Origin: a virus
Taxonomy: Duplodnaviria; Heunggongvirae; Uroviricota; Caudoviricetes
IMG/VR virus record: IMGVR_UViG_3300031418_000001
DNA length: 64,000 nt
Direction: 5' to 3' (one strand)
Numbering within the stretch: position 1 is the stretch's first letter; every line of letters starts with the position of its first letter. The notes beneath the pieces are model-generated. The model was not told where the DNA came from and did no database searches. It saw only the letters and a list, made by a program, of their open reading frames with translations. Positions 1 to 64,000 of this stretch are shown here, one piece after another. The translations under genes and the position numbers were made by a program.

Positions 1-157
1 TACTATATGACTCAAGTAGGTACGGTGATAGTGCATTATTAGCTACTTCCTGTATGTTTAGGGTATTAAAATACATTAAAAACCCAAAAACAGCACAAGA
101 GAACGCAACCAATATGCGATTCAATAGCTTTATCTGCTTAACTGTATACCAGATCAT
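1..157 (-). CDS. Partial membrane protein (runs off the window start)
   Basis: ATG at 157 on the minus strand with AGGAG RBS at 166-170; MIWYTVKQIKLLNRILVAFSCAVFGFLMYF has a hydrophobic segment. Confidence 0.55.
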   Translation of the reverse strand, partial: MIWYTVKQIKLLNRILVAFSCAVFGFLMYFNTLNIQEVANNALSPYLLESYS

Positions 158-169
158 ACTTATAACTCC

Positions 170-874
170 TTAGAAAGATATGTAATATCCGGTATCCCCT
201 GCGACACTTTTTGCAAGCTCAGTAAATTCTAAAATTTCATTAGCGTCTTTAGGAACTGTATCAAATATAACTGATACATAACCTACAACTCTTGTTGAAA
301 TTACAGGAACGGAAACAACATATCTTGCACCATCCATGTATAAAGAATTTAAATTTACAGGTGATAGGTATTCATCTCTTACTTCGCTGCCAGGTTTTAA
401 GTACTCTGTCAAAACTTGTTTAAGATCTGCGGTAAAAATCTTACCTTTTAATATTAAACGCATTTGAGCAGATAGAGCACTAATAGGCAACCATTTGATA
501 TTGTACTTATTGGGATTGATTTTTGAATTAAGTTGAGCACCACTTGTAACCAGAATACGACCTTGATAAAACGTATCATGATCTGGTACGAACTTGTACA
601 CTGCGATCATACATATACGTTGGTTAATATCCATATACGAACGTGCAGATTGTTGTATATTGTCAATATTCTCCTTAGATATATTTAAGTCTTTTGGAAT
701 ATAATATTCAGTTCTTGTAGCATTTTCCACACTTACATGAACAAAAGTACTTATACTATCTTTGGTTATAAAAAGAACATACGCTAATACAGCAATTAAC
801 GCAACCAAAATAATTTTGGTATTAGTTACTTGTGAGGCAAATTCAAGGGCTTTTGTAATAATTGTATCGAACAT
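170..874 (-). CDS. Putative holin (T4 gpT-like topology) or other single-pass membrane protein
   Basis: 234 aa, one N-terminal TM helix (IILVALIAVLAYVLFI), soluble domain ending YVVSVPV..GYVSVIF (GAF-like); size and topology resemble T4 T. Confidence 0.45.
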   Translation of the reverse strand: MFDTIITKALEFASQVTNTKIILVALIAVLAYVLFITKDSISTFVHVSVENATRTEYYIPKDLNISKENIDNIQQSARSYMDINQRICMIAVYKFVPDHDTFYQGRILVTSGAQLNSKINPNKYNIKWLPISALSAQMRLILKGKIFTADLKQVLTEYLKPGSEVRDEYLSPVNLNSLYMDGARYVVSVPVISTRVVGYVSVIFDTVPKDANEILEFTELAKSVAGDTGYYISF

Positions 875-959
875 GACCTTATATCCTCTGTCTTATTTTT
901 ATAATAATATTTACCCAAAAGAGTATATTTATTAAGGTACTTGTAAGATAAATCTTATG

Positions 960-988
960 TGAAACAAAAACAATTTGTGTGCTATACT
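960..988 (+). promoter_or_regulatory. Phage promoter motif TGAAAC-N16/17-TATACT (copy 1 of at least 12)
   Basis: tgaaacaaaaacaatttgtgtgctatact; also at 8332, 15035, 16430, 34029, 37643, 38439, 44164, 53220, 57553, 57817, 63898, each upstream of a gene or RNA. Confidence 0.85.
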
Positions 989-1002
989 AAAGGAAACGAA
1001 AA

Positions 1003-1494
1003 ATGGCAAAAATGATTCTTTGTACTGATGAGAATAACGGTCTTGGGTATAAAAATACAATTCCGTGGCATAGTAAAGATGATTTCCAGCATTTTAAAAA
1101 TAGTACTATTGATTCTATTGTTGTTATGGGATTCAATACGTGGAAATCATTGCCTAAGCGACCACTGCCAAGCCGTTTAAATGTAGTACTTGTAAGTCGT
1201 CCATATATGGAGCGTCCTGATACAGAATATGGTATGAATGCTATTTTTCTTCCACAGGATAATCTGAAAGATATAATCAATAATAATCCAGAATGTATTA
1301 TCATCGGTGGTTACTGGACATACTTACAAGCTAAGCCATTTGTTAATGAAATAATTAAAAGTACTGTAATAGGTATTTATGATTCAGATGTGTTTTTTGA
1401 TATTAAAAAAGAATGTCCTGATTTTCAGGTTCAACATTCAAAAGTACTCAATGATGGAACATTAGTGGAGTACTATTTAAAAAAGGGAAGTTAA
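1003..1494 (+). CDS. frd: Dihydrofolate reductase
   Basis: GLGYKNTIPWH..DDFQHFK, VVMGFNTWKSLP.RPLP.RLNVV, IIGG and D.FF DHFR motifs. Confidence 0.95.
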   Translation: MAKMILCTDENNGLGYKNTIPWHSKDDFQHFKNSTIDSIVVMGFNTWKSLPKRPLPSRLNVVLVSRPYMERPDTEYGMNAIFLPQDNLKDIINNNPECIIIGGYWTYLQAKPFVNEIIKSTVIGIYDSDVFFDIKKECPDFQVQHSKVLNDGTLVEYYLKKGS

Positions 1495-3253
<1,759 letters not shown>

Positions 3254-3254
3254 T

Positions 3255-3578
3255 ATGATTAAAAGTATAGAAGTTGGTGAAGTTAAAATTGTATACAGCC
3301 AGGTATCTTTAAAAGAATATCTGCATGACTATGCACGATTCAATTTATATGAACCCATTCATAAGCAATGGGCTGATATATACAAACTCCCTGCATATGG
3401 TCGTATTATATACATCTATCATGAATCAAACGATTCGTATGGTTCTTCTATAGAACATGAAGGTGGATTTTTAATTCTTGAACCTGATGAAGTTGTCATA
3501 GACAGACATGCAGACCTGAAAGAGTTCTGTTTGAACAATCTTGATAGAATAATTCACGCTGATCCTGATGAACGATAA
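3255..3578 (+). CDS. Hypothetical protein
   Basis: 107-aa ORF in tandem gene order. Confidence 0.7.
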   Translation: MIKSIEVGEVKIVYSQVSLKEYLHDYARFNLYEPIHKQWADIYKLPAYGRIIYIYHESNDSYGSSIEHEGGFLILEPDEVVIDRHADLKEFCLNNLDRIIHADPDER

Positions 3579-3616
3579 ATAAAGGAAAGTACTATTATCT
3601 TTTGGAGATCAAAAAA

Positions 3617-4150
3617 ATGAATAACCTATTTAACGCATTTAGTATCAAAGTTAGTGGTCAGAATCTTGACAATCTGAAGTACTTCCAGTATGAAGACTTC
3701 GATGCTGAGAGTCTTCCTACTGATGCTGAAACTTTAGCAAAAGCAGTAGCATACATCCGTATGCGTCATATTCAACGTAAACTGAGTGAACTAAGTGTTC
3801 CTGTTTATAAAGAAGTATATTTCGGTACTGAGGGTACAGCTAAAACTGTTCCAAGTGCTGCTGAAATTGTTGTATCTTATATTAGTATCGAACCTTTTCT
3901 AAGTACTTTAGAAACTGCACCTGCTGAAGCAGATCGCTTTACTGCTGCTGCTGATGTACTTAAAGGTATTGTAGTTGAAGCACTTGGTGCTGATATTAAT
4001 GAACTTGTTGAAGTACAAAAAACTTCTACTCGTGAAGAATATGCTGGTGCTGCATCACAGGAAACTTTCTCAGACGTTCGTAATGTGTACGTCGATGCCC
4101 CAGCAGTAACCCCGACAGTTACAGTTGAATATTTGCAAATTAAATCATAA
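3617..4150 (+). CDS. Hypothetical protein, possibly virion-associated
   Basis: GGAG RBS, Ala-rich, ATAAATA late-promoter-like sequence upstream. Confidence 0.7.
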   Translation: MNNLFNAFSIKVSGQNLDNLKYFQYEDFDAESLPTDAETLAKAVAYIRMRHIQRKLSELSVPVYKEVYFGTEGTAKTVPSAAEIVVSYISIEPFLSTLETAPAEADRFTAAADVLKGIVVEALGADINELVEVQKTSTREEYAGAASQETFSDVRNVYVDAPAVTPTVTVEYLQIKS

Positions 4151-4173
4151 TTTTAGAAAGGATACCTATTGAC

Positions 4174-4362
4174 ATGGAAAGCAAGAAATACTACAATGAA
4201 ATTCTCGATGATACTGCGACCGTTGATAAAATGATCGTGCATCTGGAAAACATGATTAAAGAAGCTCCAAACGCACGGACTCGCAGCCTCGCAGAGTCTA
4301 CCTTGGGGAATATCAATTTGATTATTGCGATTTGCGAAGAACTTAAAAAACGTAATCTATAA
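4174..4362 (+). CDS. Hypothetical protein
   Basis: 62 aa with AAGGA RBS. Confidence 0.65.
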   Translation: MESKKYYNEILDDTATVDKMIVHLENMIKEAPNARTRSLAESTLGNINLIIAICEELKKRNL

Positions 4363-4387
4363 AAATATTTGGAGTTATAAGACTTAT

Positions 4388-4897
4388 ATGAAACAAATCA
4401 TTGCCAACGATAATATTACTGCATCACAAGTACGTTTAGTTCATGATGGAGTAAATGAGGTAATGGATCTTGAAGATGCACTCAATATTGCTTATTCACA
4501 TGATCTTGATCTGGTGCAGATTTCGGAAACAGACGTACCGGTAGTAAAAGTACTGGATTTGAACAAATATGCTTATGAGTTAAAACAAGCTCAGAAAGCA
4601 AACGATAAGAAACAACGTACAACTGCAACGCAAGTTAAGGAAGTACAATTTAGTACTGATACTCATGAAAATGATTTAAATGTTAAACTTAAAAAGGCAC
4701 AAGAATTTATTTCAGGTGGTAAACAAGTTCGATTGGTAATGAAAGTTATAGGTCGTATTAATTCTAATAAAGATGTACTTCAAAAAAGTATTTCTAAAAT
4801 GAATGATTTTGTAGAACGTCTCAATAATGTTGATTTTGTCCAAAGTACTGCGGTACAAGGTAACAACATTATTTGTACTGTAAAAGCTGGAAAATAA
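4388..4897 (+). CDS. infC: Translation initiation factor IF3-like protein
   Basis: NDNITASQVRLV..G..M...ALNIA...DLDLVQI...PVVKVLD..KY, KEVQF, END...KL..A..F..G..V; ATG start after GGAG RBS. Confidence 0.9.
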   Translation: MKQIIANDNITASQVRLVHDGVNEVMDLEDALNIAYSHDLDLVQISETDVPVVKVLDLNKYAYELKQAQKANDKKQRTTATQVKEVQFSTDTHENDLNVKLKKAQEFISGGKQVRLVMKVIGRINSNKDVLQKSISKMNDFVERLNNVDFVQSTAVQGNNIICTVKAGK

Positions 4898-4949
4898 TAC
4901 ATAATGGGGAATTTAATTATTCCCCTTACTTTTTTGAGGTAAAAGGCAA

Positions 4950-5498
4950 ATGGATAAAGAAAATATCAAACTAACTACTTTTGATACTTCTCCACAGAAA
5001 GTAATGTGTGCGGAGTATAAAGATTCTAAGTACTTCATCATGAACGGTAAATGTATCAATGATGCAGTAAATCGTATTCATGGTGAACTGGATCATGTAG
5101 ACATTCATGTAATGCAAAATGTATTGAATGTTTATCTGGAAGAAAACCCTGAAGATGATCTTGTTTTTATTCCTTTATATCGTTTAGTACTACTTGACGA
5201 TCCAAAAACAACCATTGATTTTGTTGAAGGTTTCTGTCGTGATCTACTTGGCTTTAACCGCCGTCGCAGTATGCAAGTAGTTAACGAACTTAACTCAGAC
5301 AACGGTGAAGCTGATGTTGGTGCGTACACTTATGAAATCGTTAATACTTTGTCTCGCTTCCTTGACAATGGTAATTACCAGTTCAATCAGAATTTGGGAT
5401 ACCGTATTGATGAAGTAACACAAGATCAAAAAATCACATTCGATACTAATGTTGCACTCCAGCAACTGATCGAACGTGATTACCCTGAAGATCTATAA
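4950..5498 (+). CDS. ClpS-like adaptor protein with N-terminal extension
   Basis: PLYRLVLLDDPKTTIDFV...F....SM....N..GEADVGAYTYEIV follows the ClpS core pattern. Confidence 0.7.
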   Translation: MDKENIKLTTFDTSPQKVMCAEYKDSKYFIMNGKCINDAVNRIHGELDHVDIHVMQNVLNVYLEENPEDDLVFIPLYRLVLLDDPKTTIDFVEGFCRDLLGFNRRRSMQVVNELNSDNGEADVGAYTYEIVNTLSRFLDNGNYQFNQNLGYRIDEVTQDQKITFDTNVALQQLIERDYPEDL

Positions 5499-5518
5499 TA
5501 GCTGACTCCAAGGCATAA

Positions 5519-6070
<552 letters not shown>

Positions 6071-6071
6071 C

Positions 6072-7667
6072 ATGAAGTACGATCAGCTTATGGAAGGAGT
6101 GATCAAAGTACCACCAAGTTTGATGAGTACTCTTAATCGCTACTTAGCATCGACGATTTGTACTATGCTTTATAAAAATATTGAATTAGTACAAAAAGTT
6201 GGAACAAAAATGCCTGAAAAGGCCGAAGAACAACTAAACAGAATTAAACAGGTAATTGGGTACTTAAAGCAGAATTACAATGCAGTAATTTTAAATGATA
6301 GTACCTACAATAGTATTTTACAGTCAAGTATCAATGTACCTGTTGATTTTCAAAAGTTCTTTTCAGAACTAAACATGCAAATACCAGATGATGGTAAGAA
6401 CCTCGTATATAAATCTAAACTTAGTTTAACAGTTAGACCATATATACAGGATGGTTCAAGTGGTTCACTAAGTTCCGATAAAGATCTAACCACTTTCCTT
6501 ATAGAAATTAAATGTGATTTAAATTTAGCCCCAATGGACGAGAATATATTTGCTCGTGCTAAAGATATTATGGGTTCAATTTATCACGAAGCACAGCATT
6601 ATATCCAGAGAAACGTATTATCCAGAATCAATCCAAATCAAAAACAACTGCAAAGTTCAGGTCAGATTGATCAAAGTTCAACTAAAGAAACTTATGATGA
6701 TTATCTTTCTTCTGGTATCGAGTACTCCCCCTGGATGGGTGACTTGATGAATGCGATCATTACTGAACTTGAAATTATGAAAGCTCACAATGATCTACCA
6801 AAAGATGGATTAAACAAGGTCTTCATGGGAGTTGTAACTAAAATAACTTCTGACGACAAGAAATCCTTTGGTAAATTCCTTTACAAAGTGTATAAAAAAG
6901 ATCCTCAGCAGTATAAAGATACCATGAAGAAGTTATTCAAAATGGTTCAACCTGCATATGACAGTATTAAAGATGCTGGACAGATGGAAGTGCTTGGTGA
7001 TTTAACACAGGAAGAAATGCCAGTTGATTTTGATGTTATGAGTACTTTACTATCAGAACTAAAACCTGCAATAGAAAAAGATGGTGGTAAATTCACTGCT
7101 TATGGAAGAAGTATAAGTACTATTCAAGAAATTAAAATAACTTTTCCTGAATATACTGTAAGTATTGTACCTTCTAAAGATACTTATGACGTTAGCATGA
7201 CAAGTAATGATGATAATATTAGTGCGTACTCCAGACCTTTATCACAAGCTGATACCTTACAATTAGCAAATGCGTTGAAAAAATATGGCGATGATGAAGA
7301 AATGACATATTCATTAATTCAGCAAACTAAGTCAGATGGAAAGTTCAGTACTGAAGCTATTCAACAAGTGTTTAAAAGAGTAAGTGAACTTAACGAAGCA
7401 AGAAACTCTGAAAAAACACAATATACTTCTTCGGAAATAGTTATTGGTGGTGTTACTTATGAAGTTAAAGCAGATGATAAATCATATCATCTTACTTCCC
7501 CTGAACTGATGTTACTTGATACTCATTTTAAAAATTCACTTGGACTAAGTATGTTCTTACAGGATATTGTTTATGCAATATCAAGAACATCACCGCAAGA
7601 AGTTCAAGAAGTACTTGAGAACTGTTTTTCTGAATATGACGCACTAAAAGCATTAAGGAGCATGTAA
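6072..7667 (+). CDS. Large hypothetical protein with HEXXH zinc-metallopeptidase motif
   Basis: GSIYHEAQHYIQ followed by YL....E; N-terminus MKYDQLMEG. Confidence 0.65.
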   Translation: MKYDQLMEGVIKVPPSLMSTLNRYLASTICTMLYKNIELVQKVGTKMPEKAEEQLNRIKQVIGYLKQNYNAVILNDSTYNSILQSSINVPVDFQKFFSELNMQIPDDGKNLVYKSKLSLTVRPYIQDGSSGSLSSDKDLTTFLIEIKCDLNLAPMDENIFARAKDIMGSIYHEAQHYIQRNVLSRINPNQKQLQSSGQIDQSSTKETYDDYLSSGIEYSPWMGDLMNAIITELEIMKAHNDLPKDGLNKVFMGVVTKITSDDKKSFGKFLYKVYKKDPQQYKDTMKKLFKMVQPAYDSIKDAGQMEVLGDLTQEEMPVDFDVMSTLLSELKPAIEKDGGKFTAYGRSISTIQEIKITFPEYTVSIVPSKDTYDVSMTSNDDNISAYSRPLSQADTLQLANALKKYGDDEEMTYSLIQQTKSDGKFSTEAIQQVFKRVSELNEARNSEKTQYTSSEIVIGGVTYEVKADDKSYHLTSPELMLLDTHFKNSLGLSMFLQDIVYAISRTSPQEVQEVLENCFSEYDALKALRSM

Positions 7668-7668
7668 C

Positions 7669-8295
7669 ATGGAACGTACAAACGAAGATATTAAATTATG
7701 GGCTAATATAGTTCAAAATGCAGAACTTGAAAAAGATATTGAAGATGCTGAAGGTCAGACTGTTATCAGTACGGGTCGCCAGGAACTTGATGAAATGCCG
7801 ATGGTACATGATATATATGATGGTGATCGTGAGGATGCTGACGCCACGTTAGGTTTTCAAACTGATGGCCTGGACTCATCTAAACTGGTTCCTGTAGCCG
7901 ATCATGGTGCGTTCAAGACCTTCCGTAACCCACGCGGCGATGCCTACCTTGCCTATGACCAAAATGGCAAATGCATTGGTCTGTTACGTGGATCTAAGAC
8001 AGGTACTATATTACAGGTTGATAATACTATTTCATATAGTCAATCAGGTGTGAAAGGTGTAATGTTTAATCTTTTTATGGATTGTATTTTACAAGGTAAT
8101 AAGATTATCAGTGATGTTACACAATCTCCTGATGCAAAAAACTTTTGGCAAAGATTAATTAGTACTGGACATATTGTATATGTAGTAGTTTACGGTGAAG
8201 TTAAAGGTAAAGCTACTCCACAAAATATGGAAAAGCTATGGACTAATGATATCGAAAATGATGCTGCTGATATTCGGTTATTACTGGTGAAATAA
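7669..8295 (+). CDS. Hypothetical protein, GNAT-like fold
   Basis: IISDVTQSPDAKNFWQRL motif typical of phage GNAT-like proteins. Confidence 0.5.
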   Translation: MERTNEDIKLWANIVQNAELEKDIEDAEGQTVISTGRQELDEMPMVHDIYDGDREDADATLGFQTDGLDSSKLVPVADHGAFKTFRNPRGDAYLAYDQNGKCIGLLRGSKTGTILQVDNTISYSQSGVKGVMFNLFMDCILQGNKIISDVTQSPDAKNFWQRLISTGHIVYVVVYGEVKGKATPQNMEKLWTNDIENDAADIRLLLVK

Positions 8296-8396
8296 ATAAA
8301 AATGGAGTACTTAGGTACTCCATTTTTTTTATGAAACAAATCTAAAAATGTGCTATACTATAATGGCTAAGAAACAAAATAAGGAAATCAAATAAA

Positions 8397-10370
8397 ATGG
8401 CAAAGGAAAAGAAAAATTCTTCCGTACTTCAGGAACATGACGTTCAGCGGTTATCGGATTATTCACATGCTCGTATTCGTACTGAAATGTACTTAGGTTC
8501 TCGTTCTGCTCATGAACAACCAGTTTTGATTTTTGGCGAAAATGATTATCAAGTCAAAAATGTAACATGGGTTCCTGCACTACTCACCGCATTTCGTGAG
8601 ATTGTTGATAACTCGTTAGATGAATTTACTAAAGCTGGTATTAAAGATGCAGTGCTAAGAGTACAATACGACGAAAGTACTTTACAGTTTATTATTTCAG
8701 ATAATGGTCGTGGTATTCCAATTGACTATGTTCCTGAATATAGTCAGCATGTGTGTACTATGGTACTTACTGAAACTAAAACAGGTCGTAACTTCGACGA
8801 TTCACAACGTAAGAAAACATCAGGACAAAACGGCCTCGGTGGTTCAATTACTATGTGTGTTAGTTCTGAAGCTGAATTAGAAGTACATCGTGTAGGGCGT
8901 CCATATAAAACTGCATCAGCAAATGATGAATATAATGGGATGTACAAATTTACACAGAAGTTTAGTGAAGGTAATGAACTGTTTCCTGAACTTAATATTC
9001 AAGACCCTGTTATTCGTAAAGTAAAAGCTGATAAAACAGGAACAACTATTAGTTTCCGTTTAAGTCCAGCGGTATTTAAAAATCGTCAGTTACCAACTGA
9101 ACTGATTTATAGTATTCTGAAAGAAATTGCTGTTGCTAACCCAACATATAAAATCTTCCTGAATGAAAATCGTATTCAGGGACGTGGTACAGCAGAAAAG
9201 GCACTGTTCGGTATTTCTAAACCTATGAGTCTTGTTGTTGACGAAGGTGAATTCCACAGTACTTTCTATGTAGTGCCTAATGCAGTAGCAGACCAAACTA
9301 CAAACTTCCATATGCACGGTATTGTTAACAACGTTCCTGCATTTGACGGTGGTAATCACTTAGACACCTTTAAAAAGAATTTTGCACTTGGTGTTATTAC
9401 TGCACTTGAGAAAGAATCAAAGAAACGTAAACTAAAGCCTAACCGTTCTGATGTTGAAGAAGGTCTTTTGATCTATAACATTACTACGATGAATGCTCCG
9501 TACTTTTCTTCTCAGACAAAATCTAAACTTATTAACGAAGAAGTAATTAAACCAATTGCTAATGCAATGAGTGTTGAGTTCTATGATGAACTTGTCAAGA
9601 AAAACAAAACTTGGATTGATGAGATCTTTGAACGTACTTCAGAACGTACAAATAAGAAAGAAGCTGAAGAAGATCGTAAAGCTGCTAAGAAACTACTAAA
9701 GGCTAAAGTTGCTAAACTTCGTGATGCAGTTAATACAGATCGTTCTGTATGTGAACTGTTTATTACGGAAGGTGATTCAGCAAGTGGTAACTTAATTGCA
9801 AGTCGTGATCCGACTAAACATGCTATTCTTCCATTACGTGGTAAAATTAAATCAGTAAATGGTAAAGAAAAAGTAGCAGATTTGATGGCATCCGAAAGCC
9901 TCAAAGATATTATGGTAAGTATTAACCTGATTCCAGGCGAGAAAGCTGTTCGTGCAAACCTAAACTATGGTCGTATTAATATCAGTACTGACTCAGATGA
10001 AGATGGTAAAAATATTCAAGCACAGATTTGTAATTTTCTTTATACATTCTGGCCTGAATTATTCCAAGATTTAGACAATCCGTTTGTTTATATCTTTAAC
10101 ACTCCATTCATTATCCTGAAGAAAGGAAAACAAGTTAAGTACTTCTATGGTCATCAAGAACATGAATATAATCCTGATGATTGGAAGGATTGGGAAACAA
10201 CACGTGCTAAAGGGTTAGGTACTCTTAAGAAAGAGCACTTTGAAGATGCAATCTATAGTGGTTATACACTTCCTATTGTTGATGATGGTACTCTATCTGA
10301 AGTACTTGATTTAATCTTCAACTCTGACCGTGCTGATGATCGTAAAGAATGGATGAAAGACAAAGAATAA
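8397..10370 (+). CDS. Type II DNA topoisomerase large subunit (ATPase + TOPRIM; gp39+gp60 fused)
   Basis: RTEMYLGS, EIVDNSLDE, DNGRGIP, GQNGLG, TEGDSA, PLRGK, TDSDEDG, KGLGT. Confidence 0.95.
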   Translation: MAKEKKNSSVLQEHDVQRLSDYSHARIRTEMYLGSRSAHEQPVLIFGENDYQVKNVTWVPALLTAFREIVDNSLDEFTKAGIKDAVLRVQYDESTLQFIISDNGRGIPIDYVPEYSQHVCTMVLTETKTGRNFDDSQRKKTSGQNGLGGSITMCVSSEAELEVHRVGRPYKTASANDEYNGMYKFTQKFSEGNELFPELNIQDPVIRKVKADKTGTTISFRLSPAVFKNRQLPTELIYSILKEIAVANPTYKIFLNENRIQGRGTAEKALFGISKPMSLVVDEGEFHSTFYVVPNAVADQTTNFHMHGIVNNVPAFDGGNHLDTFKKNFALGVITALEKESKKRKLKPNRSDVEEGLLIYNITTMNAPYFSSQTKSKLINEEVIKPIANAMSVEFYDELVKKNKTWIDEIFERTSERTNKKEAEEDRKAAKKLLKAKVAKLRDAVNTDRSVCELFITEGDSASGNLIASRDPTKHAILPLRGKIKSVNGKEKVADLMASESLKDIMVSINLIPGEKAVRANLNYGRINISTDSDEDGKNIQAQICNFLYTFWPELFQDLDNPFVYIFNTPFIILKKGKQVKYFYGHQEHEYNPDDWKDWETTRAKGLGTLKKEHFEDAIYSGYTLPIVDDGTLSEVLDLIFNSDRADDRKEWMKDKE

Positions 10371-10395
10371 TATTACCCGATAAGGATATCAAATA

Positions 10396-11790
10396 ATGGC
10401 TAAAGCAACTAAGAAACCAATTGTACAAAGACAAGAAAACCGAACTTATCTAAAAGAACCAAGTTCAACTTATATTAACCGTACAAGTCTCGAATATAGT
10501 ACCTATACTCTTGAACGTGCACTTGTCGGTATTGATGGGCTGAAGTCAGCCCAACGTAAAGCAATCTATGCAATCACCAAAACTAATGGTAAAATTAAAA
10601 CCCTTAGTCTTGCTGGTAAAATGATCGAAATGGAAATCTATGTTCACGGTGATAGCTCGGCGAGTGGTACACTTTCACAACTCGCATCGCCTGTAGTGAA
10701 TAACTATCCATTGATTTTAGGTGAAGGTTCCTTTGGTACTTGTGCCTCACCTGAACCAGCAGCACCACGTTATACGTATGTTCGTAAATCAAGCATTACC
10801 GAAAAACTACTTTTACCGGATTTGAATATTATCCCAATGAAGGATAACTATGATGGTTCAACACAAGAACCTCGTTATTTCCTTCCAATTGTTCCGGTCG
10901 CATTGTTAGGTACTGATGGCATTTCAGTTGGTTATAAACCTTCTATTTTACCTCGTAAGATTGAAGATATTATCGACAATACCATTGCAGCAATTGATAA
11001 GAAAGAAATGAAATTCATGACTCCATATTATCGTTCATATGGTGCTAACGATTTTGTTGAATATCTCGGTGAAAGTAAGTACATCATTTATGGTAAAGCT
11101 GAAGTTATTGATGGAAGTACTGTACGGGTTACGGGATTACCACATAAGATTGACCGTGAGAAATTTATTGAGAAATTGATTAAGATGCAGGATACTGGTG
11201 AGATTCGTGATTATGATGATTCCAGTACTGACGTAATTGATATTACCATTAAAATGCCTCGCGGTGCAGCTAACGGATGGGATGAAGCAAAAGTACTTAA
11301 TTACTTCTCATTGCACAGCAAAGTTACCGAAGCAATTATTTGTCTAAGTGAGAATGAGAAAGTTCGTACTTATGTTGATCCAAATGATTTAATCCGTGAT
11401 TACGTTGAATTTCGTTTTGGTTATTATGTCAAGCGTTATGAAAAATTACTTCAGGACGCATCTGATGAACTTCGTTATAAACTTCTCATCAAAGAGTGTT
11501 TTGATAATGAAATTCCAGCTAAACTTAAATCATTAAAGAACCGTGCTGAATTAGTACAATCAGTTACTGAATTGAATGAAGTAATCCAGGCATCAAAAGG
11601 TAACATTGATAATATCGTTAGCTTCCCATCCTATCGCTGGACTGAAGAATATTACGATGCAGTACTAAATGATATTAATGAGTTGGTTACGTCAATTGGT
11701 AAGTATGAAAATATGCTACAGAACCAAAATCTAATTTGGGATGTATACCGTGATGAGCTAAAAGAACTGCGTAAAACCAAGTTTGAATAA
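10396..11790 (+). CDS. Type II DNA topoisomerase medium subunit (gp52/GyrA-like)
   Basis: DGLKSAQRK, YVHGD, GSFG, AAPRYT catalytic Tyr. Confidence 0.95.
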   Translation: MAKATKKPIVQRQENRTYLKEPSSTYINRTSLEYSTYTLERALVGIDGLKSAQRKAIYAITKTNGKIKTLSLAGKMIEMEIYVHGDSSASGTLSQLASPVVNNYPLILGEGSFGTCASPEPAAPRYTYVRKSSITEKLLLPDLNIIPMKDNYDGSTQEPRYFLPIVPVALLGTDGISVGYKPSILPRKIEDIIDNTIAAIDKKEMKFMTPYYRSYGANDFVEYLGESKYIIYGKAEVIDGSTVRVTGLPHKIDREKFIEKLIKMQDTGEIRDYDDSSTDVIDITIKMPRGAANGWDEAKVLNYFSLHSKVTEAIICLSENEKVRTYVDPNDLIRDYVEFRFGYYVKRYEKLLQDASDELRYKLLIKECFDNEIPAKLKSLKNRAELVQSVTELNEVIQASKGNIDNIVSFPSYRWTEEYYDAVLNDINELVTSIGKYENMLQNQNLIWDVYRDELKELRKTKFE

Positions 11791-11794
11791 AAGA

Positions 11795-11822
11795 AAAAAG
11801 CCCCTTACATAAGGGGCTTTTT
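11795..11822 (+). terminator. Rho-independent terminator
   Basis: aaaaagcccctta-ca-taaggggcttttt. Confidence 0.85.
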
Positions 11823-11824
11823 CA

Positions 11825-11832
11825 TATAAATA
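11825..11832 (+). promoter_or_regulatory. T4-type late promoter TATAAATA
   Basis: Exact TATAAATA ~30 nt upstream of a large structural-looking gene. Confidence 0.6.
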
Positions 11833-11863
11833 TCTGTAACATTCGAATGTTGGAGATATTTAT

Positions 11864-14257
11864 ATGGCTAATTTTAGTCCTAAGTGGGATTTAGTACTTG
11901 ACAGTACCACAATAATTGAAGGTCAAAGTACATACGCACGATTACGTCTATCTAAGCAAAGCAGCATAGATCCTAATTCCGATTATAATTTAAATACAGA
12001 CCAGTACTTACAGATTAGCTACACTATTAATCTAAACGGTGATGCAGTACAGGAAAGAGATTACAACATTTATGTTGGTGAAAATATCACATCCTTAATG
12101 CCTATGGCAGACGCTGGTACTGGTAATAATAAAATAAACGGAACACACGTAGTCAAATTTAATAAAAAAGAATTCAATCTAAGTTCTGATTACTTAGATA
12201 CCTATTTTATCGAGATTGTTTGTCCAGAAGATGGAATATGGGATGATTCACAAAATATATCTATTGTACTGAATTCAGTACAGTTGTATCAGGTAGATGG
12301 TGAACAAATACTTTCAATATCTGATAGTGGTATTATAGGTAACAGTACCGTCAAACTGTTATATGATAATACATTTGACACTTGGGTTACACCAGATTTA
12401 ACTACTCACCAAACAAATTTGTATACTATTGGTGAAGTTGCATACGGTTCAGAAAGCAGACTCTTTATTCAGGCTTATGGTTTCTCTCGGCCTTATGTTG
12501 AGAATGAAGACCGATTCATTGATGATCTATCAAATCGGGTTTTTGTTCCAACCTATAAACTCATTGATCTTGATATTGCTGCTATACCAGCTAACCATAT
12601 GACAGGTAAAGGTACAGTACTTAAACTTGACTCTAATGATGTAATATCCGAAGAAATGAAAGTACTTGTGATGGATGACACTACAAGTTTCGTAGATAGT
12701 GGATTAAAGTTTAATGGTAATGGTCAATTACTACAATCTTTATTATATGACTCAGAACCAGTTGATGCTTATTTTAAAGCAGAAATTGTCCCATTAACTT
12801 ATTATTATGCAGATCCATCTTCAGCATATTATGAAGGTAAAAGATTTAAAGCATATCAGATGTGGATTGCTCCTGATGACGTTTCGGTATTTGCAGAAAC
12901 ATCACAGCCTAAACCTGGTCATTTGTATCAACTTAAAGATACAAAGATATACCCGTATGTGGCAAAAACAGAAATCTATCAAGGTGAGTCTAAACTTATA
13001 TTTGATGAATCAGCTTGGAACGATTTAGGTGTATATTCAGAAAGTATGGGTGCATCTATTATTGGATTACAAAAAGTATTCAGAATAGTACTTAATAATG
13101 ACGATGGTTCAGGAATCAGCTTTGATACTGATCCTAATTTGGGTGTTATTCATGTAGGTGAATATTTTGGACATTCTAAATTTGCTAAAATTACTGCAAG
13201 TGGTTCAGACTTAATAACTTATACTATTAGTGATAAGTCTACTGATGATATTACAAAGTACAATCTGAACCTTACTGCTGATGGGTACATGGTTGGTACT
13301 GCATATTGTAAGACAATTGATTTTGATGAGAATGATGAAGTACCTTTAAAATTTACTGTAATAGCAACGAATAAGAAAGGAACTTCAATTGAACAGGAAT
13401 TCCAATTAACTATTATTCCAGGCTTTAGCCAGAATTACATTAGTAGTACACTCAATATGAGTACTGCATTTGAACGTAAATATTTTCAGTGCATTAGTTC
13501 GCAACAGTTTAACAACTACAAGTTTTACCGTGAATCAGACCCGCGTTATGGAAGACAAAAAGTACCTTCAATTCTGTTGAAAGAAAACTTTGTTAATCCT
13601 GCACAAGATTGGACTGATATTAAAGATGTTAAGAAGCGTTTACGTGATGGTATTATAGACACCGTTAATGGTGCTGTTATTCCTGATAGTGTGTTTCAGT
13701 ACGTTGTAGGTAATTATAAGGTAATTACTGCTGTTGATAACAACGGTAATGAATTATATGATGTACTTTACAGAGAAATGCTTCCATTTGGTTCAAATCC
13801 AAAACCAGAAACTGACCCAAGAAAATACAACGTTCAAGATTATTTCACATTAACTGAAGTATTCGGTATTCGTCAGAACGTTTTCAATATTCTCGGTGAA
13901 GATGTAAGGAATTTGAATGCAGATCCAGATGACTTCGAAAATCGTGCGGTAAGTGTTCCTGAACTCGATAACGTGAGTGTGGCAATGGTAGACACAGTAC
14001 CACGCTTTATGTCTCATGCTATGACGGATACAGGCGTTAAAAACGGCTATCGTCCTATGATGGTAGTTGCGTACTGTAATGCAGGTGAGGGTGATTTATT
14101 ATTTGATAACTTGGTTACATCATCAGAACATAAAAATATGTTAGGTGAAATAATTGAGGTACAGGTAGTGAACTTTACCTATTTCAGTGAAGAAGAAGGA
14201 AAGTATATTCAACAAGAATTTGCTATTCCTATCCCATTTAAATCACTAATGGCATAA
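11864..14257 (+). CDS. Putative virion structural protein (baseplate/tail-like)
   Basis: 797 aa, beta-rich, Ig/cadherin-like segment (GYMVGT..FTVIATN..G), late promoter upstream. Confidence 0.55.
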   Translation: MANFSPKWDLVLDSTTIIEGQSTYARLRLSKQSSIDPNSDYNLNTDQYLQISYTINLNGDAVQERDYNIYVGENITSLMPMADAGTGNNKINGTHVVKFNKKEFNLSSDYLDTYFIEIVCPEDGIWDDSQNISIVLNSVQLYQVDGEQILSISDSGIIGNSTVKLLYDNTFDTWVTPDLTTHQTNLYTIGEVAYGSESRLFIQAYGFSRPYVENEDRFIDDLSNRVFVPTYKLIDLDIAAIPANHMTGKGTVLKLDSNDVISEEMKVLVMDDTTSFVDSGLKFNGNGQLLQSLLYDSEPVDAYFKAEIVPLTYYYADPSSAYYEGKRFKAYQMWIAPDDVSVFAETSQPKPGHLYQLKDTKIYPYVAKTEIYQGESKLIFDESAWNDLGVYSESMGASIIGLQKVFRIVLNNDDGSGISFDTDPNLGVIHVGEYFGHSKFAKITASGSDLITYTISDKSTDDITKYNLNLTADGYMVGTAYCKTIDFDENDEVPLKFTVIATNKKGTSIEQEFQLTIIPGFSQNYISSTLNMSTAFERKYFQCISSQQFNNYKFYRESDPRYGRQKVPSILLKENFVNPAQDWTDIKDVKKRLRDGIIDTVNGAVIPDSVFQYVVGNYKVITAVDNNGNELYDVLYREMLPFGSNPKPETDPRKYNVQDYFTLTEVFGIRQNVFNILGEDVRNLNADPDDFENRAVSVPELDNVSVAMVDTVPRFMSHAMTDTGVKNGYRPMMVVAYCNAGEGDLLFDNLVTSSEHKNMLGEIIEVQVVNFTYFSEEEGKYIQQEFAIPIPFKSLMA

Positions 14258-14267
14258 GGAAAATATT

Positions 14268-14567
14268 ATGTTTAATCCATTCTTTGATACATCATCCTTG
14301 TCAGACAAGGAATTATTGAATAAGATAGATGAAATGAGTGCTCGTCTTGTACGAGCACGAATGAGCGGTATAAATTTTGAAATTATTGAGAACATGAAGA
14401 TTGTGATTATGTCATGTGAAGAAGAACTACGCACTCGTGCTGGTACTAAATCACTTCAAGAAATTCACAAAGAAGATTCTTGTATCTTTGAAAGTGACCG
14501 AGATTATACTAAAGAAGCTAAAACCGATGAAAGTACAAAAAAATCGATCAGTAGACCCCAATGGTAA
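14268..14567 (+). CDS. Hypothetical protein
   Basis: 99 aa with AAGGA RBS. Confidence 0.7.
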   Translation: MFNPFFDTSSLSDKELLNKIDEMSARLVRARMSGINFEIIENMKIVIMSCEEELRTRAGTKSLQEIHKEDSCIFESDRDYTKEAKTDESTKKSISRPQW

Positions 14568-15045
14568 TGTACTTCTTGATTTAAACGCAGCCGTGTATTC
14601 TATCAATGCAGGCTGCAACATTCATGATATACAAATACAGGATTTAAATTTAGATGAAATTACATTGTTTAATAAGCATTGTGCTGAGTTTGGGTTTGAA
14701 GAACGTATACTAAATAACGAAGTTAATCATGAAAACAATCATAACCTTTGGAAGTATGATCCAAGTTATGATAATATTAATCTTGAAGATTATTTTTTAA
14801 ATTTATGTAGTACTGAAATTGAGAAAGAAAGAGTACTATATGAATTAAAGTTGTACAAGGAGTACAACATGACAAAACTACTACGTTGTATGCTATGGCT
14901 GGTACATACCTTTGAAGAGAACAATATCTTTTGGGGTGTAGGCCGTGGTAGTTCAGTGAGTAGTTATTGCTTGTACTTAATAGGTTTGCATATGGTGGAC
15001 TCAATTAAGTACGACTTAAATGTACATGAATTTTTGAAATGGTAA
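14527..15045 (+). CDS. Stand-alone fragment of DNA polymerase III alpha (DnaE)
   Basis: WGVGRGSSVSSYCLYLIGLHMVDSIKYDL..EFLK matches DnaE GxGRGS..SLVAY.L.IT..DP...L.FERFL; ends before the PDxD motif. Confidence 0.8.
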   Translation: MKVQKNRSVDPNGNVLLDLNAAVYSINAGCNIHDIQIQDLNLDEITLFNKHCAEFGFEERILNNEVNHENNHNLWKYDPSYDNINLEDYFLNLCSTEIEKERVLYELKLYKEYNMTKLLRCMLWLVHTFEENNIFWGVGRGSSVSSYCLYLIGLHMVDSIKYDLNVHEFLKW

Positions 15046-15080
15046 TCATTTATGTGCTATACTATTAAAAGGAAATTAAT

Positions 15081-15476
15081 ATGAAACACGTAACTTATCG
15101 TGGTAAACACGTTGATATGGAACTTCTGCGTTTTAAAAACCAACACCAAGTAGCCGTTGGTAATCTTAACATGAATGCTCGTGGTGATGTGTTAGGCCGT
15201 GGCGGTGTTATTGTTAAAACACGTGAAGAACTTCTAAAAGAAACTGAGATTGAACTTACTAAGCCTGATTTCAATCCTGAATCACAGACTGCATCATATG
15301 CTCCTGAAATGGAAAAACTATCAGATGCACTGTTGAGTGGTGGGAAAGTACCTAAGTCTAAAGTACATGACTTTACAGATGATGATAACGATTTTGAACC
15401 ACCATCATTTGAAGAAAAAGAAGAAGTTCAGGAAGAAGCTAAAGCTCCTAAACGTGCACCACGCAAAAGTACCTAA
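15081..15476 (+). CDS. Hypothetical protein
   Basis: 131 aa downstream of a promoter motif, AAGGA RBS. Confidence 0.75.
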   Translation: MKHVTYRGKHVDMELLRFKNQHQVAVGNLNMNARGDVLGRGGVIVKTREELLKETEIELTKPDFNPESQTASYAPEMEKLSDALLSGGKVPKSKVHDFTDDDNDFEPPSFEEKEEVQEEAKAPKRAPRKST

Positions 15477-15487
15477 TGGAGTAAAAA

Positions 15488-15808
15488 ATGGAGTCGAAAA
15501 AAGTTCTTGAAGCATTTAAGGGTAAAGTACTGGTAACTAATCTTGATACTGGTGCACAAACTCTGAAATCTGGTATCATCATTCCAAATGATGACGGTAA
15601 AGTAAATGGAATCCATTCACGTTGGGCTAAAGTATATGCCGTTGGTTCTGATATTACCGATATTAAAGAAGGTGAGTACATTTTAGTAGCTCACGGTCGC
15701 TGGAGTCGTACTATCGAGTTGGATGGCGTAAAACTAAATCTCGTCGATTATCCAAATGGAGTACTTGCAGCAGCACCAGAAAGACCAGAATACAAATACC
15801 CACATTAA
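15488..15808 (+). CDS. groES: GroES-like co-chaperonin
   Basis: KVLV....G.QTLKSGIII...AKVYAVG.....IKEGEYIL. Confidence 0.85.
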   Translation: MESKKVLEAFKGKVLVTNLDTGAQTLKSGIIIPNDDGKVNGIHSRWAKVYAVGSDITDIKEGEYILVAHGRWSRTIELDGVKLNLVDYPNGVLAAAPERPEYKYPH

Positions 15809-15815
15809 TTTTATT

Positions 15816-15839
15816 AAGCCTCTTCTTAGAGGCTTTTTT
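15816..15839 (+). terminator. Rho-independent terminator
   Basis: aagcctct-tctt-agaggcttttttc. Confidence 0.8.
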
Positions 15840-15844
15840 CATGG

Positions 15845-16432
15845 ATGAATAAAATGAAAAAATATTTTTTATACGCAGACATTTATAGAGCAAAGATTAC
15901 AGATCGCCAGATCCGTGAGTACTTCAGAATGGCAATGGAAGATGTTGGAATTGAACATATGTACCTTGATAAACATCATGGTAAAGATTACAACGTTGAA
16001 AATCCGTCAAGTATTGAAGTTAAACAGGAAATTTTTGGTGCAGATAAAGGTAGAGGGTATCTTTACATTTTTCACGTTGAGAAAGAATTAAGTACTTCAC
16101 AAATTTCTCTTATCAAGAATTCATTGATTATGAACATCATGGGAGTTGTTGATATTAAAAGTGACGATGCACTTCAAGAGTTCAGTTATGTTGTTCGCAG
16201 TCTGAAGAGAATGATTAAACATAATGAATGGTCAGTTGATAATATTGAAAAAACATATCCTAAGATTAAATATCTTGATTTTGAGAAAGAATATAACGCA
16301 CGGGATGTACTTAAGGAAATCAAGTCCAATAGACGTACTTCTTCATGGAATGTTAATGAACAAATCCATACGTATTTTAAAGTAAAAAGAGCACAACTTA
16401 AATTACAAGAACTTCTATGCGGAAAAAACTGA
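15845..16432 (+). CDS. Hypothetical protein
   Basis: 195-aa ORF. Confidence 0.7.
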   Translation: MNKMKKYFLYADIYRAKITDRQIREYFRMAMEDVGIEHMYLDKHHGKDYNVENPSSIEVKQEIFGADKGRGYLYIFHVEKELSTSQISLIKNSLIMNIMGVVDIKSDDALQEFSYVVRSLKRMIKHNEWSVDNIEKTYPKIKYLDFEKEYNARDVLKEIKSNRRTSSWNVNEQIHTYFKVKRAQLKLQELLCGKN

Positions 16433-16494
16433 AATAGATCTAATTTATGTCCTATACTACACATGAATTAACATTTAAAAGGTGATTTAAATCA

Positions 16495-16803
16495 ATGAGT
16501 GCTGATAACGTAATTGTTTTTAGTGAACTTGAAATTGTTTCCAAGACGGGTGAATTTTATTACCAGTTGGGATTGAATAGTACAAGAGTACTTAAAGCTG
16601 ATGAAGAAACATTCAAAAATATGTTAGTTGCCACCGCACATACATATCAAAAAACAAAAGAAAAATACGGTGACTCATCCATTCAAACCAGTAAGGCACT
16701 TCGTACATATAAGTTCTACGAAGACCAAATTGATTTGGGTAAAGGTGATATGTTCACAGCATTACTCTATCCATTTACTCAATGGGTAGCAATTCAATAC
16801 TAA
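16495..16803 (+). CDS. Hypothetical protein
   Basis: 102 aa after a promoter motif, AGGTG RBS. Confidence 0.7.
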   Translation: MSADNVIVFSELEIVSKTGEFYYQLGLNSTRVLKADEETFKNMLVATAHTYQKTKEKYGDSSIQTSKALRTYKFYEDQIDLGKGDMFTALLYPFTQWVAIQY

Positions 16804-16860
16804 TTAATATCAATTAATACCAAGCCTGATGCTTGGTATATCTTTTTATAAGGACATAAA

Positions 16861-17814
16861 ATGAAAAACGCTCTATGGACAGAAAAGTATCGCCCAAAAT
16901 CAGTTGAAGATTATGTATTTAAAAACCCAGCATTTAAACAAAAAATGTTGGATTGGATTAAAACTGGTGATATTCCACATATTGGTTTATTCGGCCCTGC
17001 TGGTACTGGTAAAACTTCTGCACTTCAAGTACTACTGAATGGTCTTGAAGCTAACGGTCATATTGATAGTTCTGAAGTAGAGTACTTCAATATGAGTGAT
17101 GAAGGTATGGATGCAGTGCGTGAACGTATTCTACCAAGTGCTGGTATGGTGTGTATGGGTAAGTATCGTGTGTTCGTTCTTGAAGAAATGGAAATGATGA
17201 GCCAGAAATCACAAGGTTCATTGAAACGTGTGATGGAAGACTTTGCTGATAATGCACGATTCATTCTTACTTCTAACGCAATGCATCGTATTCTTCCACC
17301 TATCCGTTCACGTGTACAAAGTATTATGCTTGATACACATAACCAGGAAGAATTCATGACACATATTCTCGGTATTCTTATTAAAGAGAATGTTGATATG
17401 GGTTCAAGTAATGCACTTGAAGCTGTTGATCGTATTTGCCGTAGCACATGGCCCGACTTCCGTAAGGCACTAAACACCTTACAGAGTACTATTGTTGACG
17501 GTAAAATTCTTCAGTTAGAAGATAAAGTAGATAGCTCAACTGATTATAAAACTGCGATTATTGAAGCAGCTAAAAATAGCCGTATTGGTGAAATGCGTCA
17601 ACTGATTGTTAAAAACATTCCAGAAGATGAAATGGATGAATTCTTTTCATTCCTGTTCCGTAATGTAAACCTATTCAGTGAAGACCCGATGATCCAGAAC
17701 CATCTAATTCTAACTATTCGTGATGGTATGGTTAAAAGTACCATGTGTGCTGATTCAGAACTTAACCTGAGTGCAGTACTAATTGAAATGGACAAAATTG
17801 TAAAAGGTATGTAA
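16861..17814 (+). CDS. Sliding-clamp loader AAA+ subunit (gp44/RFC small subunit-like)
   Basis: WTEKYRP, GPAGTGKT, FILTSN, PIRSR, PDFRK. Confidence 0.92.
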   Translation: MKNALWTEKYRPKSVEDYVFKNPAFKQKMLDWIKTGDIPHIGLFGPAGTGKTSALQVLLNGLEANGHIDSSEVEYFNMSDEGMDAVRERILPSAGMVCMGKYRVFVLEEMEMMSQKSQGSLKRVMEDFADNARFILTSNAMHRILPPIRSRVQSIMLDTHNQEEFMTHILGILIKENVDMGSSNALEAVDRICRSTWPDFRKALNTLQSTIVDGKILQLEDKVDSSTDYKTAIIEAAKNSRIGEMRQLIVKNIPEDEMDEFFSFLFRNVNLFSEDPMIQNHLILTIRDGMVKSTMCADSELNLSAVLIEMDKIVKGM

Positions 17815-17815
17815 T

Positions 17816-18454
17816 TTGAAAAAGAAAGCAATAGTGTTTGACTGTGATGATATTTTACTGGACTACATGGGCGGTATTAAATCTTTTCTGGATATTCACT
17901 ATAATATTAAACCGGATGGTTTACCAACCGATTACGTTCTTGATGAATGGGCTGGTATTTCTGGTAATAAGATGATGAAAATCATTTCTCATTTCAATGA
18001 GAGATCTTATGAATTCGGTTTACTTAAACCAGTACATCACCGAACTGCTGAACTTATGAATGTTCTTTATCGTACCGCACGTGGTCAGATTGATTTTATC
18101 ATTCTTACTAAAAGTGGTACTTTGGGTCATGGTGAAGTACTTCGTAAAGTTAACTTAATGAATGTATTCGGTGATATTTTCAAAAACACTATTATTATTG
18201 AAAAGTATGAATCCAAAAAAGGTTCTATATTAAAGATCCAGCAGGATTATGACATTCTGTGCTTTATCGACGATTACGTAAAGAATATTGATGATGCTGT
18301 ATCTTGTGGTGTTAATTCTGTAGTACTTGATCGTACTCACAATATTAAACACAAAGAATCTGGAAAGTATACTTTTATGAAGGATTGGGTTGAATTATAT
18401 AAGTACCTTGATAATTTAATCTATGATAACATAGTACTAACAGACATGGAGTAG
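17816..18454 (+). CDS. HAD-family 5'(3')-deoxyribonucleotidase-like protein
   Basis: FDCDDILLD motif I, FIDD motif IV. Confidence 0.8.
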   Translation: MKKKAIVFDCDDILLDYMGGIKSFLDIHYNIKPDGLPTDYVLDEWAGISGNKMMKIISHFNERSYEFGLLKPVHHRTAELMNVLYRTARGQIDFIILTKSGTLGHGEVLRKVNLMNVFGDIFKNTIIIEKYESKKGSILKIQQDYDILCFIDDYVKNIDDAVSCGVNSVVLDRTHNIKHKESGKYTFMKDWVELYKYLDNLIYDNIVLTDME

Positions 18455-18456
18455 TT

Positions 18457-19113
18457 ATGAACGAACAACAAAAGGATTTGTTGAGAAAAAATCTGGACAA
18501 TCAGTTAGATTACCTTGAAAGTATTCAGGATAATTTGATTGCTTATGCTTCCCTAAAAAATTGGATGAAAAAAGCATTAGTTGATAATTGCAAATCAGAA
18601 CTTCTGATGCTGGGTTATTCAAAGAAAGATTTATTGCTAAGTTTTAAAGAGCAAATAAGTTTTCCACAAAAAGATTTTATGGAAATTATTGTCCCTCTTT
18701 CATCATGGCCTAACGTATATGATACTAATCTTAAAAGTATTAATCCAGGTGACAAGAGGTTTTATGTAGTGAATTCAAACCATCCTAAATATAAAAACTT
18801 TATGCTTAGTGTTGGTTTATTGGATGCTAATTTCAAGACAGGGTTTGTCATTGATAGTGGTTATACTACGAGTTTAGAAAATTATGTACAAAACAATGGA
18901 AAAACAAAAATAACTTCTCGTTGTATTCTTGAATTTCATAATTCAATGATTAAATTAGAAAATTATAATTTTCCAAAAAATATAGCTGAACTTAATAATT
19001 ACATGTACTATATGAACTCCGTGGAAAGTCTTTACAGTAAAATTGAGGACTTTGGTGTTGAAAACCTGAAGAATCGTATACTGGAAGCACTGGAATCAGA
19101 AAAAAGTAAATAA
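18457..19113 (+). CDS. Hypothetical protein
   Basis: 218-aa ORF. Confidence 0.7.
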   Translation: MNEQQKDLLRKNLDNQLDYLESIQDNLIAYASLKNWMKKALVDNCKSELLMLGYSKKDLLLSFKEQISFPQKDFMEIIVPLSSWPNVYDTNLKSINPGDKRFYVVNSNHPKYKNFMLSVGLLDANFKTGFVIDSGYTTSLENYVQNNGKTKITSRCILEFHNSMIKLENYNFPKNIAELNNYMYYMNSVESLYSKIEDFGVENLKNRILEALESEKSK

Positions 19114-19146
19114 GTTAAATGTTAATTACTTTTTGAGGATTCTAAC

Positions 19147-19737
19147 ATGTTAAACGACAATATGAGTATCAATAATAACGGTACTGTGCAACGTCTGTAT
19201 GATCAAGACGGCTTACTTGATATTCTGTTAGGTGTAGAAGAGTATTTTGACGGCATGGATTTATATGCTTATAAGAACTGGATTGAAGGTGAAATAGTTG
19301 AAGGCCCAAATGTTACCAAATATTGGGTTGAACTTACTCTTAAGTACTACCAAGATACTTTTCCCGATCCACGAGCATTACTAATTTTTGACCGTCAAGG
19401 TACTAAAGTTTTTACACGTAAAGATTTTGAGAACCGCCCGATTGAACATCCACGCGGTAATGAAGATATGGAAACAATGACGGGTAGCTACTCGGCGGTA
19501 CAAAAACCTAAACTTGAACGTATTCCTATTCTATTGATTAAATTTCAGATCCCACGTAGATTAGTGAATCCTGAAAGTTTCGATGAATACAAACTGATGG
19601 CAACTGATTTTAATAATAACGCACTTCTTCAGGATGAAGAACAACAAGAACCTGAACAGCAAGTTCAAGAACAGCCTGAAGATGATGGCGATCTTGATTT
19701 TGATGAAATGGGAGGAATGGATGAGCAAAATACTTAA
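19147..19737 (+). CDS. Hypothetical protein with acidic C-terminal tail
   Basis: 196 aa, GAGG RBS. Confidence 0.75.
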   Translation: MLNDNMSINNNGTVQRLYDQDGLLDILLGVEEYFDGMDLYAYKNWIEGEIVEGPNVTKYWVELTLKYYQDTFPDPRALLIFDRQGTKVFTRKDFENRPIEHPRGNEDMETMTGSYSAVQKPKLERIPILLIKFQIPRRLVNPESFDEYKLMATDFNNNALLQDEEQQEPEQQVQEQPEDDGDLDFDEMGGMDEQNT

Positions 19738-20404
19738 TGAGAAATCGTTAAAACCTGAAGTACTAAAGGATTTAATTCATCCTATAATCAGCATTGATGA
19801 GTACACACCAAAGATCAACGATTCAAATATTGTTGTTAACTTTAAAGTACTTGATAATTTTGATGCTGCCTATGATCTCAGTTCTTTTATCGAACGTTCA
19901 CCTGAAGAAGTAGTTGATACAGAAGCGGTTGAAACTCCTGACGTAGATGGATTTTATAATGTGTTCGTTGAAATGGAACGCAATGCTGAATTCCCCGAAA
20001 GCCTTGTACGTCTGATTAAAGATATCGAGAACCTTTCACCGAATGTACAATGGAAATTACAGCTTTATCGTGTTAATGATCCAGTAGATTTGGACGTTAA
20101 GAAATTATCAAAGAATATTAAACTTAATGCTGAAGATGAACTACGTGAGTTCTTTGATTATGCTGCGGTTGAACTTAATGTTCTTGAAGAAGGATTTGAG
20201 TTAAAAAGCGTATATGGTTCAGTACTTAAGTATAGTAATGATTCAGGATTCATCAGTGAAGATACTGCTAAGTTTAAACTTAAACAGGATACACGCTTAG
20301 ATGAAACTAAGTTAAGTTCAGTACTCGGTTCTGAGTATGATGTATTGAAGTCCGGTTCTGAACTGATTGTTGGACGAAATGGAAAATACATTATATTGAG
20401 GTAA
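19721..20404 (+). CDS. Hypothetical protein
   Basis: ATG 19721 after GGAGG RBS; begins MSKILNE. Confidence 0.75.
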   Translation: MSKILNEKSLKPEVLKDLIHPIISIDEYTPKINDSNIVVNFKVLDNFDAAYDLSSFIERSPEEVVDTEAVETPDVDGFYNVFVEMERNAEFPESLVRLIKDIENLSPNVQWKLQLYRVNDPVDLDVKKLSKNIKLNAEDELREFFDYAAVELNVLEEGFELKSVYGSVLKYSNDSGFISEDTAKFKLKQDTRLDETKLSSVLGSEYDVLKSGSELIVGRNGKYIILR

Positions 20405-20405
20405 C

Positions 20406-21200
20406 ATGAGAGTACTTAACCTGCTTAAAGCACTCCATGAAAGTACACGTTGTGAGCTACAAAAGCATTCTAATATTGGCTTAACTAAAAGAATGTACTG
20501 CCGTGCATATGAAATTAATCGCATAGGTAAGAACTATGATGATTACAACAGGCAAGATATAAGTACTGAATTTATTTTAACATCATACCTTGCTCGTAAG
20601 GTTTTTATAAATGAAAAATACTTACGGGGAAGGTTCTATTATGATGATGAATATCAGAATGAAATTAAATTCACAAATGGATTGTGGAAGATCTACAGTT
20701 TAGAAGTATTCAATGAAGTACTTCCAGAACTTCCGGTTCCAGAGACATACAAAGAACTTGAACGTATCTTCATGGATAAGAAAAATACAAAATCTTTTAG
20801 TTTATACAAAACGGTCAAGAGTGCGGTAATCCACAGTACTCTGACAGATTCCAAGTACTGTACCAGTATAAAGGATTTTGACCTGTTTTGCTGTTTGCCA
20901 GGGATACCAGGTTGGACTTCAGTACAACACGGTGCATCACTCGTTGATGGTCGTAGAGAAGCCCCACAAAGGTTGTTTCAGGCAAGCATGGGAATGTATC
21001 GCTATGACCATCTTAATGCTAATGAACCTTATAAAAACTTTTGGAAAAAAGAGGCTCAAATGGCATTGACAAAGGCGATCACTCTATGGGAGAATCAGTA
21101 CATAACGAAGTTTCGTAACGCTACGATGTACGATTCAACTCCCTTACCAGAAAGATTTATTCCTGTTTCGGAGTTTAATTGGAACATTAAGAGGACTTAA
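20406..21200 (+). CDS. Hypothetical protein
   Basis: 264 aa, GAGG RBS. Confidence 0.7.
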   Translation: MRVLNLLKALHESTRCELQKHSNIGLTKRMYCRAYEINRIGKNYDDYNRQDISTEFILTSYLARKVFINEKYLRGRFYYDDEYQNEIKFTNGLWKIYSLEVFNEVLPELPVPETYKELERIFMDKKNTKSFSLYKTVKSAVIHSTLTDSKYCTSIKDFDLFCCLPGIPGWTSVQHGASLVDGRREAPQRLFQASMGMYRYDHLNANEPYKNFWKKEAQMALTKAITLWENQYITKFRNATMYDSTPLPERFIPVSEFNWNIKRT

Positions 21201-21245
21201 TTTGTTAAGTCCTTTTTCTTTTGCCAAATTAAAGGGAATAAAAAT

Positions 21246-22124
21246 ATGAGTACTTATGCTTGCGGATTAGATCCAGAAGAAAAATTAAAATCCTTACGTG
21301 GCAGTGCAAAAGAACGTGAGAAAGAATTTACACTAACTGAACAAACTCTGATAACTCTTTTCCGCAAGAATAATGGTACTTGTGATTACACTGGAAAACC
21401 GTTCATCAATGATGTTAATAATGATATGTGTCCAAGTGTTGATCGTATCAGTCCTTTCCGTGGATACATCGCTGGTAACATCATTTTGTGTACTCGTAGA
21501 GCGAACAACCTTAAAGAACGTTATTTTGAAAGTAAAAGTTTAGTGCATATCAATAGTGATGATATGTCTGAATGCTATGACATTTATACTAAACTTATTG
21601 ATCCAGTTAAACTCAGTATGTTGTCATTAAATGGGGTAACACATATTCCTCATGTAAAAACTCGTACTCTCATTAATCGGTTCTTTGAGAAAGTACTACG
21701 TACAATTCAGTTAGGATTACCAGTACCTTCTGAGTTACGTGATGCGGCTACAGGTACTACTACTGATGATACAGATGAATCTGTGCAGGATAATAGCATG
21801 TTGGTAGTACAAGAGGTCACAGTGGCACCTGATTATGCTTTGTGTAAAAAATACATTGAATTCTGTGATAAGCATATTACATCTTTATCACTTAAAGAAT
21901 TCAGTACTAAATTCCAGCAACCTATTTGTGATTTCAGTTTAAATGCAATCACTGAACGTGAACTATTTGTAATTGATAGTTCAAAAGATGTAACTGCTAA
22001 CAACCTGTTAGTAGTGGATTCGAAGTACATTAAAGTACTTAATGCTATGAAAGAAAGTTCTATTAATTTCGAACAATTTAATATCTACGTAAACAATATT
22101 TGTAAAGTAATCAATAAGGAATAA
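21246..22124 (+). CDS. Protein with HNH-like endonuclease domain
   Basis: CDYTG...PSVDRI....GY..GNIILC...ANNLK. Confidence 0.6.
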   Translation: MSTYACGLDPEEKLKSLRGSAKEREKEFTLTEQTLITLFRKNNGTCDYTGKPFINDVNNDMCPSVDRISPFRGYIAGNIILCTRRANNLKERYFESKSLVHINSDDMSECYDIYTKLIDPVKLSMLSLNGVTHIPHVKTRTLINRFFEKVLRTIQLGLPVPSELRDAATGTTTDDTDESVQDNSMLVVQEVTVAPDYALCKKYIEFCDKHITSLSLKEFSTKFQQPICDFSLNAITERELFVIDSSKDVTANNLLVVDSKYIKVLNAMKESSINFEQFNIYVNNICKVINKE

Positions 22125-22126
22125 CT

Positions 22127-22543
22127 ATGTCTAAGAAGCTAAAATTTCATTTCACAGAAGGCCACACTCACATTGCTACTGGCGTAGTTAATATGTGGAA
22201 TTCATCAGATGCGTTTGTTTACAGTACCTTCAAAGAAAATGATGGTATTGTAACAAGTTCTGATGTTACAGTTCCAATGCATGATGTATTGTACATTGAA
22301 GTACTTGATGATGCTGGTGGTATTACAGTTGTGCCTGGCCTGATCACATCTTTCAGTGCTGTTCCTAACGCTGCACAAGTAGACAAAGTACAGAAAGATC
22401 TGCAAAACAAAAAAGAAGCAGATGAAAAATTCCTGAAGGAAAAAGAAATTAAACGCCAGAAAACTGCTCAGCGTAAAAAAGAACAACACGCTAAGCATCT
22501 TGGTATTACAGTAGAACAGCTTGAAAGTCTACATAAAAAGTAA
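22127..22543 (+). CDS. Hypothetical protein
   Basis: 138 aa, basic helical C-terminus. Confidence 0.7.
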   Translation: MSKKLKFHFTEGHTHIATGVVNMWNSSDAFVYSTFKENDGIVTSSDVTVPMHDVLYIEVLDDAGGITVVPGLITSFSAVPNAAQVDKVQKDLQNKKEADEKFLKEKEIKRQKTAQRKKEQHAKHLGITVEQLESLHKK

Positions 22544-22926
22544 TAGTTATATCCCAGGGGGAGCCTTAAAAGGTTCCCTTTTTAATTAGGAAGTATGTGT
22601 GTACATTCGTAATTTGATTTATACAGCTATATGTTTTGTGCTTTGTAGCGTGTTATTGTATGCTATGGCCTCTAACAATCCTGAACCAGACGTTCAGGTA
22701 CTCCAGCTTGAAGATATTATAACAAATCCACAGGACTTATCAGTACTACATAGCCTTGGAGTAAAAGGCTTCGTGTGCGTTAAAGAGAAGGGTTCTGATA
22801 AGGTTTTATGCTCCAAAAAACGCATACAGCCAGACGGCTGAAAGATCAAAAAGTCAACGATTTCAAGCAGTTAAATTTCCAAAAAATAGTCCAAATGATA
22901 TTTCGTGAAAAAAATGATATTTTCCC

Positions 22927-22955
22927 TTGACCTCCCTAATAGGTATTGGTAAGAT
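22927..22955 (+). promoter_or_regulatory. Sigma70-like promoter of the ter cluster
   Basis: TTGACC-N17-TAAGAT, preceded by direct repeat aaatgatattt (22893, 22912). Confidence 0.6.
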
Positions 22956-22987
22956 ACAAGCACTTAAACAACGAGGAATTAAAAAAA

Positions 22988-23710
22988 ATGGCATTATCTC
23001 TGGATAAAGAGCAAACTAAAGTTAAACTATCACTGGAAAAAGTAACCAAAAAAGCGGTTCCACCAGTGCAGGTTAAACTTCTTACTGACGTTTCTGGTTC
23101 CATGCAGTCGAACTATGATAAGAATCGTGGTTACATGTATCCGATTCTTCAACGCAGTATTGCGATGGCAAGCATCATTGATCCTGATAAAGTAGTGCAG
23201 ATTATCGCCTTTGATACAAAGGCATACGAGCTGGGTGATTTCGGTGTTGATTCATTCGATAGCATCTGGAAAGAATTTGATTCAAAACGTTTTTGGGGCG
23301 GTACTGATTACTCAGCAGCCTTTAATAAAGTACTTGAAACTCGTACTCCATCAGTTACCAAAAAAGCAAAAGGTTTCTTTGGTAAACTGTTAGGTAAAAC
23401 TGAAACGGTGCAGGGTACTCCAAGTACTTCTGAACCTGAACTGATCATCTTCTTTACTGATGGTGCAGATGGTGGTTCTGACCGTGAATTTATTGAAGCA
23501 GTAAGTAAAGTACTTGATGAAAACACGTATCTAATGTGTATCGGTGCTGAGGGTGGTGAATATTATTATTCTAAACTCAATAAACTGGCTGATGAGCGTG
23601 ATAACGTTGGTTTTGTGTACTTTAAGGATGCAAAAAACTTGTCAGACGACACGTTTTATGATACCATTCTTTCCGGTGAGTTAGGCAAATGGTTGGAAAA
23701 ATTTGCTTAA
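22988..23710 (+). CDS. vWA domain protein of the ter cluster (TerF-vWA type)
   Basis: MIDAS DVSGSM, GGTDY, FFTDG; adjacent to TerC/TerD. Confidence 0.85.
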   Translation: MALSLDKEQTKVKLSLEKVTKKAVPPVQVKLLTDVSGSMQSNYDKNRGYMYPILQRSIAMASIIDPDKVVQIIAFDTKAYELGDFGVDSFDSIWKEFDSKRFWGGTDYSAAFNKVLETRTPSVTKKAKGFFGKLLGKTETVQGTPSTSEPELIIFFTDGADGGSDREFIEAVSKVLDENTYLMCIGAEGGEYYYSKLNKLADERDNVGFVYFKDAKNLSDDTFYDTILSGELGKWLEKFA

Positions 23711-23789
23711 TTAAGTACTAAAAAATAAGCGGGAATAATAATGTTCCCGCACTAAAACAAAACACTTTACAAAAGGTTTAATACATAAA

Positions 23790-24848
23790 ATGAAAAGTAC
23801 TGTAAGTTACTTCCGTGGGGCGATTGCATTTCTCGTTGTGGGTATTGTTTTCTCCGCAGTTGATGGTTATATGTACGGTGGCATGGCGGCTGCAATTCCA
23901 GCAGTACTGACCATGTTGATGCTGGCAGGTCTGGAAATCAGTATGTCGTTTGATAATGCGGTAGTTAACGCAACTATCCTTCGTCATATGTCTCCATTCT
24001 GGCGTAAGATGTTCCTGACGATTGGTATGTTCATTGCAGTATTCGGTATGCGAGCATTCTTCCCGTTAGTTATTATTTCGGTAACTGCTGGTACTTCATT
24101 ACTGGAATCTGGAAAGATTGCATTGTTCGACCATGAACGGTTCCAATCTATTATGTTAGGTGCTCATATGAGTATCATGGGCTTCGGTGCTGCGTTCCTT
24201 CTGATGGTAGGTCTGAACTACTTCGTACAGAAAGAACATGAAACTATCTGGCTCCCGTTTGAAAAGTGGTTTGAAAAATTACCAGAAGGTATTGTTTCAC
24301 GTGTAGTAGTATTCTGGTTACTTCTTTCTCCAGTACTGGCAGGTGTGTACTTTACTCATCCAGCAGAGTTCTTTGGTTTCGCCAAATCAGTAGGTGTAGG
24401 TTTCGCATCTTATATGATTCTGGAAGGTATTAAACATGTAGTAGGTGGTGGTGATATTGCATCCCTTGCAGCTAAACATGGTATCCTTGCATTCTTGTGG
24501 CTGGAACTGATTGATGCTTCATTCTCTGTTGATGGTGTAGTAGGTGCATTCGCAATTACTAATGATCCGATTCTGATTATGATTGGTTGTGGTCTGGTTG
24601 GTGCAATGACAGTACGTGATGCAACTGTTTACCTGGTTGAAACGAACAAACTTGATTCATATGAGTTCCTTGAACCAGCAGCAATGTGGGCGATTATCGC
24701 ACTGGTTGCAATCATGTTTGTAAGTGCCTTTGGTATCGAAGTACCTGAAATTGTTGCTGGTGGTATCAGTATTGCAATCATCATTGCAGGTGTTGTATGC
24801 AGCATCCGTAAAAATGGCCTGCATTCACCGGTTTCAGTAACTGAATAA
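23790..24848 (+). CDS. terC: TerC-family (DUF475-type) integral membrane protein
   Basis: LEISMSFDNAVVNA, IAVFGMR, ELIDASFSVDGVVGAFAIT; many TM helices. Confidence 0.9.
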   Translation: MKSTVSYFRGAIAFLVVGIVFSAVDGYMYGGMAAAIPAVLTMLMLAGLEISMSFDNAVVNATILRHMSPFWRKMFLTIGMFIAVFGMRAFFPLVIISVTAGTSLLESGKIALFDHERFQSIMLGAHMSIMGFGAAFLLMVGLNYFVQKEHETIWLPFEKWFEKLPEGIVSRVVVFWLLLSPVLAGVYFTHPAEFFGFAKSVGVGFASYMILEGIKHVVGGGDIASLAAKHGILAFLWLELIDASFSVDGVVGAFAITNDPILIMIGCGLVGAMTVRDATVYLVETNKLDSYEFLEPAAMWAIIALVAIMFVSAFGIEVPEIVAGGISIAIIIAGVVCSIRKNGLHSPVSVTE

Positions 24849-24945
24849 CAAAAAGTATTTGACAGAGTACGTGTGAAAGCGTACTCTATACCTGAACGAT
24901 AAAACTGTTAAACAAATTTAATTCTCACATATAAGGAATACAATC

Positions 24946-25527
24946 ATGGCTCTCAATCTCGTTAAAGGTTCTTCACTGCCAATCACCAAAGAAGACAACA
25001 CTCCGCTGAAAAAAGTACGTGTTAATCTGTCATGGAATCCAAACGAATCCAAATCACAACACGCTTTTGATCTGGATGTTATGTCTGCTGTATGTAAGAA
25101 TGAAGCACTGCAAGCGATTGGCGAATCACATATTGCATTCTTCAACCAGAAAAATACCCCAGCTATCATTGTTTCTCCTGATAGCCTGACTGGTGATGCT
25201 GCTGGCGTTGATGAATTCCTGATCATCAACCTGGAAGCGGCTGTAGCGGCTGGTGCAACACATATTCCAGTACTGGTAACTATCTACGGTGCTTCACGTA
25301 AAGGTCAGAACTTCTCAATGGTTGACGGTGCTACCGTTGAACTGGTTGACGAATCAACTGGTACTGTTCTTGGTTCTTGTAACATTACCGAACAGGGTTC
25401 TTCTACTGATGAATCTTTGCTGGTGGGTGTATTTGAGAAACAGGCTGATGGTACTTTCAAGTACAATCAAACCAATGAGTTCTTCGATAAATCTTTCGAA
25501 GAGTGGTTGAGCCTGATCAACTCCTAA
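24946..25527 (+). CDS. terD: TerD-family protein
   Basis: LNLVKG, LSW..FDLD, D.LTG...GVDE, VTIY....GQNF. Confidence 0.85.
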   Translation: MALNLVKGSSLPITKEDNTPLKKVRVNLSWNPNESKSQHAFDLDVMSAVCKNEALQAIGESHIAFFNQKNTPAIIVSPDSLTGDAAGVDEFLIINLEAAVAAGATHIPVLVTIYGASRKGQNFSMVDGATVELVDESTGTVLGSCNITEQGSSTDESLLVGVFEKQADGTFKYNQTNEFFDKSFEEWLSLINS

Positions 25528-25611
25528 TCAGTAATATAGGGGTACTATTAAGTACCCCATAATTTTTTGAAAACAAATAATTAAGTACTAAAGACAAAAG
25601 GATATATTATT

Positions 25612-26196
25612 ATGGCCGGTTTATCTCTTGAAAAAAAGCAAAAAATGTCCCTCAACAAATCAAGCGGTACTACACTGAAACGTGTTCGTGCTGAACTTCG
25701 TTGGGATGCTCCTGAAAATACCCGCTTTGAATATGATGCCGATGCAAGTGCATTTGTATTGGATGCGAGCCAGAAAGCAGTAGAAAACTATAAACACTTT
25801 TGTTTTTACAGTCAGCCAAATACCCCAGCTATCGTAAGCTCTGGTGATAACCGTACTGGTGGTGGTGATGGCGAAGACCTGACCATTGACCTGACTAAAG
25901 TACCTTCTGCTGGTGAACATATCAGTATCGTTATTACCCTGCATGATGCTGCTGCACGTGGTCAGAACCTGTCACAGATCGCAAATGGTTCACTGACTCT
26001 GGTAGATGATGAATCAGGTAAAGCACTGGCTCACGTGGTACTGGATATGAACACTGTAACACGCTCTGATATTTCTATGCTGTTCGTAATGCTTCATCGC
26101 AACGGTTCAGATTGGGATATTGAGAACGTAACTCAGGGCTATCCACAAGATCTGTCTTCATGGGTTGATTTGTACGGAATTGACTTGAACAAATAA
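25612..26196 (+). CDS. terD: TerD-family protein
   Basis: LRWD..DADASAF, SGDNRTGGGDGE, IDL.KVP, HDAAARGQN. Confidence 0.9.
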   Translation: MAGLSLEKKQKMSLNKSSGTTLKRVRAELRWDAPENTRFEYDADASAFVLDASQKAVENYKHFCFYSQPNTPAIVSSGDNRTGGGDGEDLTIDLTKVPSAGEHISIVITLHDAAARGQNLSQIANGSLTLVDDESGKALAHVVLDMNTVTRSDISMLFVMLHRNGSDWDIENVTQGYPQDLSSWVDLYGIDLNK

Positions 26197-26258
26197 GCCA
26201 AAGGTAGTATTATTAGTGGGTGCTGAGAAGCATCCACTTTTTCATAAGGATAGCAGTA

Positions 26259-27251
26259 ATGAGTACAGATTATAAAAACCTTTTTAATAAAAACAAAAAA
26301 GATTATTCTAATCTGTTTTCAGACTCTAACACGAAAGATGAACTTCAGGACTCAAAGATGGCATACAAAACCCTATTTGGAAGTACTGAACCTGAAAAGA
26401 AAGAAGATAATGTAAGTACTGATAAAAAGAAATATGGTAATATGTTTGGTTCTTCAAAACCAAGTAAGCCAGTTTTCCCACCTGTGCAAAGTGCACCAGT
26501 ACCTACACCAGTTAAGAAAAGCTATGTCCCTGAACGTAAAGTAGATCCACGATTTGCAGAAATTGCTGTGATTGATGATACTGTACCAGGTAACACTGTA
26601 ATTATGTGGCTTGATAACTTTGAACATCTTCTATCTGAATTGGGTACTAACAACCAAAAATTAGCAGATGAAGAATTAACTCTTACCCAAGAATTCATTG
26701 AAGAACGATCTGGAATTCAGGATGCATTCAGTGGTATCAAAGAATTATTATCTACATTGAAAGCACCTGAGAAAAAGAAAGGCATTCTCAGTAAATTCTT
26801 TGGTTCTGATGAACCTGAATTTGTAATTACTCGTACTATGATTGATGAAGTAATTACAGGTATTCGTGAGTTAATTAAAACGCAGAACAACAAGCAGAAA
26901 TATGGTGGTAAGATCTTTTTAAAATCAAAATTAGATCAAATGGCTACCCGTATTGCTGATATGAAATTAAATGCACAATGTGCTTATGTAGCATGTAAGT
27001 ACTTAGCTGATCGTGGTGATTATAAAGCAGAAGTACGTTTAGAACGTATAGCTAAAATTAACCAGATTATTACTATATCAGAATTGTCTTTGTTGGATTC
27101 ATATAAAAAGCTCAGTTTAGATCTTGAGAAATATGAAGACCTGAAACAAACAACTGTTCCAGTACTGTACATTAAGCTACAGAATCTCATGAATAATACA
27201 TTAGATCCTGATGCAATGAATCTTATCAACAAAATTGATGAACTTAATTGA
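26259..27251 (+). CDS. Helical protein of the ter/tel cluster with N-terminal YxxLF repeats
   Basis: ATG 26259 after AAGGA; low-complexity N-terminus, coiled-coil C-terminus. Confidence 0.7.
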   Translation: MSTDYKNLFNKNKKDYSNLFSDSNTKDELQDSKMAYKTLFGSTEPEKKEDNVSTDKKKYGNMFGSSKPSKPVFPPVQSAPVPTPVKKSYVPERKVDPRFAEIAVIDDTVPGNTVIMWLDNFEHLLSELGTNNQKLADEELTLTQEFIEERSGIQDAFSGIKELLSTLKAPEKKKGILSKFFGSDEPEFVITRTMIDEVITGIRELIKTQNNKQKYGGKIFLKSKLDQMATRIADMKLNAQCAYVACKYLADRGDYKAEVRLERIAKINQIITISELSLLDSYKKLSLDLEKYEDLKQTTVPVLYIKLQNLMNNTLDPDAMNLINKIDELN

Positions 27252-27261
27252 GGAAATATAA

Positions 27262-28344
27262 ATGGCATACGGCAATCTCTTTAATAATGATTCTAAACCT
27301 GTTAAAACGGTAGAAAGTACTAAAGTACTGGAAGGTACTTTTGAACCAGCACAAAAACAACTTCCATCAGTACTGACTGATTCCGATGGTCGTTCTTTCA
27401 ATATGTCTATTTCCGAGATCTCTAAGTTCGGTACAGTACGTGCTCAGAACAGTACTGACCTGAACAACCAGTTACTTAAGAAAACAATGGTAGCTGATAG
27501 TGGTGTAATGGGCCAGAACATGATGCAGGTAATGGCACTGACCGAAAAGGTTGATCTGGATGCACTGAGTGATAATGGTCTTTTCAGTAAAATCCGTAAC
27601 CGCTTCCAGGATGCTAAACTTCGTGTTAAAGCACAGTACACCACTGTAGAAGGTCAGATTGACGATGTAGTTAAGAAACTGACTACTGACATTGAATCAA
27701 TGCGTCAGGAAGCTGACTGGCTGCAAAAAGTATATGAAGCCAACAAAGTTGATATTGCGGGTTTTGAAAAAGATCTTCAGGTAATGCAGAACTTTATGAA
27801 GGACTGCGAAGACCATGTACTGTACCTTCAGAACAGTAATGCAAGTACTAACGATGTTGAAGAAGCACGTCTTCTTCTGAATGCAGTAAGTCGTCAGGTT
27901 GATGTACTTGTTAAGATGAAATCAATTGCTGATCTTACTGCTCCAGAAGTTCGTTCTTTACAGGTATCTAATGTACAGAACATTGAGAAGTTCAATACTA
28001 TTATTACTGCTACTATTCCTATCTGGAAAAAGCAGATGAATATTGCACTTCAGGCTAATCTGGATCGTGAACGTATTGCATATGGCAATAAGCTGGATAA
28101 CTTTACCGATGACCTGATCCGTAATACTGCTAAGCAGGTTGGTCAGAATATGATCGAAAGTACTAAAGCATCACAAAGTAATGTTGCAAGTGCAGATGCG
28201 ATTATCGAAGCTACTGCTTCTCTTACCCGCGATATTCAGGAAAGTATTAAACTGGAAAAAGCTGGTCATGAAACTCGCAAACAGAATGCTGCTAAAATTC
28301 ATGCTGCTGTCGGTGATATGAAACAAGCTCTACGTGGTGTTTAA
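27262..28344 (+). CDS. telA: TelA/KlaA toxic-anion-resistance family protein
   Basis: Coiled coil; KAQYTTVEGQID, LQKVYEAN, APEVRSLQ..N...IEK, TIPIWKKQM; ter context. Confidence 0.8.
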   Translation: MAYGNLFNNDSKPVKTVESTKVLEGTFEPAQKQLPSVLTDSDGRSFNMSISEISKFGTVRAQNSTDLNNQLLKKTMVADSGVMGQNMMQVMALTEKVDLDALSDNGLFSKIRNRFQDAKLRVKAQYTTVEGQIDDVVKKLTTDIESMRQEADWLQKVYEANKVDIAGFEKDLQVMQNFMKDCEDHVLYLQNSNASTNDVEEARLLLNAVSRQVDVLVKMKSIADLTAPEVRSLQVSNVQNIEKFNTIITATIPIWKKQMNIALQANLDRERIAYGNKLDNFTDDLIRNTAKQVGQNMIESTKASQSNVASADAIIEATASLTRDIQESIKLEKAGHETRKQNAAKIHAAVGDMKQALRGV

Positions 28345-28360
28345 TTACAAGTACTGATAA

Positions 28361-28384
28361 AAAACCCCGCATTGCGGGGTTTTT
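28361..28384 (+). terminator. Rho-independent terminator ending the ter cluster
   Basis: aaaaccccgc-att-gcggggttttt. Confidence 0.85.
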
Positions 28385-28399
28385 CTTTATGGTGAGATA

Positions 28400-28687
28400 A
28401 TGATAGGTTCATTTTATATCGGCAAGAAAACATTCAAATTCATTAAGAACTATGTCTTTGGGTGGGATGTAACGGATCTCCGTAATAAAGAAAATGTAGT
28501 TATACGTTACTTACATAAAAAGTATGATGAGTTTACAGTACTTATTATCCTTGCATGTATTGGTGGTATCTTTAATATAATTCTCGGTTTATTTTGTGGT
28601 AAAATCGGTGAGATTATATCAACGATTGATATTCTATTAAGTATTCTAAGTGCTTATTTCATTGTAAAAGAAAGTGAGGGTGTATGA
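28400..28687 (+). CDS. Hypothetical membrane protein
   Basis: Two hydrophobic segments. Confidence 0.6.
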   Translation: MIGSFYIGKKTFKFIKNYVFGWDVTDLRNKENVVIRYLHKKYDEFTVLIILACIGGIFNIILGLFCGKIGEIISTIDILLSILSAYFIVKESEGV

Positions 28688-29049
28688 TCTGGTTTGTATT
28701 ATTTCAACTAATTGGTTTTGCTGCTGTTATTGGTTTATGGTTTTTATATGGTAAGTACTTCCATAAATCTCCAGGTGAATCATGGTATGACGTGATTCTT
28801 GATAATATTAAGAAGTTCTTCGTAAGTTTCTTCGTTATGTTCTGTCTTCTTTGTGTTGTTATGGCTAAACCATTATATAACACAGGAAAATGTTCTATTC
28901 ATGGTACAAGCATGAATGCTAATACTAAGTACTCATGGGTTATGGGAACTTGTTTAATGGAAACTAAAAACAAATCATGGATTCCAGTTAAAATTACCCG
29001 TGGTGTACCGGACGGTGCTGATAATGATCATGATGGTTATCCAGACTAA
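28684..29049 (+). CDS. Hypothetical membrane protein
   Basis: Two TM segments, ATGA overlap with upstream ORF. Confidence 0.65.
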   Translation: MIWFVLFQLIGFAAVIGLWFLYGKYFHKSPGESWYDVILDNIKKFFVSFFVMFCLLCVVMAKPLYNTGKCSIHGTSMNANTKYSWVMGTCLMETKNKSWIPVKITRGVPDGADNDHDGYPD

Positions 29050-29060
29050 GGTTAATTAAA

Positions 29061-29291
29061 ATGTCCAGAAGTTATAGAGATAAAGAAAGATTAGAAAGCC
29101 GGAAAGCAGATATTGAAATCGGTGATGCATTAAATAGCTTACACCATGATGATCTTGCTCAACGATATGTTAAAGCTAAAAGTACTAAAACTATCTATCG
29201 TTTCGGTAATAAAAGAAAAACCGTAGCCAAAGAAAAAATCCAGGCACGTAGAACACAACGTAAAAAGGATAATGATATAAATGATTATTAG
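29061..29291 (+). CDS. Small basic hypothetical protein
   Basis: 76 aa, MSRSYR start. Confidence 0.6.
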   Translation: MSRSYRDKERLESRKADIEIGDALNSLHHDDLAQRYVKAKSTKTIYRFGNKRKTVAKEKIQARRTQRKKDNDINDY

Positions 29292-29470
29292 TCTTTTATA
29301 TGCAACAATAACAATGATTCTAATTGTGTTTTGTACTGTTTTCGTCTGTTACTGTATATTTTGTATAATTGTTGGTGCAGCATTAGCAGTATACTACGTT
29401 GCACTGATAATTTATAAACTTATCCGTAAAGTACTTAATAAAAGAACCAGTAAATTACGTAACAACAGAT

Positions 29471-29492
29471 AAAGAGGCTTCGGCCTCTTTTT
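29471..29492 (+). terminator. UUCG-loop terminator (near-identical copy at 32810-32832)
   Basis: agaggc-ttcg-gcctct-tttt. Confidence 0.85.
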
Positions 29493-29508
29493 CCACATGG
29501 TAAGTTAG

Positions 29509-29994
29509 ATGAAATTAGAAGATCAAATTAAAGTACTGGATGAAGTACTACAATCCATGAAACCAGCAAAAGATAGTTTTAATCCTATTATATCACTTGC
29601 ACCATATCAAAAAAGAAATATTGGTGGTGTGGTTATAGTTGAATTTGATTCAAGAAAATATCAAAATTTTAATTGGGATGTTTGGCGTATCAATGACAAT
29701 ACCCATTATTTTTGTATTGCTATTAATGACAGATTTTATGACTTATCTGTTATGATTACAGAAAAATATAGTGAAGATTATAGTTTATATATTAGATATA
29801 ATTTAATTGACATGAGATTTTATGTTGGTGAAAGATATCGTGATGATGACAATAAAATTTCATTTGATGAAAAACCTAATAAAGAAGATCTTTTTAATTT
29901 ATCTCTTGGATATGACAAAGTACACGAAGCATTTGAAATACTCAATATTGCAATTAAAAATAAAGACATGTTTATGCGGGATTTAAAAGGATAA
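29509..29994 (+). CDS. Hypothetical protein, F(N/Q)-motif paralog family
   Basis: C-terminal NKEDLFNLSLGYD. Confidence 0.7.
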   Translation: MKLEDQIKVLDEVLQSMKPAKDSFNPIISLAPYQKRNIGGVVIVEFDSRKYQNFNWDVWRINDNTHYFCIAINDRFYDLSVMITEKYSEDYSLYIRYNLIDMRFYVGERYRDDDNKISFDEKPNKEDLFNLSLGYDKVHEAFEILNIAIKNKDMFMRDLKG

Positions 29995-30197
29995 TTTATG
30001 TTTATTTTAGTACTTAAAATATTATTAGCATACCTGTGTATTGGTATTGTATTTCTGTTAATACGGAACCTTATACAGATGATTATGTACGGTATAGGTA
30101 TGGGATTGATGTACATTTGCAAGTACTCTTATATCGGTCTTAAACGTGGATTTTTATATATTCGGGAGAAATTCTTTAAATTATAAGATGAGGTATT

Positions 30198-30695
30198 ATG
30201 TTTGTTTTTGAAGATGAAGAACCAGAAGAATTATATGATCCTGAACTGGATGGTATCAGTCATATAAACACTTACTCAAAAGGTAAAACTGAACTTGGAC
30301 GAATGTTATCGAATTTCTACTATGCACCATTTGAGCATCCAGAATACGGTAAATTCGACTCAGTAGAAGGTTTCTGGTACTGGTATCAGACAGGCCAGCA
30401 ACATGAAGTACTGCGTACCCTGCACGGTTATAAAGCTAAGCAGGAAGGTAAGAAGTATGAAAGGGTCGATATTGACGTTGAGTACTTCTATGAAAAAGTC
30501 CTTGAATGCATAGGATTGAAGATCATAAATAGTCCAGAAATTTATGAAGCATTAAAGTTAAGTACTCTTCCATTTGTACATTATTACCGGTATGGTGACG
30601 AGAATCCTAAAGTCATTAAAGTACCGTGCGAATGGATGATGAACGGAATTAACAATATTAGATTTATTATTAAACAACATGGAGCTATACAATGA
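30198..30695 (+). CDS. NADAR-like protein
   Basis: GRMLSNFYYAPF....FDSVEGFW, G..AK..GK; resembles T4 gp30.3/YbiA pattern. Confidence 0.55.
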   Translation: MFVFEDEEPEELYDPELDGISHINTYSKGKTELGRMLSNFYYAPFEHPEYGKFDSVEGFWYWYQTGQQHEVLRTLHGYKAKQEGKKYERVDIDVEYFYEKVLECIGLKIINSPEIYEALKLSTLPFVHYYRYGDENPKVIKVPCEWMMNGINNIRFIIKQHGAIQ

Positions 30696-31831
30696 AAAGT
30701 ACTAAAACATACCAAGAAGCAATTGAATTCCTAAACAAACTACCACTTGGTACTTCAGAACTTGATGTAATTATTAACTACTCTAAAGATAATGTAGATA
30801 TTCATTTTAAACAGGATGAAGGTAGTGCAATTCCGCATTTCATTCACTCTAAAGCTATCCAGTACATTGAAGATATTGACAAAGCTATTCGCAAAGAGCA
30901 TGAAGTTCCGCTAAAAGCAGTTGACACTCGTAAATCTCTCAGTACTCAATCTTATTCGTTGAAGACTGCTCTTGAACTACTTAAACATTCTTATGATATT
31001 AAATTCAATGAACTTGAGATTCACGTTCATCCTAAATCAGTAACAGTCATTTCCAGACAAAATAACGAAGAACTACCATTTATTCCTGAAAATGGAGTTA
31101 AATTACTTCTTGATTCTGGTATTCAAAGAATTGAAGATGCATTAAAAGTACTCCAGGAAAAAGAGAAAAAAGATCAACGTCTTTTTGAAGAAACGTTAAA
31201 AGAAAGTCCACTACCTAAAGTAAAAGACTTTTTTGAGAATTTAATGTCTAAACTGGATAATATTGATATGTCTCCAATTGAAAGCATTCGTGAGAAAGCA
31301 GAACAACTAATCAAAGATCAATGTTACGATAAATGGGATGATACACCATTTGGTCGTTCTGTTGTTGAAATGAAAAAGTTACTTGAATCACTTGATTCCA
31401 TCACTGAAGATTCATACTTCGAGAAAATTAAAAGTAAATTGCAGTCTTATAATCGCCAAGTAATCGCCCTGAATGATTCTCGTAAAGAACTTGATAAGCT
31501 ATTCTCTGAACTACCAAATAAGGATAAGTTCAGTGTTAACTATGATCAAGCTGGATTTGTTGATATTGTACAAGTACCATTAGTATCTTTCATTAAGCGT
31601 ACTGGTATTCGTTATGCTAATGCAGAAGGTACTAAAATTGAAGGTTTTGTTTATGAAATTCAAGCTGATGGTAGTTATATTGAATTACTTCAGTATGACG
31701 TAAATTCTATTAATTACTTCAATGATGACATTATTGTTGCTGAAGAAAAAGTACCATTCGAACGCTTCACGATCACCAAGTCAGGAAACCGTACATTTGC
31801 AGTCGAAGTCATTGACACGCCAGTGTTTTAA
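30692..31831 (+). CDS. Hypothetical protein
   Basis: 379-aa ORF, ATGA overlap. Confidence 0.7.
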   Translation: MKSTKTYQEAIEFLNKLPLGTSELDVIINYSKDNVDIHFKQDEGSAIPHFIHSKAIQYIEDIDKAIRKEHEVPLKAVDTRKSLSTQSYSLKTALELLKHSYDIKFNELEIHVHPKSVTVISRQNNEELPFIPENGVKLLLDSGIQRIEDALKVLQEKEKKDQRLFEETLKESPLPKVKDFFENLMSKLDNIDMSPIESIREKAEQLIKDQCYDKWDDTPFGRSVVEMKKLLESLDSITEDSYFEKIKSKLQSYNRQVIALNDSRKELDKLFSELPNKDKFSVNYDQAGFVDIVQVPLVSFIKRTGIRYANAEGTKIEGFVYEIQADGSYIELLQYDVNSINYFNDDIIVAEEKVPFERFTITKSGNRTFAVEVIDTPVF

Positions 31832-31870
31832 ATGGTAAAATTCCCCATCAATTCAAAGGTGGGGATAAAA

Positions 31871-32320
31871 ATGTATCGTTATCAGTTAGAGCAAGAATTA
31901 CCAAAATTTCAGCATTTGCTGTTTGCTAATAAAGAAACAGCACTTGCATCCGGTATTGAAGGAACTGTTTATATTGGTCATCCGGCAGTACATCATGTTT
32001 GTTCCATCAATCTAAAACAGAATAAAGAATCAGGTGAAAGTACTCGCTCAGTACAATTCATCTACATTCGTACCTTTTGGGATGAACCCAAGAAACAGTA
32101 CACGTACATGATTGAAACCGCAGAAGATGGATGTTCATCAAGTTTCCAAGGTGTACGCAGTAACGTATACGATGCATTCAAGTTCGCGGAAACGTTGAAA
32201 TCAGATACAGTACATGTGACAAAGTACGATACTGTTAGTGGTGAAGAACTTTGTCACTACGGTTTTCGCTGGAATCAGAAACCGGACTTTGAACGTTGCA
32301 AAAAAGATCTCAATGAATGA
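31871..32320 (+). CDS. Hypothetical protein
   Basis: ATG after GGGG RBS. Confidence 0.65.
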   Translation: MYRYQLEQELPKFQHLLFANKETALASGIEGTVYIGHPAVHHVCSINLKQNKESGESTRSVQFIYIRTFWDEPKKQYTYMIETAEDGCSSSFQGVRSNVYDAFKFAETLKSDTVHVTKYDTVSGEELCHYGFRWNQKPDFERCKKDLNE

Positions 32321-32649
32321 AAAAGAAAAATGTAAAGAAGATACTTGAAGTACTTAATGATTTGAAATCGGGTACAATATCAAAGCCGAATCATGGTATC
32401 TGTATTAATCTCATGTTTACATTGGATTGTACTGATTGTATCTCTGAATTTACTAATCAAGCATTCACGCAAATTTACGGAAATGAAGACTCATATCCAA
32501 TTGAAGGTAATTCATTGGGTTATATTCAGAATAAGGATAAGTGGAATCCTGATACTGAGTATGGTAAAAAGCGTTTAGAATTGCTTGATAAACTCATTGA
32601 GTTCGCGGAAGGTAAATTATGCAAAACAAACTATTTGTATTCACTATAA
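32317..32649 (+). CDS. Hypothetical protein, paralog of 33328-33657
   Basis: Shares GIC.NL, YP.EG, KWNPDT.(Y/F)GKKRLEL. Confidence 0.7.
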   Translation: MKKKNVKKILEVLNDLKSGTISKPNHGICINLMFTLDCTDCISEFTNQAFTQIYGNEDSYPIEGNSLGYIQNKDKWNPDTEYGKKRLELLDKLIEFAEGKLCKTNYLYSL

Positions 32650-32905
32650 AACGTACTTATGCAGATAAGGTACGTGAAAGTAAGTATCAAATACCTGCAA
32701 AAAATCGTGATGAAGCACTGATCAAATTAGGTCAGAATTTCAACAACGCAAAAGATGAATATGAACTGGAATTGTTAGAGGGTTAATCCAACATTTTCAG
32801 TACTTAATTAGAGGCTTCGGCCTCTTTTTTTTGGTCTAAATTTTGGTTGCATTAGGCTGGTGGTTCAGATATAATTTTATAAAATTTACTAATTAAGAAA
32901 TCGAA

Positions 32906-33331
32906 ATGACCCGCATTAATCTTGTACCAGTTCAGGAACTTGCAGATCAACACCTCATGGCTGAGTACCGTGAATTACCTCGCATTTTTGGTGCAGTACG
33001 TAAACATGTACAGGGTGAGAAGAAAGTAAAAGATTTCAACATATCTAATACATACCTATTGGGTACTGGACACGTGACCTTTTTCTACGACAAACTAAAA
33101 TTCCTTGCTGATCGTCATTACGATTTAGTACTTGAATGCTTAAGACGTGGTATCAATATCTCTAACACCGGAATAAATGACATTTCAGATATTCCTGATG
33201 AATGGTGCAGTACTTATATACCAACAGATAAAGATATTGAACTATCACGTTCTCGTATTTTAGAGAAGATTCAGGCTAAGCCTGAGTTCTATCGCTGGAC
33301 TTCAACTAATAAACCACTATGGGTACAATGA
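32906..33331 (+). CDS. denV: Pyrimidine-dimer DNA glycosylase (T4 endonuclease V)
   Basis: MTRINL...[32 protein letters not shown]; TTGCAT-N17-TATAAT promoter at 32847. Confidence 0.95.
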
Positions 33332-33657
33332 TGAAAGAAGAACGCATTCTGGAAGCTCTCAAGCTGCTTAAACGTGGTGTAGTACCACGGCGGGAGTACG
33401 GTATCTGTATGAACCTGGATATTCTTCTGCATGATATTGATGGCTCTGATTACATCATGACGTACTTTGATGAATGGTTCGGTAACAAAGCTGCCTATCC
33501 AGTAGAAGGTAAGCAACGTACCGACAAATCCGACCTGAACAAAGTAGGTTATGAGAATAACCCCGAAAAGTGGAATCCAGACACTAAATTCGGTAAGAAA
33601 CGTCTTGAACTGGTACAGCGTCTTATTGATACTATTGAGGAAAAAATAAATGCCTGA
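33328..33657 (+). CDS. Hypothetical protein, paralog of 32317-32649
   Basis: [26 protein letters not shown]. Confidence 0.7.
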
Positions 33658-34059
33658 ATATAAAGTACGTGTAAATTTTCAGGGATATGTTCGAGGTCAC
33701 TCTATTGTAACCGTACAAGCAGATTCTGAAGAAGAAGCACTCAATAAAGTACATTACATTGATGAAAGTACTATAAATCTTGCACGTAATGATACTGAGA
33801 TTACTGATAAAGAGATTGAATAATGAGAAGAGATGAAGAACGTGACAGCCGCAGTGATTTACTTGAATGCAAAGAACGTATCAAGCGAATCCTGCGTGAA
33901 TATAACTGTGAAATCAGCAGTACTTATGATTACAGTACCTTATATATCCGAGACAGAGACAATGATGAACGGGTAGGTTTAGACGAAAACGACGACTTTT
34001 AAGTACTTATAATTATAGTACATTTTTCTGAAACAATCTGAAAGATGTGCTATACTTAT

Positions 34060-34585
34060 AGTGTACAACTCTGATTGGCTTCACTGCAAGTGAAGATAAA
34101 ATAGAACCTGATCCTATCGAAAACGTAGATGGCAGATGAGCAGACCAACAGTGCGATGAGCAAATTAGACCCGTGGTGATTTTTACAGAACACGGCAATG
34201 TGGCTCAATAAAGAACCGGATAATACCCCGTAGGTTCCTCGATAGACATATAAGGCTTTGAACCTTACCAAATGGTATAAGGGAATCTAAGGTACTTTAC
34301 TTAGTCAAGCACTCACTCTGTTTACAATATAGTTGTATCCAGAATTTGAGTGGTACTTTAGATGCTTATCAATATAGTTCATGTTGTGTTGATAAGTAGT
34401 GTAGTGATGAACTACGACCGTTGCATATGAACAGAGATAGGAAGAAACAGGGCAACCCGCTTCCGTGCTTAGTGTAATTCTCTACATGAAATGTATGACG
34501 CACCAACGTCAGGTACAATATTCGTCCCTCCAGTGGGGGATGGAAATGTATTCAGAAACCACGTCAAGTATGATTGGTTAAACTA
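34060..34585 (+). ncRNA. Large structured non-coding RNA (~520 nt), family unassigned
   Basis: Promoter motif at 34029-34056; no + strand ORF; many hairpins (GCAA, GAAA loops) and long-range helix 34285-34295/34353-34363. Confidence 0.75.
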
Positions 34586-34688
34586 CTTAATAATAATTAT
34601 AATAGATCTGAATTGATATGAGTACTGAATGAACGTAGTGAATTCAATACGAATGAAATTCTTGACTTACGTAGTAAGGCAACTAAAA

Positions 34689-35051
34689 ATGAGTTATAAT
34701 AAATTAGAAACCCAAGAATTAATAAAAAAATATATTTCCTTAAAATATAATATTGATATTCCTTCTTTTAATGCAGTTCTTACTATAGGTGAGAGTAAGA
34801 ATGTTTACTTTCTTGAATTAATATATCATGGTATCTGGTATTCAATAAGTAACAAACATCCGTTAATGATTCAAGAAAGTAAACAAAAGGGTTCAAGACT
34901 TCTTTATGTAGATGATATTGGGTTAACTAAAGAAGAATATTTTAATTATTCCATAATGTATAATTTCCTTGAAATTATACGTCTTGAAAATGTGAAAGAA
35001 CTAACTGAATTCATTTATAATGAACTTCTACCTTTAGTACTGGATAAGTAA
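34689..35051 (+). CDS. Hypothetical protein, F(N/Q)-motif family
   Basis: GLTKEEYFNYSIMYN. Confidence 0.7.
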   Translation: MSYNKLETQELIKKYISLKYNIDIPSFNAVLTIGESKNVYFLELIYHGIWYSISNKHPLMIQESKQKGSRLLYVDDIGLTKEEYFNYSIMYNFLEIIRLENVKELTEFIYNELLPLVLDK

Positions 35052-35052
35052 T

Positions 35053-35394
35053 ATGAAAAAAGATTATGGAAAATTCAAAAAGTATCTAAAAGACGAATTT
35101 AATTATGTACCTGATGGTATCTATTTCGACTTATTTGATATAGAACCAAGCTCATATTATTTTGAATTTGCATCCAGTACTAATATTCTAATTATCGAAG
35201 AAGATAAGGTTGAATTAACTGAATATGATAATCCACTAAATGTCATACATTTCAGCAGTAATGGTACAAGTACCGATGAGTACTTTAATCTTTATTTGAT
35301 TGATGAATTGGCAATTTTATCTAAAGTTGAAAATGTACAAAAATTAAGAAACCACATGAAAGAACAATTGTTGGCGGATTTGATAAAATGGTAG
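35053..35394 (+). CDS. Hypothetical protein, F(N/Q)-motif family
   Basis: GTSTDEYFNLYLIDE. Confidence 0.7.
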   Translation: MKKDYGKFKKYLKDEFNYVPDGIYFDLFDIEPSSYYFEFASSTNILIIEEDKVELTEYDNPLNVIHFSSNGTSTDEYFNLYLIDELAILSKVENVQKLRNHMKEQLLADLIKW

Positions 35395-35825
35395 ATTTAG
35401 TAGATGAACGTTCAGAAGAATTAAAGAGACACTGGCTTGATGTTGAAAAGTACATTGAAAACGAACTTGGTTTTAAAATTAAAAATTTTATATGCGGTGT
35501 TAATGATGGTGGTTCTATGGTTCAATTTGAAATCAAAGAACAGAGATTTTTAATTGATCAAAAGAAAATCATAGAAAGTACCTTTGACTCAGGATACGCA
35601 CATCATCTTGTAACTCGCAGGATGGAAAGTGGTTTTAGTAATGATGAATTCTTTAATATGTCATTACAAGATGAAGTAAGTGAAGTACTGAAAGAAGAAA
35701 ATATCTCTAAAATACGAAAGTATATTAAAGATGCTTTGCAAAATTATGTATCGTACCTGATTGAACTTGAAGGTCATATAAAGTTTAAAAATAAAGATGG
35801 AGAAGAAACAAATGAAAAGTCTTAA
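35388..35825 (+). CDS. Hypothetical protein, F(N/Q)-motif family
   Basis: GFSNDEFFNMSLQDE. Confidence 0.7.
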   Translation: MVDLVDERSEELKRHWLDVEKYIENELGFKIKNFICGVNDGGSMVQFEIKEQRFLIDQKKIIESTFDSGYAHHLVTRRMESGFSNDEFFNMSLQDEVSEVLKEENISKIRKYIKDALQNYVSYLIELEGHIKFKNKDGEETNEKS

Positions 35826-36078
35826 AGAAATGTTTAAAGCACTACCTGGAAACGTCCTTACTGAACTGAAAGCAGAGAAAGATAAGCTAAGTCTGAACTC
35901 TGTAACTAAACGTGTAGTACTGGCGGTACTGTTCCTGATTGTTACCTCTGTTCTCGGTGCAATTATTACTGGAGTATTCAGTACTGGTATCATTTCCTCT
36001 GTTCTGATGATTCTGGTAGTAACCGTTCTGCTGACAGTCTATCAAGTACTTGATCGTGCAATTGATAAAAGTGCTTAA
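35812..36078 (+). CDS. Hypothetical membrane protein
   Basis: GGAG RBS, two TM helices, terminator at 36085-36110. Confidence 0.7.
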   Translation: MKSLKEMFKALPGNVLTELKAEKDKLSLNSVTKRVVLAVLFLIVTSVLGAIITGVFSTGIISSVLMILVVTVLLTVYQVLDRAIDKSA

Positions 36079-36124
36079 TTGATTAAAGGGGAGCTTAGGC
36101 TCCCTTTTTTATTTGAGGTACTTT

Positions 36125-36505
36125 ATGCCAACATTTAAATCCCTTTATGAAGTAAAATTAGAAGACTTAACCTTAGATAAGTTCATTGAAGATGGATTAT
36201 CTTATTATAAAGAATATAGCGATTTCAGGTTATACATACATAATAATGTTATGGAATTCTATCATCTTTCATCAACAAGAAAAAACTTTATAATTACTAC
36301 ATTCACCAATGGGTTAATAAAAGATAGTTCAGTGAATAGTTTTTGGCATATGCCATTAGATCCTATTCAAAATAAAGATGACCTTTTTAATATATCAGTA
36401 CAAAAAGATACTTATGATTTAGATTTAGATATTATCAGATACATTGAAAGTATTATTAAAGAAGTTCGTAAGAACTTTTATGATGAATTAAACAACCTGA
36501 GATAA
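36125..36505 (+). CDS. Hypothetical protein, F(N/Q)-motif family
   Basis: IQNKDDLFNISVQKD. Confidence 0.7.
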   Translation: MPTFKSLYEVKLEDLTLDKFIEDGLSYYKEYSDFRLYIHNNVMEFYHLSSTRKNFIITTFTNGLIKDSSVNSFWHMPLDPIQNKDDLFNISVQKDTYDLDLDIIRYIESIIKEVRKNFYDELNNLR

Positions 36506-36508
36506 AAA

Positions 36509-36910
36509 ATGAATGGATCACCTGAAATAATCAGACGTTTTCTTGATAGTACTATCATAGAATTAAATGTGGACTTAATTAGCAGGGAAAAATTCTCAAG
36601 AAATTCTTACCATCTTAATTACCGTAGTGGGAAAAATTCAATAATGGCATTTGTTAACTCATTTGTAATAGCAAATGATGTTTTCATTAAAGAATGCAAA
36701 ATAGATCCAATACATGAAATATTTGAAATACATTTTAATAGAACACGTGAAATGAAGGTTGAACTCCTACATATCCATGACAAAACTGATTTCTTTAATT
36801 ATATTGTACAGAATGAAGCCCCTGGTATGACCTATGATGATGTGCTAAAAATAAAGCTAATTATTGAAAAGATGAATGCAGAAGTTTACCGTAAGTGGAA
36901 TAGATTATGA
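36509..36910 (+). CDS. Hypothetical protein, F(N/Q)-motif family
   Basis: IHDKTDFFNYIVQNE. Confidence 0.7.
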   Translation: MNGSPEIIRRFLDSTIIELNVDLISREKFSRNSYHLNYRSGKNSIMAFVNSFVIANDVFIKECKIDPIHEIFEIHFNRTREMKVELLHIHDKTDFFNYIVQNEAPGMTYDDVLKIKLIIEKMNAEVYRKWNRL

Positions 36911-37263
36911 TGAATCTACAACGTTTAAAAACAGAACTGGATGTTTCTCATATAAAAAAAGTAGGATTCCGGCCATTATCTAATTTCTATCTTTATGAAA
37001 ATCCAAAAATTCTTATAGAAATTAAAGATGGGAAAGTTATTTTTTATCTTGGTGATGGTCATTTAATATCTGAGGGTAATTTACTTGTTATCAGTTCAAT
37101 GAGTTCAGCTATAAGTACTTTAATTGATATTAAGGGAATTGATAAAGACCAATTGTTTAATGAATCACTTATTCAAGAGCTTTATGGTTTAGATATGGAT
37201 TGTATTAATATTATCAATGAAGTACTGAATATTGTTAAAGAGGTAAAGTTAAAAAATGATTGA
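36907..37263 (+). CDS. Hypothetical protein, F(N/Q)-motif family
   Basis: GIDKDQLFNESLIQE. Confidence 0.7.
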   Translation: MMNLQRLKTELDVSHIKKVGFRPLSNFYLYENPKILIEIKDGKVIFYLGDGHLISEGNLLVISSMSSAISTLIDIKGIDKDQLFNESLIQELYGLDMDCINIINEVLNIVKEVKLKND

Positions 37264-37633
37264 CTATAACCAGATTATGCAAGACCTGCCAGTACAGAAC
37301 TTTATTAAAAGTAACTTTAAACGTGATCCTGATTATATGGGATACAGCTATAAAATACAAAATGTAAGATGTATTGTTTCTGAATCATTTATATCCTTTC
37401 CTACTATTGAAGGGAAATTTTATCTTACAATAGGTAATTATCCAGAAGCTGCATTTCATGCTGAAAAACTTGAAGATGATTGGGGTTTTGAATTAAATGA
37501 TATTCATTCTAATGCTGACCTTTTCAATATCCACGTAGAAAAGAACATGTTCGGCATGGACTATAAATTTTGTGAGTACTTAAAGGCATTGCGAGTGCAA
37601 GTCATTAAAGAATTTTTTCCCTGGAAAATGTGA
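37256..37633 (+). CDS. Hypothetical protein, F(N/Q)-motif family
   Basis: IHSNADLFNIHVEKN. Confidence 0.7.
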   Translation: MIDYNQIMQDLPVQNFIKSNFKRDPDYMGYSYKIQNVRCIVSESFISFPTIEGKFYLTIGNYPEAAFHAEKLEDDWGFELNDIHSNADLFNIHVEKNMFGMDYKFCEYLKALRVQVIKEFFPWKM

Positions 37634-37681
37634 AAAAATTCGTGAAACAAAAAAGATTTATGTCCTATACTAATAGTATCA

Positions 37682-37771
37682 GGAGAGTTGGCAGAGTGGT
37701 CTATCGCAAACGCCTACTAAGCGTTCGGGGAGTCAAATCCTCCGTGGGTTCGAATCCCACACTCTCCGCCA
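37682..37771 (+). tRNA. tRNA-Ser(ACT)
   Basis: GGAGAGT/ACTCTCC acceptor, G73-CCA, long variable arm, anticodon arm aacgc-ctACTaa-gcgtt, GTTCGAATC T-loop. Confidence 0.9.
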
Positions 37772-37777
37772 TTTTAT

Positions 37778-37845
37778 GCCCGTCATGGTGGTTCAGAGCC
37801 TCTAAAACTCAAGCAATAAGAGTTCGATTCTCTTACGGTGCACCA
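37778..37845 (+). tRNA. Atypical or degenerate tRNA with CTA (amber) anticodon
   Basis: Perfect T-arm aagag-ttcgatt-ctctt, ACCA end, bulged 6-bp acceptor, loop ctCTAaa, reduced D-arm. Confidence 0.55.
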
Positions 37846-37893
37846 AATTAATTATGGAGTTAGCTAATGAAATAGACCCGTCCAACTTTAAAA

Positions 37894-38220
37894 ATGTTTC
37901 AATGGGGTAACGATAAATTTTCCCATTTAGGTTATAAGATATTCACTATAGCCTTTTGTAAGAGATTTGATTTATATCTCTTCCACTACAAAGAAGGTTC
38001 CTTCATTCCGAAGCATAAAGACCCTTCGTTCGGTATGAAACATTACCGATTAAATGTAGTACTCAAGAAACCCGATAAAGGTGGAGAGTTTGTTTGTAAG
38101 AATAAGCTATCCCTGTTTAATGGTAGAGTAGTACTGTTCAGAGCAGATACGGAATACCATAAAATAACTAAAATAGAAAAAGGCTCCAGATGGTTGCTTA
38201 GCTTAGGGATAAGATTATGA
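37894..38220 (+). CDS. 2OG-Fe(II) oxygenase-like protein
   Basis: Y.EG..I..H.D, GGEF, F.....H......G.RW.L. Confidence 0.75.
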   Translation: MFQWGNDKFSHLGYKIFTIAFCKRFDLYLFHYKEGSFIPKHKDPSFGMKHYRLNVVLKKPDKGGEFVCKNKLSLFNGRVVLFRADTEYHKITKIEKGSRWLLSLGIRL

Positions 38221-38441
38221 CTAAAAGATACAGACCGGATATTCATACTGAGTACTCTTGGTACGGTGAATTTGCAGACCACTTTCCTTGTATGAAACAA
38301 GACAAAGACGGTGCGTATGTAACTTTCGAATCTCATAATGTTACAGCTAAGCAGTTACATAACGTAATCGAAAAGAATAAGAAGCTAAAAGCCGAAATTG
38401 AATCTTTGAAAAACGAATTAAATAAGTTGAAAAATTCGTGA
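38217..38441 (+). CDS. Hypothetical protein
   Basis: 74 aa, ATGA overlap. Confidence 0.6.
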   Translation: MTKRYRPDIHTEYSWYGEFADHFPCMKQDKDGAYVTFESHNVTAKQLHNVIEKNKKLKAEIESLKNELNKLKNS

Positions 38442-38562
38442 AACAAAAAAGATTTATGTCCTATACTTATAGTGTTGATTATATTTTTATTGTAGTTTTG
38501 TTTTTCATTTTTATTTTCCTCTGATGTTTTATTTTAAGGGTTATGCAAAGTAACCCTTATTT

Positions 38563-38636
38563 GCTTCCTTAGCAAAATTGGCTAATGCACCCGACTTGTA
38601 ATCGGGAGATTCTCGGTTCGAGTCCGAGAGGGAGCA
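38563..38636 (+). tRNA. tRNA-Thr(TGT)
   Basis: GCTTCCT/AGGGAGC acceptor, cccga-ctTGTaa-tcggg, T-arm; no encoded CCA. Confidence 0.92.
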
Positions 38637-38657
38637 CAAATTTATATTGGTACTATA

Positions 38658-39083
38658 ATGACAAGAAAAGTTAGTTCTTCAATAAAGTTAACGTATAAAG
38701 TACTTTTAAATAATAAAAAGAACTTCATAACGAAGGATCTAAAGCATTGGAATGATTATAGCTTCGGTAATTACATTACTTTGGCTACTTATAAAGATTA
38801 TGAGATTGAAAAGAGAAATTCAGATCATTATAAAATACGCTTAAGTCCGTACTTTGGACTTTCATTCAAAAATGATACGAATGAATGTCAGATACAGACA
38901 AGAAAATTTGGAGAACCAAAGTCACATTACACCTACATTGATTTGAATATCACTACACGTGATGAATTCTTTAATCATATGATGTGCAATGATATTGGTA
39001 CTCTAACGTTTGAAGATTTAGAAGTACTAAAACAAATTAAAAATTTAACTCTTAAAATTATAAAAGGAAATCTTAATGGCTAA
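38658..39083 (+). CDS. Hypothetical protein, F(N/Q)-motif family
   Basis: ITTRDEFFNHMMCND..LTFEDL. Confidence 0.7.
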   Translation: MTRKVSSSIKLTYKVLLNNKKNFITKDLKHWNDYSFGNYITLATYKDYEIEKRNSDHYKIRLSPYFGLSFKNDTNECQIQTRKFGEPKSHYTYIDLNITTRDEFFNHMMCNDIGTLTFEDLEVLKQIKNLTLKIIKGNLNG

Positions 39084-39705
39084 AATGACACTTACCCAAG
39101 CATTAGTTGAACTGAAAAAACTTGATTCACAGATCAAACGTAGTACTTCGCAGCAGTTCATCGGGTACGTTACCGGTTCAGGTATTTGGGAAAAAACAAG
39201 TGATCGTCGTCATGCTGATAAAGCACAGGCAGAGAAAGCATATCAAGCTGCACTTGACCAAGTACAGTCACTGATTACTCGCCGTACAACTATCAAGAGT
39301 GCTGTTGTTCAGGCTAACGCTACCACTAAAGTAAAAGTTGGTGATGTAGAAATGACTATTGCGGAAGCAATTGAGCGTAAGAACAGCATCAGTATTCAGC
39401 AATCCCTTTTGGGTACACTGATTAAGCAACATGCAGAGGTTGTTAACACAGTAACCCGTCTGGATCACCAGACCAATACTGAAATCAGTCAGCTTCGTGA
39501 AACACTGTCAAGTACTGGTAAGCTGGATGATACCAAACTGAAGCAGGGTTCAGAAGACATTATGACCAAGCAAAAGGCATCACTTGTTGATCCTAACAAG
39601 CTGTCTGACCTGATTGACAAACTGACTGCTGAAATTGAAGATTTCCTGTCAAACGTTGATGTTGCACTGTCTGTAGCTAACGCTACAACCGAAATCGACG
39701 TGTAG
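39076..39705 (+). CDS. Coiled-coil protein (resembles DIP1984/DUF6847-type family) linked to downstream ncRNA
   Basis: MTLTQALVELK.L...I, IKSAVVQANA.T, MTIAEAI.RK, LVDP, IE.F...VD.ALS..NA.T.I; family name from recall, unverified. Confidence 0.7.
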   Translation: MAKMTLTQALVELKKLDSQIKRSTSQQFIGYVTGSGIWEKTSDRRHADKAQAEKAYQAALDQVQSLITRRTTIKSAVVQANATTKVKVGDVEMTIAEAIERKNSISIQQSLLGTLIKQHAEVVNTVTRLDHQTNTEISQLRETLSSTGKLDDTKLKQGSEDIMTKQKASLVDPNKLSDLIDKLTAEIEDFLSNVDVALSVANATTEIDV

Positions 39706-39711
39706 TAATTT

Positions 39712-40075
39712 TCTGGCACGAGAGTGCCAGATTAGTTAAGTACTTTGGCGTATCTACTGACGAGCCAAACAATCACAGTTCTGTATTACCAGCGGAACTG
39801 AAACTACTGGTGAACTATAATGGTTTATTATACTATACATATAAATGATTCCTTTTGGTGGTTGGGGCCAACCTAATCAACCACCGTAACGATCAACGAT
39901 GTAAAGTTTAACTTTTATAAGTTTAAAGATTTATAAGTTTAAAGTTATAAAGTTCCAAAGTTTAACGTACTTAGAGATTCTTCAAATCCTTGGTATTCGG
40001 GAACGGTAACGTGTGATTCTGACCTGGGCTTGCGACAAGGCTGGTAACATAGGTCAAAGTACTTTATTAATCTGG
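39712..40075 (+). ncRNA. Structured ncRNA with internal AA(A/C)G(T/A)T repeat tract
   Basis: 23-nt closing helix 39727-39749/40053-40075, internal hairpins, pseudoknot 39786-39792/40041-40047, terminator 40088-40110. Confidence 0.75.
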
Positions 40076-40130
40076 TACAAAAAATACAAAGCACCTAAAT
40101 GGTGCTTTTTCTATTTCAAAGGTACACTAA

Positions 40131-40415
40131 ATGCAAACTCAAGATTACAAAAATCGGCCTACTATCAAACTACTTACTATGATCTATAAAGTACGTTCTG
40201 AGATTGAAGTACACCGTAAAGCGATTCGTGCGAGCATTAAAGATAAGAAACCCGTTGTTCATCGTCTATCACATATGGTTGTATTAAGTATGTGTCAGGT
40301 GCATCTTGGGCTGATGGAACAACTTTCCGTAAATCTGGCAGCAGTCGATCCAGAACGCGATGAAAAAATTGAAGAACTGTGTCATTTATTTTGGGATCTA
40401 TATGGAACTAAATAA
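40131..40415 (+). CDS. Hypothetical protein
   Basis: 94-aa ORF. Confidence 0.65.
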   Translation: MQTQDYKNRPTIKLLTMIYKVRSEIEVHRKAIRASIKDKKPVVHRLSHMVVLSMCQVHLGLMEQLSVNLAAVDPERDEKIEELCHLFWDLYGTK

Positions 40416-40914
40416 CTATCTTGATTTTGTAGTAGAACTTAATGAGCACTTAAAGAAGAATAATGGTGATATTCAAACATTTGGTTCTCATGAGTTTAAT
40501 GATAATGAAATTGAATTTCATCGTGAGAAAAACCCTGACGGTACATCTTTTAATTTCGTCAGTACTGGTGAGAATAAAACATACTTCGGAGCAGTTGAAG
40601 TTGAATACTTTAATAGTACTCCAGTTATTTTCCTTCGCTTACCTACTTATTGTGTATTCTATGACGGTAATTATGGTTACGTTAATAAAATGCGTGAAAT
40701 GGCGAAATCACCGATTTATGAATTTAGCACAGTAAAGACACATGTAAAATACTGCAATGATTTAGATGATAGTACTTCATTTCAATACAAACTTGTTGAA
40801 GATAACATCGACAATATTCTTACATTGGTGAAACTTCTTCGTGAAATGGTTGAAACCGACAAGTACGATTCGATTGTGAAAGCACCGTTGAGAGTACAAA
40901 ATAATGTTCAATAA
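40402..40914 (+). CDS. Hypothetical protein (weak F(N/Q)-motif)
   Basis: LDDSTSFQYKLVED near C-terminus. Confidence 0.65.
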   Translation: MELNNYLDFVVELNEHLKKNNGDIQTFGSHEFNDNEIEFHREKNPDGTSFNFVSTGENKTYFGAVEVEYFNSTPVIFLRLPTYCVFYDGNYGYVNKMREMAKSPIYEFSTVKTHVKYCNDLDDSTSFQYKLVEDNIDNILTLVKLLREMVETDKYDSIVKAPLRVQNNVQ

Positions 40915-41140
40915 AATTCAGGATGCTAAAATTCTTGTTCGTAATAAAGGTAATTACCGTGAGCTTGACCTTTATGAATTCAAGAATGAAGTATATGCGA
41001 AATTCGGTTCAGGGTACATGAAGATTATGTACGGTAATCTTACTTCTAATGCGAGTTACCGATGGATTGAATTTAGCGGCATCGAAGCTAACTATAAAAA
41101 TTCGGTACTAATCCATGAACAAGTACAAAATACAGAATGA
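40904..41140 (+). CDS. Hypothetical protein
   Basis: 78-aa ORF in tandem. Confidence 0.6.
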   Translation: MFNKIQDAKILVRNKGNYRELDLYEFKNEVYAKFGSGYMKIMYGNLTSNASYRWIEFSGIEANYKNSVLIHEQVQNTE

Positions 41141-41615
41141 ATTAAGAGCAATTGCTAACTTAACTGAGGAAGACATTAACAAAGAACTTGAACCATTTGG
41201 TTTAAAGTTCAGAGTAGTGATTACTCAGCATGTAGCAGACAGAATCATTGACCGGTCAGAAAATGTAGTACGTGATATTCGCAACATTAATTTTGTGATG
41301 CAGCAATTACGTAAGAATTATATTTGCAATCTTATGTACTATGCAGAAGAAACGCATCGTCTGTTGGTATATTTTAATTACAGAAAAATTGCACATGAAT
41401 GCTTTGCATTAGGTACTACCTTACATGTACAGGATTCAGTAATAAAGTTCACAGTACGTACTTTTATGCCTGATTTTAAAACAAATAACTTAAGTACTAA
41501 AGAACGTCTTCTTATTAAAGAACCAGTAAAGAAAATCTTTAATGTTAACTCTACATTACAGAGAATGATTTATTCTGATTCCTGTCCAGAAGTACTTAAG
41601 ATGTTAAGGATTTGA
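41115..41615 (+). CDS. Hypothetical protein
   Basis: 166 aa; ITQHVADRIIDR loosely resembles the BECR RNase-fold H..R..R pattern. Confidence 0.6.
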   Translation: MNKYKIQNELRAIANLTEEDINKELEPFGLKFRVVITQHVADRIIDRSENVVRDIRNINFVMQQLRKNYICNLMYYAEETHRLLVYFNYRKIAHECFALGTTLHVQDSVIKFTVRTFMPDFKTNNLSTKERLLIKEPVKKIFNVNSTLQRMIYSDSCPEVLKMLRI

Positions 41616-41619
41616 TTAT

Positions 41620-41970
41620 ATGGAAGTACCATTAGATATTATAAATGAATTGCTGAGTGAGGCACATTCTAAGCTATCAGTACTCCCCCAGGACGACCCA
41701 GCAGCGAAATACTTCACTGTTGCTGTGAAACGCCTCATCAACGAATTGAACGCACAGTACATCTATATACGGTACAAGTTCACTGCGTCAGATGAATGGG
41801 ACTATGCGAAGTTTGAGAAGTCCTGGTTTGATGAAATGGGTGACGATGATATTGAAGAAGAGGTCACAAATTATCCAGAGAACTCCTGGATGCATGACAG
41901 TTGGCGAACATATAGCATAACTTACGAAATCTGCACAAGGGACGAGTACGAAAAAATAAAAGGGTTTTAA
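41620..41970 (+). CDS. Hypothetical protein
   Basis: 116-aa ORF. Confidence 0.65.
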   Translation: MEVPLDIINELLSEAHSKLSVLPQDDPAAKYFTVAVKRLINELNAQYIYIRYKFTASDEWDYAKFEKSWFDEMGDDDIEEEVTNYPENSWMHDSWRTYSITYEICTRDEYEKIKGF

Positions 41971-41984
41971 CATATTGACAACTG

Positions 41985-42176
41985 TAAGTACTTGATATTA
42001 TTAGAATTATCCTTGCTGAATGGTTTCAGCTTCAGTTTTGTAAAGACTTAGGAGAAAAAAGCATTATTCTGTTAATAAATGGAACAATATCTTTATTATC
42101 AATAAGTTAGATGTACTGAATTATTTTAGTTTTATTTGTCGTATCGTTTGACAGACTAATCCTAAAAATGCATAAT
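41985..42176. promoter_or_regulatory. Two IHF-consensus sites plus a sigma70-like promoter
   Basis: WATCAANNNNTTR matches at 41985-41997 (minus) and 42097-42109 (plus); TTGACA-N17-CATAAT at 42148-42176. Confidence 0.55.
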
Positions 42177-42327
42177 GATTCACATAGGGAGCTGATGCGT
42201 TAGATAGTCAGAACCTTAAAAGACGGGCTTGGGGGATAGGGCGGGCGACAATAAATCAGTCCAAACTACAGTGTTGAATGGCACTGACAAGCACAAATAA
42301 TAACATAGTGGCTTAGGGTTTTGGATA

Positions 42328-42654
42328 ATGACTAAAGATAACCGCACCGAACTGATGAACCTCTTGAACCAGTTGATGGAATTCAGCTTTGATTCATTCT
42401 TCATGAAGATGATTAATAAGTCTCAGCCCTTCCTGGTTAAAGGTATTGACGTTAGTGTCAAGTGTGCTCAGGAAGTAGTTGAACACCCTGAAACCCCTGA
42501 TGAAAATACCGTGAAGATCATCGGTTCTTTACAATCTTTAATTCAAACTCTTTCTAATATTCGTTACAGTATCCGTGAGCTTTATCCACAGGAAACCACC
42601 GTTACAATGCCTAACTGGAATGCCATGATCGTCAATCCACAGGTCGTTCACTAA
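42328..42654 (+). CDS. Hypothetical protein
   Basis: 108-aa ORF. Confidence 0.65.
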   Translation: MTKDNRTELMNLLNQLMEFSFDSFFMKMINKSQPFLVKGIDVSVKCAQEVVEHPETPDENTVKIIGSLQSLIQTLSNIRYSIRELYPQETTVTMPNWNAMIVNPQVVH

Positions 42655-42845
42655 TGGTGTACGAAGAAGTAGATGTATACGAAGTACAGTTGGTTGACAG
42701 AGCTACACACACCGTGCTTGAGACTTTTGATACTGGTCAGGATCATGACGCAGCTTATCGAAAGAAAGATGAGTGGGATCTGGAATACAACGATGGAACG
42801 ATGTATACAAAAATCGAGGTCTATTCGGAAGAATTAGACGAATAA
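42654..42845 (+). CDS. Small acidic hypothetical protein
   Basis: 63 aa, followed by terminator 42849-42872. Confidence 0.6.
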   Translation: MVYEEVDVYEVQLVDRATHTVLETFDTGQDHDAAYRKKDEWDLEYNDGTMYTKIEVYSEELDE

Positions 42846-42884
42846 ATGAAAAGCGGCGAAAGCCGCTTTTTTAATGGAGAAAAT

Positions 42885-43151
42885 ATGACATATCTATTAG
42901 CATGGCTTGTAATCGGCTTCATTTCTTCTGTACTAACAAGTACTTATAATACTGAAGAAGTATATGAAATGCGAATGCGTAAATACCTTTCACGTAAAGG
43001 ATTGAAACGTGAAGAACTTCCAAAGGAAGTAACATACGAAACCTATAAAATGTTTTCTTTTGTATTAGGAACAATGTATGGGATCTTTAGTATTATTGGT
43101 TTTTACAGTGTTCGTAGTGATTATATGAGAACTCAGAAAAATAAAAAATGA
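42885..43151 (+). CDS. Hypothetical membrane protein
   Basis: GGAG RBS, two hydrophobic segments. Confidence 0.6.
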   Translation: MTYLLAWLVIGFISSVLTSTYNTEEVYEMRMRKYLSRKGLKREELPKEVTYETYKMFSFVLGTMYGIFSIIGFYSVRSDYMRTQKNKK

Positions 43152-43486
43152 ATCCAATATTTGAAGTACTCAATAATGGTAAAGGTACGGACTGTATAAA
43201 ATATGAAAGATTATATCCAGATACTTTACAGTACCCAATTGTAATTATATATTATAGTTTATACCGTTTAAGGATAACACCTGAACTATTAACTCTATAT
43301 TATGCTAACATTGATGATGGCTTTTATCATACTATATTAGATACTGTTGATGGTTATGATTCTGATGAGTACTTTAATTTATCTATGGAATATGAATTAA
43401 ATGATATTTGTCTGAAAAATAATATTGACAAAATTCGAAAAATATCGGATAATCTCTCATGTGCCTTACATGTGATTAATTTATAA
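43148..43486 (+). CDS. Hypothetical protein, F(N/Q)-motif family
   Basis: GYDSDEYFNLSMEYE. Confidence 0.7.
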   Translation: MNPIFEVLNNGKGTDCIKYERLYPDTLQYPIVIIYYSLYRLRITPELLTLYYANIDDGFYHTILDTVDGYDSDEYFNLSMEYELNDICLKNNIDKIRKISDNLSCALHVINL

Positions 43487-43495
43487 AGGACTGAT

Positions 43496-44053
43496 ATGAA
43501 AGCACTACTGCTTAATCCTGATGTTGAGTACTCAGACGGTTATGAAAACAACCGTGATAATTATATCCAGTGTGAAGTTCTTGCGTATGATCGTGACAAA
43601 TACGTTCTGTGTAAGCATCAAGATGGTACGGTCACTGAATATAAAAGTGGTTATTTAAAGCGTATTGATAACTTTGGTCAGCTTACTTATCGTCAGTTGT
43701 TCTCGCTTCCAGTACTTAACTACGATAATTATGACGATCTTTCTAAACCTACCAAACGTCAGGTACAGAAAGAACTTAAAGATAACTATAAGTTCAAGAC
43801 TGAGTTCACTTTGTATGTTACCAATGAACCTGTAAAAGACGCAACAACAGTTATTACTACCAGTACGCTTAAACAAGCAGTTCGTGTGTTTCGTAAGTAC
43901 CAGTACGCACAGCTATCATTTAGTACTGATCGCTGGAATACAGAAGGTATCGCAGAGCGTGATAAGAAAGATGGCATATTGTATTACGATATTGATCGTC
44001 GTACAAAACGTCCTACCTATTCTTCTAAAGTACTTCGTGAATTGGAAAAGTAA
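43496..44053 (+). CDS. Hypothetical protein
   Basis: 185 aa, AAGGA RBS. Confidence 0.7.
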   Translation: MKALLLNPDVEYSDGYENNRDNYIQCEVLAYDRDKYVLCKHQDGTVTEYKSGYLKRIDNFGQLTYRQLFSLPVLNYDNYDDLSKPTKRQVQKELKDNYKFKTEFTLYVTNEPVKDATTVITTSTLKQAVRVFRKYQYAQLSFSTDRWNTEGIAERDKKDGILYYDIDRRTKRPTYSSKVLRELEK

Positions 44054-44204
44054 TGGTATTATTTTTAATTGTGCCAGTAATGATAGTACTGGCACTCTTG
44101 ATTAAAGTTTTAGATTTTTTCAGTACTTTATTTTGGTTCATAACGAATCACGAAAATTAAATTTGAAACGTTTAAGATACTTGTGCTATACTTAATATAT
44201 AGGA

Positions 44205-44489
44205 ATGACGATGAAAAACAGATTTAAGTTTTACCCAAGTGCTTTAATTATTGGAGTACTTGGTGGATTGATTGTTGGAATGTTCGCATTTCAGCCTGAA
44301 CCAAAAGCATCTGTTCCGAAAGATGTTCCACTGGAACATGTTTATCATCTTCCTTGCAGAGTTGAAGCAGAAGGTTACGAACCATCCACCACAATAAATG
44401 GTATGAGAATACCAATGATTTGCGGTTGTTCAGAACTTAAAGGCACCTGTCACCAAACACGGGAAATTAAGTATGCAATGCCAGAGTAA
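44205..44489 (+). CDS. Hypothetical membrane-anchored protein
   Basis: N-terminal TM, Cys-rich C-terminus, promoter motif upstream. Confidence 0.6.
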   Translation: MTMKNRFKFYPSALIIGVLGGLIVGMFAFQPEPKASVPKDVPLEHVYHLPCRVEAEGYEPSTTINGMRIPMICGCSELKGTCHQTREIKYAMPE

Positions 44490-44648
44490 GATGCGTAAAA
44501 TGAAAGAAACATCAGGTTCTTATCTTATCGAACTCATTACTGAATTAAGTAATGAAGTTGGTTGTGAACCGAAAGATGTTACCGTGGATATTACGGATAC
44601 GATTGATGGCACATTTGTCGAAGTCACTGCTAATAAAGGGTAATTAAG

Positions 44649-44885
44649 ATGAGCGAAATGAACTGGCGTAAGGTACTTGCAGTGCATGTTAGTGCGGCTC
44701 CTGCTGTAACTAAATCTCCAGGATTTATTGTTTATCGTGACCCGAAAGAAGTTCTTGAAGAAAGAACAATGATCATTCATGCTATTGAAGAACATGAACG
44801 TCTCATTGCAGAAAGTATTCCAGATGAAGACGAAATAGAAGAATTCGTACTTGAACTGTATTCTTTATTTCGAGTACTTCATTAA
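44649..44885 (+). CDS. Hypothetical protein
   Basis: 78-aa ORF. Confidence 0.55.
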   Translation: MSEMNWRKVLAVHVSAAPAVTKSPGFIVYRDPKEVLEERTMIIHAIEEHERLIAESIPDEDEIEEFVLELYSLFRVLH

Positions 44886-44893
44886 TTAAATTT

Positions 44894-45204
44894 GGCCCCT
44901 TAGCTCAGTTGGTTAGAGCAGGCAACTCATCAAATGGTGACTTTTATCAGTAATGATAATTGAAAAACTGGATGAATTCAGGGAAACCTCAGCACGTAAT
45001 GGTGGTGGCAACCGTGAGCCAAGCCTGATAAGCGTATCAGGAAGGTGCAGAGACTAAATGGTGCAACACGTTCTTGTTGCGTAATACATTGTTAGCGTCC
45101 GGCACCCTAACTATTATAGAAGGGTGGTGATATAGTCCGTACCAGTATGAAAATATTGGATAAATCGAATTGCTTGGTCACAGGTTCGAGTCCTGTAGGG
45201 GCCA
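44894..45204 (+). tRNA. tRNA-Ile2(CAT), split by a group I intron (exons 44894-44930 and 45168-45204)
   Basis: Joined exons give GGCCCCT/AGGGGCC acceptor and ggcaa-ctCAT|aa-ttgct arm; closely resembles enterobacterial tRNA-Ile2. Confidence 0.9.
44931..45167 (+). mobile_element. Self-splicing group I intron (IC3-like, 237 nt)
   Basis: P1 CAU|C:GGUG with U.G at the splice site, GCAGAGACTA and GATATAGTCC core elements, terminal G. Confidence 0.9.
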
Positions 45205-45232
45205 CTAATTTTCAAGGATGGATGATATATGA

Positions 45233-45637
45233 ATGGAAGAATGGAGAGAATTATTTGTAAGTGATATTGGTTTAACTATATTAGTGTCCAATTTAGGAAC
45301 TATAAAAACCAAAGATAAAGTTATAACATGCAGAAATCAATTTAATACTTATCAAAAGTTAATACCTGGAATAACTAAAAGTCCGGCACTTAATGGATCA
45401 GCAGGTTATTATCAAGTACATCTTCATAATAATGGTAAGAAGAAGAGTAAGTATGTTCATCGGTTGGTATGGATAGCTTTTAATGGAGAGATACCAGATG
45501 GTTTTGAAATAGATCATGATGATTGTGATAAAAGTAATAATTGTCTCGATAATTTAAAACTTTTAACTCGAAAACAAAATATGGAAAAGATGTTTAAGTT
45601 GAATCCTCATATTAAATATAATTTGCATGGGAAATAA
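45233..45637 (+). CDS. NUMOD4/HNH homing endonuclease
   Basis: EEWR...VSNLG, GYYQV.L, YVHRLV..AF..IP..FEIDH.D.DK.NN...NL. Confidence 0.9.
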   Translation: MEEWRELFVSDIGLTILVSNLGTIKTKDKVITCRNQFNTYQKLIPGITKSPALNGSAGYYQVHLHNNGKKKSKYVHRLVWIAFNGEIPDGFEIDHDDCDKSNNCLDNLKLLTRKQNMEKMFKLNPHIKYNLHGK

Positions 45638-45805
45638 AGTGAAATACATTGTTGTTAGTGTTATCTTTTTAGTACTTTCATTTGTGATCATTAATTTTGT
45701 AGGTACTGAAAAAGTGGCACATAACTTACTTCTAAGTGTTATTGCCTTATATGTGCTGGTTGAATCTATTGATCAATTAGTATCTCGTACTCTGTTCAAA
45801 GAGAA

Positions 45806-46258
45806 TTGATTATGCCATTAATAGTTCAGATAGTTCTTTTTGTTGTGTCGGCTTTAGTAGTAGTGATAATTTCTGAAATTACCTACGCCCTGATTAATAA
45901 GAAAGTACAGTCATGGATCTCAGACCGATGTTCTGAAATCAACAAAGAACTCAAAGATATAGGGTTCCGTTACCGTGAAGGTGCTGAGTACCGGTTTATT
46001 TTTCATAAGTACGATGGATTTTATATTGCAACTGATTCATTAAACGACCAAAGACGTACTAAATTAATGAGTGCGTATAAGTTGCGTAAAGTACTTTTCA
46101 AGATGTATGAAACTCCATACAATGAAGTACTTGAACCTATGTTTATTGATTATGAAAACAGAAAAAAAGAGATAGCTGAAAAGCAAAATAAAGAACGTTT
46201 TTCTGATAATAACTATAAACGTGCAGTTAAATTTAAACGCCCTGATGAGGACAAATGA
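45806..46258 (+). CDS. Hypothetical membrane-anchored protein
   Basis: N-terminal TM helix. Confidence 0.6.
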   Translation: MIMPLIVQIVLFVVSALVVVIISEITYALINKKVQSWISDRCSEINKELKDIGFRYREGAEYRFIFHKYDGFYIATDSLNDQRRTKLMSAYKLRKVLFKMYETPYNEVLEPMFIDYENRKKEIAEKQNKERFSDNNYKRAVKFKRPDEDK

Positions 46259-46470
46259 TGCGTACTATTAAACCTGAAGTACTTGAGAAAATGTCATTTG
46301 AACGTCTCAAGAACCATCGTCGTGCTGTACTGGCCCATATTGGTGCTACTTTTTATGAGTACACACCTGCACGGGTTCCCAACGAAAAGCATGGCTCAGA
46401 GTACTATCAGTACTGTGTTTCTTATCGTGATACAGTAAACTATTACCACGATCAAAAGAAACCGAAATGA
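46255..46470 (+). CDS. Hypothetical protein
   Basis: 71 aa, GAGG RBS. Confidence 0.6.
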   Translation: MMRTIKPEVLEKMSFERLKNHRRAVLAHIGATFYEYTPARVPNEKHGSEYYQYCVSYRDTVNYYHDQKKPK

Positions 46471-46739
46471 AACTGTTCTCTGGTTCAGAACTATTTGAAC
46501 TCAAAGCCACTCACGGCATTCCCTGGGATATTACACTGCAACATGTAATCTCCAAAGGTTATACCGTGAACTGGACTGAATTCATTGATTGTGCAAGAAA
46601 AAACAAGTGGTGGGATTTTCAGACTCTTGAAGCAATTAATTTTGTACTTCAGGATGTTATTGAAGATAAAAATGAAGTACAAGAAATCATTACCAGAATG
46701 AAATTGTATATTCTTAAAAACCCTCACCCTGAATTATAA
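46467..46739 (+). CDS. Small protein resembling an alanyl-tRNA synthetase helical fragment
   Basis: FSGSELFELKATHGIPWDIT.....KGYTVN...F vs AlaRS G..AF.LYDT.GFP.DLT......G..VD...F. Confidence 0.55.
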   Translation: MKLFSGSELFELKATHGIPWDITLQHVISKGYTVNWTEFIDCARKNKWWDFQTLEAINFVLQDVIEDKNEVQEIITRMKLYILKNPHPEL

Positions 46740-46747
46740 TCGAATAA

Positions 46748-46798
46748 GCGGTATTGGTATATTAGGTTATGCAATCGGTTCTAATCCGGTATACCGCT
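46748..46798 (+). ncRNA. Mini tRNA-like RNA (acceptor + T-arm, no anticodon arm)
   Basis: gcggtat/ataccgc-T acceptor, atcgg-ttctaat-ccggt T-arm. Confidence 0.5.
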
Positions 46799-46814
46799 CA
46801 ATTGAGAATTAAAT

Positions 46815-47219
46815 ATGCTTTGGATTGCTATAGCATTACTAATCTTATCCATTTTCTTATACTCTCCTGTTAAAAATTACTACAAATCCAAGACTGTATT
46901 GAAACAGGCAGAATCTATTTCTGCACGTAATAATAAGTTCATTCATAAAAACATTAAGTACATCATTGAGTACTTTACCAATGATACGGACTTGAATCTA
47001 ATTGTTAATTATAAAAATGATGTTATAGTCGGGTTTTTTATCTCCGTCAAAAACGATTGTTATCTTCATACATATCTTTCTCCAAATATTCCTACTACTT
47101 CATACGAACTTGAAATAGACGAGTTTTGTTTATTTCTGTCGGCATACACTGATGATATTAACGATAGAGAGAATCTTGTAAAAAATATCATGAGAGAACA
47201 TTTGGAAAGATTGAAATGA
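46815..47219 (+). CDS. Hypothetical membrane-anchored protein
   Basis: N-terminal TM. Confidence 0.6.
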   Translation: MLWIAIALLILSIFLYSPVKNYYKSKTVLKQAESISARNNKFIHKNIKYIIEYFTNDTDLNLIVNYKNDVIVGFFISVKNDCYLHTYLSPNIPTTSYELEIDEFCLFLSAYTDDINDRENLVKNIMREHLERLK

Positions 47220-47797
47220 TATTTCTTTATATCGGCGGTATTACTGTTCTGGTTTTTATTATTATAGAAATCATTGATAATATACTGAAAAGCCGTGCGA
47301 GGAAAAATGAAATAGTACAGAAAGGTAGCATATTTTGCAGTTCGTACAATATACATAAGCATGTTAATAAAATAAAAAATATAAGCCTCTATGAATTCGA
47401 TGAAGTACTTTTGTACGTTAATAGTATAGCTGAAATTAAACTCCATATAAGTACTGTTAATAACGTAATGATTGATTTTATCATAGAGGTGATAGATCCT
47501 AATGCTAAATATATTGCTAAAAGGCTTGGTTATCCTCATACAACCTCATCGCTTGATAGAATTCAGTTGGCTGAGTATTATGTAAAATGTCATAATAAAT
47601 CTGAATATATTGATAAAATAAACAATTCTAAGTTCTTTATGATGCAGGCCATGTCAAGTCTTATTAATTCTGGAGCTAATAACCCAGCTATATTTCTTTT
47701 ATTTGAACTTCTTAAGATGCATCATAAAGAACTCAAAGAACAAATGGTAGATGAAAATGACTTTAGATATTGGTTCAAAAGTACGTTTGTTTATTAG
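47216..47797 (+). CDS. Hypothetical membrane-anchored protein
   Basis: N-terminal TM. Confidence 0.6.
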   Translation: MIFLYIGGITVLVFIIIEIIDNILKSRARKNEIVQKGSIFCSSYNIHKHVNKIKNISLYEFDEVLLYVNSIAEIKLHISTVNNVMIDFIIEVIDPNAKYIAKRLGYPHTTSSLDRIQLAEYYVKCHNKSEYIDKINNSKFFMMQAMSSLINSGANNPAIFLLFELLKMHHKELKEQMVDENDFRYWFKSTFVY

Positions 47798-48013
47798 CAA
47801 TGATAAGCCACAGGATGGTTTCATTACTGATATTAAGGAAGAAGAAAAATACAAAGTATACTACGGTTATCTCACAGGCAAGAATAAGAATGGTTCTTTC
47901 GAAATTGTGGAACGTGAAGATACCATTGGCGGTACATTGTACTGGCCTCCAGAACTAAATCGTGCATTTAATGCATCATTTATTGAAGAATTTCAAGTAC
48001 TTGTGGAGTAACT

Positions 48014-48556
48014 ATGATCTGTGATGTTTTAACTGTAAATTTAGAAAGTCAAATAGCACGGAATTCTGGAAAGATTGCAGAATATGAACCTAAAATTGAT
48101 GTATATGTTAATGGTATAAAGTTTAAAGGATATATTGAAATCTGGTCTTTCTTTGAAAATACACACCTTAAAGATAAGGATACCTATTCAAAGCCTTACT
48201 GTGATTATCGTATAAATGATTATGCACAATACAACAGAGCATTAAAACGATTCGACGGTATCAGTAGTTCTGTGTACTTTGAAATGTGCTCATGTGGTGA
48301 TCCTGGTTGTATGGGTATCTTTAATGGTGTAAGAGTTTATAAAAAGAAAAAGTACTTTAAGTACGTAGCCAAAAAGAATGACGGTTATCCTAATGGTATA
48401 TTAAACTCAGGTAAATGGAACCTTACTTTTACCAAAGAGAATATACAACATGTAAGAAAGCAGATCGTCGATTTTTTTATTCAAAATGAAATTTTATTTC
48501 ATGAATACTATTCAGATGATATTGAACTGGCGTATGAACTAAAACGTACTCTGTGA
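48014..48556 (+). CDS. Hypothetical protein with CxCGxxGC motif
   Basis: MCSCGDPGCMG. Confidence 0.65.
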   Translation: MICDVLTVNLESQIARNSGKIAEYEPKIDVYVNGIKFKGYIEIWSFFENTHLKDKDTYSKPYCDYRINDYAQYNRALKRFDGISSSVYFEMCSCGDPGCMGIFNGVRVYKKKKYFKYVAKKNDGYPNGILNSGKWNLTFTKENIQHVRKQIVDFFIQNEILFHEYYSDDIELAYELKRTL

Positions 48557-48622
48557 TGATAAAAGATTTGCAAGCCCCTGATTCGTTGTGCTATAATGCA
48601 TGAAACGGTCGGGGGCTTTTTT

Positions 48623-49003
48623 ATGAAAACGAAAAAGTATTACCATATCACGGATTTTATGAATATCTCTTCAATTTTAAGTACTGGTATTCATCCTAAC
48701 TATAAAGAGGTTGAATCCCCATTCATGATGGGTAGTACTAAAGTTGATAAGCATCTTGACTATACATTACGTACTGATGTACAGGATGTTGTTTTCATCT
48801 GTGAAGATCCAATCTTCTCACTTGAAAAGATGGGTTCTTATATTCCATTGTGGCGATTGATGGTCATTGAACTTGAACTACCTGAAGAGGTTGTACTTAA
48901 GCCTGTATTTGCGTATGAGTTTGAGTTAGTACATTCGGGTACTATTAAACCTGAATATATCGTCGGTCACAGATTGTATCTTGATTATGAAGGTTCTAAT
49001 TAA
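48623..49003 (+). CDS. ADP-ribosyltransferase/Tpt1-like fold protein
   Basis: YYHIT...NISSILSTGI.P, V.F, E......I.PEYI. Confidence 0.5.
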   Translation: MKTKKYYHITDFMNISSILSTGIHPNYKEVESPFMMGSTKVDKHLDYTLRTDVQDVVFICEDPIFSLEKMGSYIPLWRLMVIELELPEEVVLKPVFAYEFELVHSGTIKPEYIVGHRLYLDYEGSN

Positions 49004-49308
49004 TGTATAAAATTACAGTACTTGACTCTAATGATATTGATCCCTTTATAGAATCAAAGGTACAACCACACTATCCAGGTAAGCATATTGCACTAATTGC
49101 ACATCCTATAATTAAACTTACAGGAGAATCAAAGATTGCCTGTATGGTACAGGATTTAGATTTTCTGGATCTTCCGGTTGATATTAATACTCTTAAAGTA
49201 CAAGAATCAGAAAGTCAGGTACTTATAGAGATTGAACATCTTGTCCAGTTCATGATTGATTCGGGTACTATCCCTGAAGATGATTATTTCGTATACTATA
49301 AGTGGTGA
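49003..49308 (+). CDS. Hypothetical protein
   Basis: 101-aa ORF. Confidence 0.6.
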   Translation: MYKITVLDSNDIDPFIESKVQPHYPGKHIALIAHPIIKLTGESKIACMVQDLDFLDLPVDINTLKVQESESQVLIEIEHLVQFMIDSGTIPEDDYFVYYKW

Positions 49309-49313
49309 CTTGA

Positions 49314-49547
49314 ATGGCTGAAGAAAGAACTGATTATCCGGTTAATGATGAAAATAATATCTACCTTGAAAGTTTTCTTGGTCATTCATTAACTACAATC
49401 ATCAATACAATCCATGAACATTGGGGAACTGATGTTAATATTGATGATGTTATTATCCGTGGGGAGTACCGACATGTTCGTTGCCTCGGATATGATTTGT
49501 ATGATTCTGGTGATTACGAAACTTATATTCATATTTCAAGAGAATAA
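49314..49547 (+). CDS. Hypothetical protein
   Basis: 77-aa ORF. Confidence 0.6.
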   Translation: MAEERTDYPVNDENNIYLESFLGHSLTTIINTIHEHWGTDVNIDDVIIRGEYRHVRCLGYDLYDSGDYETYIHISRE

Positions 49548-49549
49548 AA

Positions 49550-50152
49550 ATGGATCTACAAAAGTGGTTAAACGAAGCACTGGAGAAGATGGAAAATATG
49601 TCTCCAGAAGAAATACAACATTCAATCTACGGATACACACAAGAAGAATTCGAAAAGTACGAGAAAGAAGATTTTGTAAGTGATGTTCTTAAAGTAAAAC
49701 AGTACTTCGAAACTAATGACCATTACAGTTTTGAACATGCAGCATACCATCCTGAAGACAAGATTGATTTCATTGATGAGAAAATGTTTATTCGTGTGTT
49801 CAATAATAAAGGTAATAAAATTGGTATTGATGACATGCATGAAAGTACAACAGTTTACGAGGGTATCCGTAAAAATACATTTCATGGTCAGGGGTCGTGT
49901 ACCAATCTGAGTAAGTACACACCAAAAGATGGTGACATTCATCATAAAGTGCTGGACTATGATACCAATCATGTCAAGTACGTTGCTGGTGAAGGAACTG
50001 ACGCCGAGTTATCAGTAAGTACTGATGACTTAAGTACTCATGTTTCTATTCGTCACCATAACGGTTTATTCAGTATGAGCAAGGAGGAATTCAAAACATT
50101 CCGTGACATTCTGAATATGGTTAAACTTGATGTTGATAAGGATGGATGGTAA
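49550..50152 (+). CDS. Hypothetical protein
   Basis: 200-aa ORF. Confidence 0.65.
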   Translation: MDLQKWLNEALEKMENMSPEEIQHSIYGYTQEEFEKYEKEDFVSDVLKVKQYFETNDHYSFEHAAYHPEDKIDFIDEKMFIRVFNNKGNKIGIDDMHESTTVYEGIRKNTFHGQGSCTNLSKYTPKDGDIHHKVLDYDTNHVKYVAGEGTDAELSVSTDDLSTHVSIRHHNGLFSMSKEEFKTFRDILNMVKLDVDKDGW

Positions 50153-50377
50153 TGAGTACAGAAAATATTAAAAGAATGATTGAAAAGTTTGAAAGTACTG
50201 AACGTTTAAGTGATATTGAAGTTGTAAATCTTCTTAATCACTATAAGGCACTTGATGAGGTAGTAAGAGGCGATCCAAACCTTAAGGCTATTTCATTTTA
50301 TAGTACTACCAGACTGAATAAACTGAATGATATGTACCAATCACGTGTAGAATTTAATAATCGTTCTGGAAAATAAA

Positions 50378-51412
50378 ATGAGCAAAGAAAAACTAAAGGC
50401 TGATATTACTAAGTTCTTTGATTCTCTTGACACTGAAGCTAAGTACCGAATTAAAGCCTTTAAGGATAATTCTAAAGAAGTTATTTGGGCTTTAATTAAG
50501 TCTACTTATAACGATCATAAAGCATTTTTCCTTATGTGCACTTCCAACGAAATTACAGATGATGAAGTACTTAACTTCGAAGTAATGGATAAGAAGTGCA
50601 GAACGATGTTCACCTGGGAATATAAGGATGAACTCGCAGAAGGTCTTGAATCTGATGTATATCGCTTTGATTTTTCTGAGTTCGACCTTGTTATTCCAGA
50701 AGATCCAATTTCTTTAACGAAAGAACGAAGACTTAAGCTGGTAGAACTGCCTAAGTTTAAAAATTCTTTCAAAGAAGCCAGATGGACTAATTTGTTTACT
50801 GCATTTGGAGATAATACATATCGTTATCATCGCATTTGTGATGATATTGAATATGAAGTACAGGAAAATATTAAATCCATTATGGGTGTATATTCCTATG
50901 ATGTGTATGATGTTGACCATCATTCAGATGAATCTTTCTGTATGCAGTACATAGAGTGGAATGAAGAACCACTTTGTGTAGTTACTAAGTACGCAGATAA
51001 AAGTGATTACAATATTAAGTTCTATAGTAAAGAGATTGAGCAACGCTTTATAAATGAACTTATGAAGCACCGTAAATGGGATGACGACGAACAGTATATT
51101 ATTAGTGATACTGATGAAGAATGTGATAATTATTATGGTTCAAGTATTATTCATAATAATCGACTGTACTACACTATCAATTCGCCATCTTATTGCTATG
51201 GTTATGTGAAAATTGAAAATCCTCATCGTTGCGTTATGACTTCTTTTGATGATATTCAGATGATCCCTGTTAGCATTGAAGGTTATAGAAAATTAGAACC
51301 TGATAGCTATTCATCTGACGTTATGGTTATGATTAAACAGGATGGTGTTGATTTAGAAGTTAAACCTGATGAAATATTTTTCTTAGGTGGTGAGTATGCA
51401 CCAGTACTATAA
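50378..51412 (+). CDS. Hypothetical protein
   Basis: 344-aa ORF. Confidence 0.7.
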   Translation: MSKEKLKADITKFFDSLDTEAKYRIKAFKDNSKEVIWALIKSTYNDHKAFFLMCTSNEITDDEVLNFEVMDKKCRTMFTWEYKDELAEGLESDVYRFDFSEFDLVIPEDPISLTKERRLKLVELPKFKNSFKEARWTNLFTAFGDNTYRYHRICDDIEYEVQENIKSIMGVYSYDVYDVDHHSDESFCMQYIEWNEEPLCVVTKYADKSDYNIKFYSKEIEQRFINELMKHRKWDDDEQYIISDTDEECDNYYGSSIIHNNRLYYTINSPSYCYGYVKIENPHRCVMTSFDDIQMIPVSIEGYRKLEPDSYSSDVMVMIKQDGVDLEVKPDEIFFLGGEYAPVL

Positions 51413-52364
51413 AAGTAACTCCGGTTTAGGTTACAATCAATATGCGTACTTATTTAAACTAAATGAAGATAAGTACCTTACATGTAATAGCCCTCATGGT
51501 TCATTCTATGAAATTGGAGCTATTATTACTGATTTAGAGTATATGAATTTTGAGAAAGTACAGAAAGAAGAATTCTTACGTAACTCTCATATTCATAGTG
51601 ATTTAATTGAATATTTAACAGGCGGTAACAATGATTAAAGTACATTCGGTTCAGCACCAGTTCAGCCACTTCATCTTTATTAATGAAATTGAAAATGAAG
51701 TACTGCGAACCAACATTCAGGAAAGTATGAACAAACTTATGGAAGATGGGTCTTATATTCAGTTCCAGGGTTCATTTGGCTTTGTACTCGATTTGCAGGA
51801 TGACAAAACGTATGAATGGTCAGAACAGTTTAAAAATTTGCTGCCATTAAGCCTTACTGCCCGCGAGAAAACAATTGCTATCCTGATGGATTAATCTTGA
51901 TCTTATTGCCTGGTTCATGTACAATTCTCCTACAAAATCATGGAGTCAAAATCATGAAACAGGCAATGTTTATTTGTCTTGCATTAGCAGTTATTTTAAC
52001 ATTTTTAACACCAGTGACCGAATTTTACTCAAGTACATTAAATACTTTCTTCTACTGGAGTAGTATTATTCTGTACATAATATCTGTAGTCTTAATTGTG
52101 ATTGAGGAAAAGAAACATGGCTGGCCGTATCAAGATTAGTTACTCAGAAGAAACTGAACTTAAGTTAGATATGTTCCGTGAGCTTCGACGGTTACTTAAT
52201 GAAAATACGTCTGTACTTGTGATTACTGAGGTTAAAAAAGAACTTGAAGAAGTATTTGACAAATATGTTAAGTACTTCATGATTTTCATGAATCGTGGAT
52301 TGTTAGAATACAAGTGCCATTCTGAATTAACCGAAGAAGATTTTGAAAAGGTTATGTACGAACT

Positions 52365-52820
52365 ATGACAAAGAACTATGAGCAATTATTCTTTGACTTC
52401 GTAAGCAAGCTACACGACAATCTTCAGTACAGTATCGTCACCCATTATGAAAATGGGTGGGTTGGATATAAATTTGTTAATGGTATCGACATTGATACTG
52501 AACATTTTTATTACGATGGGTACTATGGTATTGATTTTAAGTTTGATGGATTCCGTATGTTCCTTATGGACGACTGTTTCTATTTTGTGGATCTTGAAGA
52601 AGAAGATAAAGATGTAAACACTATACCTGCTATTGATACCTGTTATGATGGCGGTACTGATATTGTGGATAAACACAGCTATTTCCAGTACTCAATCACT
52701 CATGATCTTAAAGGCATTCGCTGGCAGACTTTCCCTATGATTAAGAAGATAAGAGATACCTTCTTTGAAGGTGTTGGTACTCGTATCTATCTTGAAGATG
52801 GATTCCAGTTCATTGTATGA
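52365..52820 (+). CDS. Hypothetical protein, F(N/Q)-motif family
   Basis: IVDKHSYFQYSITHD. Confidence 0.7.
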   Translation: MTKNYEQLFFDFVSKLHDNLQYSIVTHYENGWVGYKFVNGIDIDTEHFYYDGYYGIDFKFDGFRMFLMDDCFYFVDLEEEDKDVNTIPAIDTCYDGGTDIVDKHSYFQYSITHDLKGIRWQTFPMIKKIRDTFFEGVGTRIYLEDGFQFIV

Positions 52821-53194
52821 ATCTAAGTGCAGAAGAATTAACTAATATCGAGAATAATATAATTAATTGTATAAAATGCATATATCTTGTTATGGGAACA
52901 TCTAACAATATGCACTACATCGACGGCCTAAACTATATTGGTCGTCTTGATGATAATTCCGTTGATGTATGGGTACAAACAAATTCATATCAGGATGACG
53001 TATTTTCTTTGTATTTTGATTCTTTTGGATACTATCATACACAGTACTGCATAGATATTACTGATTCTGGTTTTGATTTAGAAAATGATTTCTTCCAGAT
53101 CAGTACTGTATATCCATTTAAATTGAGTACTTACCAAGAGATAAGAAAACTCAGAATGGATATGATTGAAAAAGAAATTCTGTACAAAAGTTAA
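52817..53194 (+). CDS. Hypothetical protein, F(N/Q)-motif family
   Basis: LENDFFQISTVYP. Confidence 0.7.
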   Translation: MNLSAEELTNIENNIINCIKCIYLVMGTSNNMHYIDGLNYIGRLDDNSVDVWVQTNSYQDDVFSLYFDSFGYYHTQYCIDITDSGFDLENDFFQISTVYPFKLSTYQEIRKLRMDMIEKEILYKS

Positions 53195-53278
53195 GTACTT
53201 AATTTTAATGAAAAAATCCTGAAACGGATTTCTTTTATGTGCTATACTAATAGTATAGAAAGTGAAGGAGAGTAAAGA

Positions 53279-53422
53279 ATGCATCCGAATCCAATATATA
53301 GAAGTAATTCATTTGCTTATTATTTTAAACCAAAGCAGTATATTAAGAGTGATGAAATTAAGGAAGTATTAATCCCTAATAACGTTATTCATGTTGACTT
53401 TGTAAGTAAGAAGAAACGTTAA
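53279..53422 (+). CDS. Small 47-aa protein not in the ORF track
   Basis: Promoter motif at 53220, AAGGAG RBS, ends NVIHVDFVSKKKR. Confidence 0.55.
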   Translation: MHPNPIYRSNSFAYYFKPKQYIKSDEIKEVLIPNNVIHVDFVSKKKR

Positions 53423-53429
53423 GTACTAT

Positions 53430-53507
53430 CTCCCGTTAGCTCAGTTGGATCAGAGCAACGATCTTCTAAATCGTAGGTCACTGGTTCGAGTCCAGTACGG
53501 GAGGCCA
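53430..53507 (+). tRNA. tRNA-Arg(TCT)
   Basis: CTCCCGT/ACGGGAG, acgat-ctTCTaa-atcgt, CCA. Confidence 0.93.
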
Positions 53508-53512
53508 AATAT

Positions 53513-53597
53513 GCGGGTATGGTGAAATTGGTAAACACCGGAGACTTAAAATCTCCCGCTTAATTGCTTGTCGGTTCAAGTCCGACTACCCGCACCA
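53513..53597 (+). tRNA. tRNA-Leu(TAA)
   Basis: GCGGGTA/TACCCGC, ggaga-ctTAAaa-tctcc, variable arm, ACCA. Confidence 0.93.
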
Positions 53598-53620
53598 AAT
53601 AGTAAGTTCATGGAAGAACA

Positions 53621-54064
53621 ATGAAAATAGAATTACACGAACCATTTTGTAGCAAATGGAAATTCGGGTACTTGAGAGAAAGTCCTGATAAAAGGAAAAG
53701 AATTGATTTATTCAATTCCAATGAAGATAGAACCACTATATCTTATTCAAGATACTTAATGTCAGTTCATGTTGGTAGGTTTCTTAATGATGATGAAGAA
53801 GTAGATCATATTGATGAAGATTGTACAAATGATGATATTAATAACCTTCAGATTTTATCTACCGAAGAACATCGTAAGAAGAATTCAAAAAGTAATAGTA
53901 CTGGAAGAACAGTTACTGAACTTAAATGTGAATACTGTGGTAAAGATTTTATACGTGAAAATAGAAGTATAAGAAAAACAAACTATATTTCATGTTCACG
54001 AAGATGTAGTGCACTTATTAACAATGCAACTAAGAATTTAAAATTTTCTAAACAAGCACCTTAA
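53621..54064 (+). CDS. HNH endonuclease
   Basis: RYLM....GRFL...EEVDHIDE...ND.INNLQIL...H; C-terminal CxxCGK..CSxxC. Confidence 0.85.
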   Translation: MKIELHEPFCSKWKFGYLRESPDKRKRIDLFNSNEDRTTISYSRYLMSVHVGRFLNDDEEVDHIDEDCTNDDINNLQILSTEEHRKKNSKSNSTGRTVTELKCEYCGKDFIRENRSIRKTNYISCSRRCSALINNATKNLKFSKQAP

Positions 54065-54090
54065 TGGTGCTTTTTTTATAAGGAATCAAA

Positions 54091-54507
54091 ATGAGGTATG
54101 TATTATTTGCGATTGCAATAATCTTATTCTTCGTGAGTAAAGATTATATACAGAATGATTACATAATGCCTAAAGAACATCCTACCGTTCTTGAGAAATT
54201 AGGTCTTGATACTTACAAAGACAAGTACATACCATATGGTGTATTCATGCTTGTAGATGGAAGAGAAGTTAAATTACCAGTAACTACTGAGTTCTATGAA
54301 ACAATTACAGTAGGAACTAAGGTTACTGTTCCTGTTAGACAAATGACTATTAAGTCTACTATCAGAGAAGATGTACTATTCATTTTCATGCCTGTAATCA
54401 CATTTACTGTCGTAATCATTGCTAATATGGCACTGTTTATATTGAGCCTTGAACGTTTTTTTAAAGACATTAAACAGTACCGAGAATGTCGGAGAAAACG
54501 AAAATGA
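54091..54507 (+). CDS. Hypothetical membrane protein
   Basis: Two TM segments, AAGGA RBS. Confidence 0.65.
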   Translation: MRYVLFAIAIILFFVSKDYIQNDYIMPKEHPTVLEKLGLDTYKDKYIPYGVFMLVDGREVKLPVTTEFYETITVGTKVTVPVRQMTIKSTIREDVLFIFMPVITFTVVIIANMALFILSLERFFKDIKQYRECRRKRK

Positions 54508-55764
54508 ATATTGCACTAATGGTTGACTATCAAGCTGTCATTAAAGAAGCAGCTATACATTTAGGTACTAAACCTGAGAACTTAAAAATGTATTCCTGGT
54601 ATCTGATGTTTTCAAGTACTGCTGGCCCACGTACTGGTGTTATTGCGGGTCAGGCATTTACTGAATTTCAAGTACTTGGATTTGAAGACAAGCACACTCA
54701 TACATTTATTAAGTACTGCGATGGTGTATGGAAAGATTGGACTGGTCGTATTGGGGTACATTGGTAATGACTTTTGAAGAACTTAAAGTACGTATTAAAG
54801 ACAATAGTAATGTTGTTCTACGTGCTAATAAATCATTCGTAAAGAAGTACTATAACATTCGACAGGATCTTAATTGCGACAGCATTATACTTATTGCTGA
54901 ACTTGAATTATCTGGTAGTTATCATCGTAATCATGTTAAGATTGAAGAAGAAGTTATTGCTGGCGGCTGCAAATTTCTACGTGAGCACAATAAGAACATG
55001 TCAAGTGATGAAGCAATCCTGATTGCACATGCTGGTGGTAACAGTGATGATGGTCATGGTCTTGCAGTACTGTTCATTCATAATGATGAAGACTGTTCTG
55101 GTATTGAAGTACTTAACGTTTGTGAGTATGAGGACTGTGGATTATGAATATCAACAACCAGCTTACAAATAATCACGGAAAATTCCTATCAGAACTCTCT
55201 GCTTTGCTTGCAAAACACGACGCAAGCATTACAATAGAGACTGATTGGAGTGAATATTCCGGTATGACTATCAACTGTTCAGGGTCGAAACTTGACGTTG
55301 GTTGTACCAAAGAATTATCTCCAACTAAAATTCGTTCAGCCTTACGTAATTACGAAAACCGTGGAGAATAAAAATGTACACTCTCATCTTTATGGCATTA
55401 CTTAATACAAATGTAAGTATCGTTGCCCCTGGGCTGGATCATCAAACATGTACTGATACATTACGTGATTTGGTGGGTTCAGTACGTGGAGTTGGGAGTG
55501 TTCGTTTTTCTCGATGTGTACCACAAGCAGATATTACCCTTAAAAATCAATACGGTCTTGATGATCTGATGAAACAGGATCAAGGTAAATGAAGGACTTC
55601 ATTTGGTTTTTAATAGTAGGATCTTATGTACTTCTGATATATGTAGCAATAGCCCAAATATCTTGGGCTTTATTTGATTTCATTGATACGGATGAAATTC
55701 ATATATTGATGACAATTGTGGGTGTAGTATTCTTCCATAAGAAATTACAATTCAGGGGTGAGCT

Positions 55765-56142
55765 TTGACTTATTTTAGTCCATTAATGAAGAATGTTAAA
55801 AATATATCAGAAATACTGGATACATTTGAGTTTGATCCTCCTGCATTTTTCAAAAGTACCGAAGTTGAAGAATATATCAGGATTCATTTTAACCAAAAAG
55901 ATGAACCCGTATTCAACATCCGTTCTCAATACAGTACTGGTTATATATACATTCATGAAAAGTTTATTAAAATGAATGATTATGATGAACAGGGTAATTT
56001 ATCACCGATTAAATTTAGTACTGAAGCTGAAACAGAAATAGATATGTTCCAGCTACAATTAATGCAGAACTATCGTGATATAACTTTTGAAGATATTCAG
56101 AATTGCAATAAGATATATGAGTACTTCAGTAGCAAAGTATAA
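55765..56142 (+). CDS. Hypothetical protein, F(N/Q)-motif family
   Basis: ETEIDMFQLQLMQNYRDITFEDI. Confidence 0.7.
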   Translation: MTYFSPLMKNVKNISEILDTFEFDPPAFFKSTEVEEYIRIHFNQKDEPVFNIRSQYSTGYIYIHEKFIKMNDYDEQGNLSPIKFSTEAETEIDMFQLQLMQNYRDITFEDIQNCNKIYEYFSSKV

Positions 56143-56150
56143 GGAATATA

Positions 56151-56504
56151 ATGAAAGGAGTCATCGGATTATTATATTGTACTGAACTTAATGAGTTCAT
56201 TGATACAAGTACAAATGATAAAACATTCAGTACTGATGAAATTACAGTTAAAATATATAAGAACAAGAATGGTGATCAATGTATTGATTATACTATCATG
56301 ATCATATACACCATTACTGTCAATTTAAATAAAAATAGTACCAAAATTAAGGGTTCTTATAATAACTGTTATATGGAATTGCCATATGATTGTGAAGATA
56401 GAAATGAATTCTTCCAGTTAAATTGTTATTATGATTTCCATGATTTTAAGTTTGAAGATTTAATTAAAATACAGGAATGGACAAAGTACTTCCTGACTTT
56501 ATAA
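56151..56504 (+). CDS. Hypothetical protein, F(N/Q)-motif family
   Basis: CEDRNEFFQLNCYYDFHDFKFEDL. Confidence 0.7.
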   Translation: MKGVIGLLYCTELNEFIDTSTNDKTFSTDEITVKIYKNKNGDQCIDYTIMIIYTITVNLNKNSTKIKGSYNNCYMELPYDCEDRNEFFQLNCYYDFHDFKFEDLIKIQEWTKYFLTL

Positions 56505-56511
56505 GTACAAT

Positions 56512-56730
56512 GGGGCATGTTCCAAGAGGGTCGATTGGGCGAATAAACTATGAACGTCGCTGGCGTAAAAGCCGTCTGTTAACTGAATCACTGAATGTCT
56601 CAGAAGCACCTATAGCGGCCTGACAACAGGCGGGGAGAAACAAGCAAGGGAAGCGTAGTCTAAGGTGAGGAAGGCGTATAGCGAGAGTTATACGTAGCAG
56701 AAAGTACGGGTTCGAATCCCGTATGCTCCA
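56512..56730 (+). ncRNA. ssrA: Compact tmRNA (219 nt)
   Basis: GGGGCAT/ATGCTCC-A acceptor with G3.U70, T-arm acggg-ttcgaat-cccgt, TAACT then tag frame ESLNVSEAPIAA* (56585-56623). Confidence 0.7.
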
Positions 56731-56744
56731 CAAAAGGAATAACA

Positions 56745-56990
56745 ATGAAATACGAAACTGATATTAAAGTTACACGCATTAATAAAAGATACCATGCAAG
56801 GTTATTTGTTAATGGTAATCTTTATGATGAAATGGCATGTGAATACCGTACTGATATAGGGTTTATTTGTCGTCAGATGTTACGTAATGCTGATAAAATG
56901 GGTATATTTAATGCACATACTGAATCAGCACGTAAACGTATTACTACTTCTAACACTCATGGTAAAATCTGGTACAGGAATAAGTTATGA
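56745..56990 (+). CDS. Hypothetical protein
   Basis: 81 aa, AAGGA RBS. Confidence 0.65.
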   Translation: MKYETDIKVTRINKRYHARLFVNGNLYDEMACEYRTDIGFICRQMLRNADKMGIFNAHTESARKRITTSNTHGKIWYRNKL

Positions 56991-57337
56991 AAGAGATATT
57001 TGAAGATCTTCAAAACTTAAGGTACAGTGAACTGATTGATAAAAAATTCAGAATTGATGAAATAACATGTTCTGTTCGTTATACTCAACGTGGTATTGTT
57101 TTATTATTTGGTAATAAAGGTTATACAATAATATGTAATATTGATAATCATATCAGAATTATCTATGCTAATAATGATAAAACTAATGATTGGAGTATTC
57201 CATACAAATGTGAAGATAAAAATGAATTCTTCCAGTTAAGTACCAAATATGATTACCATAATATGAGTTATGAAGATTTATATAACTTCCAAATCTTGTG
57301 CGGTGATATGATTAAAAGGAATTTAAATGAAGGATAA
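56987..57337 (+). CDS. Hypothetical protein, F(N/Q)-motif family
   Basis: CEDKNEFFQLSTKYDYHNMSYEDL. Confidence 0.7.
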   Translation: MKEIFEDLQNLRYSELIDKKFRIDEITCSVRYTQRGIVLLFGNKGYTIICNIDNHIRIIYANNDKTNDWSIPYKCEDKNEFFQLSTKYDYHNMSYEDLYNFQILCGDMIKRNLNEG

Positions 57338-57987
57338 AAAATATAAAATTGTATATGGTGGTGCTCAGGATCATCAAATGCGTATGGTATATACAGTCTA
57401 CCAGAAAAGTAAATTTTTATTCTGGAAGTACTGGAAGATATGTAAAACCTATACCAATAGACTTACTTATGCTGAATTCGAAACAAAAGAAGAAGCAGAA
57501 AATTTTATAAAAATGAATCTTAATTAAGTACATGATTTTTTTAAAATTTTCGTGAAACAAAAACAATTTATATCCTATACTATAAGGGTAAGGTAAAGAA
57601 AATGAGCCTGATACATAAATTCGATTATTATACTGGTGAACCTATTACTGGTCAGCATATTAAAACTATTCTTTCATTTGGGCTTGAAATTCTTAGCATT
57701 GAAGCTGATAATTCTGGTGCAATTTATGTTTTAATTGCCGGTACATTCGACCAGCATCAGTGTATTAACAAAGACAGTGAGTTAGCAAAACTTTTTCGAT
57801 TAGCTTGAAAAAAAGCTGAAACAAATCAAAAAGATGTGCTATACTAAAAGAGTAAGACACGGAATCACGCAGCAAATTAAAAAACAAATCTTATCTGAAA
57901 AAAGAATCTTGCAGTTCAAGTCTGCACTACGCAAAGTCTTACATTAGCGTAGCCACGGTGGAGATATGTTTTGATTCCAGTTAATAC

Positions 57988-58060
57988 GTTCCCATCGTCT
58001 AACGGCTTAGGACGGCTCCCTTTCACGGAGCAAATCGGAGTTCGATTCTCCGTGGGAACG
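57988..58060 (+). tRNA. tRNA-Glu(TTC)
   Basis: GTTCCCA/TGGGAAC, gctcc-ctTTCac-ggagc. Confidence 0.92.
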
Positions 58061-58157
58061 CAACATAGTTCCTCCTTTTCTATGTGTGTTGTGGTTGTTA
58101 TGGATTCTGACAGCAATTTAAACTCTTATGCTAAAGAAAAAAACGGAATCCAGTTTT

Positions 58158-58233
58158 GCACAGATGGCTGAAAGGTTGAGGCAACGGATTGCAAATCCGT
58201 ACTATGCAGGTTCGAATCCTGTTCTGTGCTCCA
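58158..58233 (+). tRNA. tRNA-Cys(GCA)
   Basis: GCACAGA/TCTGTGC, U73-CCA, acgga-ttGCAaa-tccgt. Confidence 0.92.
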
Positions 58234-58411
58234 ACATTGTTAAGTACTTTCATAGTAGAGTACTTAATAATGAATTTAGGAATCTAACAGCAACTTTAAA
58301 ATCTTATGCTTAAAGAAAAAAGAATAGATTCCTGTTAAAAAAGAATTATGGATACTTACAGCAACCTAAAAACTTTTATTGGAAAAAGAAAAACGGTATC
58401 CAGTTAAATTT

Positions 58412-58495
58412 GTGGGGCTGGCAGAGCGGTCGATTGCGGGGGACTGTAAATCCCTTCCGAAAGGCACGGTGGTTCGAATCCATCGCCCCACACCA
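58412..58495 (+). tRNA. tRNA-Tyr(GTA)
   Basis: GTGGGGC/GCCCCAC, gggga-ctGTAaa-tccct, variable arm, ACCA. Confidence 0.93.
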
Positions 58496-58519
58496 AATTA
58501 GTAAGAGATATAATGGATT

Positions 58520-59041
58520 ATGTCAAAAGTTAGTAAAATTAATAGTATATCAACAACTGAATTTAAAACAATTGTTGAATCTTGTTTCTCTATAAGAGAA
58601 ATTGTCGAGAAAATGGGATTTTCAAGACAGAGTGGAAGTATGGCAATTAAAGTTAAAGAGAGAATTGCCAAAGAACAAATAGACACTTCACATTTTTTAG
58701 GTAGATTGTCTGTAAAAGGAAAACATATCCGTATTGAAATGGAAGATATATTAGTAAAGGACTCAACTTATACTAATATATACATGCTTAAAAAAAGACT
58801 CGTAAATGATAAACTTCTTAAGTATGAGTGTCAACTGTGTAAAAATGATGGTACATGGAATGGTCAAAAATTAACTTTACAACTCGATCATATAAATGGA
58901 GATCATAAAGATCATAGATTGGTCAATCTAAGGTTTTTATGCCCAAACTGTCATTCACAAACTGAAACTTTCTCAGGTAGAAATGTTAAAAAATACCCTG
59001 AAGTTATCACACTGGTAGGTAGGCCACCCATTATCCAGTGA
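58520..59041 (+). CDS. HNH endonuclease
   Basis: YECQLC....WNG..LTLQLDHING...DHRL.NLRFLCPNCHSQT. Confidence 0.9.
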   Translation: MSKVSKINSISTTEFKTIVESCFSIREIVEKMGFSRQSGSMAIKVKERIAKEQIDTSHFLGRLSVKGKHIRIEMEDILVKDSTYTNIYMLKKRLVNDKLLKYECQLCKNDGTWNGQKLTLQLDHINGDHKDHRLVNLRFLCPNCHSQTETFSGRNVKKYPEVITLVGRPPIIQ

Positions 59042-59159
59042 TGCGGAACGATTAATTAGTATAACGATAACTATAGAGGTATAGTGCACACCGGTTCAGG
59101 TACTATATTGATATAGAGACAATAGTACTATGAAGGTGGTTCGAATCCACACTTCGGGG
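58996..59159 (+). ncRNA. tRNA-like RNA with enlarged body (~164 nt)
   Basis: 9-bp closing stem ccctgaagt/acttcgggg next to T-arm gtgg-ttcgaat-ccac. Confidence 0.6.
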
Positions 59160-59259
59160 CGAAAGGTTTTTTGCTTTTCAATATATATCTTATCCTTAAT
59201 CAATAGTATTCACATCCGGGTATGAAAATATCGAGTACTATTTCTTAAGATAATATTAT

Positions 59260-59342
59260 GGGGATGTGGTGGAATGGCAGACACGGCAGTTTTAGGCACT
59301 GTTTCCTTTGGAGTGAGAGTTCGAGTCTCTCCATCCCCACCA
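59260..59342 (+). tRNA. tRNA-Leu(TAG)
   Basis: GGGGATG/CATCCCC, gcagt-ttTAGgc-actgt, ACCA. Confidence 0.92.
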
Positions 59343-59350
59343 ATTAATAC

Positions 59351-59421
59351 AGGGGCTTAGCCAAGCGGTTAGGCGGCTGTCTCCAAAACAGTTGAGGCGT
59401 GTTCGACTCATGCAGCCCCTG
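59351..59421 (+). tRNA. tRNA-Trp(CCA)
   Basis: AGGGGCT/AGCCCCT, gctgt-ctCCAaa-acagt. Confidence 0.9.
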
Positions 59422-59440
59422 CAAATATAAGTACAATATT

Positions 59441-59803
59441 ATGAATGAACTTGAAACTATTATATTTGAAGTACATGATCATATAATCAACAATAAGCAT
59501 CTTGATGAAGATATTTTATTTAGATTATATAAAAATAATATAATAATTAAGTACTTTACCTTTACTCTTTGTCTTAAAAAACAACATTTTATATTTCAAC
59601 TTGACCCTACTGGTCTGGTTCGTTATTTCGAACATTATGTAATCGAGAAAGATTTACATTTTGAATTGAACATAATGGGGTTAGGTCTTTGTAACTTAGA
59701 ATGTGTACAGAAGATGATCGAATTACGAGAATGGCATGGGTTAACTACTAATATTGAGGCTAATTTTTTGATTGATTACCATGAAATTTCATCAACTAAT
59801 TAA
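59441..59803 (+). CDS. Hypothetical protein (weak F(N/Q)-family similarity)
   Basis: IEKDLHFELNIMGL. Confidence 0.6.
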   Translation: MNELETIIFEVHDHIINNKHLDEDILFRLYKNNIIIKYFTFTLCLKKQHFIFQLDPTGLVRYFEHYVIEKDLHFELNIMGLGLCNLECVQKMIELREWHGLTTNIEANFLIDYHEISSTN

Positions 59804-60036
59804 GTACATTGAACAGGATAGAGATTTATATCAGTACGTAAGAGAACATGTACAAAATAAACCGAGAGTGTACGGTACTGAAATGTACAATACTTTGTGT
59901 TCTATACTTGAACACTTTGTGAATGATGAACTAAGGTTCGATTACATATCTGATGTACTTGATGCTTTAACTGGTCAGTGTCATGTGAATTGTATTATTG
60001 GTACTGGTGATTATCACCTCGATAAAGGTAATTAAA

Positions 60037-60858
60037 ATGATTACTTGGTTAATCCAAGATACTGCGAGAATGTATTCAGCAGTTGAAAATGAAATTACAC
60101 CACTCAATAAGTTGGGTTTTCAATTCAGAACCTTTGGTGTAATTCCATTTACAAATACTATTACTGGTCTTGATGATTTAGATCCTAACGGAAAATATAT
60201 CGTTCGTGGTGGAACCAAGATTGTAGACTTGTTAAGTACTGGCGTATCTGATAATCTTTCTCCTGAGCTTATGGAAGCACTTGCTAAAGGTGTATCATAT
60301 AACAGGATGAACTTTGACCAAGCTTATTATTCTGAATTGGATTTACCATTACTGAATGCTAAACCAGAAATTCTGGATTTAAACGATGATAAGAATCTTC
60401 ATGCATCATTCAGTACTGATAAGTTTGTTAAACCAAGTTCAGATCTTAAAGCCTTTACTGGTGGAGTAATGGAAGCTGGTGAAGTACTTAAGTACTTCAT
60501 TGAAAGACATTATCACCGTTCCGGTTATGCAGAAGAAACTGCACTGGTTCATGACGTTGAAGAAATTAATTCAGAGTACCGATTCATTTGCTTAAATGGT
60601 AAAGTGCTACAGGGTTCACAGTATCGTGGTAAACATGATCTTAAACTGGATGCTAATATTCCTTCTGAAATGATGAATGCAGCAGTTCAGTACGCTACGT
60701 TATACAAGCCAAGTGATTTATACACGATGGACTTAGCTGATACTCCTAACGGTATTAAAATTGTAGAGTACAATTGCTGGAATGGTTCAGGTTTGTATGC
60801 AATGAATGTAGAAGAACTTTTCACTAAGGTTCAGGAATATTATGAAAGTAAAAGCTAA
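60037..60858 (+). CDS. ATP-grasp protein (DUF4343/R2K-like)
   Basis: FVKP..DLKAFTG, EYRF, MDLA....GIKIVEYN. Confidence 0.75.
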   Translation: MITWLIQDTARMYSAVENEITPLNKLGFQFRTFGVIPFTNTITGLDDLDPNGKYIVRGGTKIVDLLSTGVSDNLSPELMEALAKGVSYNRMNFDQAYYSELDLPLLNAKPEILDLNDDKNLHASFSTDKFVKPSSDLKAFTGGVMEAGEVLKYFIERHYHRSGYAEETALVHDVEEINSEYRFICLNGKVLQGSQYRGKHDLKLDANIPSEMMNAAVQYATLYKPSDLYTMDLADTPNGIKIVEYNCWNGSGLYAMNVEELFTKVQEYYESKS

Positions 60859-61245
60859 AAGTAATTTCTATAATGTATTTGGTGCTGACAGCTTTATTCA
60901 ACACTGGCCTGAAATTTTAACTACTGGTATTGAAATTAAGAAAGATTCTTCTTTTTATTATGTAATAGTGGATGGGAAGATTGCTCATGATTCAGCATTC
61001 TTTTCTGAAGAAGAATTCGAACAATGTCTTGAAATTATAAGTCAATAATTAATCTTGGTACTTTAATTTTTCCCCCACAAAAAGACGTACTGGAAGTGAC
61101 TCTTACAGATACCTCATGTTCTTGCAAGTGGGTATGTTGTTGCAAGCGGGTTTGATGCTTTGACGAAAAGAATGCATTCATTGACTGGCAGTGGTAAACC
61201 AGAGGGTACGGCCTTTACCCTAACGTAGTCGGATAGGCATACTAC

Positions 61246-61318
61246 TGTCATGTAGCACAATCGGTGGTGCGTTCGCCTGTTAAGCGAGTGGTTGCAGGTT
61301 CGAGTCCTGTCATGACAG
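61246..61318 (+). tRNA. tRNA-Asn(GTT)
   Basis: TGTCATG/CATGACA-G, ttcgc-ctGTTaa-gcgag. Confidence 0.92.
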
Positions 61319-61488
61319 CAAAAATAAGTACTTAGATCCGTATTAAGTACTAAAGAAATACTTTTGTATCAAGCTGTTATGAGTCGTGTAGCTTGTAAAA
61401 TTATATAAGACGATCCGCGATGCACCTTGTATGGGTCAATCCGTAATGGTTAAATACATACAGTACTGAGAGCGGCAGTACACAATAA

Positions 61489-61571
61489 GCGGCATTAGCT
61501 CAGTTGGTAGAGCACCTGATTTCCAATCAGGAGGCGTATAGTTCACACGGGTTCGAATCCTGTATGCCGCT
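61489..61571 (+). tRNA. tRNA-Gly(TCC) with extended variable region
   Basis: GCGGCAT/ATGCCGC-U73, cctga-ttTCCaa-tcagg, 15-nt variable region. Confidence 0.85.
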
Positions 61572-61580
61572 CAAATACTA

Positions 61581-61673
61581 TATCGGTGCAGGTTTGCATT
61601 AGGGTTCGACTCCCACTAATCCAGCGGGCTGGACACTCGGCAGAGTGTATAAGGTTCGACTCCTTAGCCGATA
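61581..61673 (+). ncRNA. tRNA-like RNA with two T-loop arms
   Basis: tatcggt/gccgata closing stem; ggg-ttcgact-ccc and taagg-ttcgact-cctta. Confidence 0.65.
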
Positions 61674-61701
61674 CAAATTAACTTTACATAGAGAATATAA
61701 A

Positions 61702-61896
61702 ATGGTAAATTCTAAATCAACTGATAAATTAAATATCATTTGTAGTACTGCAAAAGAGATCCTTACCAGTAATCCAGAAATGCATGATAAGCTGAAATCA
61801 GTTTCCATTGTGTGGAAAGAAATTGATGGGATGGCAGTACCTGATGTTAAAATTGAATTCTATGAAAAAGGTTTAAATTTAAACAAGAGCGTTTAA
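61702..61896 (+). CDS. Hypothetical protein
   Basis: ATG 61702; the upstream part of the track ORF overlaps an ncRNA. Confidence 0.55.
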   Translation: MVNSKSTDKLNIICSTAKEILTSNPEMHDKLKSVSIVWKEIDGMAVPDVKIEFYEKGLNLNKSV

Positions 61897-61904
61897 ATAA
61901 AAGT

Positions 61905-62073
61905 TTTGAGTACTTGTGTTCGCTTAGTCGCAGAGAATTACACTGATTCACGGTAATAGCAGTCGGCACGGCAACCATAAGCCCTGGCAATATAGTACTT
62001 AATAGTGTTGTACTATATCAAGAGCAGTCTATGATGTGGGTTCGAATCCCAACCAGTGACACAAGTGCCCAAA
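61905..62073 (+). ncRNA. tRNA-like RNA with long closing stem and T-arm (~169 nt)
   Basis: tttgagtacttgtgttcgct/agtgacacaagtgcccaaa; tggg-ttcgaat-ccca. Confidence 0.6.
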
Positions 62074-62166
62074 TATTAGTACTCTTAGGTGAAGACGCAG
62101 TAGGAAGTTAAAGCCCGTCATAATCTGATAGAAGTAATCTAAGAGTACTAATATTTAAAAACTTAT

Positions 62167-62240
62167 GGGGTAGTAAGCTAATGGTAAACTGGCCGCTTGT
62201 TTAGCGGTATTTCCCTGTTCGATTCAGGGCTATCCCGCCA
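62167..62240 (+). tRNA. Second, atypical tRNA with GTT anticodon (Asn?)
   Basis: GGGGTAG/CTATCCC-GCCA, gccgc-ttGTTta-gcggt (U37). Confidence 0.75.
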
Positions 62241-62256
62241 ATATTAAAGGTTCAAT

Positions 62257-62475
62257 ATGAGTACTAAAGTTACATTACATGTATCTAATGAAGATATGGA
62301 TTATGCACATTCAGTTTGGGATGCAGCAGAAGTCGCACTTCAGGCAGTAAATGAAGTATTGAAAGAAAAAGGTATTGATATTGAATTCAATGTGGAAAAT
62401 CATGGTTGTATTCAAGATGTTCCTGCTGAATTCTATGGCGAAAATGGTGAATGGATAGAGGTAAAAGAACTATGA
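62257..62475 (+). CDS. Hypothetical protein
   Basis: 72 aa, acidic. Confidence 0.6.
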   Translation: MSTKVTLHVSNEDMDYAHSVWDAAEVALQAVNEVLKEKGIDIEFNVENHGCIQDVPAEFYGENGEWIEVKEL

Positions 62476-62631
62476 ATAAACCAGATTTTAGTATTCATGA
62501 TATGCTTGGTGAGATTAAACCATTTTCAAGAGAAGACCTGGAAATCTTACGTACTCATGAAGAAATGCATCGTCTGATGCAATTGGCAAAACGTTTCCCT
62601 GTGGAAATGAAGAAAAAGAATTAAGTACTAT

Positions 62632-62704
62632 GGGATAATAGCTCAGTTGGTAGAGCATCTGATTGAAGATCAGAGTGTCGGGGGTTCGACTCCCTCTTAT
62701 CCCA
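62632..62704 (+). tRNA. tRNA-Phe(GAA)
   Basis: GGGATAA/TTATCCC-A, tctga-ttGAAga-tcaga. Confidence 0.92.
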
Positions 62705-62892
62705 CAAACAGAACGAATGTATCCAGCACTGATAAAACTTATAGTGTGGTGTAGTGAACCCGTGTATGCAGTGTAGCTTTAATATAATTAAGCAGTTACG
62801 TTTCCATTGCTTAGAGATCACACCTCTAAGTACTCACTATGGATAAAAAAAGCAGTACTAATATCTTTGGATAGGGTGTTAGTACTAACTTT

Positions 62893-62965
62893 GGGTTGTT
62901 AGCTCAGTTGGTAGAGCAAGATACTTTTAATATCGAGGTCACAGGTTCAAGCCCTGTACAGCCCA
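62893..62965 (+). tRNA. tRNA-Lys(TTT)
   Basis: GGGTTGT/ACAGCCC-A, gata-ctTTTaa-tatc. Confidence 0.92.
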
Positions 62966-62993
62966 CAAACTATAATAAATTGAGTACCAAATA

Positions 62994-63482
62994 ATGAATT
63001 CATCAGAAATTAAACAATTCAAAGTTGCTTTGAAAATGTTTTATGATAATCCTGAACGATTGAATAAACTTTATACTTTAAACCAGTTGAAGTTGTGTAA
63101 ATCTGGCACATTTGTTCTTTCACATATTTTATCAGATTCAGTTGATAAAATTGATAAAGAGATAATGAGCGATAGTGTCATTTTGGCTTTAGAAATCCAC
63201 GAACATGAAATGTATTTAAGAACAGTTATTACTGGTGATTTCTATAATGAATTACGTCAGAGATACCTTAGAGTACTGAATGTCAGAGCCATGAATAATG
63301 AAAATAATCCAACATCATCAAGTCATTTAGTATGGATGTTATTACAATTAGGTTCTGGTGAAATGTCTGAAACCAAGAAACATCGTTGGTTAGGATATAT
63401 TCAGGGTTGTATGGTAATGAAGAATTTTATTACTGTACAAGAAGAAAGAGATTTGACACGTGGTGTTTTCAACGGAAAATAA
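62994..63482 (+). CDS. Hypothetical protein
   Basis: 162 aa; C-terminal HLVWML...KKHRWLGYIQG. Confidence 0.7.
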   Translation: MNSSEIKQFKVALKMFYDNPERLNKLYTLNQLKLCKSGTFVLSHILSDSVDKIDKEIMSDSVILALEIHEHEMYLRTVITGDFYNELRQRYLRVLNVRAMNNENNPTSSSHLVWMLLQLGSGEMSETKKHRWLGYIQGCMVMKNFITVQEERDLTRGVFNGK

Positions 63483-63483
63483 A

Positions 63484-63891
63484 ATGAATACTTTAATTGA
63501 TAGTTGGATGAAGAATGTGAAAACTTATCCACCTGCTGAGATTTTCTTTGAGAAGTACGGTAAAGACGCAAAAGCTGAAGAACGTATTAAAACAGTGTGT
63601 GAAGAAGTATATCGCTTCTGCTTCCCTGAAAGTACAAAGAATCCATTAGGTGATCTTGGTGCGTCCTATCGTGAATTAGAAGTAGCGTATAAAATTGGTT
63701 TTGAAGGTATGAAACCGGAGTATATTACAAAGGTTAAAGATGCTTTCTTGGAAGATGCTAAGTATGCAGTTAAAGCACTTGACGAATTATTCAAGAAAGA
63801 CCAGATTCTTCAACAATATTATTCTTCCTGGAAAATTAAGTACCAAGATATTAGTACTGAAGTTTATAATATGACTAAAAATTATATTTAA
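63484..63891 (+). CDS. Hypothetical protein
   Basis: 135-aa ORF. Confidence 0.65.
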   Translation: MNTLIDSWMKNVKTYPPAEIFFEKYGKDAKAEERIKTVCEEVYRFCFPESTKNPLGDLGASYRELEVAYKIGFEGMKPEYITKVKDAFLEDAKYAVKALDELFKKDQILQQYYSSWKIKYQDISTEVYNMTKNYI

Positions 63892-63949
63892 AAAATGTGA
63901 AACAAATACAAATTATGTCCTATACTTATAGTATAAGATAAAGAAATAC

Positions 63950-64000
63950 GGTTCCATCGTTTAGCGGCTATGATACTCCCCTGTCACGGGAGAGACGCGG
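63950..64000 (+). tRNA. tRNA-Asp(GTC), truncated by the window end
   Basis: GGTTCCA start, ctccc-ctGTCac-gggag; promoter motif at 63898. Confidence 0.85.

Follow-up and report, generated by a model that had tools for sequence, protein, structure and literature searches.

A comparable case of a small protein family that has been expanded in a jumbo phage is that of Bacillus phage G, for which a zinc-ribbon family of roughly 35 copies is described (Iyer et al. 2021, PMC7824862). Paralogues are also on record for RaK2, where they make up about 10% of the proteins (PMC3622015), and for CBB, where 22 ORFs are of this kind (PMC5259590). Like the zinc-ribbon expansion, the family described here consists of many diverged copies of a small domain with no assigned function in a jumbo phage, and, as proposed there, it may have a role in regulation or host conflict; unlike the zinc-ribbon proteins, it has another fold and no metal-binding motif. 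The available sections of the three papers neither name nor delimit the family, a literature search found no paper that describes it, and no Pfam family matches it.

The window, a stretch of 64,000 nucleotides of phage DNA, belongs to a new uncultured lineage, the closest isolate of which is XaC1 with 29-39% protein identity in the region concerned. A preliminary description had counted about 16 paralogues by a short shared motif, two weaker cases included. All 15 strong motif instances were found at the ORFs named there, and by leave-one-out profile tests 15 of the 17 listed ORFs form one real family: the left-out member ranked first among 228 non-training ORFs in 15 of 15 cases, with E-values from 2e-8 to 0.03. 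The family stands well clear of chance: its HMM had no match in shuffled decoys or minus-strand ORFs, and profile searches found no copy in T4, KVP40 and G, which are AT-rich phages, nor in PA5oct and XacN1. The two weaker cases fail in both profile and hhalign comparisons. The ORF at 40360-40914 (+; listed earlier as 40402) reached HMM E-values of 2 and 0.05 and an hhalign probability of 0.2%, and is an unsupported candidate; the ORF at 59399-59803 (+; listed as 59441), the mechanically assigned GTG start of which falls within tRNA-Trp, reached an E-value of 6.5 and again 0.2%, and is not a member. As these two ORFs are rejected, the count for the window is 15. The proteins have roughly 110-160 residues, are at most 37% identical in any pair, and represent very old paralogues, related over their whole length, in one family of small single-domain proteins.

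All members are encoded on the plus strand, and each was assigned by the leave-one-out HMMs. The gene at 29509-29994 (161 aa, motif NKEDLFNLS; rank 1, E 0.018) encodes the largest and most divergent member. A phage promoter of the type TGAAAC...TGTGCTATACT at 34029-34056 precedes a conserved ORF-free stretch, which is followed by the first family cluster. Therein, the ORF at 34629-35051 encodes 140 aa, but translation probably begins with the ATG at 34689, which has an AAGG ahead of it and yields 120 aa; the orthologues (P0024 and the gene of the close relative L010) have 121 aa. It is followed by the gene at 35053-35394 (113 aa), which served as modelled reference, and by the gene at 35388-35825 (145 aa), which has a C-terminal extension and a syntenic homologue in XaC1 with 39% identity. 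A terminator-like hairpin at 36085-36108 (+) divides the eight-member cluster into two runs. The next member, 36113-36505, probably starts at the ATG at 36125 (126 aa), as indicated by P0018, which begins with MPTFK. Then come 36509-36910 (133 aa), 36907-37263 (118 aa), the start of which overlaps the stop of the preceding gene by 4 bases, and 37256-37633 (125 aa), downstream of which lie a promoter and then tRNA-Ser. Another promoter of the same class at 38439-38467 (+) stands ahead of tRNA-Thr and the directly following member at 38658-39083 (141 aa), which is basic (pI 9.2). The remaining members lie further downstream at 43148-43486 (112 aa), 52365-52820 (151 aa, with an FQ variant of the motif), 52817-53194 (125 aa), 55765-56142 (125 aa from a TTG start, with an alternative ATG seven codons in at 55786), 56151-56504 (117 aa) and 56987-57337 (116 aa), the last of these being the nearest paralogue of 56151-56504 with 37% identity over 93 aa. 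The weakest leave-one-out score was that of 52817-53194 (rank 1, E 0.031), which reaches E 6e-9 with a 119-sequence profile that includes it.

It had been noted that many members flank tRNA or ncRNA genes, which is correct in the window, and the family genes appear to sit in operons together with tRNAs and non-coding stretches. The promoter class has 16 sites versus 1.5 expected, and the same promoters precede helicase, topoisomerase and clamp-loader genes. According to the CBB paper, a TGAAACG/TATA promoter class is known from CBB and GAP32, and CBB has a suspected early region made of short hypothetical genes (PMC5259590). Judged from this promoter class, the family genes are probably expressed ahead of the late genes.

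The family is confined to the RaK2/121Q/CBB/XaC1/Hallingskeid group of jumbo myophages, with 4 to about 63 copies per genome. A first profile found 37 copies in XaC1, 29 in Hallingskeid, 13 in RaK2, 12 each in Muenster and JNE01, and 4 in CBB, and an iterated profile raised the numbers to 63 in XaC1 and 38 in JNE01 with zero decoy matches. In public records, these proteins are hypothetical proteins and belong to the PHROGs 24941, 24321, 17453, 24510 and 13866 of unknown function; 10 of 40 aligned members matched phrog_24941 (best E 3e-18), 8 phrog_24321 and 7 phrog_17453. Examples in RaK2 are ORF184, 186, 187, 189, 191 and 196, and the annotation in the range of ORF184-196 is 'hypothetical protein' only, with none as a virion protein. 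The same profile matches the copies of the window and those of the RaK2/121Q-type phages, and both sets share the invariant Phe and the acidic run that leads up to it, the Asn/Gln, the N-terminal Tyr, the protein size and the arrangement in arrays. The locus is placed as in XaC1, after the conserved ORF-free stretch and ahead of tRNA-Ser. The two sets differ in that the window copies are mostly of the FN type and interspersed with tRNA genes, whereas the 'TEE-x-FFQ-x-S' family of the RaK2/121Q-type phages is of the FQ type and forms one long array.

Close relatives differ by gain and loss of copies, and there are lineage-specific bursts of expansion: 29509-29994 has no orthologue in L010, and 29 of 30 best matches in Hallingskeid fall within that genome. 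Several paralogues predate the split from XaC1, and six window members score higher against XaC1 than against any paralogue in the window. Orthologues of family members are 64% identical versus 83% for neighbouring genes (p 1e-3), with a dN of 0.22 versus 0.11 (p 3e-4) and an omega of 0.26 versus 0.10 (p 3e-3). The family genes are under purifying selection, and their rate of evolution is about double that of the neighbouring genes; the omega values, 0.22-0.38 across the seven pairs with estimable dS, reflect constraint and show no positive selection. The proteins are mostly acidic, with a median pI of 4.7-5.7 versus 5.6-6.8 in ORFs of similar size (p 6e-4), but with one basic and two neutral members, this acidity is a tendency and no rule.

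The idea that the members share only a C-terminal module is correct insofar as nearly all pairwise signal lies in the last 35-45 residues, but the N-terminal parts are related as well. In leave-one-out tests, the C-terminal parts all ranked first, and the N-terminal parts alone ranked from 2 to 150, which is jointly non-random (Fisher p 3e-6). Four pairs of members align over 75-117 residues, some pairs end to end, and database matches cover positions 8-128 of the 131 profile positions. The 119-sequence alignment contains conserved N-terminal positions, namely an F/Y (83 of 88), an I/L/V and a Tyr (105 of 115), the last being present in 14 of the 15 window members. In orthologue pairs, the two parts diverge similarly, with identities of 0.49-0.70 in the N-terminal and 0.46-0.79 in the C-terminal part. 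An AF2 model of the 113 residues encoded at 35053-35394 (pLDDT 87.9, pTM 0.80) predicts one compact domain of the topology alpha-beta5-alpha-alpha, in which a helix (residues 6-16) is followed by a five-strand sheet (22-68), the motif helix (74-81), which directly continues from the last strand, and a long helix (87-111). The model of the 29509 protein is poor (pLDDT 58) and has the same order of elements. The proposed constant docking module with separate recognition domains is not supported by this single compact domain and by the conserved N-terminal positions. It is very likely that this is a real single-domain family with the phage range and the turnover given above.

The motif itself lies 31-58 residues from the C-terminus, close to the 30-55 residues given before, and the helix that had been expected after it is found as the long predicted helix of the model. 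The family signature is [STDN]-x-[ED]-[ED]-[FYL]-F-[NQ]-x-S-[LT]-x-x-[DEN], together with the conserved N-terminal aromatic residue and Tyr. The Phe is invariant in all 119 aligned members, among them all 15 of the window, as well as in a second set. The column that precedes the motif helix is T, S, D or N in 108 of 119 members, N3 is E or D in 91, N4 is F, Y or L in 107, and the residue after the Phe is N or Q in 111 (108 of 116 in the second set); further along the helix, there is a conserved Ser (78 of 119) and an Asp/Glu/Asn position (110 of 119). By the textbook rules of helix capping, a pattern h-[STDN]-x-x-[ED]-[FYL]-F matches a helix N-cap, a capping box, a hydrophobic staple and a buried Phe. 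In the model of 35053-35394, the motif helix starts at residue 74, immediately after Ser73, and the motif segment at 35269-35307 (+; residues 73-85) has, in this order, Ser as N-cap, Glu for the capping box, Tyr as the staple, the invariant Phe, the Asn and the conserved acidic position. The motif would open the second helix, with S/T/D/N as N-cap and Glu/Asp three residues on as capping box, and it would also supply the hydrophobic staple and the invariant Phe, the burial of which is suggested by helical periodicity. With these four elements, the role of the motif would thus be mainly structural, as a keystone of the fold. It is probable, on the basis of the model, that the motif caps and begins a core helix within a single domain and is no separate docking module.

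What these proteins do has to be weighed against several explanations, one of which is the adaptor idea of the preliminary description. In F-box proteins, a separate F-box of roughly 45 residues is joined to distinct recognition domains such as WD40, LRR or Kelch. Like F-box/SCF adaptors, the family has many copies with one short conserved helical segment and a variable remainder, and the conserved helix pair could dock one common partner, e.g. a host or phage protease or some other hub, while the remainder recruits targets. The concentration of pairwise similarity near the C-terminus agrees with this, and in the distant relative L001 a ClpP-type protease gene (2406-3092) lies just upstream of a run of family genes. 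The motif-helix Asn/Gln, Ser and Asp/Glu are conserved beyond what capping alone would need; they appear to be the sole remaining candidates for a shared surface, and could they be assigned to a shared binding site, this would favour adaptors. However, unlike F-box adaptors, the proteins are predicted to consist of one domain of about 115 residues without two modules, the N-terminal positions are conserved and both parts diverge at similar rates among orthologues, 40 members gave no match to a Pfam adaptor domain or an F-box (PF00646 and relatives) at E-values up to 1, and no partner gene was identified within the window; that no longer fused forms were found is weak evidence in the same direction. 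What stands of the earlier idea is the diversified repertoire of one protein type; the two-module architecture does not, and adaptors of this kind are unlikely. Another possibility is that the copies neutralise varied toxins or abortive-infection effectors one-to-one, in the way of immunity proteins, of which SUKH and others form tandem arrays in bacteria. The family members are tandem, highly diverged, small alpha+beta proteins too, and the nearest language-model cluster was 'Knr4/Smi1-like' (154 shared features), but with 0.86 its score falls short of the thresholds set by the tool itself, and the TriTu and CdiI immunity-protein matches (Foldseek E 0.4-1.0, TM-score 0.43) are in the chance range. 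As to the fold, the matches listed in the PDB-wide structural search contained no SUKH chain. No SUKH model matched by sequence, Imm59 matched only one of 40 members (E 0.007), and toxin genes do not adjoin the family genes. This explanation is improbable.

The resemblance to MAM33/p32/gC1qBP (PF02330) concerns the acidity and the order of the elements, as these proteins also begin with one helix, continue with an antiparallel sheet and end with two helices, and an acidic platform of this kind would consist of homo- or hetero-oligomers with the role of acidic chaperones or of nucleic-acid mimics, not of individual inhibitors. The PDB-wide structural search, in which unrelated models typically reach Z 7-8, gave no confident fold match (best Z 5.7), and a sequence search of the PDB found no solved relative at E-values up to 10. 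Mam33 (3qv0; Z 4.8, rmsd 3.8 over 90 residues, a weak match), gC1qR (7te3; Z 4.6) and trypanosome p22 (3jv1; Z 3.7) recur in this search, but all are in the range of unrelated folds, and colicin N and polo-box domains score just as high. The predicted sheet has five strands versus seven in p32, and there is no PF02330 match at E-values up to 1. It is a resemblance and not a membership, and the platform is quite improbable. More improbable still is that the genes are functionless or selfish filler, i.e. duplicates that persist without benefit for the phage in a hyperplastic region with many homing endonucleases and tRNAs. The region indeed contains three HNH endonuclease genes and a group I intron, the copy number is widely variable, and a close relative lacks one of the copies, but all copies have intact frames, the omega values indicate constraint, several paralogues are older than the XaC1 split and still kept, and none of the 116 sequences of the second set lacks the Phe.

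Our best guess, which is tentative, is a diversified repertoire of host-factor binders. The copies, soluble and mostly acidic, would each bind a different protein of the host or of a competitor stoichiometrically, and their specificity would lie on the surfaces of the sheet and the helices, which vary on a common scaffold. No homology ties any member to a particular target or defence system. For the whole explanation, comprising the family description, the structural role of the motif and this repertoire, we estimate a probability of about 0.5. The diversification, the fast evolution and the variable copy number fit a role at the phage-host interface, and the repertoire would serve jumbo phages of this group as an accessory means of host takeover or counter-defence.

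The small ORFs that share a motif near their C-terminus belong to one old, fast-turning-over family of single-domain proteins, which is specific to one group of jumbo phages and in which the motif is structural, and this reading is well supported. The preliminary description had listed about 16 dispersed paralogs, and all 15 of the strongly listed ORFs indeed carry the motif, at 31-58 residues from the C-terminus. Profile HMMs were built from 14 members at a time and run against the window's 242 ORFs; in each of the 15 trials the omitted member came out on top of the 228 ORFs outside the training set (E 2e-8 to 0.03), and twenty-fold shuffled decoys stayed at or below 9-10 bits. The member count of 15 was stable through four profile iterations, and the iterated profile found no match in either shuffled proteomes or minus-strand ORFs. 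While these 15 are thus upheld, both candidates that had been listed as weaker have to be taken off the family: 40360-40914 (HMM E 2 and 0.05) and 59399-59803 (HMM E 6.5) each reach an hhalign probability of only 0.2%. Also a 405-aa repeat protein (P0022), which matched profile positions 9-70 with E 4e-6, was excluded as a probable repeat artefact. No family match was found in T4, KVP40, Bacillus phage G, PA5oct and XacN1; PA5oct, a phage without a detectable member, is one for which a transcriptome has been published.

It had been claimed that the paralogs share only a C-terminal module, and this holds for the location of the pairwise similarity, almost all of which lies in the last 35-45 residues, but not for the relationship as such. 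With each protein cut four residues ahead of the aromatic pair, the C-parts alone ranked first in all leave-one-out trials and the N-parts alone ranked 2 to 150, which is why the preliminary description was right on where the similarity is found. The N-part ranks are nevertheless jointly far from random (Fisher p 3e-6, in trials that are not fully independent), four member pairs align over 75-117 residues, and database relatives cover positions 8-128 of the 131 profile positions. In an alignment of 119 family sequences drawn from seven phage lineages, the N-terminal part has a conserved aromatic position (F/Y in 83 of 88), a conserved Ile/Leu/Val position, and a Tyr column (105/115) at which 14 of the 15 window members align a Tyr. 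Judged by these sequences, the N-parts are related to one another as well.

A single domain is also what is modelled. For the 113-residue member (35053-35394), AlphaFold2, run with an alignment of 40 sequences (paralogues and metagenomic relatives), gave one compact domain (pLDDT 87.9, pTM 0.80) with a helix at 6-16, five strands within 22-68, the motif helix at 74-81, and a helix at 87-111. The model of the 161-residue member (29509-29994) is poor (pLDDT 58) and shows the elements in the same order, with additional strands. A two-copy complex prediction for the 113-residue member with the alignment scored 0.02, the mark being 0.42, which has no bearing on oligomers either way. In the 119-sequence alignment, the motif begins with a hydrophobic residue directly before T/S/D/N (108/119), followed by any residue, E/D, a second E/D (91/119), F/Y/L (107/119), an invariant Phe (119/119, and 116/116 in a second set), N/Q (111/119), any residue, Ser (78/119), L/T, two residues, and D/E/N. 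The T/S/D/N column lies one residue ahead of the modelled helix start, and under the established rules of helix capping it would be the N-cap residue, with the acid at N3 completing the capping box and a hydrophobic staple joining N' and N4. The invariant Phe is on the same helix face as the conserved i+3/i+4 positions and, going by this periodicity, is probably buried. Capping pattern and Phe position together thus allow most of the motif to be explained, at the level of the model, as a structural keystone of one fold. The Asn/Gln, the Ser and the later acidic residue are left unexplained by capping and are candidates for a shared surface.

The modelled fold has no confident counterpart among the structures compared. 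Foldseek gave no match at E <= 1e-3 against PDB or BFVD, and the ESM Atlas shape search gave TM values of at most 0.52. The best Z values of a PDB-wide VIA search, 5.7 for the colicin N receptor domain, 5.1 for SPLUNC1 and about 4.7 for a polo box, as well as those of the p32-type proteins Mam33 (4.8), gC1qR (4.6) and p22 (3.7), are all below the 7-8 that is usual for unrelated models and in the range of common arrangements. A sequence profile search of PDB had zero matches at E <= 10, Pfam at E <= 1 gave only one-off matches and no recurrent family for 40 members, and longer fused relatives were sought and none found, which is weak evidence. A Knr4/Smi1-like lead from ESM Atlas features (0.86, 154 shared features) was discarded, as it is under the thresholds of the tool and in the chance range.

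The family evolves faster than its surroundings. In a comparison with the syntenic 112-kb metagenomic contig L010, a close relative, eight family pairs have a mean identity of 64% versus 83% for seventeen neighbouring genes (Mann-Whitney p 1e-3), a median dN of 0.22 versus 0.11 (p 3e-4), and a median omega of 0.26 versus 0.10 (p 3e-3). These values mark real genes whose constraint is relaxed or in part diversifying. Member 29509-29994 is absent from L010. Within the pairs, N-parts (identity 0.49-0.70) and C-parts (0.46-0.79) have diverged similarly, which is at odds with a constant module linked to a hypervariable one. Six members of the window have a higher score with an XaC1 protein than with any of their paralogues in the window, so that part of the repertoire is older than the split from XaC1. 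For 29 of 30 members of Erwinia phage Hallingskeid the nearest copy is in the same genome, and this points to a lineage-specific burst there.

The window is AT-rich (GC 33-39%), carries almost all genes on the + strand, and has a Dda-like helicase, both topoisomerase II subunits, a clamp loader, virion proteins and Ter-type proteins in its first 28 kb. Its gene order is that of the Xanthomonas jumbo phage XaC1, from clamp loader, virion proteins, TerD and a tellurite-resistance protein through a conserved ORF-free stretch to small genes and tRNA-Ser, with only 29-39% protein identity in the syntenic region, and the phage can therefore be placed, from gene order and identity, as an uncultured relative of the RaK2/121Q/CBB/XaC1 group of ~350-kb myophages. 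The window contains 15 tRNA genes and a group I intron (44919-45159; Rfam RF00028, 76.6 bits), which is followed by a free-standing HNH_3 endonuclease gene (45233-45637); DNA just upstream of the intron (44890-45000) matches tRNA-region sequences of RaK2-type phages. At 56650-56731 ARAGORN predicts a tRNA-like gene with a four-base anticodon (gaga) and no amino acid assigned to it, and the Rfam tRNA model has no match there at gathering score. Pfam identifies a denV-like pyrimidine-dimer DNA glycosylase, two more HNH endonucleases and an R2K-clade ATP-grasp protein at 32906-33331, 53621-54064, 58520-59041 and 59998-60858. Two paralogue pairs lie outside the family, 24946-25527/25612-26196 (33% identity over 141 aa) and 32317-32649/33319-33657 (41% over 104 aa), the latter with a single copy found in L010. 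The 209-aa protein encoded at 39076-39705, which has no Pfam family, is the best conserved one of the region (96% identity in L010); its gene overlaps the stop codon of member 38658-39083 and is followed by a further ORF-free stretch up to a terminator (40088-40108).

A strong promoter motif, TGAAAC-N-TGTGCTATACT with the consensus TGAAAC(A/G)-N-(T)GTGCTATACT, occurs at 16 sites versus 1.5 expected when counted as TGAAA-N17-19-TATAMT, almost always on the + strand (window 960-63926, for example at 960, 8332, 15035, 16430, 34029, 37643, 38439, 44164, 53220, 57553, 57817 and 63898). It stands ahead of helicase, topoisomerase and clamp-loader genes, at 34029 before the conserved, ORF-free stretch at the head of the main family cluster, and also ahead of tRNA-Ser, of tRNA-Thr together with member 38658-39083, and of other tRNA groups. 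The consensus resembles the TGAAACG/TATA class of CBB and GAP32, which is found mostly before DNA-synthesis genes, and the long run of short hypothetical genes in CBB is suspected to be early by the CBB authors (PMC5259590). Overlaps of 4-8 bases between several family genes suggest that their translation is coupled in operons. Promoter context, CBB precedent and overlaps taken together make a pre-late expression of the family probable. The ORF-free stretch behind the promoter (34060-34640) is 79% identical over ~580 nt to XaC1 and matches over shorter lengths in genomes of the 121Q type, Hallingskeid, XbC2 and CBB, in which it is likewise unannotated or holds tiny ORFs only; it has no Rfam match and is probably a conserved non-coding RNA of the phage group.

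With the window-derived profile at E <= 0.01, there are 37 matches in XaC1, 29 in Hallingskeid, 13 in RaK2, 12 each in Klebsiella phage Muenster and the 121Q-type E. coli phage JNE01, and 4 in CBB; four local iterations on complete sequences gave 63 copies in XaC1 and 38 in JNE01. A distant metagenomic contig of 350 kb (L001, 349,780 bp) has nine or ten copies in 7 kb, and just upstream of this run lies a ClpP-type protease gene (2406-3092), none of which was seen in the window. In public data the family is found as nothing more than hypothetical proteins and several function-less PHROG entries (phrog_13866 among them), and billion-scale protein searches returned 14 and 29 relatives, none with a name and most of them metagenomic. 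Also the RaK2 members (ORF184, 186, 187, 189, 191, 196 and others) carry no annotation beyond hypothetical protein; the RaK2 virion proteins map to two gene clusters (PMC3622015). Paralogues are mentioned in general terms only in the RaK2 and CBB papers (PMC3622015, PMC5259590), and the family is not described in the searched passages of the jumbo-phage survey of Iyer et al. (PMC7824862). It has no name, Pfam entry or structure, and no paper on it was found.

As to the function, the proteins may form a repertoire of binders, soluble and for the most part acidic, that each bind a host or competitor protein one-to-one. Their size, acidity, turnover, place among accessory genes and tRNAs, and the lack of virion annotation in RaK2 speak for such a putative role, which is held with moderate-to-low confidence. 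The preliminary description had gone further and proposed an F-box-like set of adaptors, each with a constant docking module and a diversified recognition domain. This architecture is not borne out, given the single-domain model and the similar divergence of N- and C-parts, and with it the architectural basis of the proposal is lost; that the polar residues conserved on one face of the motif helix still serve as a shared docking site is unlikely. In the form in which the idea survives, the family would be a new fold that RaK2/121Q/XaC1-type jumbo phages use as a programmable scaffold: through the invariant polar face (Asn/Gln, Ser, Asp/Glu) all copies would attach to a single hub, either a host protease or RNA polymerase or a phage partner, and the variable sheet surface would let the copies pick out different host or defence proteins. 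Such a combination of hub docking with variable targets is improbable as well. Less likely than a repertoire of binders are also a p32-like platform, for which the likeness of the family to p32/Mam33 is one of topology and acidity only, an immunity array, and functionless filler.

What has been gained in practice is a clean definition of the family, with a profile whose controls are empty, and a short list of testable residues, not a function. The window adds to the range of the family a new uncultured lineage, with the FN variant of the motif and with copies interspersed among tRNA genes, and reading the motif as a structural element of one domain changes the choice of worthwhile mutants and pull-downs. 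If the scaffold idea were true, this would be a real phage adaptor or decoy repertoire with 15-60 members per genome. With about one gene in nine of XaC1 belonging to it (iterated profile), the family is among the largest unexplained coding blocks in a well-known jumbo-phage group with members under development against Klebsiella, E. coli, Erwinia and Xanthomonas.

Follow-up and report, generated by a model that had tools for sequence, protein, structure and literature searches.

A multi-copy family of large pseudoknotted non-coding RNAs with a promoter of their own in Rak2-like jumbo phages

The window, by which we mean the whole 64,000-nt stretch of phage DNA analysed here, contains at positions 34029–34575 a promoter and the gene of a large structured RNA, an interval from which a conserved open reading frame (ORF) is absent. 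The locus (34003–34628) lies between a 59-codon ORF that ends at 34002 and the next gene, and holds only short frames of inconsistent placement on either strand. The initial annotation had seen no + strand ORF here and had proposed an ornate non-coding RNA driven by its own promoter. Both points are borne out by comparison: the longest frames of 51 homologues differ in strand, frame and position, base pairs covary, and the promoter is conserved in all copies. Downstream of most copies follow small covarying hairpins, a sigma70-like promoter whose spacer contains a hairpin, and then the next gene. The tRNA genes of the window start at 37682, 3 kb downstream of the RNA. The coordinates of all features are collected in Table 1.

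Table 1 Features of the RNA gene and its surroundings in the window
Feature	Coordinates	Strand	Description and support
Promoter of the RNA gene	34029–34056	+	TGAAAC 34029–34, N16, TG 34048–49, −10 TATACT 34051–56
5′ leader CUGAUUGG	34071–34078	+	One strand of PK0; partner is the P3 loop, 34145–34151
P1, cttcac/gtgaag	34079–34095	+	Variable hairpin; in other copies a hairpin of different sequence, poorly aligned
P2/P2a	34108–34135	+	Hairpin with conserved loop GAAAAYGUA; 94% paired; 7/8 pairs change on both sides
P3	34140–34154	+	Hairpin, loop in PK0; 100% paired
P4 enclosing P5	34157–34207	+	P4 34157–61/34203–07, P5 34171–75/34191–95; alignment, covariation model
PKa	34198–34249	+	AUG 34198–200 with CAU 34247–49; 100% paired; 2/3 pairs with double changes; mutual information
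P6	34213–17/34233–37	+	Hairpin; covariation model
PKb	34223–27/34274–78	+	P6 loop AUACC with GGUAU; matched −3.9 vs mismatched −2.4 kcal/mol, 0/5000
P7	34251–55/34263–67	+	Hairpin; covariation model
AAGGGA	34279–84	+	Invariant in 51 sequences; unpaired in model
Variable central domain	34285–34363	+	Closed by P8, 34285–95/34353–63
P10	34365–34396	+	Hairpin; 11/11 pairs with double changes; 92% paired
PKc	34378–84/34484–90	+	P10 loop UUCAUGU with ACAUGAA; 7/7 double changes; 96% paired
P11, gtagt/actac	34401–34415	+	Hairpin; covariation model
Most conserved core	34416–34483	+	PK1, S2, P12, P13; helices 100%, 99%, 100%, 88% paired
PK1	34420–24/34452–56	+	H-type, GUUGC with GCAAC; 100% paired; interleaved with S2
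P12	34433–37/34479–83	+	5/5 pairs covary
S2, ggaag/cttcc	34440–44/34460–64	+	Interleaved with PK1
Box1 ACCAACGUCAG	34502–34512	+	First direct repeat; end of module m1
G hairpin	34525–34540	+	G run pairs with a C/U strand; changes confined to one side
Box2 ACCACGUCAA	34558–34567	+	Second direct repeat, closing module m2; final block conserved in the family
Downstream sigma70-like promoter	34662–82		Hairpin in spacer; upstream of next gene (window copy)

The motif at 34029–34056, recognised as a phage promoter by the initial annotation and detected also by a simple sigma70 scan, belongs to a class (TGAAAC-N16-TATACT) with 11 copies in the window, all on the + strand, where 0.94 are expected (0 of 100 shuffles); several of these copies stand upstream of tRNA genes. 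The class matches the TGAAACG divergent RpoD-like promoters of phages CBB and GAP32 (PMC5259590). Every homologous copy of the RNA has a promoter of its own phage's class in the same place: TGAAAC...TGGTATAAT in BF, Yen, GAP32 and CBB, TTGGGACAAAC...TGTGATATAAT in Munch, and TGAGACAA...TGCTATAAT in Asteriusvirus. From the promoter position we predict an RNA start near 34063–65. Promoter and RNA are linked by the position of PK0, whose first strand starts about 8 bases after this predicted start site. In several paralogues, the two are separated by a hairpin that carries a U run.

The RNA is a multi-copy family. The window phage has no megablast match in the phage collection; in a sensitive BLAST search the stretch matches 70 jumbo-phage records at several places each, including Asteriusvirus 121Q/PBECO4, Eneladusvirus BF/fHe-Yen9-04/pEa, Mimasvirus GAP32/CBB, Munch-like Salmonella phages, XaC1 and Klebsiella phages. 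Whole-record and profile searches found homologues in every Rak2/121Q-like jumbo phage examined, with 3–5 diverged full-length copies of about 440–590 nt per genome, all on the + strand: five each in BF, fHe-Yen9-04, Munch, GAP32, CBB and XaC1, four in A4, three in 121Q (plus one partial BLAST match) and three, more diverged, in RaK2. The 64-kb window holds one copy, matched by nhmmer at E = 2e-118 over HMM positions 6–517 of 519, with an envelope that ends at 34575. It carries the family blocks GACCGUUGC, AACCCGC, UAAGGGA and CACGGCAAUGCGGC as well as two CGUCA boxes, and is 77–79% identical to its nearest known relative, in XaC1. Copies occupy syntenic sites across genera, for example the interval that separates endonuclease VII from the baseplate hub or a position ahead of a Dam methylase/cytidylyltransferase block. 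Paralogues swap peripheral modules: the P4/P5 region of other copies carries an interchangeable hairpin inserted at one site, and two types of P5 insert occur at one syntenic location.

The family extends to a few bacterial chromosomes. Among 5,426 complete E. coli genomes, two contain an intact copy with promoter. Of these two copies, the one inspected, that of E. coli LR-29-1, lies in an island adjoining ffs, together with an IS-split integrase, a resolvase and a DuOB-DUF488-mSLOG/DUF4326 trio. A pattern scan of 185,579 species genomes returned three true matches: in Serratia sp. 2723 the RNA follows a large serine recombinase, in an Enterobacteriaceae metagenome-assembled genome it adjoins a CI-like repressor, and the match in Serratia sp. 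L9 is partial. Across the four bacterial chromosomes checked, the resolved contexts are thus an integrative island or a position beside a recombinase or repressor, and at two bacterial loci the next gene is convergent on the RNA. Compared with the phages, one of the two proteins flanking the E. coli island copy has no match and the other a single weak match to a Pseudomonas phage record. Since these flanking proteins have no counterpart in Rak2-like jumbo phages, only the RNA module appears to have moved; it transfers as a self-contained unit. In IMG/VR, the pattern scan yielded at least 26 true matches. Among the matches listed, each is 82–100% identical to a known Rak2-like copy, and the visible contigs are genomes of about 350 kb or shorter fragments.

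We aligned 51 non-identical copies and built a model of 97 pairs with four bracket types. Standard pairs occupy 87.0% of the model cells, compared with 38.7–44.3% when the 3′ partners are slid by 1–3 columns; 69 of the 97 pairs change on both sides (23–42 in the slid controls), and the covariation score of 0.417 (0.070–0.117 slid) is reached by 0 of 500 shuffles. The column pairs of highest mutual information are mostly Watson–Crick pairs within stacked helices. Folding of the single sequence is only mildly better than that of shuffles (z = −1.95), so that the weight of evidence is comparative. The RNA folds with six long-range pairings (PK0, PKa, PKb, PKc, PK1 and P12), each supported by covariation or by matched partners. 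PK0, a duplex of about 8 bp in nearly every copy, PKb and P8 all pass tests of matched against mismatched duplexes (0 of 5000 permutations each; −9.6 vs −5.7 kcal/mol for PK0 and −3.1 vs −0.4 kcal/mol for P8). Eighty-five columns are invariant in the 51 sequences, mostly in unpaired joints such as GAAAA-GUA, AGAUGAG, CGGCAAU-CGGC, GAUAGA, AAGGGA, GACCGU and AACCCGC. In the core, GACCGU (34416–21) is invariant, C34415 is conserved at ≥90%, and this core is the only segment that BLAST still recognises in RaK2.

These data bear on the reading that the locus is merely a DNA-level repeat at which proteins bind or recombination takes place, or a group of very small protein-coding genes, in either case devoid of folded-RNA function. 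The element is a dispersed repeat, part of one copy is annotated as a 'repeat_region' in the UE-S1 record, and small hypothetical proteins are annotated in places. Yet the compensatory Watson–Crick and G–U changes, including long-range ones, make sense only on one strand of an RNA, and open frames are not conserved. We regard this reading as very improbable.

The hairpins listed in the initial annotation are all present at the coordinates given there, and most recur in the comparative model: cttcac/gtgaag is P1, ccgtg/cacgg is P5, gtagt/actac is P11, and tccc/ggga is the G hairpin. The long-range pairing atctaaggtac/gtactttagat corresponds to P8, and gcttatcaa/ttgataagt to P10. Three elements stood in part. 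The helix ggaag/cttcc was correctly placed (S2), whereas the GCAA drawn as its loop is a strand of the pseudoknot with GUUGC 34420–24. A taca/tgta hairpin with a GAAA loop can be drawn, but it overlaps ACAUGAA 34484–90, which covaries in 7 of 7 positions with the P10 loop, and was therefore misread; as an alternative switch it received no specific complementarity in duplex tests. The tgacg/cgtca helix forms in the window copy, whereas other copies do not keep its register (33% paired). The multi-copy state and the largely pseudoknotted nature of the fold had escaped the initial annotation.

We compared the RNA with all 4227 models of Rfam 15 and found no match on it, either in the window at gathering thresholds or in 33900–34750 at E ≤ 10, and nothing overlapping the RNA at six homologous loci at E ≤ 0.1. 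In these scans, the covariance models of GOLLD, ROOL, OLE, raiA and HEARO gave no match on the RNA, nor did those of RNase P RNA, group I and group II introns, tmRNA and 6S RNA. As a positive control, the group I model finds an intron at 44919–45159 of the window, and Rfam also finds the tRNAs. In the full-text literature on jumbo phages, Asteriusvirus, PBECO4/121Q/Rak2, GOLLD/ROOL and CBB/GAP32, we did not find a description of the RNA, and a search of the UE-S1 paper for mentions of repeats, non-coding or intergenic sequence and replication origins found nothing on the annotated repeat. The initial annotation had left the choice between a GOLLD- or ROOL-like RNA and a new class, to be decided by a scan against Rfam (GOLLD, ROOL, OLE, RNase P, introns) and by covariation among homologues. 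Since the models of known large RNAs do not match even at E ≤ 10, the comparison supports a new class, described neither in Rfam nor in the literature found.

The 3′ tail behaves differently from the rest of the alignment in that its two direct repeats, box1 (A-Y-C-A-N-C-G-U-C-A-R) and box2 (A-Y-C-N-C-G-U-C-A-R), change together. The base at Y is identical in both boxes in 51 of 51 sequences (30 U/U, 21 C/C), with the C state scattered over several paralogue lineages, and the base at N matches in most copies. The Munch_100k lineage has exchanged C for U in both boxes; in all three RaK2 copies CGUCA has become CUUCA, so that both boxes read CUUCAAG, and in the 7k copy of RaK2 the 18 bases that follow the two boxes are identical. 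Within a copy, the modules of about 30 nt that end in the boxes, m1 and m2, resemble each other more closely than they do across copies (0.643 vs 0.596; 0 of 2000 permutations). No consistent cis partner for box1 or box2 emerged from a scan for 8-mer complements, duplex tests against the P12/PKc strand, or column-wise mutual information. The three pairs that the 5′ end could form with box2 are too few to support a contact, and a putative trans partner at 55292–55302, complementary to box1, lies inside a small ORF and has a chance expectation of about 0.05. Between the boxes stands the G-run hairpin, in which GGGG is invariant and the run is G6 in most copies and G5 in the window copy; the paralogues at 93k, 175k and 260k contain in addition a terminator-like hairpin with a U run, which in the 93k group uses box1 as its 5′ arm and competes with the local hairpin. 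Because the boxes are linked by identity and not by complementarity, they suggest pairing of the RNA with the template DNA strand, or an antisense RNA, of the downstream repeat, templated copying, or one guide that serves both. The concerted boxes thus point, as far as their sequences can tell, to an RNA–DNA or templated step and not to ordinary RNA folding.

One use for two identical sites flanking a segment of 45–90 nt would be self-processing: as a catalytic centre, the conserved core would cleave its transcript at both boxes, with or without rejoining, and so free the RNA from longer transcripts or remove the segment. In size, pseudoknot number and invariant joints the RNA is reminiscent of known large ribozymes, and many copies have no clear 3′ terminator. 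A guide complementary to the boxes was, however, not found, the RNA is similar to no Rfam ribozyme model, and nothing speaks directly for chemistry. We consider a ribozyme quite improbable.

The concerted change of the boxes is also what complementarity between an RNA and the template strand would predict, and the failure to find a cis partner agrees with it. In this case the RNA would belong to a replication origin: the transcript, or m1/box1, would pair with the template strand of m2/box2 by the G run, and the resulting R-loop would prime or license DNA synthesis. ColE1 RNA II and the transcripts of T4 oriF and oriG are precedents for R-loop priming, and T4-type origins use non-early promoters at several sites per genome. 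RNA II is, like the window RNA, a promoter-driven non-coding transcript of similar length, and the G-rich and downstream segments of the window RNA could hybridise to the template as those of origin transcripts do. The five loci would then be origins, and islands would borrow the element so that the phage replicates them; its capture by integrative islands, at island edges, is in line with this. Further points in favour are (i) the G run on the non-template strand, which is nearly unique to the loci (the 357-kb BF genome has 6 G6 runs, 5 of them in its five RNA loci), (ii) the regular spacing of the copies, with gaps of 62.7, 81.5, 84.3, 76.5 and 52.1 kb in BF, and (iii) the association of the CBB promoter class with DNA-synthesis genes (PMC5259590). 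By our own calculation, five random points on a circle have a smallest gap as large as that of BF with a probability of about 0.005, and this spacing counts as one observation because the arrangement is inherited.

Other properties of the loci argue against an origin. A primer RNA needs neither six covarying pseudoknots nor 85 invariant positions, and ColE1 RNA II and the T4 oriF and oriG transcripts are unlike the window RNA in having no conserved knotted core. Across the whole BF genome, the cumulative GC skew follows gene orientation and does not inflect at the five loci; the shared + orientation of the copies is uninformative, as about 85% of BF genes lie on the + strand. The perfect repeat spans only about 10–11 nt and has a one-base offset. 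A replication-origin RNA is therefore an unlikely explanation, albeit one that deserves attention. We see a somewhat remote chance for its fullest version, in which the RNA would mark and fire origins: an R-loop would form at box2, the core would recruit or time the replisome, the copies 50–85 kb apart would be the origins of a 350-kb genome, and islands would carry a copy for phage-driven replication.

The position of the copies relative to genes bears on a role as a cis-acting leader, in which the RNA would control read-through into the genes downstream while still being transcribed, either by modifying the polymerase that makes it, like HK022 put RNA, or by gating a terminator in the manner of a riboswitch. 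At four of the five sites the RNA gene is preceded by a terminator and followed by genes in the same orientation, and the terminator-like hairpin with its U run follows box1 in the three paralogue lineages named above. The HK022 put RNA and the lambda PR′–tR′ 6S unit likewise combine a promoter, a structured non-coding transcript, a terminator and a long co-oriented gene array. The put RNA, however, comprises about 70 nt and two stem-loops, and the present family differs from it in the convergent genes at some copies and in the separate promoter after most. At the endonuclease VII/baseplate site of the phages, as at the two bacterial loci, the RNA is followed by a gene transcribed towards it, which rules out leader activity as a general role of the family. 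Moreover, downstream genes share no common theme across sites, most copies have a separate sigma70-like promoter downstream, ahead of the next gene, and the window copy has no terminator. A leader thus seems to us hardly more than an outside chance.

The reading we prefer, held tentatively and with confidence that falls a little short of even, is that of a stable trans-acting RNA that works through its fold and is encoded by a stand-alone gene; we take it to be neither a message nor a leader. The paralogues probably do one job, because peripheral modules are exchanged while the core is kept; together with the exclusion of a general leader role, this favours action in trans. Stand-alone action is also indicated by the E. 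coli island copy, which is intact and has its promoter among flanking proteins foreign to Rak2-like jumbo phages. According to this proposal, host RNA polymerase would start at the TGAAAC/TATACT-class promoter near 34064, and the transcript would reach at least box1 (34512) and probably about 34575, giving an RNA of roughly 450–510 bases; its transcription, both of its ends, its action in trans and any partner are putative. The RNA would fold into a compact core with about 20 helices, six long-range pairings and many invariant unpaired bases, which the several paralogues of a genome would share while swapping peripheral hairpins. Several gene copies would allow it to be made in quantity, as a matter of dosage. 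The RNA could then form the body of a particle, RNA-only or with a phage protein, or present phage or host machinery with a binding platform or a decoy. Three observations sit uneasily with a trans-acting RNA. Dosage alone does not account for the fixed, fairly regular positions of the copies, nor for the concerted repeats of the tail, and both count against this reading; the terminator-like hairpin before the last conserved block in three paralogue lineages is odd for a simple stand-alone RNA.

To our knowledge, large RNAs (>400 nt) with an intricate fold are known from bacteria or phages in very few classes, each of which has proved to be a ribozyme, a guide RNA or a novel type of RNA assembly. 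The RNA described here is conserved throughout a clade of phages with 350-kb genomes whose hosts are E. coli, Klebsiella, Salmonella, Serratia, Erwinia and Yersinia, which makes it accessible in ordinary laboratory hosts. The 3–5 paralogues per genome, the swapped peripheral modules and the copies captured by islands constitute natural experiments. A role in replication, in conflict between phages and satellites or as a novel RNA particle would give jumbo-phage biology a new subject; even as nothing more than an abundant scaffold, the RNA has a new fold whose structure is worth solving.

Among known RNAs, GOLLD (RF01998) and ROOL (RF03087) come nearest in kind to the window RNA and are like it in being large (about 500–800 nt), rich in pseudoknots, borne by phages or prophages and often located near tRNA genes, and they form RNA-only assemblies as seen by cryo-EM (10.1101/2024.12.08.627333). 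Proximity to tRNA genes and carriage by phages are a likeness of context only. Unlike GOLLD and ROOL, the present family is multi-copy within a genome, occupies fixed sites and is confined to Rak2-like phages and a few enterobacterial chromosomes; on reading the alignment of the 51 copies, we noticed no conserved self-complementary loop. A second comparison is offered by the distantly related jumbo phage PA5oct, in which RNA-seq revealed a 451-nt non-coding RNA that makes up about 5% of phage reads and is abundant throughout infection (PMC7318152). This ncRNA002, a putative lncRNA (MK797984, 21951–22401) for which no promoter is annotated, resembles the window RNA in size, and the non-coding RNAs of PA5oct have no homology to the window family detectable by nhmmer or by BLAST over the whole record. 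PA5oct is thus a precedent for abundant RNAs of about 450 nt in phages of this kind.

The promoter of the knotted RNA belongs to a class, TGAAAC-N14-19-TATANT, that occurs 11 times in the window, always on the plus strand; TGTGC or TGTCC precedes TATACT in 10 of these 11 promoters, and tRNA genes lie directly downstream of several. Between the promoter −10 and the first leader base, eight paralogues of the RNA in related jumbo phages (BF_30k, GAP32_35k, CBB_32k, Yen_25k, 121Q_193k, A4_65k, Munch_41k and XaC1_303k) carry a strong hairpin with a U run on its 3′ side; this hairpin may either stabilise the 5′ end or serve as an early attenuator. The copy in the window has no such hairpin and U run.

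On the 3′ side of the RNA lies a module of ~70 nt, near-identical copies of which follow four XaC1 paralogues. Hairpin CGUAGUGAAUUCAAUACG is succeeded in this module by TTGACT-N17-AAAAAT, the spacer of which itself contains the hairpin CUUAC-GUA-GUAAG. The stem of this spacer hairpin covaries among phages (CAUUC/GAAUG, CUAAC/GUUAG, CUUGC/GCAAG), and the −10 element is a good TAAAAT, TACAAT or TACGAT in BF, Yen (fHe-Yen9-04) and GAP32. This module could represent either a promoter whose spacer is structured or a 5′-UTR element of the gene that follows.

Within the RNA, a small hairpin recurs, depending on the paralogue, at one of two alternative positions, the central domain or the tip of P13, in A1, the alignment of 51 non-identical copies. 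A stem of UGGAY/GUCCA or GUACA/UGUAU carries a loop of ~11 nt that resembles AAnAUAGAUyC. The hairpin has the appearance of a portable tertiary-contact module. In the entire BF genome (KY630187.1, 357 kb), GGGGGG occurs only six times, five of these within the five RNA loci, and CCCCCC is absent. Box1, the first of two co-varying direct repeats in the 3′ tail, is complementary over 11 positions, including one G-U, to TTGACGTTGGT within a 75-codon ORF of the window; this match is probably due to chance.

Coordinates of the features described
Feature	Sequence	Position	Strand
Downstream module	window	34619-34690	
TGAAAC-N14-19-TATANT promoters	window	960, 8332, 19930, 34029, 37643, 38439, 44164, 53220, 57553, 57817, 63898	+
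Complement of box1	window	55292-55302	+
Recurrent small hairpin	A1 alignment	columns ~530-560 and ~340-360	
GGGGGG outside the RNA loci	KY630187.1 (BF)	95107	
RNA-seq-defined 'lncRNAs'	MK797984 (PA5oct)	8263-8498 and 21951-22401	
LR-29-1 island	NZ_AP027515.1	~3473200-3483560	

The related jumbo phage PA5oct expresses two abundant 'lncRNAs', defined by RNA-seq, inside its terminal repeat, and no sequence similarity was found between these two RNAs and the Rak2-like family. In E. coli LR-29-1, the RNA gene resides in a ~10-kb island between ffs and ybaA, and strain EEC_W5 gives a BLAST match of identical score. The island further comprises a tyrosine integrase split by IS3, three unknown genes, a resolvase and a DuOB / DUF488 / mSLOG-DUF4326 trio, of a type typical of predicted conflict systems.

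Follow-up and report, generated by a model that had tools for sequence, protein, structure and literature searches.

Here, we describe a novel and widespread family of structured RNAs that is genetically locked to a single protein family, a conclusion firmly supported by its retention in distant phages as well as in the chromosomes of bacteria. It is a real RNA whose structure is under selection, being closed by a long stem and knotted twice, and it carries an array of 13–14 largely unpaired heptads. An initial annotation, made from the letters of the DNA alone, had proposed a novel protein-RNA pair at this locus, and this proposal holds, since the pair recurs across very distant lineages and matches no Rfam family. 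We consider it somewhat better than an even bet (probability about 0.55) that gene and RNA form an uncatalogued two-gene module, in which the helical protein, probably as a dimer, binds the heptads to yield a ribonucleoprotein. To our knowledge, bacterial or phage RNAs of such size and conservation without a known function are rare.

The locus lies in a stretch of 64,000 nucleotides of viral DNA (IMGVR_UViG_3300031418_000001; the window), which looks like part of a jumbo phage. Besides many small plus-strand ORFs, the window contains a group I intron and 15 tRNA genes, all of them on one strand. The nearest deposited relative is Xanthomonas phage XaC1 with 67% identity over the protein-RNA locus. 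The gene for the 209-residue protein (39076–39705) ends with TAG followed by TAA and an intrinsic terminator starts at 40088; both had been pointed out before and are present in the sequence. Within the 400 nt 3' of the gene, a conserved ORF is absent from the window. Instead, the 407-nt block in this place folds with −122.9 kcal/mol compared to −86 ± 5 for shuffles (z −7.4). The closed structured RNA itself spans positions 39724–40078, roughly 355 bases, and is followed by the terminator (Table 1).

Table 1 Coordinates of the protein gene, the RNA elements and the terminator in the window.
Feature	Position	Strand	Remarks
Gene for the 209-aa helical protein (P0001)	39076..39708	+	TAG-TAA double stop; PHROG 1491
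Hairpin CUGGCAC-GAGA-GUGCCAG just past the stop	39713..39730	+	arms co-vary in L009 and XaC1
P1 closing stem, 5' strand	39724..39749	+	pairs with 40053-40078
P1b, 5' strand UACU	39755..39758	+	pairs with GGUA 40043-40046
P2, 5' strand CGAGCC	39761..39766	+	pairs with GGCUUG 40027-40032; long-range, crosses P5
P3, 5' strand AAUCAC	39771..39776	+	pairs with GUGAUU 40013-40018
H-type pseudoknot	39777..39813	+	S1 39777-39783/39793-39799; S2 39786-39792/39807-39813
Variable hairpin GGUGGUUG/CAACCACC	39857..39885	+	arms 39857-39864/39878-39885
Array of ~14 heptads, consensus U-Y-A-A-(A/C)-G-N (UYAARGN)	39886..39983	+	largely unpaired
Box A AAAUCC and P5 5' strand CCUUG (39988-39992)	39984..39992	+	paired in 32/32
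3' strands of P3 (40013-40018), P2 (40027-40032), P5 (CAAGG, 40036-40040) and P1b (40043-40046)	40013..40046	+	
Box B GGCUG	40039-40043	+	within the 40013..40046 block
P1 closing stem, 3' strand	40053..40078	+	pairs with 39724-39749
Intrinsic terminator ending the unit	40088..40113	+	terminator 40088-40108, then T run; kept in relatives

Evidence for the structure comes from two sets of sequences. The close family comprises seven relatives with 61–83% protein identity, namely metagenome contigs and phage XaC1. All of them retain a gap of ~430 nt after the gene, the non-coding part of which is ~80% identical and thus conserved above the level of the gene itself. When the structure including both pseudoknots was applied to the alignment of the close family, 95.8% of the cells were paired, compared to 30–46% with the partners slid against each other, and 12 pairs showed compensation; both pseudoknots reached 100% pairing along with compensatory changes. 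A covariance model (R1, 332 positions) built with only the close family as input yielded full-length matches in phage T5 (E 1.6e-9) and in five other families. In the resulting alignment, pairing amounted to 95.4% versus 31–46% in the slid controls, which are the fairer yardstick as the alignment was fitted to the model, and double changes were observed at 26 of the 33 modelled pairs. The covariation anticipated for the stems was found, namely for the closing stem, the hairpins and P5.

The closing stem, initially placed at 39727–39749/40053–40075, is longer than proposed (39724–39749/40053–40078) and shows compensatory changes in close relatives. Its 25 pairs are 95.9% paired in the close family, five of them with double changes, and the inner 12 pairs, all those that were modelled, covary across families. 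The hairpin located immediately behind the stop codon and P1 are alternative structures, because the 3' arm of the hairpin also serves as the outermost 7 nt in the 5' strand of P1. Further inside, P1b is invariant within the close family and displays double changes at three of four pairs across families. P2 is 100% paired with one compensatory change from C-G to U-A in the close family; beyond it, inspection by eye revealed the helix in one further family (ACGCGUC/GAUGUGU in L029, ACGCUUC/GAGGUGU in L067). For P3, examined in the close family, compensatory changes occur at two columns (CA/UG to UG/CA in L009 and XaC1). The hairpin previously noted at 39857–39885 proved real, with GGUGG/CCACC changed to CCUGG/CCAGG or CGUGG/CCACG in relatives, and its position is not kept across families. 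P5 is a helix of 5 bp formed by AAAUCC-NNN and N'N'N'-GGCUG ~52 nt downstream; it was found paired in all 32 diverse relatives and broken in none, and all four Watson-Crick pairs occur at two of its columns. Together with the H-type knot, the crossing of P2 and P3 by P5 leaves the RNA knotted twice.

The first of these knots required a correction. The hairpin assigned to 39776–39800 exists as 39777–39783/39793–39799 and is backed by a compensatory change. Its loop TTACCAG (39786–39792), for which a long-range pseudoknot with 40041–40047 had been suggested, is indeed complementary to that site, but the partner indicated by comparison is CTGGTGA at 39807–39813. In phage XaC1, where the loop has U in place of A, the compensating change is seen at the near site (CUGGAGA) while the far site shows none, and the pseudoknot was therefore reassigned to 39807–39813; the far site is part of box B, which is invariant in the family, and of P1b. 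The result is a local H-type knot with a loop 1 of 2 nt, no loop 2 and an A-rich loop 3 of 7 nt (GAAACUA), in which S1 and S2 carry one compensatory change each in the close family. Knots of the same geometry formed by unrelated sequences are present in T5, pVp-1, Av-05, L029, L066 and others, and a knot score of at least 12 was reached by 23 of 77 sequences as opposed to 5 of 77 shuffles.

The repeat tract is likewise real, but consists of 13–14 heptads according to a chain parse and not of about 11 units every ~6–10 nt, as had been counted before. Tandem Repeats Finder (TRF) independently reports a unit TAAAGTT with 8.4 copies at 39902–39965 of the window, and the spacing of successive AAG triplets peaks at 7–8, 14–15 and 21–22 nt. 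A simple parse, in which units were chained from box A as the anchor, recovered 13–14 units over 90–101 nt in 29 of 37 distinct sequences and ~1 unit in shuffled tracts. Tract lengths cluster near 91 and 98, equal to 13 × 7 and 14 × 7, and phages of Proteobacteria share their heptad consensus with those of Bacillota. A unit number that stays constant across these phages would speak for a set stoichiometry or geometry and against a sponge of open-ended length, and the fixed-length array provides an unusual and specific structural clue. Readings of the heptads as complements of the tRNA-Lys anticodon loop or of the 16S 3' tail, or as slippery frameshift heptamers, were rejected as each suits some units or hosts only.

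Comparison with known RNA families yielded no counterpart. At Rfam 15 gathering scores, no family was detected in the respective region of the window or in the equivalent region of 34 loci (20 phage, 14 bacterial), in agreement with the novelty proposed at the outset; the families covered include tmRNA, RNase P RNA, GOLLD, ROOL, 6S and Y RNA, and the best sub-threshold matches in the window were terminator-like sRNAs with E-values of 0.07 or worse. A tmRNA was rejected since there is no tRNA-like end and neither ARAGORN nor Rfam gave a match. Box A and box B (AAAUCC-NNN/N'N'N'-GGCU) resemble what we take to be the P4 strands of RNase P RNA. However, other conserved regions of RNase P RNA misfit, the two strands are only ~52 nt apart and the Rfam RNase P models remained silent. 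Mimicry of a T-loop by the UUCAAAU ahead of box A was discarded as the preceding bases are not conserved, and the sRNAs of phage PAK_P3 are different molecules of ~100 nt. Among large RNAs with dedicated proteins, OLE RNA of Bacillota is a non-coding RNA encoded beside its protein partners OapA/B/C; it measures ~600 nt, is not known to contain a heptad array, has unrelated partners and has no known likeness in sequence or structure to the RNA described here. Searches of the literature on DIP1984, DUF6847, T5.085, T5 non-coding RNA and phage tRNA-cluster RNAs retrieved no description of the pair, a negative result limited by a catalogue of 10,006 viral candidate RNAs that could hold an unnamed fragment of the RNA (PMC10690425).

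The pair is not restricted to the window and its close relatives. The protein has 244 relatives in a clustered protein search and occurs in 745 phage records, with T5-like, rV5/PVP-SE1-like, Bacillus, Lactococcus and Clostridioides phages and Erwinia jumbo phages among its carriers. An exact-pattern scan of viral contigs with a motif from the window gave no match. Unannotated gaps of at least 360 nt, each with a repeat tract of this kind and the two boxes, also lie behind the gene in Vibrio phage pVp-1, E. coli phage Av-05 and T5. The repeat-containing structured RNA expected downstream of homologous genes indeed recurs: arrays of at least nine heptads located 90–300 nt past the stop codon were detected at 62 of 78 distinct phage loci versus 4 of 78 on the opposite strand, and at 73 of the best 80 of 93 bacterial loci encoding the protein (one representative genome per species). 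For ~15% of the phage and bacterial loci our crude detector reported no array, and several array-negative phage loci still carry P5. Within 2 kb, co-oriented tRNA genes were present at 36 of 60 phage loci, the tRNAs always residing on the strand of the gene. Often, a tRNA is found directly 5' of the gene, or directly 3' of the RNA in the place where other members have the terminator. This location, inside tRNA clusters as a rule, ties the module to whatever such RNA clusters do beyond the supply of tRNAs.

Many of the bacterial copies are found outside prophages; those of the Bacillus pumilus group have ordinary chromosomal genes as neighbours. In two complete chromosomes of Bacillus altitudinis, the pair is situated between the genes for an amino-acid permease and a subtilisin-type protease, beside a PTS operon, and no phage genes were found within 9 kb. 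The exact protein sequence of B. altitudinis is indexed in 337 blocks of the collection, and a copy in Lysinibacillus lies downstream of an MFS transporter gene. The Bacillus RNA features P1, the knot, the array and P5, in which the usually invariant C-G is changed to U-A (CUGGG/CCCAG). Gene-to-array spacing is near-identical in seven species of the B. pumilus group. Hence, the module is self-contained and cellular as well as viral. Its occurrence in culturable Bacillus species and in the model phage T5 renders it directly accessible to genetics and biochemistry.

In phage T5 (L099 in the viral collection), the locus consists of the gene T5.085 and an unannotated gap of 360 nt, with the predicted RNA at positions 7968–8324 of L099. 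The T5 reference record lists eight other ‘stable RNAs’ and leaves this gap without annotation. Thirteen runs on record as RNA contain the T5 stretch; the usable ones are available as assembled contigs, from which neither the ends nor the strand nor the level of an RNA can be proven and which may include DNA carry-over. One raw-read run (X24) contained no T5 reads. A RIP-seq run presents positions 7965–8330 of L099 as separate contigs with a word depth of 831–5490 compared to 328 for the gene and 477 for the downstream region, and adapter sequence adjoins position 8330, 3 nt past the second stop codon; it adjoins position 7980 in an rRNA-depleted run. The RIP-seq data probably stem from studies on defence reverse transcriptases using T5, and the T5 RNA would therefore be background there. 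The existence of a discrete transcript, as presumed early on, is partly borne out: contigs break at the predicted RNA ends, but one T5 RNA-seq run (X10) joins gene and RNA on a single contig. Taken from assembled contigs, these data are suggestive of a discrete T5 RNA of ~366 nt.

The protein partner matches PHROG family phrog_1491 over its full length (E 5.7e-57, residues 1–209 of a 211-position profile). The label ‘tail fiber protein’ attached to this family is not credible, as the neighbours are early genes and tRNA genes and no tail domain scored above threshold; it probably stems from a weak likeness to DUF4376 (E 0.007, under the cut-off). Its correction concerns hundreds of phage annotations through which the label has spread. 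The AlphaFold model (pLDDT 87) displays long helices packed into a bundle, with small tips of beta structure. Two N-A-T-T motifs, each ending a helix, are invariant, and Lys/Arg residues are conserved at positions 14, 70, 74 and 102. With a median pI of 5.7 and a net charge of −2, the family is mildly acidic. Pfam and NCBIfam searches detected no known RNA-binding domain, and neither NCBIfam nor the ESM Atlas provided a functional lead. In line with the oligomer initially envisaged, prediction of a homodimer, the only assembly modelled, reached a score of 0.69 compared to 0.00 for the best of three controls, with contact agreement of at least 98% between runs and a partner pLDDT of at least 90. 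Proteins solved as one-chain pairs reached the dimer mark in 20 of 30 cases and those solved as single chains in 1 of 23, so that self-association of the protein is supported at the level of structure prediction.

The initial view of the protein as DIP1984/DUF6847-like turned out to be weakly right. The structure of DIP1984 (3KDQ) is the outstanding structural match (Z 10.8, rmsd 8.6 Å over 150 residues; next match 7.9), a result whose weight is limited by the fact that helical bundles reach middling Z-scores by chance. Foldseek likewise ranked it first, with a probability of 1.0 and E 0.011, and the profile comparison with 3KDQ gave E 0.45. In Pfam, however, DUF6847 (PF20935) stays below the gathering cut-off with 13.4 bits versus 27 (E 0.076), and our protein is ~55 residues longer than DIP1984. 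We thus regard the protein as remotely DIP1984-like, which explains nothing about its role, as DIP1984 has no known function itself.

How might protein and RNA act together? We suggest that both are made on one transcript with the ~350-nt RNA directly downstream of the gene. The RNA would then be cut out of the mRNA or of a tRNA-operon transcript, the 5' cut falling just past the stop codon, and its 3' end would arise from the terminator or, where a tRNA follows, from RNase P cutting at the 5' end of that tRNA. P1 may protect the ends of the RNA, and the protein, probably as a dimer, would occupy the heptads side by side with one protomer per heptad, giving rise to a ribonucleoprotein of fixed size. 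Binding of the repeats by the protein is plausible. The nearest model is TRAP with the trp leader of Bacillus, in which 11 G/UAG triplets meet a ring of 11 subunits; the shared principle would be a fixed number of evenly spaced single-stranded repeats, possibly with one subunit for each. Yet TRAP recognises triplets with spacers of 2–3 nt, whereas the units here are 13–14 heptads (UYAARGN). Moreover, TRAP is a beta-sandwich ring and our protein a helical bundle predicted to dimerise, and the TRAP RNA is an attenuator leader as opposed to a closed, doubly knotted stand-alone molecule. Pfam gave no TrpBP match for the protein, and we treat the likeness to TRAP as an analogy only. Several points weigh against a ribonucleoprotein: adjacency of gene and RNA may reflect nothing but co-transcription or cis-regulation, the protein is mildly acidic and devoid of a known RNA-binding domain, and 13 units are no obvious match for a dimer with two-fold symmetry. 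Because tRNA-rich lytic phages and Bacillota cells both use the module, we favour a generic role related to RNA or translation over a purely phage-specific one. The more specific proposal of a ribonucleoprotein class common to tRNA-rich phages and Bacillota, in which dimers are aligned on 13–14 heptads in a particle of fixed size with a role around tRNA or translation, is tentative, and we rate its chances somewhat below even.

Alternatively, the RNA could act on its own, its heptads binding a universally conserved cellular partner such as the ribosome, tRNA, an RNase or another RNA-binding protein, or further copies of the RNA, with the protein as a helper or merely co-transcribed. A single heptad consensus in phages of Proteobacteria and Bacillota would fit a conserved host target just as well as a phage protein that co-evolves with the RNA, and both the co-oriented tRNA genes within 2 kb at 36 of 60 phage loci and the acidic nature of the protein are in keeping with this idea. 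A precedent is offered by GOLLD (RF01998) and ROOL (RF03087), likewise large structured RNAs that are often found in phages beside tRNA genes and occur in Firmicutes as well; they are reported to assemble without protein (PMC12286853). The RNA described here differs from both in its smaller size (~350 nt), its repeat array and its constant association with a dedicated protein gene, and the covariance models of GOLLD and ROOL do not match it. However, an RNA unrelated to the protein is hard to reconcile with a gene that accompanies it across very distant lineages and at non-phage chromosomal sites. There is also no candidate partner: judged from the sequences, complements of the tRNA-Lys loop and the 16S 3' end misfit across hosts. 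We consider an autonomous RNA unlikely, at odds well short of those given to the ribonucleoprotein.

A cis-acting 3'-UTR element that stabilises the upstream mRNA or mediates autoregulation of the protein, with no function as a free RNA, appears rather improbable. It would account for the finding that no promoter-like site is present between the protein gene and the terminator at 40088, for the joint contig of gene and RNA in T5 run X10 and for the competition of hairpin 39713–39730 with the outer part of P1. But ~350 nt with two pseudoknots and an array of fixed length exceed the needs of mRNA end protection, and a separate piece of RNA with higher abundance is suggested by the RIP-seq contigs.

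Even less probable is a type III-like toxin-antitoxin system with the repeat RNA as the antidote to a toxic protein. The initial annotation had raised such an antitoxin role as an option, and it gained no support; the module departs from type III in the size of its repeats, in its gene order and in the fold of its protein. Like ToxIN, the module combines a protein gene with a tandem-repeat RNA and resides at varied sites of phages and chromosomes. In ToxIN, CptIN and TenpIN, though, repeats of ~34–45 nt lie upstream of the toxin gene with a terminator in between, whereas the repeats here measure 7 nt rather than ~36 nt and the protein gene comes first, with the RNA downstream of it. Moreover, the protein is a helical bundle, and neither a ToxN/AbiQ-type endoribonuclease (Pfam, PADLOC) nor any other defence family matched it. 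The chromosomal location shared by two Bacillus altitudinis genomes and the near-identical spacing in seven B. pumilus-group species speak against this scenario as well. Finally, a DNA-level element, e.g. an origin with iterons or protein-binding repeats, might be suspected from the AT-rich tandem repeat tract but can practically be dismissed. The helices covary and accept G-U pairs, which are functional on just one strand; the terminator or tRNA that comes next is strand-specific, as is the repeat signal (62 versus 4 of 78); and RNA libraries contain the region.

Directly upstream of the gene for the 209-aa helical protein, the window carries a 141-aa ORF (38658-39083), which runs 8 nt into the start of the protein gene, an overlap that suggests translational coupling of the two reading frames. 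As this ORF is retained only among close relatives and is absent in distant phages, we place it outside the conserved module of protein gene and heptad RNA. On the other side of the module, a peptidyl-tRNA hydrolase (PTH2) gene (L009 4110-4496 and L001 4344-4754) is located just 3' of the heptad RNA in Xanthomonas phage XaC1 and in a 350-kb relative; in the window, small, unrelated ORFs occupy this place.

Among the Bacillota records, Paenibacillus xylaniclasticus harbours a skipping-rope RNA (L101 2519-2647; RF02924, 54 bits) directly 3' of the heptad RNA, so that two orphan RNA motifs lie back to back. L183, a ~239-kb contig from the Bacillus cereus group that carries phage-like genes, has a 3.3-kb stretch without called genes (9627-12908) after the protein gene; this stretch probably comprises the heptad RNA and a tRNA cluster.

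Additional RNA features of the window
Feature	Position	Strand	Basis
Group I intron	44919-45159	plus	Rfam RF00028, 76.6 bits
tRNA, four-base anticodon (gaga)	56650-56731		ARAGORN prediction
tRNA-Ser, unusual anticodon ACT	37682-37771		ARAGORN prediction

The tRNA with the four-base anticodon is possibly a frameshift suppressor or an otherwise odd tRNA. An ochre-suppressor tRNA (anticodon TTA) is predicted in another phage contig bearing the module (L067 765-837).
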